Numbered from the stretch's first letter, positions 1 through 35,922 are shown. The stretch: 35,922 nucleotides of DNA from a bacterium (GCA_041477795.1 JBGOUY010000003.1:1-35922); one strand, 5' to 3'. The notes: generated by a model not told the origin, from the letters alone. Numbers and translations: made by a program.

Positions 1-138
1 CTGTAGCGCGGGGTAGCGTTCCAGCAGGACTGCACCCACGGCCGCCACGTCGAGGCTGTGGTATGCGAGCGGATGGTAGGGCACGTCCGCCGGCGTGGCT
101 GGGCGCGCCTTGCCCCAATACGGGCGGTACGGTTCCAT
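1..138 (-). CDS. cas3: CRISPR-associated helicase/HD nuclease Cas3 (type I-E-like), N-terminal 46 aa; gene continues beyond left edge
   Basis: Manual minus-strand translation from ATG at 138: MEPYRPYWGKARPATPADVPYHPLAYHSLDVAAVGAVLLERYPALQ, open to the edge. YWGK...H-x-L-x-YH-x-LDVAAV matches the start of the type I-E Cas3 HD domain (E. coli Cas3 begins MEPFKYICHYWGK...HLLIYHCLDVAAV). Confidence 0.88.
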   Translation of the reverse strand, partial: MEPYRPYWGKARPATPADVPYHPLAYHSLDVAAVGAVLLERYPALQ

Positions 139-527
139 GGCAATTAGCCCGCCGGTTCAAGAAACGTTGGAGTCTCCCCCGACTCCCTGGCGCCTACAGC
201 GAGGTCACCTCTTCCTTCCCAATTCTTGAGTTTTCCAGAGCGAGCGACGCCTGACGCAAATATCTGCGCGTTTCGCAGACGTGCCTGCTTTGTGGGCTTT
301 CCTGGACCTATGACGAAACAAGGATGGCGGCAAGAGTAAATCCTGTTGCGCACCACCAGGAACAGTGCTCAGGTCGTCAGCCCACTACAGCCCTACAGGG
401 AATTTGGGACAAATCCGGGACAGTCAGCAGGAAAATCGACGGCAGACGAGGAAATGCGAGGATCGTTAGTCCTCTGATACGATTGCCCTATCTGATCTAC
501 GTCTATCCTGGCTTTTCGGCTTGGCCC

Positions 528-573
528 GACTTTTAATCAGGTGTCCGCGGGTTCGAGTCCCGCCCCGCTCACT
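528..573 (+). tRNA. Truncated tRNA-Lys(TTT), 3' half only; probable att site of an integrated element
   Basis: GACTTTTAATCAGG anticodon loop, T-arm GCGGG-TTCGAGT-CCCGC (547-563), acceptor 3' strand CCCGCTC-A (564-571). No D-arm and no complementary GAGCGGG 5' strand upstream. Confidence 0.8.
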
Positions 574-578
574 AGCAA

Positions 579-591
579 TATCAAGGGCTTA
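579..591 (+). promoter_or_regulatory. IHF-binding consensus site
   Basis: TATCAAGGGCTTA is an exact match to WATCAANNNNTTR, directly after the tRNA fragment. Confidence 0.5.
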
Positions 592-615
592 CGGGGAATC
601 CCGTAAGCCCTTTTT
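583..615 (+). terminator. Rho-independent terminator
   Basis: Perfect 13-bp stem AAGGGCTTACGGG / CCCGTAAGCCCTT with GAAT loop, running into a T tract. Confidence 0.85.
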
Positions 616-902
616 CATTTAAGGTTACGATTCGGTTACACCCCAGCGCTGGATAGGCGGAGCACCCTCGTTCCTCGCAGCACCCTGCCGCACAAGATGG
701 CCGACAAGTTATCCCTGCATCTGAAATACAGACCCGTCAGGTGGGACCACTTTGCCGGCAAAGAGAGAACGGTGCGCACGTTGCGGACAACCCCCAGGCA
801 CGCGCATCGGGCCGCAAGAGGGGCGCCCCGCTGGAGAGCGCGCTCCCGATCGATCGGCTGGGGCCTGCGCTGAATGGCGGCGCGGCCGGGTCAGGCGCCG
901 CC

Positions 903-1835
903 TCAGAGCGCGTCGAAGGTTTCCGCCATGCGCCTGCGCTGGGTCGCGTCGGGTTGGCGGCCGAGGCCGGCGCCCATGTTGTCGACGACGTGGCTGGGGT
1001 TCGCGGTGGCCGGCAGCGCGCAGGTCACCGCCGGGTGCGAGACGATGAACTTGAGGAAGAACTGCGCCCAGCTTTGGCAATCGAACTCGGCCGCCCAGAC
1101 CGGCAGGGGCTTGTCGCGCGCGGCGCGGAACAGCCCGGCGCGCGCGAAGGGCCGGTTGACCAGCACCGCCCCGCCCCGCTCCTGGCAGAGCGGCAGCAGC
1201 CTGGCATCGGCCTCGCGCTCGCCCACCGAGTAGTTGATCTGGATGAAGTCCAGCTTCTCCTGCAGCACGATGCGGATCAGGGCGTCGAGCGAGCGCTCGT
1301 TGTAGTGGGTCACGCCGAGGTAGCGGATGCGGCCGGCGGCCTTCCACTCGCGCAGGCGGGCGAGCTCGTTCTTCCAGTCCAACAGGTTGTGCACCTCGAT
1401 CAGGTCGATGCCCTCGCCGAGCAGGCGCACGGAGTGGTCGAGCTGCTCCTGCCCCTCGGCCATGGAGCTGGCGCCGACCTTGGTCGAGAGGAACACCTGG
1501 TCGCGCAGTCCCTGGCTGCGCACGATCTCGCCGATGATCTCCTCCGACGCGCCGTAGGAGGGTGCGGTATCGATCAGGCGCCCGCCCGCGGCCACGAACT
1601 GCCGCACCACCTCGGGCAGCGGCGCCCGCTTCGCAGGATCGTTGCCCACATCGAACGTCACGGCGCTGCCGAGACCTAGGGCGGGCAGCGCCTCGCCCGT
1701 CGAGGGGATCTTGCGAAGCAACTGGCCCTGGGCGGATGCCGCCCCCAGCGCCGGGCCCGCCATCAACAGCGCCGCGCCGCCGCCGATCAGGGCCAGCGCC
1801 TCGCGGCGGGTCAATCCATTGCGATGCTCGTTCAA
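903..1835 (-). CDS. Aldo/keto reductase with twin-arginine signal peptide
   Basis: IDTAPSYG (Asp/Tyr), STKV (Lys) and EVHN (His) catalytic tetrad; G-RIRYLGV and QINYS motifs; N-terminal TRREALALIGGG plus hydrophobic stretch. Confidence 0.9.
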   Translation of the reverse strand: MNEHRNGLTRREALALIGGGAALLMAGPALGAASAQGQLLRKIPSTGEALPALGLGSAVTFDVGNDPAKRAPLPEVVRQFVAAGGRLIDTAPSYGASEEIIGEIVRSQGLRDQVFLSTKVGASSMAEGQEQLDHSVRLLGEGIDLIEVHNLLDWKNELARLREWKAAGRIRYLGVTHYNERSLDALIRIVLQEKLDFIQINYSVGEREADARLLPLCQERGGAVLVNRPFARAGLFRAARDKPLPVWAAEFDCQSWAQFFLKFIVSHPAVTCALPATANPSHVVDNMGAGLGRQPDATQRRRMAETFDAL

Positions 1836-1886
1836 GGTTGCCGATGCCTCCGGATGAAGGGGGGGGAAAGGCCGTTGCGGCGCCCG

Positions 1887-3227
1887 CTAGATCGCGGGCG
1901 CGGCCGCGGCCATGCGCTCCTGGCGCCGGCCCAGCAGGACGCCATTGATCAGCCACAGCGCGGCGACCGGCACGGCGATGAGGGCGATCGCCGCCAGCCC
2001 GAGGCCCGCGGCCTTGAGTCCGGCGAACAGCCAGCCGCTTACGGCGTCGCCGCCGCGGTAGACCACCGTATCGATGAAGTTCTTGGCCTTGTACTTGTCC
2101 TCGCGGCTGACGACCGTGAACAGGATCTGCCGCGCCGGCTGGGCCAGGGCGAAGTTCGAGGCGCGCCGCACGCCCTGCAAGCCGATCAGGAACCACAGCC
2201 GGGGCGCGATCCCCAGCCCGACGAATCCGATGATCGTCACCAGGGGCACGCAGGCCAGGGTCAGCCCCACGCCGAAGCGCGCGATGACCCGGCCGGTCAG
2301 CATGGCCTGGAGCGCGAGCGCGAGCACGTTGACGACGAGATCGATCGTGGCGAACCACTGCGTGCGCTGGGCCGGGTCGGCCGAGCTGGCCGCGACGATA
2401 TGCGCCTGCTCGAAGTAGAGGAAGGTGGAGGTGGCGGTGTAGAGCAGCATGTAGAGCGAGATGCCCAGCAGGTAGGGCGAGCGCAGCGCGTCCCAGATGC
2501 CCGTGAACGCCCCGCCGCCGATCCGTTCCCGGCCCGGGTGCCCCGCGGATTCGGCCGCCGGCCGGTGGGTGGGCGGATTGCGCTGCGCCCAGCGGCCGAG
2601 CTGCAGGGCGCACCACACCGTCGCCTCCAGCATCAAGGCCGAGATCGGCAGCAGGTTGACCGGACCGAGCGGCTTCACCAGCAGCGCGGTCAGCAGCGGA
2701 CCGAGCAGGGCGCCGGCGCTGCCGCCGGCCGTGATGAAGCCGAACAGGCGCTTGCCGGCCGCGCTGTCGAACAGGTCGGCCATGAAGCTCCAGAACACCG
2801 AGACCACGAACAGGTTGAAGACGCTGACCCAGACGAAGAAGGCGCGCGCCACCCCGGCGGGCGCCACCCCCGCTTGCAGTAGCAGGAAGAACGCGAGGAT
2901 GTTCAGCGCGAAGAAGCGGTAGACCAGCGGGATGAACGTCCGGCGCGGGTAGCGGGCAACCAGCGCCGAGAAGAGCGGCGCCGCCGCGAGCATGGCCAGG
3001 AATGTGGCCGTGAACAGCCATTGCAGCTGGTTCACTCCGCCGGCCACGCCCATCTCGTCGCGCACGGGCCGCAGGATGTAGTAGCTGCACATCAGGCAGA
3101 AGAAGTACGCAAACGCCCAGGCCAGCGCCCGGGCCTCGCCGGCGCGCACATCGACCAGCGGCCGCAGCGCGCGCTCCAACGGGCCGGGCGCGGCCGGTGC
3201 GGAATCCTCCGCTGCGGGATCGGGCAT
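1887..3227 (-). CDS. MFS-fold transporter, ATP:ADP antiporter (AAA/NTT)-like family
   Basis: YYILRPVRDEMG, VFNLFVVSVFWSFMADLF and KYKAKNFIDTVVYRGGD motifs; about 12 hydrophobic segments. Start set at MPDPAAE (3227). Confidence 0.88.
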   Translation of the reverse strand: MPDPAAEDSAPAAPGPLERALRPLVDVRAGEARALAWAFAYFFCLMCSYYILRPVRDEMGVAGGVNQLQWLFTATFLAMLAAAPLFSALVARYPRRTFIPLVYRFFALNILAFFLLLQAGVAPAGVARAFFVWVSVFNLFVVSVFWSFMADLFDSAAGKRLFGFITAGGSAGALLGPLLTALLVKPLGPVNLLPISALMLEATVWCALQLGRWAQRNPPTHRPAAESAGHPGRERIGGGAFTGIWDALRSPYLLGISLYMLLYTATSTFLYFEQAHIVAASSADPAQRTQWFATIDLVVNVLALALQAMLTGRVIARFGVGLTLACVPLVTIIGFVGLGIAPRLWFLIGLQGVRRASNFALAQPARQILFTVVSREDKYKAKNFIDTVVYRGGDAVSGWLFAGLKAAGLGLAAIALIAVPVAALWLINGVLLGRRQERMAAAAPAI

Positions 3228-3647
3228 GGCGGCGTGGCCCTCAGGCGGTTGGATGGCGGCCCGCACTGGCGCTGCGGCCCGTCCTGCCGTCGGACGCGGC
3301 GGTGCGCCGCCCAACGGTCAGCGCAAAGGCCCGCCGGATACCGGGTGCGCGAGCTACCGCCCTGTATCAGAATTCGCCGGAGTTGTCTGCGGGGATGCGG
3401 TGCGTGGGCAGGGCCTGTTCAAAGGCGACGACAGCCCTGCCGGGGGGCTGTCCTGCCGGAGGGACTGTTGCCGGAACTGACGCTGACGATCCAGGGGCCG
3501 CTCTGGATGCCCGGCCGCCGTCGACCCACCTGCTGCCGGCCGCCGGCAGGCGTTCAAGCCGCCCCAAGCCTGTTGCGCGAGACGACGCTGCACGAGGAGG
3601 GCCGGATCGGCGGCCGGCACCTGACCCGCGCCGGCCCTTGCACTTGG

Positions 3648-3661
3648 GACAAATAGTTGTC
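3648..3661. promoter_or_regulatory. Candidate operator palindrome upstream of the GAF-liv operon
   Basis: GACAA-ATAG-TTGTC inverted repeat in an AT-rich patch about 90 bp before the operon, preceded by a -35-like TTGCAC (3638-3643). Confidence 0.35.
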
Positions 3662-3747
3662 AAGTTCGCGATGGCAGACGCCCCAATCCGTGCGCTACCG
3701 CGCCCCATCTGCGTTCCCCCGGTTTCCCCGCGTCAACCAGGATCCCC

Positions 3748-4248
3748 GTGATGCCCGATCGGAGCCAGGTATTGTCCATCGCCGATCTTGCCGCCCTGGC
3801 CGCTTTATCGGCCGGCAAGCATGAATCGTGCGAGCTTTATGCGGCCGTCGACGCGTTGGTGCAGAAGGTCATCGGCCATCGCTTGTTCACCATCATGCGC
3901 GTCCACGAAGCGACGATGGAGGTCGAACGCGTCCACAGCAGCAACGTGGCGGCCTATCCGGTGGGCGGCCGCAAGAAGAAGCGTGGCACACCGTGGGGCC
4001 GGGTGGTATTGGACGAAGGGGAGGTGTTCATCGCCCGTACACCGGACGAAGTACGGCAAGCCTTCGACGATCACGCATTGATTTTCAGCCTCGGCGTCGG
4101 GTCGATCATGAACGTGCCGATCGGTTATCGTGGGCGGCGCCTGGGCACCATCAACATTTCGCACGACGCAGGCTGGTTCCGTGAGCAGGACGCCGCCGCC
4201 GGTCGCCTGCTCGCCGCGCTGCTGGTGCCGGCGCTGCTGCTGGACTGA
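3748..4248 (+). CDS. Stand-alone GAF-domain protein
   Basis: IGHRLFT...ERVHSSN..AYPVGGRKKK...TPWG...LIFSLGVGSIMNVPI...LGTINI pattern typical of single-domain GAF proteins. Confidence 0.8.
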   Translation: MMPDRSQVLSIADLAALAALSAGKHESCELYAAVDALVQKVIGHRLFTIMRVHEATMEVERVHSSNVAAYPVGGRKKKRGTPWGRVVLDEGEVFIARTPDEVRQAFDDHALIFSLGVGSIMNVPIGYRGRRLGTINISHDAGWFREQDAAAGRLLAALLVPALLLD

Positions 4249-4272
4249 CGCTTCGCAAGAGCACGCGGGCGA

Positions 4273-5052
4273 ATGGGGGTGGCCGTGCCACAGTCGCTGC
4301 TCGAAGTGCGCGGGCTGACACGCAGCTTCTACGGAGTGCACGCGCTCAGCGGCGTGGACCTGCGCGTCGAGGCGCATCGGATCACCGGCCTGATCGGCCC
4401 CAACGGCGCGGGCAAGACCACGCTGTTCAACTGCATCTCCGGGGTGGTCCCTCCCGATGCTGGAACGGTGCTGTTCGGCGGCCAGGACATCACCGGCTGG
4501 CGGCCGGACCGCATCGCAGCCGTCGGGCTCATGCGCACCTTCCAGATCGCGCGCGGCTTCCCGCGCCTGTCCGTGTTCGAGAATCTGTTGCTGTACGGCG
4601 ACCGTCAGCCGGGCGAGCGCGCGACGGCGGCGCTGCTGCGAACCCGGCCGGCATTGCGCCGCGAGTCTGAATTGATCGCTTCCGCCTATGCGATCGCGAC
4701 GCGGTTGAATCTGGTGCGCGTGCTCAACGATCCGGCGGCGAGCCTGTCTGGCGGCCAAAAGAAACTGCTGGAGATCGGCCGCGTGCTGATGGGGCGGCCC
4801 AGGCTGATCCTGCTGGACGAACCGGTCGCCGGCGTCAACCCGTCGTTGACGCGCGAAATCGCCGAGCACCTGCGCGCGCTGGTCGACGAGGGGCTCTCGA
4901 TCCTGCTGATCGAGCATCACATGGACACGATCGCGCAGCTTTGCGATCACGTCGTGGTGCTGGCCGAGGGGAAAAATCTGGCCGAGGGCAGCTTCGCCGC
5001 TTTGGCGCAAAGTGACGTGGTGCAGGAAGCTTACATGGGCCGACGGCGATGA
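4273..5052 (+). CDS. livG: Branched-chain amino acid-type ABC transporter ATP-binding protein (LivG-like)
   Basis: Walker A GPNGAGKTT, RTFQ, LSGGQKKLLE, LLDEP, IEHHM. Start could be GTG at 4285. Confidence 0.9.
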   Translation: MGVAVPQSLLEVRGLTRSFYGVHALSGVDLRVEAHRITGLIGPNGAGKTTLFNCISGVVPPDAGTVLFGGQDITGWRPDRIAAVGLMRTFQIARGFPRLSVFENLLLYGDRQPGERATAALLRTRPALRRESELIASAYAIATRLNLVRVLNDPAASLSGGQKKLLEIGRVLMGRPRLILLDEPVAGVNPSLTREIAEHLRALVDEGLSILLIEHHMDTIAQLCDHVVVLAEGKNLAEGSFAALAQSDVVQEAYMGRRR

Positions 5053-5756
5053 GCCTGCTGGCCGTTACCAGCCTGGTCGTCGGATACAACGCCGCCGATG
5101 AAGTGCTGAAGGGGGTCGATTTCCGCGTCGAGCCCGGCGAGATCGTTGGCGTCATCGGGCCCAACGGCGCCGGCAAATCGACACTCTTCAAGGCCATCGC
5201 CGGGCTGCTCAAGCCGGGGCGCGGCAGCATCCTCCTGAACGGCGAGGCCATCGGTGGACGAGCGGCACGAGAGATCAGCCGCCTGGGCGTTGCCTACGTG
5301 CCGCAGGAGCAGAACATCTTTCCCACCATGTCCGTGCGCGAAAACCTGGAGATGGGCGGCTATATCGACCCCAAAGGCAGCGCGCGCAAGATCGAGCTTG
5401 CGTTCGAGCGCTTTCCCATCCTGGCCAGGCGCCGCCGTGTCGCGGCACGCTCGCTGTCCGGTGGCGAGCGCCAGATGCTGGCCATGGCCATGGCGCTGAT
5501 GGTCGAACCGAAGGTGCTGCTGTTAGACGAGCCGTCCGCTGGGTTGTCGCCGCAGGCCGCGGAGGTCCTGTTCGAGAACATCGTGGCCGTCAACCGCTCG
5601 GGCGTGGCGATTGCCATGGTCGAGCAGAACGCGCGCGAGGCATTGACCATCGCGAATCGGGCGTACATATTGGTCGACGGGCGCAATCACCGCGATGGGC
5701 CCGCAGCCGCGTTGGCCAGCGATCCGGACATCAGACGGATTTTCCTGGGCGGCTGA
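5049..5756 (+). CDS. livF: Branched-chain amino acid-type ABC transporter ATP-binding protein (LivF-like)
   Basis: GPNGAGKST, YVPQ, LSGGERQMLA, LLDEPSAGLSP, VEQNA; ATGA overlap with the previous gene. Confidence 0.9.
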   Translation: MSLLAVTSLVVGYNAADEVLKGVDFRVEPGEIVGVIGPNGAGKSTLFKAIAGLLKPGRGSILLNGEAIGGRAAREISRLGVAYVPQEQNIFPTMSVRENLEMGGYIDPKGSARKIELAFERFPILARRRRVAARSLSGGERQMLAMAMALMVEPKVLLLDEPSAGLSPQAAEVLFENIVAVNRSGVAIAMVEQNAREALTIANRAYILVDGRNHRDGPAAALASDPDIRRIFLGG

Positions 5757-5801
5757 ATTCCTGCGTATTTCCTGCGCAACACACACGAGTGGGGTGCCCA
5801 C

Positions 5802-7013
5802 ATGACGAATATTCGGATGTCCATCTCCCGCCGCGGTTTCGTCAAGGCGGCGGGTGCGTTGGCCGTGGCCGGCCTTGCGCCCGCGATCGTGCGCGGCCAG
5901 GGTGCGCCGATGCAGCTCGGCATTTTGACGCCATTGACCGGCGCCGGGGGGTTCGATGGGCCACGCATGGCCAAGGCGATGACGGCGGTGATGGACGAGG
6001 TCAACGCGGCCGGCGGGCTGCTCGGCCGCAAGGTCGAATTGGTCATTGAGGACGACGAGACCAATCCCGAGGCGGCCGTGCGCGCCGCACGCAAGCTGAT
6101 CGACGTGACCAAAGTGCCGGTGATCATGGGCACCTGGGCATCGGCCGTAACTTCTGCCGTGGCGCCGCTGTGCTGGGAGAGCAAGACCTTCCTGACCACG
6201 GTCTCGGGCGCCGATTCGATCACCAAGCTGCCGCACCAGGGCTACCTCATCCGCACCCAGCCCAACAATCATCTGCAGGCCGCCAAGCACGCGGAGTTCA
6301 TCGCCGCGCTCGGTGTCAAGCGCTGCTTCATCATGTCCATCCAGGCGCCGTTTTCGCAGCCGACGCAGGAGCGCGCCAGCGAGGTCTTGAAGCAAAAGGG
6401 ATCGGAAATGGTAGGCGGGCTGATCTACGACAAGGACAAGACCACCTACCGCTCCGAGGTGGACCAGGCGCTGAAGACCAAGCCGGATCTGATCTACCTC
6501 AATGGGTACGCGCCGGACGTCACCATCTTGCTGCGCGATCTCTATCGCGCGGGATACACCGGGCCGCGCTTCGCCCAGTCGTACGCCGTGACCAGCAAGG
6601 TGTTGGAGGCGCTGCCGGCGGAAGTGACCGAAGGCGTCATCACCGTGCAGCCCTCGGCCGATGTCGGCTCGCCTGCCTACGATCTCGCCAAGAAACGCCT
6701 CGGCATCGCCGAGCCGGATTCGTACGAATCGCAGGCGACCGATTGGGCCAGCCTGGTTGCGCTGGCCATCGCCAAGGCCAAGCTGGCGACCGGCACCGGC
6801 ATGCGCGACAACGTGCGCAAGATTTCGCAAGGCAGCGGCAGCAAGGTCTACAGCGCGGTGGAAGGCCTCCAGTTGCTGGCGCAAGGCAAGGACATCAACT
6901 ACGAAGGCGCGAGCGGCCCCTGCGATTTCACGGACATTGGCGATATCCTCGACTGCAAGTTTCGCTACAACAAGGTGCACGCCGGCAAGTTGGCATTCCT
7001 GAAGGTCACCTGA
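5802..7013 (+). CDS. ABC transporter substrate-binding protein (LivK/Peripla_BP_6 type), Tat signal
   Basis: SRRGFVK signal; LTPLTG, VNAAGGLLGRKVELVIEDD, INYEGASGPCDF; operon context. Confidence 0.88.
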   Translation: MTNIRMSISRRGFVKAAGALAVAGLAPAIVRGQGAPMQLGILTPLTGAGGFDGPRMAKAMTAVMDEVNAAGGLLGRKVELVIEDDETNPEAAVRAARKLIDVTKVPVIMGTWASAVTSAVAPLCWESKTFLTTVSGADSITKLPHQGYLIRTQPNNHLQAAKHAEFIAALGVKRCFIMSIQAPFSQPTQERASEVLKQKGSEMVGGLIYDKDKTTYRSEVDQALKTKPDLIYLNGYAPDVTILLRDLYRAGYTGPRFAQSYAVTSKVLEALPAEVTEGVITVQPSADVGSPAYDLAKKRLGIAEPDSYESQATDWASLVALAIAKAKLATGTGMRDNVRKISQGSGSKVYSAVEGLQLLAQGKDINYEGASGPCDFTDIGDILDCKFRYNKVHAGKLAFLKVT

Positions 7014-7020
7014 GCGACCG

Positions 7021-7896
7021 ATGCCGCCGCTTCTGGCAGAGGTCACGCAACTGGTCGTCAACGGCGTGATGGCGGGCACCATCCTGGCGGTGCCCGCCAT
7101 CGGCTTGACCGCGATCTACGCCGTGCTGCGTTTTCCGAATTTCGCGGTAGCCTCGCACGCAACGATCGGTGCATTCGCGGGATATGTCGCCAACGTCAAG
7201 TTTGGCTGGCCGATCCTGCCATCGGTCGTCGTCGCGTTTCTGGCCGCCGGTGCCGTCGGCGTCGTGACGGATGAGACGGTGCTAAGACGTTTCCGGCCCG
7301 CCGGTTTCATCACCACCGCCATTGCCTCGATCGCCCTGACCATCGCCCTCGAGAACATCGTGCGATTCAGCTTCGGCAACGATCTGCGCGGCTATGCGTT
7401 GCCGATCGAGCGTGACTGGCGTGTCGGATCGATTCGCATCGGCCCGCAACAGGTGCAAAACCTGATGATCGTGTTGGTTGCCATGGCCGCGCTGTTTGGC
7501 TTCCTGTCGTTCACGCGCACGGGCAAGGCGATGCGAGCGGTCGCCGACAATCCGATGTTGGCCAGCATCAAGGGCATCCATGCCGACATGATCAGCCGGC
7601 TCGTCAACTTCGTCGGCATGGGGTTGGCCGGCCTGGGCGGAATGCTGATCGGTCTTGACACCACGATCGATCCGTTGACCGGCTTCCGCTCCATCCTGTC
7701 CGTATTCGCGGCGGCGGTCGTCGGCGGATTGGGCAGCATTCCCGGCGCGGTGCTCGGCGCGCTGACGGTCGGCGTCGGCGAGGAACTGTGCCTGTTGTTC
7801 CTGTCGCCGGACTATCGCAGCGTCGTGGGCTTCGTCGCCATCCTGCTGGTGCTCACGCTGCGGCCGCGGGGCATCCTGGGCCAGCGAGCCTACTGA
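7021..7896 (+). CDS. livH: Branched-chain amino acid ABC permease (LivH-like)
   Basis: QLVVNG, NFAVA, TRTGKAMRAVADN, VVGGLGSIPGA, RPRGILG. Confidence 0.9.
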   Translation: MPPLLAEVTQLVVNGVMAGTILAVPAIGLTAIYAVLRFPNFAVASHATIGAFAGYVANVKFGWPILPSVVVAFLAAGAVGVVTDETVLRRFRPAGFITTAIASIALTIALENIVRFSFGNDLRGYALPIERDWRVGSIRIGPQQVQNLMIVLVAMAALFGFLSFTRTGKAMRAVADNPMLASIKGIHADMISRLVNFVGMGLAGLGGMLIGLDTTIDPLTGFRSILSVFAAAVVGGLGSIPGAVLGALTVGVGEELCLLFLSPDYRSVVGFVAILLVLTLRPRGILGQRAY

Positions 7897-8831
7897 TGGA
7901 AAACTACCTGATCGCGATGGCGGTTTCCGCCGGTATTTATGCGCTGATGGCGCTGGGCGTGAACGTCATGTGGGGCCTGGCCGGCATGGTCAATCTGGGG
8001 CTGGTCGGGTTCTTCGCGGTCGGCGCCTATGTCAGCGCGTTGTTGACGCTGAAACTGGGTGTCCCCATTGCTGTCGGCATGTTGGCCGGCGCGCTGGTGG
8101 CCTCGCTGGTCGGCGCCCTGGTCGCGCTGATCACGGTGCGATTGCGCGGCGATTATCTGGCCATCGTGACGCTGGGTTTCGCCGAGACCATCCGCATCGT
8201 CGCCAGCAACGCCATCTGGATGACGAACGGCACGGACGGAATTTCCGGCATTCCCGGCCCCTATCGTGGGTCGTTGTCGCCCGAGGCGTTCAACCTGCTG
8301 TACCTGGCGATCGTCGGAACGATCGTGGCCGTGGCTTATGTGTCGGCCGAGCGCCTCCGCGCGTCGCCGTTCGGGCGCGTGCTGCGCGCCATCCGCGACG
8401 ACGAACAAGTCGCCGCCGTCGCGGGCAAGCATGTGGCGCTGTTCAAGGTGAAGGCGTTTGCGATCGGTGCGGCGCCGCTGGGCTTGGCCGGCGCGCTGTA
8501 CGGTCACTACACGTCCTATATCGCGCCGGATATCTTCGTGCCGCTGCTGACGCTTTACATCAAGCTGGCGTTGCTGTCGGGCGGACTCGGCAACAATCGC
8601 GGCGCCATCGTCGGCGCGTTCGCCGTGGTCTTCCTGCTCGAGTCGACCCGCTTCATGATTCCGCTGGTGCCGGGCGTGAGCGCGGTGCAGGGCGCCGCGT
8701 TGCGTGAGTTCCTGATCGCCGCAATGCTGATCGTCATGCTGCGCTACCGGCCGACGGGCCTGATCCCGGAGCGACTGCCCCGCATTCCCCTGCCCTCCAC
8801 ACCGATGGAACATTACCAGCCCACCGCGTAG
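7896..8831 (+). CDS. livM: Branched-chain amino acid ABC permease (LivM-like)
   Basis: RLRGDYLAIVTLGFAE, SPFGRVLRAIRDDE, RPTGL; ATG at 7896 overlaps the livH stop (TGATG). Confidence 0.9.
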   Translation: MENYLIAMAVSAGIYALMALGVNVMWGLAGMVNLGLVGFFAVGAYVSALLTLKLGVPIAVGMLAGALVASLVGALVALITVRLRGDYLAIVTLGFAETIRIVASNAIWMTNGTDGISGIPGPYRGSLSPEAFNLLYLAIVGTIVAVAYVSAERLRASPFGRVLRAIRDDEQVAAVAGKHVALFKVKAFAIGAAPLGLAGALYGHYTSYIAPDIFVPLLTLYIKLALLSGGLGNNRGAIVGAFAVVFLLESTRFMIPLVPGVSAVQGAALREFLIAAMLIVMLRYRPTGLIPERLPRIPLPSTPMEHYQPTA

Positions 8832-8949
8832 CGCGGCCGACGAGGGGCGGTCGCCGCTCCCGATCGGATGGCTGCCGACTGCCCGCAAGGGCCGCCGCCC
8901 GCCTCCGATCGCCATCCGTGGCGAATGACGGGCCTCAGGGGTCCTTCTA

Positions 8950-9971
8950 GAGCACTTTTGATTTAAGTGATGCCATATCCCGAGGAGTGAAAGTAGTTGC
9001 GGCATTCCGCAGGGGTGATTGTTGAAAGCAACTCGCCGATTTCCGTCCAGAGCGCGTCGACGGTGCGTTTGGCGGCCTTGCGCAGTAGGGCTTTGAGTTG
9101 GGCGAAGAACTTTTCAATGGGATTGAGATCTGGTGAATAGGGCGGGAGATGGACGAGCTGCGCGCCGACTGCCTCGATTGCTTCGGTGACGCCAGCTACC
9201 TTGTGACTGCTCAGGTTGTCGGCAATCACGAGGTCGCCTGGCTTGAGAGTCGGGCAAAGGAACTCCCGCACATAGGCAAGAAACAGCGCGCCGTCCATCG
9301 GCCCATCGGCAACCATGGGCGCGGTGAGCCGGTCGTGACGAAGCCCGGCAACGAACGTCGTTGTCTTCCAATGTCCATGAGGAGCGGCGGCGACGCAGCG
9401 TTTTCCGGTTTCAGCCCGCCCGTAGCGTCGCGTCATGTTCGTTGCGGTGGACGTTTCATCGAGGAACACCAGTCTCTCGGCGTCGAGCGAGGGCTGGCTT
9501 TGTTTCCATTCGCGCCGCGCCTTCTGCACGTCCGGCCGTTCTTGCTCGCTCGCGTGCAGAGTTTTTTTTATAGCTCAAGCCCCATTTGTTCAGTTGATGC
9601 CACAACGCCGGAACTTTGATGGCCACCCCGTTCTCGCTAGCCAAACGCTCGCACATCTCGGCCAACGTCACATCTGGCTTGTCCGCGATCCAGGCGCGAA
9701 GCACGGCTTCCAAAGGGGCCACGAGCGATCTTCGATGACCACCAATCGGAAGGCTGGTTCGCCTCCCTTCCGCCTGAAGCTGTCTGCGGACTTGATGCAC
9801 CCATCCGCGACTGACTTCAAACCGGCTCGCGATGTCCGTCGGGCGTTCACCACGCTCCAATGCGTGAAGCACTCGGTCTCTCAAATCCTGAGAATAAGCG
9901 CGCATCTGCTGCCCCTCCTCTGGGCAAGGGCAGCATAGCACAAAATGTATACACTTAAATCAAAAACGCTC
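8950..9971 (-). mobile_element. IS630-family insertion sequence, complete
   Basis: 20-bp terminal inverted repeats (GAGCACTTTTGATTTAAGTG at 8950-8969; 9952-9971; 18/20 match), duplicated TA (8948-8949, 9972-9973) in CTAG context, and an internal transposase. Confidence 0.93.
8963..9905 (-). CDS. IS630 transposase split over two frames at an A8 run (HTH + DDE)
   Basis: MRAYSQDLRDRVL...WGLSYKK, then after the shift TLHASEQERPDV...VFLDET...IADNLSSHK...LPPYSPDLNPIEKFF. A8 tract corresponds to plus-strand T8 at 9562-9569. Confidence 0.9.
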
Positions 9972-9974
9972 TAG

Positions 9975-10138
9975 CGGTCTGCTCCCGGAATCCCGATCCG
10001 GTCCGGATGCGAATGTTCCGGCATGATCGATCCCGGACGACAGGGAGGATCGACCTTGAAGAAGAAGCGCTTCACGGAAGAGCCGATCGCCTTTGCCCTG
10101 CGGCAGGCGGAATCAGGGACGGGGGTGGCGCAGATCTA
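9975..10138 (+). pseudogene. IS3-family remnant (left end and truncated orfA)
   Basis: GGGAGG RBS, then TTG at 10056: LKKKRFTEEPIAFALRQAESGTGVAQI, the typical IS3/IS407 OrfA start. Similarity ends after about 27 codons. Confidence 0.75.
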
Positions 10139-10409
10139 CCCTCCTGAACCAGTCAGTGAATCACGGGATGCCCAAACAAATGCGCCAACCGCACAAGGTA
10201 ACCAGCAGGCCCATCTCGGCTTGCAACGGCCCCACCCAATCCCTGCGTAAGGCCTGCCCAGCGCCGATCCAAGACGGGTCTGCTTCGTCCTGGTGAGCAC
10301 CCACTGGAAGAGCGGGATTATTTTAGAAAGGTGGTGAGCGATCTCCTGCCAACGAAAGTGCGCAAACGAGCGTTCGGTGTTTGGGATCCGTGCTGCGGCA
10401 GTGGCCGGA

Positions 10410-11243
10410 CTATTCCTTGGTGGCGCCGGCGGTCAGCCCAGCCACCAGGTACTTCTGCATGGCGATGACGAATACCAGGATCGGCACGATCTGGAGGGTC
10501 GCCGCGGCGAACAGCGGCCCCCAGTTCACCCCCGTCACCGATCCCAGCATCTCGCTGATGATGAGCGGCGCGGTCTTGGCGTTGCTGGAGGTGAAGATGA
10601 ACGCAAACAGGAATTCGTTCCACGAGTATGCCAGCACGAACACGGCCGCGGCGAGCACCCCCTGCAGCGCCAGCGGCAGCGTGACCAGGGTCAGCGTCTG
10701 GGTCAGCGAGGCGCCATCCACGAATGCGGCCTCTTCCATGCTCCGGGGGATCTGATCGATGCAGGCCTTCATGATCCAGGTGCTCAGGCTGACGTAAAAC
10801 GTGGAGTACAAAACGATCAGCAGGATGTGCGTATCGATGAGGCCCAGGTAATTGAGCGCCGGGAACAGCGGGATGGTGATGATGATGGGCGGCAGCATGC
10901 GGATCACGATCATGAAGAACGCGCTCGTCGTCAGCAACCGATTGCGGTAGCGCGAGTACACGTAGCCCGCCATGGTCGTCACCACCAGGGTCAGCAGCGT
11001 GGCCCCAATGGTGATCACCAGACTGTTGAAGAGCTTGCCGAAGAATTCCGGCCACTCGCGGTACAAGGTGACGTAGTTATCCAGCGTCGGCATGAAGACG
11101 AAGCGGGGCGGGAACTCGAAGATGTCCGCGGTGCGCTTGAACGAGGAGATCAGCACCAGCAGGATCGGGAAGCCGGACCACGCGGCCACGAGCAGCGCCA
11201 GCAGCAGCTTGACCCCTGTGCCAATGAGCCGCTTAGTCTTCAT
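10410..11243 (-). CDS. Carbohydrate (CUT1) ABC transporter permease, MalG-like
   Basis: EAA loop IPRSMEEAAFVDGAS, SWNEFLFA, QKYLVAGLTAGATK. Confidence 0.92.
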   Translation of the reverse strand: MKTKRLIGTGVKLLLALLVAAWSGFPILLVLISSFKRTADIFEFPPRFVFMPTLDNYVTLYREWPEFFGKLFNSLVITIGATLLTLVVTTMAGYVYSRYRNRLLTTSAFFMIVIRMLPPIIITIPLFPALNYLGLIDTHILLIVLYSTFYVSLSTWIMKACIDQIPRSMEEAAFVDGASLTQTLTLVTLPLALQGVLAAAVFVLAYSWNEFLFAFIFTSSNAKTAPLIISEMLGSVTGVNWGPLFAAATLQIVPILVFVIAMQKYLVAGLTAGATKE

Positions 11244-12102
11244 AGACGAACATCCTCTTGTACATGAGCCGGAAGTAGTACGCGGCGATCAGCAAGGTGG
11301 CCAACAGCATCGCCCAACCGGTCGCCGAGGCCACCCCGAACTCGTGGTACCGGAAGCCGTAGCGGTACAGGTAGATGGCCAGCGTCTCCGTCTTCCAGAC
11401 GGGTCCGCCCTTGGTGAGGATCCACACCTCGGAGAAGATGCGGAAAGCCACCACATAGCGGAACATCAGCGCTATGAAGATCGAAGGCATGATCACCGGA
11501 ACCGTGATGCGCCGGAAGATTTGCAGCGAGTTGGCGCCGTCCACCCGCGCGGCCTCAAACATCACCGTGGGAATGGCCAGGATCGCCGAATAGGTGATGA
11601 CGAACGTGAACGGCGTGTGCATCCAGATGCTGAGCAGGATGATCACCACCAGCCCGTGCGTCGGATTGATCGTCCACTCCAGTTGCCTCAAGCCAAGCCA
11701 GGTGAGGGCGTAGTTCAGCACACCCACGTCCGGCTCCAGCATGTACTTCCACATCAGCACGCCCAGCACCGGGCTGATCGCGTACGGCGCCAGGACGATG
11801 GAGATCAGCACGCGGCGGAACGGCACTCCGCTGGCGAACAGCACGGCGATGGCCAGGCCCAACGCCAGTTCCCCGTACACCACCGCGTTGACGACGATGA
11901 AGGTATTGAGGAACGCCCTCCAAAACTGGGGGTCCGTGACGATGAACGCGTAGTTCTGCCAGCCGACGAAGGACGTATCCAGCCCAAAGGTGGACTGGTT
12001 GAAGCTGAGCCAGCCCACATAGGCGGTTGGGGCGAGGATGATCACCACCAGCATCGATTGCACCGGCGCAATCATCAGGTAATGCGGCCAGCGGATCTTC
12101 AA
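11233..12102 (-). CDS. Carbohydrate (CUT1) ABC transporter permease, MalF-like
   Basis: FVGWQNY, W..TPF, EAARVDGAN, TKGGP...TETLAIYLYR. Start set at TTG 12102 behind a GGAG-rich RBS (uncertain). Confidence 0.88.
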   Translation of the reverse strand: MKIRWPHYLMIAPVQSMLVVIILAPTAYVGWLSFNQSTFGLDTSFVGWQNYAFIVTDPQFWRAFLNTFIVVNAVVYGELALGLAIAVLFASGVPFRRVLISIVLAPYAISPVLGVLMWKYMLEPDVGVLNYALTWLGLRQLEWTINPTHGLVVIILLSIWMHTPFTFVITYSAILAIPTVMFEAARVDGANSLQIFRRITVPVIMPSIFIALMFRYVVAFRIFSEVWILTKGGPVWKTETLAIYLYRYGFRYHEFGVASATGWAMLLATLLIAAYYFRLMYKRMFVYED

Positions 12103-12265
12103 GCTCCACTCCTCCACGATTCGCGCTGCCCCCACAGCCCGCAAGGCCGGGCGGCACGCTGCGCCTGCCGTCCAGCCGGAGCGCTCGTCGGATGGCCAGA
12201 GGGGCCGGGCGGGGTGCACCCGCTACCACGGCTGCAACCCGCGCTGGCAGGCTCGGCACGCGAGG

Positions 12266-13573
12266 CTACTTGGGCAACATCGGGGCGACGCGTCGGGCCA
12301 GGTCATCCATGGCCTGCTGGGGCGTCTTGAAGCCCAGTATCGCCGCCTGGGTTTCCTCGGCGAACATGTCCTGGGCCTTGGGCGCACCGTCGAAGGGGGG
12401 CAGCGGCACCCGGCCAACCTTGAGCACCTTGCGTTCCTCCTGGGCGTAGCTGAGCTTGCCGGCAAAGCGCGGGTCGTCATAGGTGGAGTTGCGCGTGGGG
12501 CCGTTGCCGTTCAGGGCCGCCCGCAGCGTGACATCCTTGGAGGCCATGGACTTGATGAAGCTCCAGGCCAGCTTCTTGTCCGGGTAGTTCTTGGGGATCA
12601 CCATGGACCAGAATTCGACCTTGGCCGGCGCCACCGCGTACTTGCCTTGCAGTTCCCTGGAAATGGGGATGTTCGTGACTTTGATCTGGCCAGGGAATTT
12701 GGATTGCTTGGGGTCGTTGTAGAATTGCGTGCGCCCCATCCCGCCCAGCGCCATGGCCGCCCGCCCGGTCTGGATCCAGGTATTGATGTCCTCGGTCTCG
12801 ATGGTCGGGAAGGCCTTGGGAATGGCCCCGGCCTCGTACAGCTCGCGCAGGACGGTCACGGCGCGCACCATCGGCGGCTCGTTGCAGCGCACCTTGTAGT
12901 TCAGATCGATGAAGTCGCCATCCCAGGCCCGCGCCAGGTCCACCGTGTTGGTATAGATCACGGGGCCATTGATGACGAATCCGTACACCTTCGAGCCGTC
13001 GGCACGCGTATAGGTGAGCTTCTTGGCATCCTCCACCAACTCTTCCACCGTCGCCGGAGGCCGGGCGATGCCGCGCTCCTTGAACAACGCCTCGTTGTAA
13101 TGGAGGCCAGAGGTGGAGTGGCGGAACGGGATACCGTAGAGTTTACCGTTCACCGTCATCGCCTGCACCATGCCGGGGAAGAAGTCCTGGAAGTCTTCGA
13201 TGGGATCGGACTTCATCAGGTCGTTCAACGGCTCGAACTGTTCGAACACCGCAGGCACGGCACTGGTGTTAAGCAGGAAAGCGACCCCCACCGTTGTCTG
13301 GGAGAGACTTCCCTCGCGGAACAGGCGCTCGTGCAGCGGACCGGTGGAAAACGTCTGCCACTCGACCTCCACCCCGGTTTTCTGGCTCCATTCCTTGGCG
13401 ACGTCCCCGCCTTCGCCTTCGGTGGCGACGATCTTGTGCACCCGATGGGCCAGGACGATCAGCTTCTTTTGCGCATACAGCGAAGGCGCGGCCAGCAGCG
13501 CGAGCGCCAGCAGGAGCGCGAGTGCCCCCAAGGCATTGGCCCAGTGGGGGCGTTGAGCAGCATGCCGTTCCAT
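12266..13573 (-). CDS. Sugar-type ABC substrate-binding protein (SBP_bac_1/8)
   Basis: Signal peptide (LGALALLLALALLAAPSLYA-Q), NGKLYGIPF, LHYNEALF, TPQQAMDD. Start MERHAAQ. Confidence 0.88.
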   Translation of the reverse strand: MERHAAQRPHWANALGALALLLALALLAAPSLYAQKKLIVLAHRVHKIVATEGEGGDVAKEWSQKTGVEVEWQTFSTGPLHERLFREGSLSQTTVGVAFLLNTSAVPAVFEQFEPLNDLMKSDPIEDFQDFFPGMVQAMTVNGKLYGIPFRHSTSGLHYNEALFKERGIARPPATVEELVEDAKKLTYTRADGSKVYGFVINGPVIYTNTVDLARAWDGDFIDLNYKVRCNEPPMVRAVTVLRELYEAGAIPKAFPTIETEDINTWIQTGRAAMALGGMGRTQFYNDPKQSKFPGQIKVTNIPISRELQGKYAVAPAKVEFWSMVIPKNYPDKKLAWSFIKSMASKDVTLRAALNGNGPTRNSTYDDPRFAGKLSYAQEERKVLKVGRVPLPPFDGAPKAQDMFAEETQAAILGFKTPQQAMDDLARRVAPMLPK

Positions 13574-13689
13574 GATCGTATGCTCCCAGATTAGAACGAG
13601 TGAACGAACGCGGTTCGACGCGCGCAACCGCGAATCGGCCCCCCACTTGCCAGCGGCTGATGGCGGATTCGATCGCCCCTGCACGGCGG

Positions 13690-15093
13690 CTACACGATGG
13701 CCCCCTGCTCGCGCAGGCGCTCGCGCAGCAACCGTGCATCCAGACTTGCCACCAGGTGGTCCTGTTGCACCGACAGCGCCGCCGCCAGGCCTGCGGCCTG
13801 CCCGGTGGCGTAGCAGGGGGGAATCACCCGCGCCGAGGCGGCGGCCTCGTGCGTGGCGGAAATCGGCCGCCCGGCCACCAGGAGGTTCTTGACCCGGACC
13901 GGCACCAGACAGCGGTAGGGAATATCGTAAAAGGCCGGGGCGGTGGGCTTCACCTGCCGCTCGGTATCCGCGGCCGAATTGCCGAGGCCGATCAGCTTGC
14001 CGCGCGAGCCCGTCGGATCGTGGATGTCGATGGGATAGGCACAGCGCGCGATGGCGTCTTCGAAGCGCCGACCCGCCAGCACATCCTCGCCGGTCAGCGT
14101 ATAGAGGCCCTGGATGTGCCGGGTCTCGCGGATGCCGACCTGCGCAGCCATTTCCAGCAGCGTGACGTTTTCCAGTCCCGGACAATTCGCCTTCATGAAT
14201 CGGAATACCGCGAGCCCTTGCCGACGTCCCTCGATCTCAGCGCGCGAGAGGTCGTCCGGGTTGGTGCCGTCGATGTCGTGCAGGCGGGTGATGTTGACGC
14301 GGTACTCGCCCGGAGTCGGCTCGCGGTACAGGTTCAGGTACTCACGCGGGATATCCCAGCGGCCCTCGGCGCGCGCCTGACGAACGATGCCTTCGAACAG
14401 CCGCTCGCCCGGATGCGCCCGGGCGTACTGTTCCAGCCGGGCATCGTCCACGTTGCCGAAGCGCATGAACAGGGTGGCGGGCATCATCTTGCCGTCGGAG
14501 GATCGCCCCTTGCTGTAGGGCACGCCGGCATTGGCCGCCACGTCCGCATCCGCGGAGGCGTCCACGAAGTTGCGCGCGCGGATCAGGCTCAGGCCGGCCT
14601 TGTTGTGCACCACGATGCCTTCGATGCGTTCGGCGTCCAGCAGGGCGTGCACGAAGGAGGTGTGGAACAGGATGCGCACGCCGGCGCCCTGCACCAGCTC
14701 CATGGCCGCCAGCTTCAGCGCCTCGGGGTGGAACGGAGTGACATGGGCGTGGCCCAGCTCGATGAAGGCCGAGTACGCCGAGCCCGCCTCGGTGCGGGCG
14801 GGATCGATGGCGCCCCCCAGCTCCACCATGCGGTCGATCATCTCCTGGAAGACGCCCCCCACGACGCGCTGCGTGCCGTCCGCGGAGTAGCTGGTCATGA
14901 ACGGCCCCACCATACCGGCCGTGGAGGTGCCCCCAAGGAAGCCGTAGCGCTCGACCAGGATCGTATGGGCGCCCGCGCGGGACGCGGCGATGCTCGCGGC
15001 GATGCCGGATGAGCCGCCGCCCACGATGCAGACGTCGCACTCCGCCACGACGGGGATGTCGAATGCGAGGTGCACCTTGCGGGGCGCGGTCAC
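13690..15093 (-). CDS. FAD-dependent oxidoreductase (FAD_oxidored/PF12831-like)
   Basis: DVCIVGGGSSGIAASIAA, ERYGFLGGTST, VDASADAD, GIRETR, YDIPYRCLVP..NLLVAGR, ATGQAAG. Confidence 0.9.
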   Translation of the reverse strand: MTAPRKVHLAFDIPVVAECDVCIVGGGSSGIAASIAASRAGAHTILVERYGFLGGTSTAGMVGPFMTSYSADGTQRVVGGVFQEMIDRMVELGGAIDPARTEAGSAYSAFIELGHAHVTPFHPEALKLAAMELVQGAGVRILFHTSFVHALLDAERIEGIVVHNKAGLSLIRARNFVDASADADVAANAGVPYSKGRSSDGKMMPATLFMRFGNVDDARLEQYARAHPGERLFEGIVRQARAEGRWDIPREYLNLYREPTPGEYRVNITRLHDIDGTNPDDLSRAEIEGRRQGLAVFRFMKANCPGLENVTLLEMAAQVGIRETRHIQGLYTLTGEDVLAGRRFEDAIARCAYPIDIHDPTGSRGKLIGLGNSAADTERQVKPTAPAFYDIPYRCLVPVRVKNLLVAGRPISATHEAAASARVIPPCYATGQAAGLAAALSVQQDHLVASLDARLLRERLREQGAIV

Positions 15094-15657
15094 GGGCAGC
15101 CCTTTCCAGGAGGAAACCGAGCAGTGCGCTCAGAGCCGCGGGGGCTCCGGGCCGGTCGCAATGGCTGCAGGGCCTCCATTCATCATGGCACAACTCCGCG
15201 CCCCGCGACGAGTGCGCGCCCCCGCAGCGACCCCTGCCCACTCCTGCCTCACGAAGTCCGATCAGGCGCTTGCCAGGGAGGGAGCCTCTCGAACGCGAAT
15301 CGCTTCGCGACACCGCTCTGCATGGACCTTGTGCGGGCTCCTGCAACGCGGCTCCGCCGGAGGGCAGCAGGACAGCGGCGACGGTGGCGGCAGACGACCA
15401 CCGCGCCAAAAGGTCGTGGAAGCCGGTGGCAAGAATCACCGCTACGCGCCGTCACAAGCGGCGCCTGAGCGGATTCCAACTGAGCAGATCCGAACCGGGT
15501 CGGGCCGAATGCAGTATCCAGCCGGTGCACTCGCAGAACCGCTCGCTCCCGAAAGCTCGCAGACCGTTGAACTTGAATGCCGGGCTGCGGCGGGCCGTCC
15601 AGTGCTCCAGATCCTGGGTGATCCGCAGAAGCTGCCAGCCCCTGTTTCCGCGACCGG

Positions 15658-16638
15658 CTAGTCCCCGGCAGCCTTCGCGGCCGGCTTGCGCTCGCCCCGG
15701 TTGCGCGGATCGTACATGCCAAGCGAGTTGTCGTAGGCCGCCAACTTCGCCGGATCGAGGTATTTGCGTTCCCACTCGGTGACCTTGGCGAAGCCGGTCA
15801 GGTCGAAGATGCCGAAGCCGGCCAGCGGGTGATCCTGCCGGCCCTGGAACAGCCCGGTCAGGGCGTCCGTGCCGTGCTGCTTGAACTCCACCAGGAAGTC
15901 GTAGATGGCCATGGAGCCGAGTTGGCTGGGGAAGCAGCTCAGCAGCACCAGGCCGAACGAGCGGATCTCCTCCGCCGTGAGCGGGGGCTTGATCGCCATC
16001 GTGGTGGCCTTCAGCCACGTGTCCGGGAAGGCTTGGCGCACGGTGCGCAGCTCCTCGCGGGACTGCAGCGCCTCGACGTAGAGGATGTCCACGCCCGCCT
16101 GAAGATACGCCGCCCCGCGCCGCAGCACCTCCGCCAGGCTGCCGCCCACGGCTCCGCGGGCATCGGTGCGCGCCATGAGGATGAAATCGGGGTCCAGCGC
16201 ATCGCGCACGTCCACGGCCGCGCGGTACTTGCCGGCGGCCTCCTCCAGGGAGATCAGCTCCTTGCCTTTCACGAAGCCGCAGCGCTTCGGGGCCACCTGA
16301 TCCTCGATGAACAGCCCGGCTGCGCCGGCGCGGATGACGGACTCCACCGTGCGGCGCACGTTGATGGCGTTGCCGAAGCCCGTGTCGCAGTCCACGGTGA
16401 CGGGGATCTCCACCGCGCGGCAGATGCGCTCCACGTTCTCCACCAGCTCGGTCAGGGTGAGGAAGCCCGCATCGGGCAACCCCAGGATATGGGCGCTGGT
16501 GAGCGCACCGGAGATGCCCACGACCGTGTGCCCGGCCTTTTGGGCGAGCTGGGCGTGATGGGCCGTGCCGACTGCGATGGAATCCCGCGCTGCGCCCGCC
16601 TGCAACAGCTCGCGCAGCATCGTGCTCTTGCGTTTCAT
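15658..16638 (-). CDS. Isocitrate lyase/PEP mutase superfamily C-C lyase (PrpB/2,3-dimethylmalate lyase-like), paralog 1
   Basis: LGLPDAG, VDCDTGFGNAINVRRTV, IEDQVAPKRCGF, ARTDAR. Start MKRKST. Confidence 0.88.
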   Translation of the reverse strand: MKRKSTMLRELLQAGAARDSIAVGTAHHAQLAQKAGHTVVGISGALTSAHILGLPDAGFLTLTELVENVERICRAVEIPVTVDCDTGFGNAINVRRTVESVIRAGAAGLFIEDQVAPKRCGFVKGKELISLEEAAGKYRAAVDVRDALDPDFILMARTDARGAVGGSLAEVLRRGAAYLQAGVDILYVEALQSREELRTVRQAFPDTWLKATTMAIKPPLTAEEIRSFGLVLLSCFPSQLGSMAIYDFLVEFKQHGTDALTGLFQGRQDHPLAGFGIFDLTGFAKVTEWERKYLDPAKLAAYDNSLGMYDPRNRGERKPAAKAAGD

Positions 16639-16785
16639 GGGATGTCGCCTCTTGCGCCAAAGGGTTGACTGCCGGCGGAGCCTTGGGATCGTCCGCCGCG
16701 CGGGCGTCCGGGGGCCGGGGCCAATGGTGCCGTCCGGGCCGCGCCCGCCCCGCGCAGGCTCCGTGTGCCGCAAGCCGGGGGCAAG

Positions 16786-17295
16786 TCAGGCCCGCGGCGC
16801 GGCGGAGGCGCCTTCCTGCCGCAGCAGCTCCAGGATGCCCCCGCTCTCCACGATGTGAATCAGGTCGGCCGGCAGCGGATGGCCCGCCAGCTCCGTTCCG
16901 CGCGTCAGGTTGCGCACGCGCGAGCCGTTGAAATCCAGCTCCAGCTCGTCGCCCTCCTCGAACGCCTGCGCGACCCCCTTGCAGATCAGCACGGGGAAGG
17001 CGATGGCGATGCTGTTGCGGAAGAAGATGCGCCCGAACGATTCGGCCACCACGCAGCCGATGCCCATCCGCTTCAGGTTCGCCGGAGCGCTCTCGCGGCT
17101 CGAGCCGCAGCCAAAGTTGGCGTCCGCCACGATCACGTCGCCCGGCCGGTGCTCACGGGGAAAGCGCGGGTGGATGTGCAGGATGGTCTTCTGCATCTCC
17201 TCCCAGTCCAGGTTCTGGCTGAAGCTGGGGGCCATGTAGTCCGTATTGATGTCAGGGCCGAACTTCCAGACCCTGCCCTTGATCCGAATCGGCAT
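16786..17295 (-). CDS. 3-isopropylmalate dehydratase-like small subunit (LeuD/HacB/DmdB type)
   Basis: GRVWKFGPDINTD, NFGCGSSRESA, AESFGRIFFRN, ESGGIL. Start MPIRIKG behind AGGAG. Confidence 0.9.
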   Translation of the reverse strand: MPIRIKGRVWKFGPDINTDYMAPSFSQNLDWEEMQKTILHIHPRFPREHRPGDVIVADANFGCGSSRESAPANLKRMGIGCVVAESFGRIFFRNSIAIAFPVLICKGVAQAFEEGDELELDFNGSRVRNLTRGTELAGHPLPADLIHIVESGGILELLRQEGASAAPRA

Positions 17296-17348
17296 GGAGT
17301 GGCTCCTGGATCGGGCTCCCGCGCTGCGCGCGGGGATGCCGCGCGCCG

Positions 17349-18611
17349 TCAGGGGAGGTATTTGCGTGGGTCCGCGATGCGACCCTCGATGGCCGAGGCC
17401 GCGACGGTTTCCGGCGAGGCCAGGTAGTTGAAACTCTCTGTGCTGCCCATGCGGCCCTTGAAGTTGCGGTTGGTGCAGGCGATGCCGTTCTCGCCGGGCC
17501 CCAGCACGCCGGTCGAGCCGCCGCCGCAGGGGCCGCAACCCGGCGTGGCGATCATGGCCCCGGCTTCGGCCAGGATCTGGATCACGCCGTTGCGAGTCGA
17601 GTTGATCAGCACCTCGCGCGAGCCGGGAATCACCAGCAGGCGGGTGCCGGGGTGCACCTTGCGGCCCTTGAGGATAGAGGCCGCCCGCTCCAGGTCCTCC
17701 GTGCGCGAGTTGGTGCACGAACCGATGAAGGCCTGGTCGATGCGGATCTCGCCGACCTGGGAGATGGGCTTCACGTGGTCCGGGTTGTGCGGCAGGGCCA
17801 CCTGGGGCTCCATGCCGGTGACGTCCAGCGTGTGCACGGCCAGGTAGCTCGCGTCCGCGTCCGGGCCGAAGGGCCGCACCGGCTCGGGGCTGCGCCCGCG
17901 CAAGTAGGCCACCGTCTTCTCGTCGGCCGCGAAGAAGGCGAACTTCGCCCCCATCTCCACGCCCATGTTGCTCATCGTCATGCGGCCATCCACGCTCATT
18001 GCCGAGGCGACTGCACCGCCAAACTCGACGGCTTTGTACTGCGCCACCTCCGCGGTGTGCTCACCCATCAGGCGCAGCATCACGTCCTTGGAAGTGATGC
18101 CCTTGCCCAACTTGCCGCGCAGCTCGAAGCGGATGGTCTCGGGCACCTGGAACCAGAGCTGGCCCTTGCACATGGCATAGGCCAGCTCGGAGAAGCCCAG
18201 GCCACAGGAGGCGGCGCCTAGCGCACCGTAGGTGGTGGTGTGGGAGTCCCCCCCGACGATCAGCCTGCCGGGCAACGCGTGCCCCTTCTCCGGCAGCACG
18301 GTGTGGCAGATGCCTTCGCCGGCATCGTAGAAATGGCGGATGCCCAGCTTGCTCACGTAGCCCCGGATGCGCTTCTGGATCTCCGCATCCAGCACGGTCA
18401 TCGCCGGCACACGGTGGTCGGTGATGACCACGATGCGATCGGGATGGGCCACGCGCTCGATGCCGATATTCATCAGGTATTCGTAGGCCTTGGGGAACGA
18501 GCGGTCGTGCCCCATGATCACGTCGATCTCCGCCGTGACGAACTCGCCGGGGCGGACCGTGCGCCGGCCGGATGCGCGGGCCAGGATCTTCTCAGCCATC
18601 GTCATGCCCAT
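17349..18611 (-). CDS. 3-isopropylmalate dehydratase-like large subunit (LeuC/HacA/DmdA type, [4Fe-4S])
   Basis: MGMTMAEKILA, GHD, DSHTTTYGALG, IGSCTN, CGPC, TNRNFKGRMG. Confidence 0.9.
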   Translation of the reverse strand: MGMTMAEKILARASGRRTVRPGEFVTAEIDVIMGHDRSFPKAYEYLMNIGIERVAHPDRIVVITDHRVPAMTVLDAEIQKRIRGYVSKLGIRHFYDAGEGICHTVLPEKGHALPGRLIVGGDSHTTTYGALGAASCGLGFSELAYAMCKGQLWFQVPETIRFELRGKLGKGITSKDVMLRLMGEHTAEVAQYKAVEFGGAVASAMSVDGRMTMSNMGVEMGAKFAFFAADEKTVAYLRGRSPEPVRPFGPDADASYLAVHTLDVTGMEPQVALPHNPDHVKPISQVGEIRIDQAFIGSCTNSRTEDLERAASILKGRKVHPGTRLLVIPGSREVLINSTRNGVIQILAEAGAMIATPGCGPCGGGSTGVLGPGENGIACTNRNFKGRMGSTESFNYLASPETVAASAIEGRIADPRKYLP

Positions 18612-18676
18612 GGGCACCTCCAGTGGAAGCTGGGCGTCGGACTCCGGCGAGCGGGCTGCGCCGGGGCCGGCACGGC

Positions 18677-19306
18677 TCAGCCTGCGGGAACGTCGTACAC
18701 CCACGGCCGCCGGGCGCGGTCCCGCGCCTGGTACGCCGCGATGCGGTCCGCATGGCGCAGGGTGCTCGAGATGGCATCCAGGCCTTCGAGCAACGCCGTG
18801 CGGTGCAAATCGGCAAGGGTGAAGGGGAAGCGCTGGCCATCCGGAGCGGTGACCGTGCAGGACTCCAGGTCCACGGTGACGGGCTGCTGGCCGCCCGACT
18901 GCTCGACCTGGGCCGCGATGGCCTCCACCTGCGCAATGGGCAACGTCACCGGCAACATGCCGTTGCGGAAGCAGTTGGCGTGGAAGATGTGACCATAGCT
19001 GGGCGCGATCACGCAGCGGATGCCGAAGTCGCGCAGGGCCCAGGCCGCGACTTCCCGCGAGCTGCCGCAGGCGAAGTTGTGCCCGGCCAGCAGGATCACC
19101 GCCTGGCGGTAGGGCGAGCGGTTGAGCAGGAAGCCCGGATCCTCCTTGCGCTCGCCGTCGCTGTAGCGCCAGTTGGCGAAGAGGCCTTCCGCGAAGCCGG
19201 TCTTGCTGACCTTCATCAGTTCCCGGCCCGGGATGATGGCATCGGTGTCCACGTTGTGGCGCATGAGCGGCGCGGCCACTCCGGTCAGGCTCGTGAAGCG
19301 CTCCAT
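18677..19306 (-). CDS. leuD: 3-isopropylmalate dehydratase small subunit (bacterial LeuD type)
   Basis: MERFTSLTGVAAPL..NVDTDAIIP, LFANWRY, NFACGSSREVA.WAL.DFG, LLEGLD.I. Physiological substrate is uncertain. Confidence 0.85.
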   Translation of the reverse strand: MERFTSLTGVAAPLMRHNVDTDAIIPGRELMKVSKTGFAEGLFANWRYSDGERKEDPGFLLNRSPYRQAVILLAGHNFACGSSREVAAWALRDFGIRCVIAPSYGHIFHANCFRNGMLPVTLPIAQVEAIAAQVEQSGGQQPVTVDLESCTVTAPDGQRFPFTLADLHRTALLEGLDAISSTLRHADRIAAYQARDRARRPWVYDVPAG

Positions 19307-19308
19307 GG

Positions 19309-20727
19309 CTATGCCCTCAGGTGACGCACGTCGGCGATGCGCCCGGCCAGCGCGGAGGCCGCCACCGTGACCGGGCTGGCCAGATGCGAGCGCACGCCCG
19401 GCCCCTGGCGCCCTTCGAAGTTGCGGTTGGTCGTCGAGACGACGCGTTGCTGCACGCCGAAGCCTTCGCCTTTCACGCCGCCGCTCATGCAGAACGAGCA
19501 GCCCGACTCCCGCCATTCGAAGCCCGCCGCGCGGAAGATGCGGTCGATCCCTTCCGCCTCCGCGGCGCGCTTGACCTGGGTGGAGCCCGGGGTGCAGATG
19601 GCCTTGACCCCCGCGGGCACGCGCCCGCCTTTCAGCACGGCCGCCGCGGCCCGCAGGTCGTCCAGCCGGCTGTTGGTGCAGGAGCCGATGAAGGCGCCCT
19701 CGATCGGCAGGCCCGCCAGCGCCTGGCCCGGCTGCAGGCCCATGTAACTCAGGGCGCGCTCCATGCCCTGGCGCGCCACGGGGTCCGCGGCGCGGGCGGG
19801 GTCGGGCACGTGACCGTCGACGCCGGTTTCCTGCTCCGGGCTGGTGCCCCAGGTCACTTGCGGCGCCAGGCCGCTGCAATCGATGCGCACTTCCCGGTCG
19901 AAGCGGGCCCCGCGGTCGCTGGGCAGGGCGCGCCAGTACGCCGCCGCCTGCTCCCAGGCCCGGCCCTTGGGGGCGAAGGGGCGGCCGGCCAGGTAGGACA
20001 GCGTGGTGTCGTCCGGGGCCACGAAGGTCATGCGGGCGGAGAACTCGATGCCCATGTTGCACAGCGTGAGGCGGCCCTCCACGCCCAGGGCACGCACCGC
20101 GCTGCCGGCGTATTCCACCGCGTAACCGTTGCCGCCATCCGCGCTGATGCGCCCGATCAGGTGCAGCACCAGGTCCTTCGCGCTCACGTGCGTGGGCAGC
20201 GTGCCCTCGAAGTTCACCCGCATGGTCTGCGGGCGGGTGAGCAGCAGGGTCTGCGTGGCCAGCACGTGGCCGCCCTCGGTGGAGCCGATGCCCCAGGCCA
20301 GCGCCCCCACCCCGCCCACGGTGCAGGTGTGGCTGTCTCCGCACACCAGCGTCGTGCCCGGCAGGGCGATCCCCAGCTCCGGGGAGACCACGTGAACGAT
20401 GCCCTGGTAGGGGTGCTCGAGGTCGAACAGACGCAGGCCGTGCTTGCGGGTGCCTTCGCGCAGGCCGCTGATGAATCCGTCGCCGCCCGGGATGCGCGTG
20501 GTGTACCCGCGCCCGGGCAGGGTCTCGATCACATGGTCCAGCGTCGCGAAGGTGAGCTCCGGGTGGCGCACGGGCCGGGGCGGGTCGTCCAGCTCCTTGA
20601 ACGACATCGTGCCGCTCAGCTCGTGCAGGAAGTGCCGGTCGATGTGGATCAGGCAGGTGTCCTGGCCCAGATCGGCCACCACGTGGTCATCCCAGACCTT
20701 CTCGAACATCGTGCGGGCTGGGGGCAT
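19309..20727 (-). CDS. leuC: 3-isopropylmalate dehydratase large subunit (bacterial LeuC type)
   Basis: RTMFEKVWDDH, IDRHFLHE, QGIVHV, CGDSHT, VTWGTSP, IGSCTNSR, GCSFC, NRNFEGRQG. Physiological substrate is uncertain. Confidence 0.87.
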   Translation of the reverse strand: MPPARTMFEKVWDDHVVADLGQDTCLIHIDRHFLHELSGTMSFKELDDPPRPVRHPELTFATLDHVIETLPGRGYTTRIPGGDGFISGLREGTRKHGLRLFDLEHPYQGIVHVVSPELGIALPGTTLVCGDSHTCTVGGVGALAWGIGSTEGGHVLATQTLLLTRPQTMRVNFEGTLPTHVSAKDLVLHLIGRISADGGNGYAVEYAGSAVRALGVEGRLTLCNMGIEFSARMTFVAPDDTTLSYLAGRPFAPKGRAWEQAAAYWRALPSDRGARFDREVRIDCSGLAPQVTWGTSPEQETGVDGHVPDPARAADPVARQGMERALSYMGLQPGQALAGLPIEGAFIGSCTNSRLDDLRAAAAVLKGGRVPAGVKAICTPGSTQVKRAAEAEGIDRIFRAAGFEWRESGCSFCMSGGVKGEGFGVQQRVVSTTNRNFEGRQGPGVRSHLASPVTVAASALAGRIADVRHLRA

Positions 20728-21031
20728 GCGGGCCTCCGGTGGGGTGGGAATCGAGTCTGGAGCCAGGGGGCGCGCGGCGGTCGTGGCCAGCCGCCCGCGC
20801 CGCGAGACAGCCTGAGCGGTCCCTATCACTGCCGCGCTGGCGGGACAAGCTGTGCGAGCCCCGCGGCCCATGCGGCCGGCCGGCGCGACCCACGCCCCGG
20901 CCCTCGACGGCGGGCAGTCGTTGTGCCTATGATGCGCCACAGCCAGGGAGAGACGGCAACGGGGCGAGTCCGGGTGCATGGGCGCCCGGCTCGCGGCTCC
21001 ATGGGCCTGCGACCCTGAGAGGAGAGCGGCG

Positions 21032-21253
21032 ATGGGCGCCACCACCAGCGTCCGCAGCGCCGAGACGCACGTGCATATCCGCCGCACACACATCCGCCGC
21101 GCGGTGCAGGAGCAGGGCATCCGGCACTGCCACGCTGCCGGGCGCGGCATCTGCCACCCGGTGCTGCCGGAGCAGGGCCCCGCCCTGCCGGGGCGCCTGC
21201 CGCTGCTGCGCGCCCGCGCAGGCAGGCCCGCCGCACCCGGTCACGCCCGCTAA
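21032..21253 (+). pseudogene. Decayed LeuC/HacA-like large-subunit fragment
   Basis: GAGGAG RBS, then MGAT..SVRSAE...[36 protein letters not shown], which aligns with TVLDAE...[36 protein letters not shown] of the 17349-18611 protein. Confidence 0.75.
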
Positions 21254-21258
21254 GGCCC

Positions 21259-22293
21259 ATGGAAATGCCCTTGCCACAAGCCGGTGCGGCGAGTGCGGGT
21301 GCCCGCCCGGCCGTGATCGAGGTGGAGCGCCTGACCAAGTGGTTCCCGCTCAGCCGGGGCTTTCTGCGGGAGCTGCTGGGGCGCGGGGAGCGGCTTAACC
21401 TCAAGGCCGTGGACGGCGTGAGCTTCTCCATCAAGCAGGGCGAGGTGCTCGGACTGGCCGGGGAGAGCGGTTGCGGCAAGTCCACCACGGGCATGACCCT
21501 GCTCAAGCTCTACGAGCCGAGCGGCGGCGCCATCCGCTTCATGGGCGAGGATCTTGCCTCGATCCGCAACGCGCGGCGCCTGAAGACGTTCCGGCGCAAC
21601 GCCCAGATCGTATTCCAGAACCCCTACGAGTCTCTCAATCCGCGCCTGACGGTGTTCCAGAGCGTACGCGAGCCCATTGCAGTGCACTTCCCGGGGGACG
21701 AGGAGTTCCACCTGGCCAAGGTGGTGGCGGCCCTGGAACGCGCCGGGCTGCGGCCACCCGCAAGCTATCTGGCCCGCTACCCCCACGAGCTGAGCGGCGG
21801 ACAGCTCCAGCGCGTGGCGATCGCCCGGGCCATCGGGGTGGAGCCCCGCTTTCTGGTGGCCGACGAGCCGGTCTCCATGCTGGACGTGTCCATCCGCGCC
21901 GGCATCCTCAACCTGCTCCGCTTCTTCACGCGCGAGCTGGAGATGGGCATGCTCTACATCTCGCACGACCTGTCCACCATGAAGCAGGTCTGCACGCGCG
22001 TAGGCGTGATGTACCTGGGCAAGATCGTGGAGATCGGTGCCACTGCCGCCATCCTGCACGACCCCCGCCACCCGTATGCGCAGGCCTTGGTGGCCGCCAT
22101 TCCCGTGATGGCGGGCGATGGCACCCGCAAGCGCATCCACCTGCAGGGCGCCGTCCCCAATCCGATCCATATGCCGGCCGGCTGCCGGTTTCATCCGCGC
22201 TGCCCCGCCGTGATGGCCCGCTGCCGCGTGGAGGAGCCGGCGCTGCGGGCCCAGCCCGACGGGCGCCAGGTGGCCTGTCATCTCTATGATTGA
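21259..22293 (+). CDS. Oligopeptide/dipeptide ABC ATP-binding protein (OppF/DppF-like)
   Basis: AVDGVSF, GESGCGKST, VFQNPYESLNPR, YPHELSGGQLQR, ADEPVSMLDVS, HPY, GCRFHPRCP, VACHL. Confidence 0.92.
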   Translation: MEMPLPQAGAASAGARPAVIEVERLTKWFPLSRGFLRELLGRGERLNLKAVDGVSFSIKQGEVLGLAGESGCGKSTTGMTLLKLYEPSGGAIRFMGEDLASIRNARRLKTFRRNAQIVFQNPYESLNPRLTVFQSVREPIAVHFPGDEEFHLAKVVAALERAGLRPPASYLARYPHELSGGQLQRVAIARAIGVEPRFLVADEPVSMLDVSIRAGILNLLRFFTRELEMGMLYISHDLSTMKQVCTRVGVMYLGKIVEIGATAAILHDPRHPYAQALVAAIPVMAGDGTRKRIHLQGAVPNPIHMPAGCRFHPRCPAVMARCRVEEPALRAQPDGRQVACHLYD

Positions 22294-22367
22294 TCGCGCC
22301 CGCGCCAGCCGCGTCCGTCCCGGCTGGGGGGCCGGCCAACCATCACCCACGCCGAAAGGAGCGCGCC

Positions 22368-23312
22368 ATGGAAAAGAAAAGCACCCGCCTGCGCAAGCTG
22401 TTCGAGGACAGCCAGATCCTCACCACCATCTGGGGCGCCACCGCACATCACGCTCAGCTCAGCCAGGGTGCCGGCTTCCAGGCCTTCGGCATCTCCGGCT
22501 CGAACACCAGCACGCACCTGCTGGGCCTGCCCGATGCGGGCTTCATCACCCTGACTGAGCTGGTAGAGAACGTGGAGCGCATCTGCCGTGCCGTGGAGAT
22601 CCCGGTGTTGGTGGACTGCGACACGGGCTTCGGCAACGCCATCAACGTGCGCCGCACCGTGGACTCCGTGATCCGCGCCGGCGCGGCCTGCCTGTTCATC
22701 GAGGACCAAGTCTTTCCCAAGCGCTGCGGCTTTGTCAAAGGCAAGGAGCTGATCCCCCTGGAAGAGGCCGTGGGCAAGTACCGCGCCGCGGCCGACGTGC
22801 GCGACGAGCTGGACCCGGACTTCATGCTGATGGCGCGCACGGACGCGCGCGGGGCCGTCGGTGGCAGCGTGGAGGAGGTGATCCGGCGCGGCAAGGCCTA
22901 CCTGGAGGCCGGCGTGGACATCTTCTACGCCGAGGCCCTGCAATCGCGCGAGGAGATTCGCGCGGTGCGCGCGGCCCTGCCCGACTGCCTGCTGATCGCC
23001 ACCCAGTACGCCATCAAACCGCCGCTCAGCCGCCAGGAGATGATCGACCTGGGCTTGTCCATGACGGGCATCCACATTGCGCGCATCGCCTCCATCGCCA
23101 TGTACGAGTTTCTCAAGGACTACCGGCAGCGCGGCGAGGATGCCTACAACGAATTCACCGCACGCTACGAGGGCCATCCGCTCGCCGGCTTCGGCATCTT
23201 CGACCTGACGGGCTTTCCGCAGGTAGTGGAATGGGAGCGGGCCTACCTGCCCAAGGAGCGGCTGGAACGCTACGAGCAATCGCTCGGGGTATACGACCCG
23301 CGCCACCGCTGA
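22368..23312 (+). CDS. Isocitrate lyase/PEP mutase superfamily C-C lyase, paralog 2
   Basis: AAGGAG RBS; LGLPDAG, VDCDTGFG, IEDQVFPKRCGF, ARTDAR. Confidence 0.88.
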   Translation: MEKKSTRLRKLFEDSQILTTIWGATAHHAQLSQGAGFQAFGISGSNTSTHLLGLPDAGFITLTELVENVERICRAVEIPVLVDCDTGFGNAINVRRTVDSVIRAGAACLFIEDQVFPKRCGFVKGKELIPLEEAVGKYRAAADVRDELDPDFMLMARTDARGAVGGSVEEVIRRGKAYLEAGVDIFYAEALQSREEIRAVRAALPDCLLIATQYAIKPPLSRQEMIDLGLSMTGIHIARIASIAMYEFLKDYRQRGEDAYNEFTARYEGHPLAGFGIFDLTGFPQVVEWERAYLPKERLERYEQSLGVYDPRHR

Positions 23313-23387
23313 CGGGCACGGCAGCCGGTGCGCCGGCTGCGGCCGGCAGCGGGGCGCCCACTGCGCGCGGGCGCCGGCGGGTCGCGC

Positions 23388-24392
23388 TCAGGCGCCGGCC
23401 CAGGTGGCGGCGTCCCGCGCGGCGACCCGGAACTCCTCGATCCGATCCAGGTGGTGGCAGGCCGAAACGTGACCGGGGCCGACCTCCCGCAGCACCGGCT
23501 CCTCGGCACTGCACTGCTCCGTGGCAAACGGGCAGCGCTCGTGAAAGCGGCAGCCCGGCGGCGGCGCGATCAGGTCCGGCGGCGCGCCGGGAATGGAGAT
23601 CAGCTCGCGCATCTCCTCCCCGATGGATGGGAAGGCGTTGACCAGGCCCAGCGTGTAGGGGTGCTGCGGCTGGCGGAACACGACGCGGTCGCCGTACTCC
23701 ATCAGCTTGCCGGCATACATGACCGCAATGCGGTTGCAGTTCTCCGAGACGACGGCCAGGTCGTGCGTGATCAAGAGCATGGTCTTGCGCAGACGCTCGT
23801 GGATTTCCTTCAGCCGCACCAGGATCTGGTCCTGCACGATCACGTCCAGGCCCGTCGTGGGCTCGTCGGCGATGATCAGCACGGGGTCCAGCACCAGCGC
23901 CATGGCGATCATGGCGCGTTGGCGCATGCCGCCGCTGAACTGGTGCGGATAGTCCTTCAGCCGCGCAGGATCCAGGCCGACCATCTGGAACAGCTCCGCG
24001 GCGCGCGCCTGCATCGTGCGCGAGGAAGCCCGCCGGTGGGCCGCGTAGGCCTCGATGAGCTGCTGCTCGATGCGATAGACTGGGTCGAAGGAGTGCATCG
24101 CGCTCTGGGGCACGAGCGAGATCTCTTTCCAGCGGATCTCGTTGAGCTCCCGGTCGCTGAGCGTGTTCAGCAGGCGCCCGCCGAAGCGGATGCTGCCCCC
24201 GGCGATTTCCCCGTTCGGCGGCAGGATGCCCAGGATCGCCTTGGCGATGGTGGACTTGCCGCAGCCCGATTCGCCCACCAAGCCCAGGTAGTCGCCCTCA
24301 TGGATGGCGAAGGAGACGCCGTCCACGGCCTTGGACGGGCCTTTGGCGGTGCGGAAGTACACGCGCAGGTCGCTCACCTCCAGCACGGCCAT
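23388..24392 (-). CDS. Oligopeptide/dipeptide ABC ATP-binding protein (OppD/DppD-like)
   Basis: GESGCGKST, YPHQFSGGMRQR, ADEPTTGLDV, ITHDL, HPYT, GCRFHERCP. Confidence 0.92.
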   Translation of the reverse strand: MAVLEVSDLRVYFRTAKGPSKAVDGVSFAIHEGDYLGLVGESGCGKSTIAKAILGILPPNGEIAGGSIRFGGRLLNTLSDRELNEIRWKEISLVPQSAMHSFDPVYRIEQQLIEAYAAHRRASSRTMQARAAELFQMVGLDPARLKDYPHQFSGGMRQRAMIAMALVLDPVLIIADEPTTGLDVIVQDQILVRLKEIHERLRKTMLLITHDLAVVSENCNRIAVMYAGKLMEYGDRVVFRQPQHPYTLGLVNAFPSIGEEMRELISIPGAPPDLIAPPPGCRFHERCPFATEQCSAEEPVLREVGPGHVSACHHLDRIEEFRVAARDAATWAGA

Positions 24393-24395
24393 GGC

Positions 24396-25358
24396 CTAGA
24401 TGTCCCTCAGGCGCGGGTTGATCATCTCCTCGTAGGCGCGCGTGATCATGAAGCTGGACGTGACCAGCAGGCTCAGGCACAGGCCCGGCGGCAGCACCCA
24501 CCACCACGCATTGCGCATCGCTCCAGCGTTGAACGCCCCATTGAGCATGGAGCCCCAGCTCACGACGTGCGGATCGCCGAAGCCCAGGAAGCTCAGCGCC
24601 GCTTCCAGGAACACTCCCGCCGAGACGCCGATCGCCATGTACAGGAAGCTCAGGGGCAGCACGTTGGGCGCGATGTGGTAGAAGAGGATCTTGACCTCGT
24701 GCGTACCCGCCGCGCGCGCTGCCCACACGAACGGCCGCTCGCGCAGGCTCAGCACCTGGGAGCGGATCACGCGCGCGGTGGTGCGCCAGAGGAAGAAGAT
24801 CACCAGCAGGATCACCACGGTCAGGCTGGGCGTGGTGATCGAGATGACGATCAGGGCGAAGGGCAGGAACGGAATGCCGAAGGCCACGTCCGTGATGCGC
24901 ATCAGCACTTCATCCAGCCAGCCCCCGTAGTAGCCGGAAAAGAGTCCCACCAGCGTGCCAATGACCACGCTGCCGATCGCCGAGAGGATGCCCACCGTCA
25001 GCGCAACGCGGGACCCCCAGAGCAGTTGGCTGTAGACATCCATGCCCTGGTTGGTCGTGCCCAGCCAGTTGGTCAGCGTGGGCACGGAAAGCCGCACCAC
25101 GGACTTGTCCGCGTGATAGACCACGTCGAACGGGCCGAACGGCGCGATCAGCGGCGCGGCCAGGGCCATGGCCACGAACATCACCACCAGCACCAGGCCG
25201 ACCGCCCCCAGGGGGTCTTTCCCGATCACGCGCAGGCTGGCCAGCGTCAGGCGCAGCAGCGAGGTGCGGCGCCGGATGGTCGCGCGCACGGCCCTCACGG
25301 AGAGGGCCTGGGCCGCCACGGGCCCACTCGTTGAAACGATCGGGTGCGGTTCGCTCAT
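24396..25358 (-). CDS. Oligopeptide/dipeptide ABC permease (OppC/DppC-like)
   Basis: WLGTTNQGMD, ARVIRSQVLSLRER, HIAPN, EAALSFLGFG, SWGSML, NPRLR. Confidence 0.92.
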   Translation of the reverse strand: MSEPHPIVSTSGPVAAQALSVRAVRATIRRRTSLLRLTLASLRVIGKDPLGAVGLVLVVMFVAMALAAPLIAPFGPFDVVYHADKSVVRLSVPTLTNWLGTTNQGMDVYSQLLWGSRVALTVGILSAIGSVVIGTLVGLFSGYYGGWLDEVLMRITDVAFGIPFLPFALIVISITTPSLTVVILLVIFFLWRTTARVIRSQVLSLRERPFVWAARAAGTHEVKILFYHIAPNVLPLSFLYMAIGVSAGVFLEAALSFLGFGDPHVVSWGSMLNGAFNAGAMRNAWWWVLPPGLCLSLLVTSSFMITRAYEEMINPRLRDI

Positions 25359-25402
25359 GGATCTGCTTCGTCGCCGCTGCGATCAGGACCTGCGCCGTGC
25401 GT

Positions 25403-26377
25403 TCAATGATACGTGATGCGCGGGTCAACCAGCCCGTACAGCACGTCCGCGATGAAGTTGAGGAACAGGATGGTCAGGGCCATCAGGTAGAACGCCGCCT
25501 GCGCCACCGGGTAGTCCAAGTCGTTCAGCGCCGTCACCAGCTCGCGGCCCACGCCCGGCCAGGCGAAGATGATCTCCAGCACCACCTGGCCCTGGAAGAT
25601 GAAGCCGGTCGTCACCGCCACGTACGTCACCAGCGGCAGCAGTGCATTGCGCGTGGCGTGCACAATGATCGCCGCGGGCGGCAGCCCCTTGGCGCGCAGC
25701 ACATCCAGGAAGTCGCTGCCCTTCACCTCCAGCATGCTGCTGCGCAGCAGCAGCGCCGGGCCGGTCACCTCCCGACTGAACACCACCAGCGTGGGCAGGA
25801 TCAGGTGCTTGAGGAAATCCAGCGACAACACCATGTCCCAGAATGCGCCGGCCGAACCGGGGGAAACCATCCCGCCGGAGGGGAGCCAGTGCAACTGGTA
25901 ACTGAACACCATCAGCATCATGATCCCCACGAAGAACGAGGGGGCCGAGCGCAGGAACAGGAACGTGATGATCGTGCCGGACTCGAACGCCGAGCCGCGC
26001 TTCCAGCCCGCCACCGCCCCGATCACCGTTCCCAGGATCACGCTGAGGAACAACGCCGGCAGCATCATGGCGCAGGTATTGGCCAGCTTTTCCGCCACGA
26101 TGCCCTTGACCGGCGCCACCTGGAAGAACGAGGTGCCGAAGTCGAAGCTCAGCATGTTGAGCATGTAGCGCCCGTACTGCACGTACCAGGGCGCATCCAG
26201 ACCCCACGCGTGCCGCGTGCGATCGATCATCTCCAGCGAGAAATTGTTGTCGACGAAAATCGCGGTGGGGTCGCCCGGCAGCAGCTTGAACAGGGCGAAC
26301 ATGATCGTGAGCAGGCACAGCACCACGAACACCAGGGTGACCAGCCGGCGCAAGATGTAGCGACGCAGCCCTCCCAT
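25403..26377 (-). CDS. Oligopeptide/dipeptide ABC permease (OppB/DppB-like)
   Basis: YILRRL, LPGDP, DFGTS, HLILP, RAKGL, HATRNALLP, EIIFAWPGVG, DYP, DPRI. Confidence 0.92.
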   Translation of the reverse strand: MGGLRRYILRRLVTLVFVVLCLLTIMFALFKLLPGDPTAIFVDNNFSLEMIDRTRHAWGLDAPWYVQYGRYMLNMLSFDFGTSFFQVAPVKGIVAEKLANTCAMMLPALFLSVILGTVIGAVAGWKRGSAFESGTIITFLFLRSAPSFFVGIMMLMVFSYQLHWLPSGGMVSPGSAGAFWDMVLSLDFLKHLILPTLVVFSREVTGPALLLRSSMLEVKGSDFLDVLRAKGLPPAAIIVHATRNALLPLVTYVAVTTGFIFQGQVVLEIIFAWPGVGRELVTALNDLDYPVAQAAFYLMALTILFLNFIADVLYGLVDPRITYH

Positions 26378-26464
26378 TGTCACCTGCTTGGCTCTGCGGA
26401 GCGGCGTTCCGCGTGCGACCGTCGCCGGTGCGCCGCGGAACGCCCCTCGCAGATGAGGCCGGGA

Positions 26465-28357
26465 TCAGCGCGGAGCCATCTTCAGCCCGCCCCAGTGGTA
26501 GCCGGGCTTGACGACCTGGTTCACGCGCTCGATGAACGCCTTGTTGTCCGGATCGGGATACAGCAGTCTGCCCTCGCTGTCCCAGCTATACCCCGCATCC
26601 TTGAGGATCTGCCGCGCCTTCTCCAGGTCGAAGGCAGGCACGGGTGGTAGTTTAGGGTTGTTCCACGGGTTGGTATCCACGAGGAACGTATTGGAGGCGG
26701 GCACGCGCCCCTCGCCTTCCCAGACCACCTTGACCAGGAATTCCCGGTCGAACAGGTGCTGCCAGGCTAGGCGGAACTGATAGTCGCGGAAGGGCAGCCA
26801 GGATGTGCGTGGCACGGCATGGAACCAGTTGATGTCCTGCGAGCGCACGATCGTCAGGTGCTTGATCCCGGTCAGCTGCTTGGCCTGGCTGGGCGTCAGG
26901 TTGAGGTCTTCCGTGAAGTCGATCTCGCGCGATTCCAGTCGGCCCAGCTCCCCATCGACGCTGGGCACCACCACGTAGAGCAGCTCGTCGATCTGCGGCG
27001 CCGTGAAGTGCTCCTTGTTGGCCGCCAGCAACAGCTCGGTGTCCTTGCGATGGCGGACGAACTTGAAGGGCCCGCTGCCGATCGGCTGGGTGATTGCAAG
27101 CTGGCGGGGATCGGTCAGCTTTTCCTTCTCCATCCGGCCCTCCCACAGGTGCTTGGGCAGGATCACGTTCAGCACCACAAAGGAGGTCTCGAACTCGGCA
27201 TAGGGCTGCTTGAAGCGCAGCCGCATCGTGCGGGCTTTGGGATCGAGGATCTCGGCCGACTCCAGATACTGGTTGGCCGTCCAAAAGATGCCGCGCTCAT
27301 ACTTCATCATGAAGTCGAGCGTGAACTTGAGATCGTCCAGCGTGACGGGCTTGCCGTCGTGGAATTTCATGCCATCGCGCAGCACCACGTCCCACGTGCG
27401 GTCGTCCACGTTTTCCCAGGATTCCAGGGCCCAGGGAACGGTGTTCAGCTGCTCATCCAGGTAGCCCAGCCGGTCGTAGATCATGCGCCCGATGGCGCGG
27501 AACAGGTTGCCCGCGCCGGTGATATTGAGCGTATCGACCAGGTCCCGCGTGCCCACGACGATGCGGTGGCGCGAGCCCTTGGGCTTGGCCTTGAGATACG
27601 TCCAGAACATGTTGGAATCGGAGATGCCGAACCCGCGCGCCTTGACCACGCCCTCCCAGTCCGCGCTGTTATAGGCCTGCACGATGGAGGGGCCCCAGCC
27701 GAGCTGCGTGATGTACAGGTCGTCGGCGAGCACCGCCTGAGCATCCTGCACCAGCGTGAGCCGCGTCTTGCGGGTGCTGGCGCCAGCCTGGGCGCGGATG
27801 AACTTGTCGTACTCCAGATTGACCCATTCCCCATAGTTGCGCCGGTCAGGCCCGTAGGCGCGCGAGGTGAGCCATTCGGAGGGGTCCATGCGCTCGACGC
27901 GCGGCACGGCCGGGTGCAGCTCCACGTCGCCGTAGTAGTGCTTGTTCACGCTGTCCAGCCAGCGCGTGAGGGAGACCTGGGTGATCTTGTACTTAAGGCC
28001 GATTTTCTCGGCGTCCTGGGCCCACTTGCGCATGGCGTCCAGCCAGAACGGAAAGGCCGGCGTCACAAGCACCTCGAAATCGGGCACGCGCTCGCCCTTC
28101 TTGGGCCATTGGATGCGCGGATAGGTCATCTCCCGCCACTTTGGATCGTCGGCGAAGTAGCCCTTCTGATCCCGATAGACTTTGGCGATGCCGGGATCGA
28201 CGAATTGGAAGTCGTCCTTGGTCTGGGCCCACGCGCTGGCCGGGGCGAGCCATGCCCCCAGGAGCAGGGCGGCCAGCAGCGTCCAGGCCAGGCCCTTGCC
28301 CGACCGGTGGCGCAGGGCGGCGGAAGAGTTGGCTGCGGGCTGCGGCAAGATCTTCAT
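26465..28357 (-). CDS. Family 5 (OppA/DppA) ABC substrate-binding protein, apparently circularly permuted
   Basis: Signal peptide ending ASAWA-Q; IYDRL, LRDGMKFHDGKPVT.DD.KFT, PIGSGPFKF and FDLEKARQILKDAGY are present, but the block order is rearranged. Confidence 0.85.
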   Translation of the reverse strand: MKILPQPAANSSAALRHRSGKGLAWTLLAALLLGAWLAPASAWAQTKDDFQFVDPGIAKVYRDQKGYFADDPKWREMTYPRIQWPKKGERVPDFEVLVTPAFPFWLDAMRKWAQDAEKIGLKYKITQVSLTRWLDSVNKHYYGDVELHPAVPRVERMDPSEWLTSRAYGPDRRNYGEWVNLEYDKFIRAQAGASTRKTRLTLVQDAQAVLADDLYITQLGWGPSIVQAYNSADWEGVVKARGFGISDSNMFWTYLKAKPKGSRHRIVVGTRDLVDTLNITGAGNLFRAIGRMIYDRLGYLDEQLNTVPWALESWENVDDRTWDVVLRDGMKFHDGKPVTLDDLKFTLDFMMKYERGIFWTANQYLESAEILDPKARTMRLRFKQPYAEFETSFVVLNVILPKHLWEGRMEKEKLTDPRQLAITQPIGSGPFKFVRHRKDTELLLAANKEHFTAPQIDELLYVVVPSVDGELGRLESREIDFTEDLNLTPSQAKQLTGIKHLTIVRSQDINWFHAVPRTSWLPFRDYQFRLAWQHLFDREFLVKVVWEGEGRVPASNTFLVDTNPWNNPKLPPVPAFDLEKARQILKDAGYSWDSEGRLLYPDPDNKAFIERVNQVVKPGYHWGGLKMAPR

Positions 28358-28510
28358 AAGGTCCCCTCTGGGTCGAACATCGAAGCCGGTCTGCGGGCAC
28401 ACCGCAGGCGGCAAGCTCCTCCCCCGGTTCGCATGAAACGCGCGCCCACGGCGTCGACCGGCTCCGGCTTGCGGGCCGGGCGGCGTGGGCGCCCGGGTCT
28501 CCCCACCGCG

Positions 28511-29491
28511 CTAGTCGCTGGCGGCCTTGACTGCGCCGGCCACGGCCTTGCGGCTGCGGGGATCGTAGAGCCCGAGCGAGCTATCGTAAGCGGCCAGCTT
28601 TTCCGGCGGGAGGTACTTGCGCTCCCATTCGGTCACCTTGGAGAACCCTGTCAGGTCGAAGATGCCGAAGCCGCCCATGGGGTGGTTGCGCGTGCGCGCC
28701 AGCAGCTCGGTGTTGGCGATCTGCCCCCGCTTCTTGTAGTCCATCAGGAAGTCGTACTGGGCCACCGAGCCCGCCGTGGCCGCGAAGGCCAGCGTCAGGC
28801 ACAGCCCGTACTCGCGGTGCTCCTCGTCGGTGAGCGGCGGATCGATCGCGATCGCCGTGGCCATCAGGAGCTCATTGGGGAAGGCCTCGCGCACGGTGCG
28901 CAGCTCCGCGCGGTTCTGCAGCGCTTCCACGTAGAGCACGTCGACCCCGGCCGCCCGGTAGGCGCGGCTACGGCGGATCGCCTCCTCCAGGCTCCCGCCC
29001 ACGGCCCCACGGGCATCGGTGCGGGAGACGAGCACGAAGTCCGGGTCCATCTCGTTGCGGACGTCCGAGGCTGCGCGGTACTTGCCGACGGCCTCTTCGA
29101 GGGAAATCAGTTCCTTGCCTTTCACGAAGCCGCAGCGCTTCGGGGCCACCTGATCCTCGATGAAGCAGCCCGCCGCGCCGGCGCGAATGAGCTGCTCGAT
29201 CGTGCGGCGCACGTTGATGGCGTTGCCGTGTCCGGTATCGGCATCCACGAACACCGGGATGTTCACGGCCCGGCAGATGCGCTGGGTGTTCTCCACCAGC
29301 TCGGTGAGCGTGAGAAACCCCGAATCGGGCATTCCGAGGATGTGCGCGCTGGTCAATGCGCCGGAGATTGCAATCGCCTTGAAGCCGGCCAACTGCGCCA
29401 GTTGGGCTTGGTGGGCCGTGCCGACGGCAATCACGTCCAGCAGCTCGGGCGCCTTCAGCAACCGCCGGAAGACGGTACTTTGCTTTTCCAT
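28511..29491 (-). CDS. Isocitrate lyase/PEP mutase superfamily C-C lyase, paralog 3
   Basis: LGMPDSG, VDADTGHG, IEDQVAPKRCGF, SRTDAR. Start MEKQST. Confidence 0.88.
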   Translation of the reverse strand: MEKQSTVFRRLLKAPELLDVIAVGTAHQAQLAQLAGFKAIAISGALTSAHILGMPDSGFLTLTELVENTQRICRAVNIPVFVDADTGHGNAINVRRTIEQLIRAGAAGCFIEDQVAPKRCGFVKGKELISLEEAVGKYRAASDVRNEMDPDFVLVSRTDARGAVGGSLEEAIRRSRAYRAAGVDVLYVEALQNRAELRTVREAFPNELLMATAIAIDPPLTDEEHREYGLCLTLAFAATAGSVAQYDFLMDYKKRGQIANTELLARTRNHPMGGFGIFDLTGFSKVTEWERKYLPPEKLAAYDSSLGLYDPRSRKAVAGAVKAASD

Positions 29492-29976
29492 GGAAGCCTC
29501 GCAGGCAAGCGATCCGCGTCCAGATAGCCGTACAGGGGCCAGGGCAGCCGGGCCTGTCGCGGTGCTGGCGTGGGCACCCAATCAGCCCTCGCGGATTCCG
29601 CACAGCAACCGACTCCTGCTCCCTCAAGCCGTCGGTCTACCGTGCTTTGCCGAGCCGAGGACGGTCTGGGTCTGGTGAGGGCCCACCACGCTAACCTGGG
29701 GCTTCCCCGCTTGTCAAAGCGCAGCCGGCGGGCGCTTACGGCCGCGCGGCGCGGCGCGGACAGCGGCCAACGCACAGGCTGGATCGGGCGCGCACGGGCA
29801 GTGCAGCCGGCAGAGCGGTCGCTTGCCGTCTGAGAGCCCCGGGCGCACGATGGCCGTCTTGGGGGCGGCGCTTTGCGCTTGCCCCCTTCGGTGAGTCGGG
29901 GCGTCCACGCGCTCCCGGCGGGGCATCGGCCCGGCCCCGCCGCACGCAGCAACCCGGCAGAAGAGGAGGGTGAACG

Positions 29977-31227
29977 ATGGGCATGACCATGATCGAGAAG
30001 ATTCTGGCCCGTTCCGCGGGCGTGTCCAAAGTCTCACCGGGCGAGGTGGTTACGGTGGACGTAGAAACCGCCGTCGTGATCGACCTGAATTTCCTGCCGC
30101 ACGACTGGCGCGAGCCCAAGAAGGTCTGGAGCCCGGACAAGTGCGTCGTGATCTTCGACCACATCGCACCGGCCAGCGACGAGCGCTCGGCAATCCTGCA
30201 CACCACCGGTCGCGACTTCGTGCGCAATCAGAAGATCAAGCGCTTTCATGACGTGGGCCCGGATCAGGGCATTGCCCATCAGCTGGTGGCCGACTTCGGC
30301 TATGCTCTGCCTGGCACGGTGCTGGTGTGCGTGGATTCCCACACGTGCAGCGGGGGCGCGTTCAATTGCGCCGCGCGCGGCATTGGGGGCCCGGAACTGA
30401 TCTACGTGCTGGCCACGGGCAAGACCTGGTTCCAAGTTGGCACCACGGTGCGTTACGAGTTCCACGGCGCACTGCCACCCGTGCTCAACTCCAAGGACCT
30501 CATCATCCACATCGCGAACGTCTACGGCGACCACGCCACGCAGAACGTGGAGTACGCTGGCCCTGGCGTGGCCAACATGAGCCTCAACGCGCGACGCACC
30601 CTCAGCACCATGTCCGCCGAGATCAGCGCGGAATTCGCCACGTTCGAGGCGGACGAGCTGTGCCAGGAGTACCTGCGCTCGCGCACGGATCGGCCCTTTG
30701 AGCCGCAGTTCCCCGATCCGGACGCCAGCTACGACGACGTGCGCACGATCGACCTGAGCGCGCTGGAGCCGCTGGTGGCCTACCCGGATACGATCGTCAA
30801 GAACGGACGGCCCGTGCGCGAAGCGGCTGGCGAACGCGTGGATCAGGCCTTCATCGGATCCTGCGCCAACGGCACCCTGGACGACCTGGAGGTGGCGGCC
30901 CGGATCGTGAAGGGCCGGCGCGTGGACTCCCGCGTGCGCTTCATCGTGACGCCCGGCTCGCAGGCGATCTACCGCGAGGCCCTGCGCCGCGGTTACATAG
31001 CCGACCTGATGGAGGCCGGGGCCGTCGTCACCGCCTCCACCTGCGGGGCCTGTGCGGGCCTGAGCGCGGGGGCGCTGGCGCCCGGCGAGCGCTGCATCAC
31101 GGCCAGCACCCGCAACTACAAGGGCCGCATGGGCAGCCAGGAAGCCGAGATTTTCCTCGCTTCGCCGGCCACCGTGGCGGCCACGGCCCTGCGAGGCACC
31201 ATCACCGATCCGCGGGAATTCATCTGA
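29977..31227 (+). CDS. Aconitase/3-isopropylmalate dehydratase-like large subunit (third copy)
   Basis: MGMTMIEKILA, FDH, DSHTCSGGA, IGSCANG, CGAC, TRNYKGRMG; GAGGAGG RBS. Confidence 0.9.
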   Translation: MGMTMIEKILARSAGVSKVSPGEVVTVDVETAVVIDLNFLPHDWREPKKVWSPDKCVVIFDHIAPASDERSAILHTTGRDFVRNQKIKRFHDVGPDQGIAHQLVADFGYALPGTVLVCVDSHTCSGGAFNCAARGIGGPELIYVLATGKTWFQVGTTVRYEFHGALPPVLNSKDLIIHIANVYGDHATQNVEYAGPGVANMSLNARRTLSTMSAEISAEFATFEADELCQEYLRSRTDRPFEPQFPDPDASYDDVRTIDLSALEPLVAYPDTIVKNGRPVREAAGERVDQAFIGSCANGTLDDLEVAARIVKGRRVDSRVRFIVTPGSQAIYREALRRGYIADLMEAGAVVTASTCGACAGLSAGALAPGERCITASTRNYKGRMGSQEAEIFLASPATVAATALRGTITDPREFI

Positions 31228-31244
31228 TCAGCGGGGAGCCGACC

Positions 31245-31781
31245 ATGAAGCTGAAAGGCAAGACCTGGAAGTTCGGTAACGACATCAATACCGATCTGCT
31301 GCTGCCCGTGCCGGTGGTGTTCATGCCGGCCGAGGAGCAGGCCAAGCACGTCATGGAAGCCAACCGGCCCGGCTGGGTGCAGCAGGTGCGGCCGGGGGAC
31401 GTCATTGTCGCCGGCCGGAACTTCGGCATGGGCTCCGGCCGGCCGGCCTCCCGCGCCGTGAAGGGCACCGGCATTGTCTGCGTGCTGGCGGAATCCATCA
31501 ACGGACTGTGCTTCCGCAACAGCGTCAACTTCGGGTTGTGGGCGATGGAAGTGCCCGGCGTGCACGCGGCCTTCGAGGAAGGGGACATTGCCGAAGTGGA
31601 CTTCGAGGCGTTCACGGTGCGAAATGCCCGCAGCAAGAAGGTGCTCAAGGGGCGCCCGTTCCCCCAGAACCTGCGGGACATCCTGGCGGCCGGCGGCATC
31701 ATCCCGATGCTGGATGCGCAGGGTCTGCTGCTGCCCAAGCTGCCGCCGCGCGGGGCGGCTCCGCGCGCCACGGGGCGCTGA
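31245..31781 (+). CDS. 3-isopropylmalate dehydratase-like small subunit (third copy)
   Basis: GKTWKFGNDINTD, GRNFGMGSGRPA, AESIN..CFRN, AAGGII. Confidence 0.87.
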   Translation: MKLKGKTWKFGNDINTDLLLPVPVVFMPAEEQAKHVMEANRPGWVQQVRPGDVIVAGRNFGMGSGRPASRAVKGTGIVCVLAESINGLCFRNSVNFGLWAMEVPGVHAAFEEGDIAEVDFEAFTVRNARSKKVLKGRPFPQNLRDILAAGGIIPMLDAQGLLLPKLPPRGAAPRATGR

Positions 31782-31854
31782 GCCCGGGCGGGTGCGGCGC
31801 AGGCGCGGCTGGGTTCTTGTTTTAGGATTACCCTGGGATTATCACCGCCGGGCG

Positions 31855-32235
31855 TCAGCGTGTAGCGGCCCGTCTTGTGTGCCGCTCGGCCTGCGGTAGG
31901 TGCGCGCGACTGCGGCTGCCAGCGGTGGTGCCCGCATTGATAGCCTCAATCGTAAAGCGAAGGCCGACGCTGCGCAGCACCTTTTTAAGCGTGTCCATGC
32001 GGGGGCTGCTCTTGCCGCCTAGCATCTTGTGCAGATTGGCCCGGTTGAGTCCTGTCTCGCGAGAAAGTGCGGAAAGGCTCCCGTGAACATCGAGAACATC
32101 TTTCAGCGCAATGAGAAATGCGGCGCTGTCGCCATCCTCAGCGGCGGCGTTCAGGTATTCGGCGGCGCGGCTTGGGTCCCGAATGAAATCCTGGACATAT
32201 TCCTGAAACTCGCGGCCTTGGCGTGGATTCTTCAT
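31855..32235 (-). CDS. Addiction-module antidote protein (Xre-type HTH, HI1420/HigA-like)
   Basis: AAEYLNAAAEDGDSAAFLIALKDV..GSLSALSRETGLNRANLHKML...SPRMDTL.KVL; ATGA overlap with the toxin gene. Confidence 0.87.
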   Translation of the reverse strand: MKNPRQGREFQEYVQDFIRDPSRAAEYLNAAAEDGDSAAFLIALKDVLDVHGSLSALSRETGLNRANLHKMLGGKSSPRMDTLKKVLRSVGLRFTIEAINAGTTAGSRSRAHLPQAERHTRRAATR

Positions 32236-32564
32236 CTTGCCTCCTTGTACAGCTCCCAGTAGCGTTTCGCAGTTTCTATGTCCTTATCCTGTGAGGACTT
32301 GACGCCACCACACAACAAAACAACGACTGACCGCCCGTCCCGCCCAAAATAGACGCGGTAGCCGGGGCCGTGGTCAATTTTCAATTCAAAAACCCCGCCT
32401 CCAACCGGTTCGCAAGCGCCAAAGTTCCCAGCGCGAAGGCGATTTAAGCGCGCTAGAATTAGTGCCTGCGCCCTGCGGTCGGCCAACTTCAAATGCCATA
32501 CCGAAAAGGGCTCACGGCCTCGTCCATCCCGGTAATTGACTAATCGCCGCTCTGACGCCGCCAT
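32232..32564 (-). CDS. RelE/ParE-superfamily toxin (HI1419/HigB-like addiction-module killer)
   Basis: GREPF..W, RLNRLRAGNFG..EPVGGGVFELKIDHGPGYRVYFG, LLCGG.KSSQ.KDI..AK.YW. Confidence 0.9.
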   Translation of the reverse strand: MAASERRLVNYRDGRGREPFSVWHLKLADRRAQALILARLNRLRAGNFGACEPVGGGVFELKIDHGPGYRVYFGRDGRSVVVLLCGGVKSSQDKDIETAKRYWELYKEAR

Positions 32565-32569
32565 ATTCT

Positions 32570-32597
32570 ATTGTATGCTATAACATACAGCCGTCAA
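32570..32597 (-). promoter_or_regulatory. Sigma70-type promoter with embedded operator palindrome for the TA operon
   Basis: Minus strand TTGACG-16 nt-TACAAT-5 nt-ATG; near-perfect palindrome TGTATGCTATAACATACA (32572-32589, 16/18). Confidence 0.7.
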
Positions 32598-32612
32598 GGG
32601 AAAACCAGGGGA

Positions 32613-32625
32613 AATCAACCAATTA
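32613..32625 (+). promoter_or_regulatory. IHF-binding consensus site
   Basis: AATCAACCAATTA matches WATCAANNNNTTR. Confidence 0.4.
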
Positions 32626-32781
32626 CATAGGGGGAACCACAGCGGAACCAAGGGCGTGAAGGGTCAGGTTGTTCGCCTTCCGCTTGCGCACCATGTCGTA
32701 ATCAGCCGGCGCCGTGGCGGGCTTGTGCCCCCGTCCGCCGCCGCACAGCGCCTCCGGCAGCGCCCCGCGCGGAGGGAGCGA

Positions 32782-34527
32782 TCAAGTCCGCGCGGGGATG
32801 ACCGGCAGCAGCAGGTGCGAGGGATGCTCCGGCCCCACGTGCAGCGTCGTCCGCCCGCCCAGCATCGCCGCGGGGCGATCGCGCGGATCGTCATGCAGGA
32901 ACGGCCCGCAGCCGCGCAGCTCGTTCTTGAAGTTCGAGAGCCGCAGGCCGGTCGCCGTCCCCCACTCGTAGTCGCGCCCGCGCACCGTCAGCGCCAGCCG
33001 GTGGCCGGGCGGCGCCACGATCGAGGTCGGCCAGATCTCCACGTCGACCGCCACGATTTCCCCCGGCGTGAGCGGCTGCGGCGCATCGTGCGTGTGGTAG
33101 GGCCGGTACTCCGTGGACAGCTTGGGATCGAGCCTGCGCTGGGAGACGCGCAGCCAGCCTTGCGCGATGGGCGTGTGCGGATCGATCGCGCCCATGAACA
33201 CCACCTCCCGCAGGTCCGGCGTGAAGAGCCGCACCACCAGGAACAGGTCCGCGTCGCGGGTGGAGGACGAGACGAATAGCCGCGCCGCGAGCGGCCCCGT
33301 GATCTCGGTTTCCCGCTCCAGCGGACGGGACACGAACGTCACGCCGTCGCCGGCGACATCGTAGGAGACGCTGCCAGCCTTGCGGGCCGGCGAGAGCCCC
33401 AGGCTGCCGTCGGCCGTGTCGAGATGCCAGCGGGTCCACTGCGTGCGCGCGAGCGGCCATTCGGTCTCGCCCCGTGCGACGAAGCCGTCCAGGTGTCGCA
33501 CCTGCAGCAGCACGCGGGGCTGCTCGTCCCAGCCGTTGGCGCTGCCTTTCAGGAAATGGTCGAAGAACCGCTTCTGCAGGCCCAGCCCGTAGTCCGTGTA
33601 GAAGTGCGTCCAGTGCTCCAGTCCGTGCGCTTCGAGCCACTTCTGACGGGAGGCGGCGCGCGTGAAGCCCTCGAAGTTGCCCCGCGGGTGCAGCCCCTGC
33701 CCGCCCCAGTTCGCGGCGGACAGCAGCGGCACGGTGATGCGCTCCCAGTCCGGCGAGCGTTGCCGGTGGTACGCGTCGTCGAGCGGATGGGCCAGAATCT
33801 CGTCGCCGAAGTCGCAGCGGTTCCGCTGCAGCGTCCGTTCCGGCAGCGTCTCGTCGCCGCAGACCAGCGCGCCTGTGACCCGGCTGCGCGGCCCGCGTTC
33901 GCCGAGGCCGTATTGCACCGTCTTCACCTGCATGTCGAACCAGTTCGCCCAGAACGTGCAGAGGATGCCGCCGTGGTGCGTCATGTCCCGGTACCAGTCG
34001 GCCGCGCCCTCCCAGACGCAGATCGCCGCCAGGTGCGGGGGTTGCAACGAGGCCACGTGCCACTGGTTGATGGCATAGTACGAGATGCCGTTCAGCCCCA
34101 CCTTGCCGTTGCACCAGGGCTGCACCGCCGCCCACTCGATGCACGCATAGAAGTCCCTCGTTTCGCGCGGACTGAAGGGGTCCACCACGCCCGGCGACCG
34201 GCCCGCGCCGCGGGAATCGACCCGCACGCAGACGTACCCGTCCGGCACCCATTTCTCCGGGTCCACGGCCTCCCAGTTCTGATAGCGGTTGCTGGAGCCG
34301 TGGGCGACGTCCGGATGTTCGGCCACCATGCGCTGCCAAGCGCTCGGATAGCCGTCCTGGAAGGCCAGCCCCTTGGCGTAAGGGCCGTAGGAGAGGAGCA
34401 CCGGGGAATGGCCCTGGCCGGCCGGCCGGAACACGTCCGCGCGCAGCACCAGTCCGTCGTCCATCCGGATCGGCACGTCCCACTCCATTGCCATCTCGTG
34501 CCGCCTGTCGCGCTCGCGAGCTTGCAT
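32782..34527 (-). CDS. CocE/NonD family serine hydrolase (peptidase S15)
   Basis: DVPIRMDDG..LRADVFRP, GPYAK, VRVDSRGAGRSPG, QPWCNGKVG..GISYYA nucleophile elbow, C-terminal EITGP/GWLRVS; AAGGAG RBS. Confidence 0.92.
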   Translation of the reverse strand: MQARERDRRHEMAMEWDVPIRMDDGLVLRADVFRPAGQGHSPVLLSYGPYAKGLAFQDGYPSAWQRMVAEHPDVAHGSSNRYQNWEAVDPEKWVPDGYVCVRVDSRGAGRSPGVVDPFSPRETRDFYACIEWAAVQPWCNGKVGLNGISYYAINQWHVASLQPPHLAAICVWEGAADWYRDMTHHGGILCTFWANWFDMQVKTVQYGLGERGPRSRVTGALVCGDETLPERTLQRNRCDFGDEILAHPLDDAYHRQRSPDWERITVPLLSAANWGGQGLHPRGNFEGFTRAASRQKWLEAHGLEHWTHFYTDYGLGLQKRFFDHFLKGSANGWDEQPRVLLQVRHLDGFVARGETEWPLARTQWTRWHLDTADGSLGLSPARKAGSVSYDVAGDGVTFVSRPLERETEITGPLAARLFVSSSTRDADLFLVVRLFTPDLREVVFMGAIDPHTPIAQGWLRVSQRRLDPKLSTEYRPYHTHDAPQPLTPGEIVAVDVEIWPTSIVAPPGHRLALTVRGRDYEWGTATGLRLSNFKNELRGCGPFLHDDPRDRPAAMLGGRTTLHVGPEHPSHLLLPVIPART

Positions 34528-34652
34528 GGGGCTCCTTCGGGAGTGAACGTCGCGCCTCGGCGCCGTCCTCACTTCGCAATGGCCGGCTCGGCAGCCGGCA
34601 TCCTCAGCGGCTTCAGGCCGCCATCCCGCATGCAGCGCCGGCAGCGCCGCCC

Positions 34653-35354
34653 TCACAGGCCGAGATACTGGGACTTGACCGCCTCATTGGCGATCAGCTC
34701 CGCCGGCGTGGAGGAATGCACGACCTTGCCTTTGCTCATGATCAGGACGTGGTCCACCAGCCGCAGGGCCACGGTTGCGTTCTGCTCCACCAACAGGATC
34801 GCCAGGCCGTCGTGCTTGAGCCGGCGAATCACCTCCTGCACTTGGCCGATGATGAGGGGCCCCAGGCCCTCCGTGGGTTCGTCCATGATGAGACAGTGCG
34901 GGTTGGTCATCAGGCCGCGGGCGATGGCCAGCATCTGCTGCTCGCCGCCGGAGAGGGTGCGGGCCCGCTGACGGCGCCGCTCGCGCAGGCGCTCGAACAG
35001 ATCGAACACGCGCTCGATGCTCCAGCCGCGCCGGCCACCGCCCCGTTCGGCCACTCTCAGGTTTTCCTCCACTGAAAGCGAACCGAACAGCCGGCGGCCC
35101 TGGGGCACCAGGCCGATGCCCCGCCGCACGATTTCGAACGACTGGGCGCGGGTGATGTCCTCGCCATTGAACCGCACACGCCCAAAGCGCGGCGGATTGA
35201 AGCCCAGCACGGAACTTACCAGCGTGGTCTTGCCGACGCCGTTGCGCCCCAGCACGCCCAGGATCTGCCCCGCCTCCAGTTGCAGCGAGAGCCCCTGCAG
35301 CACGTGGGAGTCCCCATAGTACGTGTGGATGTCTTCGACTTCGAGCATCGGCAT
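34653..35354 (-). CDS. ABC ATP-binding protein (LivF-like)
   Basis: MLEVEDIHTYYG.SHVL, GRNGVGKTT, VPQGRRLF, LSGGEQQMLAIAR, MDEPTEGL, VEQN. Confidence 0.9.
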   Translation of the reverse strand: MPMLEVEDIHTYYGDSHVLQGLSLQLEAGQILGVLGRNGVGKTTLVSSVLGFNPPRFGRVRFNGEDITRAQSFEIVRRGIGLVPQGRRLFGSLSVEENLRVAERGGGRRGWSIERVFDLFERLRERRRQRARTLSGGEQQMLAIARGLMTNPHCLIMDEPTEGLGPLIIGQVQEVIRRLKHDGLAILLVEQNATVALRLVDHVLIMSKGKVVHSSTPAELIANEAVKSQYLGL

Positions 35355-35454
35355 TTCAGGCCGCATCGGGCTGGAGGACGCGCACGCGGTGGCCGTGACC
35401 GAACGGCCTCGGGGGCCCAGTGTCAGTGACCCGGACCCATTGGCCCGACCGGCT

Positions 35455-35922
35455 TCAGGCGCGCCACCGCACGACGCCCGCGACCCCGTCCACGGCCACC
35501 TGGGCGCCATCGGGAATGCGTTGCGTGGCGTGCAGCACGCCCAGCACCATGGGTATGCCCCGCTCGCGCGCGAGCGAAGCCAGGTGCGACGTGCTCCCGC
35601 CCAGCTCCGCCACCACCCCCGCCACGCGGGAGAGCATCGGACTCAGCTCCGGTCCGGCAACCCGCGTCACCAGCACGTCGCCCGGCGCGACGCGGGCCAG
35701 CTCGCATTCGCAATTCACCACGCACGCGCGCCCCGTGCCCCAGCCGCTGCCCGCCGGCTGGCCCCGCAGTCCCGGTTCGCGCGAGGCGGATCGGCGGGAG
35801 TCTGCGGCTAAGCCATTCGCCGGGGCGTTGCCGGACGCCGCGGCTTCACCGCTCCCTTCACCATGACCGTGCTCCGCGGCGGCATGTTGCACGGCGGCGG
35901 CAAGGTTCAACGCGGAGGCGCC
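35455..35922 (-). CDS. Protein ending in a PEP-utiliser mobile (swivelling phospho-His) domain; 5' end beyond window
   Basis: GDVLVT...AGVVAELGGSTSHLASLARERGIPMV...VAVDG..GVV; the frame stays open to the right edge. Confidence 0.82.
   Translation of the reverse strand, partial: GASALNLAAAVQHAAAEHGHGEGSGEAAASGNAPANGLAADSRRSASREPGLRGQPAGSGWGTGRACVVNCECELARVAPGDVLVTRVAGPELSPMLSRVAGVVAELGGSTSHLASLARERGIPMVLGVLHATQRIPDGAQVAVDGVAGVVRWRA

Follow-up and report, generated by a model that had tools for sequence, protein, structure and literature searches.

The window analyzed here, a 35,922-nucleotide stretch from a sediment bacterium (GCA_041477795.1, JBGOUY010000003.1:1-35922), contains at positions 15658-31781 an accessory cluster that joins an Opp-type importer, three Fe-S hydratases, and three C-C lyases, a combination found again in distant bacteria. 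Genes were called by third-position GC, and ORFs were then scanned with Pfam and NCBIfam; upstream-extended ORFs of L1, L2, S1, S2, and OppA were rejected as protein, being high-GC read-through. The cluster comprises three LeuC/LeuD-type pairs, three paralogues of the ICL/PEP-mutase family, and a full ABC importer of the Opp type. These genes and their neighbors are as follows.

8963-9941: IS630-type transposase, flanking the cluster
13690-15093, minus strand: FAD_oxidored (PF12831) oxidoreductase, 419 bits
15658-16638, minus strand: PEPM1, type-A ICL/PEP-mutase-family lyase, 326 aa; PF13714, 137.7 bits
16786-17295, minus strand: S1, small subunit paired with L1, 169 aa; TIGR02087 (LeuD/DmdB family), 150.1 against a cut-off of 108.95
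17349-18611, minus strand: L1, archaeal/Hac/Dmd-type Fe-S hydro-lyase large subunit, 420 aa; NF001614, 548.8, over the cut-off
18677-19306, minus strand: S2, small subunit paired with L2, 209 aa; NF002458, 243.8
19309-20727, minus strand: L2, bacterial LeuC-type Fe-S hydro-lyase large subunit, 472 aa; PF00330, 500.9 bits
21259-22293, plus strand: OppF-type ABC ATPase; ABC_tran and oligo_HPY
22368-23312, plus strand: PEPM2, type-A lyase in a conserved position after OppF, 314 aa; PF13714, 141.9
23388-24392, minus strand: OppD-type ABC ATPase; ABC_tran and oligo_HPY
24396-25358, minus strand: OppC-type permease; BPD_transp_1 and OppC_N
25403-26383, minus strand: OppB-type permease; BPD_transp_1 and BPD_transp_1_N
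26465-28357, minus strand: OppA-type family-5 solute-binding protein, 630 aa; SBP_bac_5, 185.8 bits
28511-29491, minus strand: PEPM3, type-A lyase, first gene of the PEPM3-OppABCD unit, 326 aa; PF13714, 141.0
29977-31227, plus strand: L3, second archaeal-type Fe-S hydro-lyase large subunit, 416 aa; NF001614, 440.6, over the cut-off
31245-31781, plus strand: S3, small subunit paired with L3, 178 aa; TIGR02087, 133.1 against a cut-off of 108.95
31855-32564: Gp49/HI1420 toxin-antitoxin pair, flanking the cluster

The genes are predicted to form four transcription units (L2-S2-L1-S1-PEPM1, OppF-PEPM2, PEPM3-OppA-B-C-D, and L3-S3), and the ATG of S2 lies 2 bp past the L2 stop codon. As a check on the assembly, short contigs of four other sediment runs were compared; the pieces listed span seven junctions at at least 95% identity (PEPM1/S1, S1/L1, L1/S2/L2, OppB/OppA, OppA/PEPM3, PEPM3/L3, and L3/S3). 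Neither a regulator nor an enzyme that would process the products further is encoded in the window.

The initial annotation had described three LeuC/LeuD pairs in which every large subunit keeps all three cluster cysteines, and both domain scans and an 11-sequence alignment bear this out. The large subunits score 282 to 501 bits with PF00330; L1 and L3 are 42% identical, and L2 is ∼33% identical to either. The three cysteines (GSC.N and C..C; C299, C359, and C362 in L1 numbering) are invariant in L1 to L3 and eight relatives, as are D122-S-H-T125, R382, N383, and R387. On these cysteines and the catalytic DSHT and RN..GR motifs, retained by all L subunits, L1, L2, and L3 belong to the heterodimeric LeuCD-type aconitase superfamily. 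The GSSRE substrate-binding motif and the recognition loop of the small subunit are described in PMC7308503. GSSRE is retained in S1 and S2, as in members of the superfamily, while S3 has GSGRP in its place (GSSRP in its relatives), a partial match only. The recognition loop of S2 reads PGREL, versus PKQFL in the LeuD of contig C3 of the same genome; that of S1 is polar and that of S3 hydrophobic (PVPVVFM).

The cluster hydratases resemble LeuCD and HacAB in family, heterodimeric structure, cluster cysteines, and GSSRE motif, and subfamily models name L2/S2 IPMI; L2 scores 687.7 with NF009116, over the cut-off, and S2 passes TIGR00171 (204.5). With TIGR00170, however, L2 reaches 559.3 versus a cut-off of 560.25, just under, and, unlike LeuCD, the pair has a changed S2 recognition loop and no adjoining leuA or leuB. 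A separate and better-scoring LeuCD does exist elsewhere in the genome, the C3 LeuC reaching 675.6 with TIGR00170; likewise, the best LeuC in each of four cluster-bearing genomes scores 778 to 806 and the cluster-linked copies 542 to 582. In the LeuC tree, L2 falls with the cluster-linked paralogues, and the C3 LeuC and the four top-scoring LeuCs fall opposite (SH-aLRT of 99 on both sides). L1 and L3 differ from LeuCD and HacAB in lying under the equivalog cut-offs of both TIGR02083 (LEU2) (463 and 354, respectively, versus 610.65) and HacA_Meth (455 and 330 versus 550), and the small subunits score 96 to 138 on archaeal-type LeuC/HacAB-type equivalogs, versus cut-offs of 229 to 246. No gene reaches the equivalog cut-off for LeuC, archaeal-type LeuC (TIGR02083), HacA/B, PrpB, or CPEP mutase, and equivalog scores thus place no gene with archaeal-type LeuC, HacAB, or PrpB.

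None of the window ORFs scanned matched the HMGL-like, Iso_dh, citrate synthase, or MmgE/PrpD families, in agreement with the earlier statement that leuA, leuB, prpC, and prpD are missing from the window, and in family searches of the whole genome, leuB, PrpD-family, and HMGL-like matches turned up exclusively on contigs other than this one. L2/S2 is not the housekeeping LeuC/LeuD, since L2 is under the TIGR00170 cut-off and in a paralogue clade and since the genome has its leuB and HMGL-like genes on different contigs. Given the better LeuCD elsewhere, the separate L2 clade, and the failure of all lyases to reach the PrpB cut-off, the cluster genes are not housekeeping genes.

The three ICL/PEP-mutase-superfamily paralogues were likewise recovered; they match PF13714/PF00463 and are mutually 61 to 70% identical. 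For all three, prpB (TIGR02317) is the best NCBIfam model, yet PEPM1 (193.5), PEPM2 (203.4), and PEPM3 (203.8) miss its cut-off of 354.4 by about 150 bits, and NF008455 (PrpB) gives 174 to 181 versus a cut-off of 353. The best PDB match of PEPM1 is E. coli PrpB (1mum; E value of 1.8e-43), and the best fold match of its predicted model (pLDDT of 81.5) is methylisocitrate lyase (MICL, 1oqf), with DML (fungal 3fa3 and 3fa4), OAH, and PDP also among the matches. Aligned with E. coli PrpB, their closest solved relative, the lyases retain D57, D84, D86, E113, K119, C121, R158, and E190; PMC7609661 describes what the Cys, Asp, Glu, and Arg do in catalysis. Fold, Mg-binding Asp/Glu, and Cys loop place them in the lyase branch of the superfamily. 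Their loop reads EDQVAPKRCGF or EDQVFPKRCGF, and of 29 aligned type-A and Dehalococcoidia rows, 26 have Phe in place of the His that follows the catalytic Cys-Gly in the canonical form, K(R/K)CGH. The lyases form a distinct subfamily, marked by the KRCGF loop and by a C-terminal extension that is conserved. In the tree, PEPM1 and PEPM3 are sister duplicates (support of 99), and PEPM2 groups with OppF-linked orthologues of Alpha- and Betaproteobacteria.

The closeness of the lyases to methylisocitrate lyases, in both sequence and solved structure, could point to a variant methylcitrate or glyoxylate-type route, in which 2-methylcitrate, 2-methylisocitrate, or citrate-like acids would be the substrates of the LeuCD-like enzymes and (methyl)isocitrate lyases would serve propionate or acetate metabolism. 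The proposed chemistry of the cluster does share with the methylcitrate cycle (AcnB or AcnD/PrpF plus PrpB) the logic of dehydration and rehydration ahead of retro-aldol cleavage. We nevertheless regard such a route as quite unlikely: the prpB scores are far under the cut-off, the window has no citrate/methylcitrate synthase and no prpC or prpD, PEPM1 has Lys where PrpB has Asn210, and the subfamily has a C-terminal extension of its own. Moreover, the hydratases are of the LeuCD type rather than AcnB/AcnD, and a biosynthesis-independent importer is conserved beside the lyase.

A PEP-mutase-superfamily enzyme is also paired with LeuCD-like dehydratases in the pantaphos (hvr) and FR-900098 pathways, so that phosphonomethylmalate- or phosphonomethylmaleate-type compounds might be used or made here, with Opp importing phosphonopeptides. 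According to PMC7858074, the hvr operon of Pantoea ananatis has PEP mutase, the isopropylmalate-dehydratase homologues HvrD/E, and a flavin enzyme, and one NCBI record calls a lyase relative “carboxyvinyl-carboxyphosphonate phosphorylmutase.” That operon is biosynthetic and encodes an exporter and a synthase besides its true PEP mutase, whereas the cluster lyases have a lyase-type Cys loop and stand beside an importer. EDKX5NS, given as a Ppm-specific motif in PMC8942020, is absent from all three lyases, which read EDQV.PKRCGF and to that extent fall outside Ppm. The PEP_mutase, Pphn_pyruv_hyd, and CPEP_Pphonmut models score only 89 to 183 versus cut-offs of 320 to 420 (PEP mutase TIGR02320, 89 to 99 versus 319.55), and the window contains no phosphonomethylmalate synthase (HMGL-like); phosphonate metabolism is therefore highly improbable.

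DmdAB and Dml, the dimethylmaleate hydratase and 2,3-dimethylmalate lyase of nicotinate fermentation in Eubacterium barkeri, likewise combine a two-subunit Fe-S hydro-lyase of the aconitase family with a subsequent C-C lyase of the ICL/PEP-mutase family. Orthologues of DmdAB/Dml, or a citraconate/maleate hydratase plus lyase, would have the cluster consume dimethylmaleate, citraconate, or maleate. Consistent with this, S1 and S3 pass TIGR02087, a likeness to the E. barkeri enzymes that is read from a broad subfamily model only; fungal DML is among the fold matches, and 4 of the best 120 lyase relatives carry the JGI automatic name “2,3-dimethylmalate lyase.” We still consider it unlikely, as PEPM1 scores 106 bits against the solved DML (3fa3), under the 152 bits against PrpB, no further nicotinate-fermentation gene, upstream steps included, is found in the window, and three hydratase types, two to four lyases per locus, and a dedicated, conserved Opp-type importer would go unexplained. 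The three lyases also differ from Dml in belonging to a separate subfamily with the KRCGF loop and C-terminal extension.

The importer has the full set of Opp/Dpp-type components, i.e., SBP_bac_5, two BPD_transp_1 permeases, and two oligo_HPY-tailed ATPases, and its PDB matches include AppA, NikA, and AccA. Unlike Opp/Dpp/Nik systems, it is surrounded by organic-acid enzymes instead of peptidases, and its binding protein, which has a signal peptide, is longer (∼630 aa) by about 170 extra N-terminal residues. The best PDB match of OppA, B. subtilis AppA, is at an E value of only 1e-28, and no NCBIfam equivalog is reached (nikA, 84 versus a cut-off of 393). Going by the names of the PDB matches, family-5 binding proteins serve peptides, nickel/metallophores, opines, and oligosaccharides, not free organic acids, which speaks against organic-acid import; OppA has no close characterized relative.

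For synteny, the lyase profile was used to retrieve 78 genome loci; in 16 of them a lyase is at least 55% identical, and in the other 62 it is more distant. A LeuCD-like large and small subunit pair lies within 10 kb of the lyase in 15 of the 16 close loci versus 8 of the 62 others; the single close locus without a pair is a 6.5-kb contig starting inside the lyase gene. At least three Opp genes at at least 50% identity are present in 9/16 close loci and at least two hydratase large subunits in 5/16. Six of the 16 combine the lyase with a hydratase pair, with no Opp gene within reach, so the importer is not obligatory. Hydratase pairs, lyases, and Opp are colocalized in MAGs labeled Thermodesulfobacteriota or Myxococcota and in Alpha- and Betaproteobacteria, and in this respect, synteny supports the link drawn in the initial annotation. 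Gene order is shared as well: OppF-lyase-OppA-B-C-D is found in Bradyrhizobium sp. LHD-71 and Verticiella sediminum and in MAGs, namely, one of Syntrophaceae and one labeled Deltaproteobacteria (L018 and L019), one of Herminiimonas, and alphaproteobacterial ones. In related loci, OppA copies are 55 to 65% identical, OppB 66 to 73%, OppC 73 to 80%, and OppD 63 to 68%, and OppF orthologues (63 to 67%) lie directly upstream of a type-A lyase in nine. L1 is 61 to 70% identical to pairs in five loci (L019, L021, L022, L024, and L033), and L3 copies that are 57 to 58% identical occur in two (L025 and L030). ORF clustering of 18 loci (L018 to L035) and the window revealed no further widely shared family beyond hydratase, lyase, and Opp.

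The 3:3 ratio of hydratases to lyases, to which the initial annotation had given weight, is not conserved: related loci have one or two pairs and one to four lyases, and because two of the window lyases are recent duplicates, the ratio is partly lineage specific. Neither placement within characterized clades nor want of colocalization, the two outcomes set beforehand as counting against the proposed system, was observed, given the colocalization, the separate LeuCD, the missed equivalog cut-offs, and the differing small-subunit loops.

The cluster is accessory: a type-A lyase at an E value of ≤1e-60 was found in 1 of 60 relatives, and a 96% complete genome of the same genus has none at that threshold. 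It was probably acquired horizontally. The mobile and addiction elements flanking the region, the resemblance of the three hydratase types to those of different lineages, and the recent lyase duplication would also suit a mosaic island with no common function, i.e., a peptide importer beside unrelated amino- or organic-acid enzyme paralogues kept as redundant spare copies. This is very improbable, as the same families recur jointly in distant lineages (15/16 versus 8/62 loci), with gene order partly kept, the LeuC paralogues linked to the cluster group in well-supported clades of their own, and all catalytic residues are intact.

The FAD oxidoreductase, counted as part of the system in the initial annotation, is left out here because it has no counterpart in the 78 related loci (0/78); it is set off by a 564-bp noncoding gap and adjoins the CUT1 genes, and it may be a lineage-specific addition transcribed with the first operon. 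Of the two importers said to be interleaved, the complete Opp system is indeed inside the cluster, but the CUT1 genes (10410 to ∼13540) lie outside the interval of 13690-31781 then proposed and are adjacent rather than interleaved. No CUT1 gene family is among those recurrent in the 19 clustered sequences. The FAD oxidoreductase and CUT1 genes are neighbors, not demonstrated parts.

The best reading of the cluster is import, isomerization or hydration, and retro-aldol cleavage of substituted malate- or citrate-like acids. We infer its catabolic direction, chemistry, and substrate class, and we think it rather probable that 15658-31781 is an accessory catabolic cluster combining Opp import, LeuCD-type hydration/isomerization, and C2-C3 cleavage by type-A lyases. 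We propose the following. (i) The Opp system, with its unusual long family-5 binding protein, would import one hydroxy- or unsaturated polycarboxylic acid or a few related ones, which may arrive as a metal chelate or conjugate. (ii) The three [4Fe-4S] LeuCD-type hydro-lyases, differing in their substrate recognition loops, would hydrate a substituted maleate or, alternatively, isomerize a 2-substituted malate or citrate, giving a (2R)-3-substituted malate. (iii) Using Mg2+, and with the loop cysteine as the catalytic acid, the type-A ICL-family lyases would cut the C2-C3 bond to release a carboxylic acid together with glyoxylate, pyruvate, or oxaloacetate. CoA-transferases and an HMG-CoA-lyase-like gene are additionally present in some related loci, and a haloarchaeal look-alike locus adds amidases, Iso_dh, and a PrpD-family gene; because of these extra enzymes, the real pathway may exceed hydration followed by cleavage.

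The cluster occupies 15658-31781 and comprises three large/small subunit pairs of LeuC/LeuD-type Fe-S hydro-lyases (L1/S1, L2/S2, and L3/S3), three lyases of the ICL/PEP-mutase family (PEPM1, PEPM2, and PEPM3, of a subfamily termed type A here), and an Opp-type importer. Since the GC content of the window is 64-72%, genes were called from third-position GC and then with Pfam and NCBIfam, and starts were refined afterwards. The layout is as follows.

19309-20727, minus strand: L2, large hydratase subunit
18677-19306, minus strand: S2, small subunit, after L2
17349-18611, minus strand: L1, large hydratase subunit
16786-17295, minus strand: S1, small subunit, after L1
15658-16638, minus strand: PEPM1, type-A lyase, after S1
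21259-22293, diverging from L2: OppF
22368-23312, with OppF and diverging from L2: PEPM2
28511-29491: PEPM3, heading the unit PEPM3-OppA-OppB-OppC-OppD
28357 down to 23388: OppA-OppB-OppC-OppD, the unit converging on OppF/PEPM2
29977-31227, diverging from PEPM3: L3
31245-31781, with L3 and diverging from PEPM3: S3

Each large subunit has all three cluster cysteines as well as the remaining residues that are invariant in the family, bearing out the gene content described in the initial annotation. What look like N-terminal extensions of L2 give Arg/Ala/Pro-rich nonsense with stops when translated and were rejected as genes. The source genome is a metagenome-assembled genome (MAG) of 433 contigs (91% complete). 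Short contigs from four other sediment metagenome runs (possible source run left out; ≥95% identity) bridge, among the pieces listed, the junctions PEPM1|S1, S1|L1, L1|S2|L2, OppB|OppA, OppA|PEPM3, PEPM3|L3, and L3|S3; the remaining junctions do not appear among those pieces. Rfam gave no match across the whole window, a promoter and terminator scan of the window gave results close to shuffle expectation, a repeat search of the three long noncoding stretches found no common operator-like site, and no RNA runs carrying the stretch were listed.

The initial annotation had proposed a check for a separate leuABCD elsewhere in the genome. The genome has two further bacterial-type LeuCD pairs outside the window, on contigs C3 and C138. 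On TIGR00170, the LeuC equivalog model, both outscore L2 (559.3, just below the cut-off of 560.25): the C3 LeuC scores 675.6, the best in the genome, and the C138 LeuC scores 628.9. Each of four genomes with a related cluster likewise has one LeuC at 778 to 806, and their cluster-linked copies score 542 to 582. In a quick-search tree of 25 LeuC sequences, with midpoint rooting used only for display, L2 and the cluster-linked copies form one clade (SH-aLRT, 99) and tandem second copies form another (99), with the top-scoring LeuCs and the genome's own C3 copy on the opposite side (99). The only models that L1/S1 and L3/S3 passed are broad, subfamily-level ones (NF001614 and TIGR02087); their scores fell below the LEU2 and HacA/B equivalog cut-offs. 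These sequence comparisons indicate that the cluster hydratases are not housekeeping enzymes.

The small subunits differ in the loop that PMC7308503 describes as the substrate recognition region. The loops of S1-type subunits are polar and those of S3-type subunits are hydrophobic, while S2-type subunits carry PGREL and the second-copy clade carries RIERL; the LeuD on C3, the sole housekeeping-side small subunit in the alignment, has PKQFL. Contig C138 also holds, outside the window (locus L013, 10852-15348), a fourth hydratase-lyase module, in which a bacterial-type LeuCD pair, sister to the clade of the window L2, accompanies a GntR regulator and a PrpB-like lyase of a second PEPM clade, type B (285.6 bits on the prpB methylisocitrate lyase model, under its cut-off).

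Identity among the three lyases is 61 to 70%, and with the genome's four other PEPM-family genes it is 33 to 40%. K(R/K)CGH is the canonical loop signature of lyases in this superfamily. KRCGF replaces KRCGH in 26 of 29 rows of the type-A and Dehalococcoidia clades, and His occupies that position in all 16 other rows. In 19 of 23 type-A rows there is also a conserved C-terminal extension, with YDPR at its end. The KRCGF loop and the C-terminal extension mark the type-A subfamily; the extension has a pLDDT of only 38 to 73 in the lyase model, so its structural role is not readable from that model. PEPM1 and PEPM3 are sisters in the lyase tree (support, 99), implying a lineage-specific duplication, and PEPM2 clusters with OppF-linked orthologues. 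When the 8,000 best-ranked candidates from a protein collection were scored with the lyase, 3,979 passed at an E value of ≤1e-20; the best 120 of that list have identities of 61% or more and are mostly metagenomic. ESM Atlas matches were only to generic “isocitrate lyase/PEP mutase family” clusters.

Three known routes offer rival explanations. With regard to a methylcitrate-type route, the best solved relative of the lyases is E. coli PrpB (E value, 1.8e-43), and PEPM1 to PEPM3 fall about 150 bits short of the PrpB equivalog cut-off; among the window ORFs scanned there was no match to citrate synthase, PrpD, HMGL-like, or Iso_dh families, and the PrpD-family, leuB, and HMGL-like genes of the genome lie on other contigs. 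With regard to orthology to DmdAB/Dml, the AlphaFold lyase model (pLDDT, 81.5) matches DML structures and also those of MICL, CPEP-mutase-like proteins, OAH, and petal death protein. A phosphonate link would follow the model of the pantaphos operon, as described in PMC7858074; the PEP-mutase motif EDKX5NS is absent from PEPM1 to PEPM3, in which the residues for metal binding and catalysis in the lyase branch, the loop Cys among them, are conserved (roles as given in PMC7609661). Genes called “dimethylmalate lyase” in papers on Variovorax and Rhodospirillum were considered and set aside, as they lie in a PrpB context. In literature listings and abstracts, with most subscription journals outside the coverage, we found no description of the cluster or the lyase subfamily, and one may exist.

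Mere juxtaposition of the genes is a fourth rival. A lyase profile scan with one genome per species yielded 78 loci, divided by identity of their best lyase to the window proteins into 16 close loci (≥55%) and 62 others, and homologues of the other window proteins were sought within 10 kb (tblastn; E value, ≤1e-10; ≥50% coverage). A large and small hydratase pair lies near the lyase in 15 of 16 close loci versus 8 of 62 others, and the sole close locus lacking it is a 6.5-kb contig that begins within the lyase gene. At least three Opp genes are present in 9 of the 16 (at ≥50% identity) and in 6 of the 62 (at any identity). Within the close set, where alone these were counted, five loci have at least two large subunits and eight have at least two PEPM genes. 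The hydratase type differs between lineages: L018 and L019 (NCBI labels, Syntrophaceae and Deltaproteobacteria, respectively) have L1-type pairs and another archaeal-type pair besides, one or two L2-type pairs are found in alpha- and betaproteobacterial loci, and L025 and L030 have an L3-type pair. Type-B lyases are present in many loci. Clustering of all ORFs of the window and 18 loci (L018 to L035) revealed no further widely common family, and GntR regulators are lineage-specific neighbors, as are the family III CoA-transferases and HMG-CoA-lyase-like gene of L019 and L021.

The conserved unit combines an importer, Fe-S hydro-lyases, and ICL-type lyases. Its most economical mechanism is that outlined in the initial annotation: hydroxy- or unsaturated polycarboxylates would be taken up, hydrated or isomerized (2-to-3) to a (2R)-3-substituted malate, and cleaved by a retro-aldol reaction. 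Because the hydratase types differ in their recognition loops and related loci regularly have two pairs with two or more lyases, we favor handling of related substrates in parallel or in two steps over a fixed three-step chain. A broader reading, which we consider a serious possibility somewhat short of probable, is a widespread, unrecognized catabolism of hydroxy-polycarboxylates whose substrate lies beyond those of characterized hydratase-lyase pairs. The substrates could be malates or citrates bearing alkyl or aryl substituents, or acids that chelate metals; C-C cleavage would fall to a new ICL-superfamily subfamily with the KRCGF loop and C-terminal extension, LeuCD paralogue clades would have been recruited out of amino acid biosynthesis, and a peptide-type Opp importer would have been repurposed for organic acids. 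If true, this would give a role to many genes whose present annotation treats them as surplus “isopropylmalate dehydratase” or “methylisocitrate lyase-like” copies, establish a new specificity class within the ICL/PEP-mutase superfamily, place an Opp-type binding protein in the service of organic acid catabolism, and indicate a carbon source in sediments and soils for anaerobic and aerobic lineages alike. Two carriers of the cluster, Verticiella sediminum DSM 27279 and Bradyrhizobium sp. LHD-71, are cultured, and the reading is therefore directly testable.

Some loci have additional neighbors. In the L019 MAG (2460-6841), two family III CoA-transferases, a GntR/UTRA regulator, and an HMG-CoA-lyase-subfamily gene (360 bits; cut-off, 246) precede the cluster and could handle the lyase products. 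Two haloarchaeal loci, L061 (Halomarina halobia plasmid, 4782-20505) and L064, combine a distant PEPM lyase with Opp genes and a LeuCD-like pair of the archaeal type and may represent a pathway that is analogous but longer; in L061, where annotation was taken further, M20 peptidase, creatininase-family amidohydrolase, Iso_dh, PrpD-family, and CitE/HpcH-like lyase genes lie nearby.

The initial annotation had also counted an FAD oxidoreductase and a second importer, CUT1, among the pathway genes.

13690-15093, minus strand: FAD oxidoreductase (PF12831, 419 bits), directly upstream of the CUT1 genes
10410 to about 13540, minus strand: CUT1 binding protein and two permeases

Both share the strand of the first hydratase operon, and a 564-bp stretch without a credible ORF separates the oxidoreductase from PEPM1 (candidate ORFs in this gap, 15094-15657, were again Arg/Ala/Pro-rich nonsense with stops). 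The 78 related loci contain no oxidoreductase homologue (0 of 16 close and 0 of 62 others). The CUT1 genes, for which no ATPase gene was seen, adjoin the cluster outside the interval given in the initial annotation rather than being interleaved. Membership of the oxidoreductase and the CUT1 genes in the cluster is not supported.

The cluster is accessory: at an E value of ≤1e-60, a type-A lyase was found in 1 of 60 relatives (same family, 1 of 18; same order, 0 of 42), and a same-genus genome that is 96% complete had none. The cluster region is bounded by an IS630-type transposase, around which GC falls to about 0.60 and which marks the left edge of an accessory region, and by a Gp49/HI1420 toxin-antitoxin pair.

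8963-9941, minus strand: IS630-type transposase, two overlapping ORFs (HTH, 9456-9941; DDE_3, 8963-9529)
31855-32564, minus strand: toxin-antitoxin pair directly after S3 (Gp49/HigB-like toxin, 32232-32564; HI1420-type HTH antitoxin, 31855-32235)

The best sigma-70-like match of the promoter scan (32597-32570) lies by this pair. Farther out, the plus strand at 4273-8831 carries genes for an entire ABC system of the Liv (HAAT) type: two ATPases, two permeases, and a Peripla_BP_6 binding protein. Ahead of these come genes for a GAF-domain protein, an MFS transporter, and an aldo/keto reductase. On the other flank, 32782-35922 (minus strand) encodes an S15/CocE-NonD-type hydrolase (Peptidase_S15 and PepX_C) and an ABC ATPase, with the mobile domain of a PEP-utilizing enzyme at the window end.
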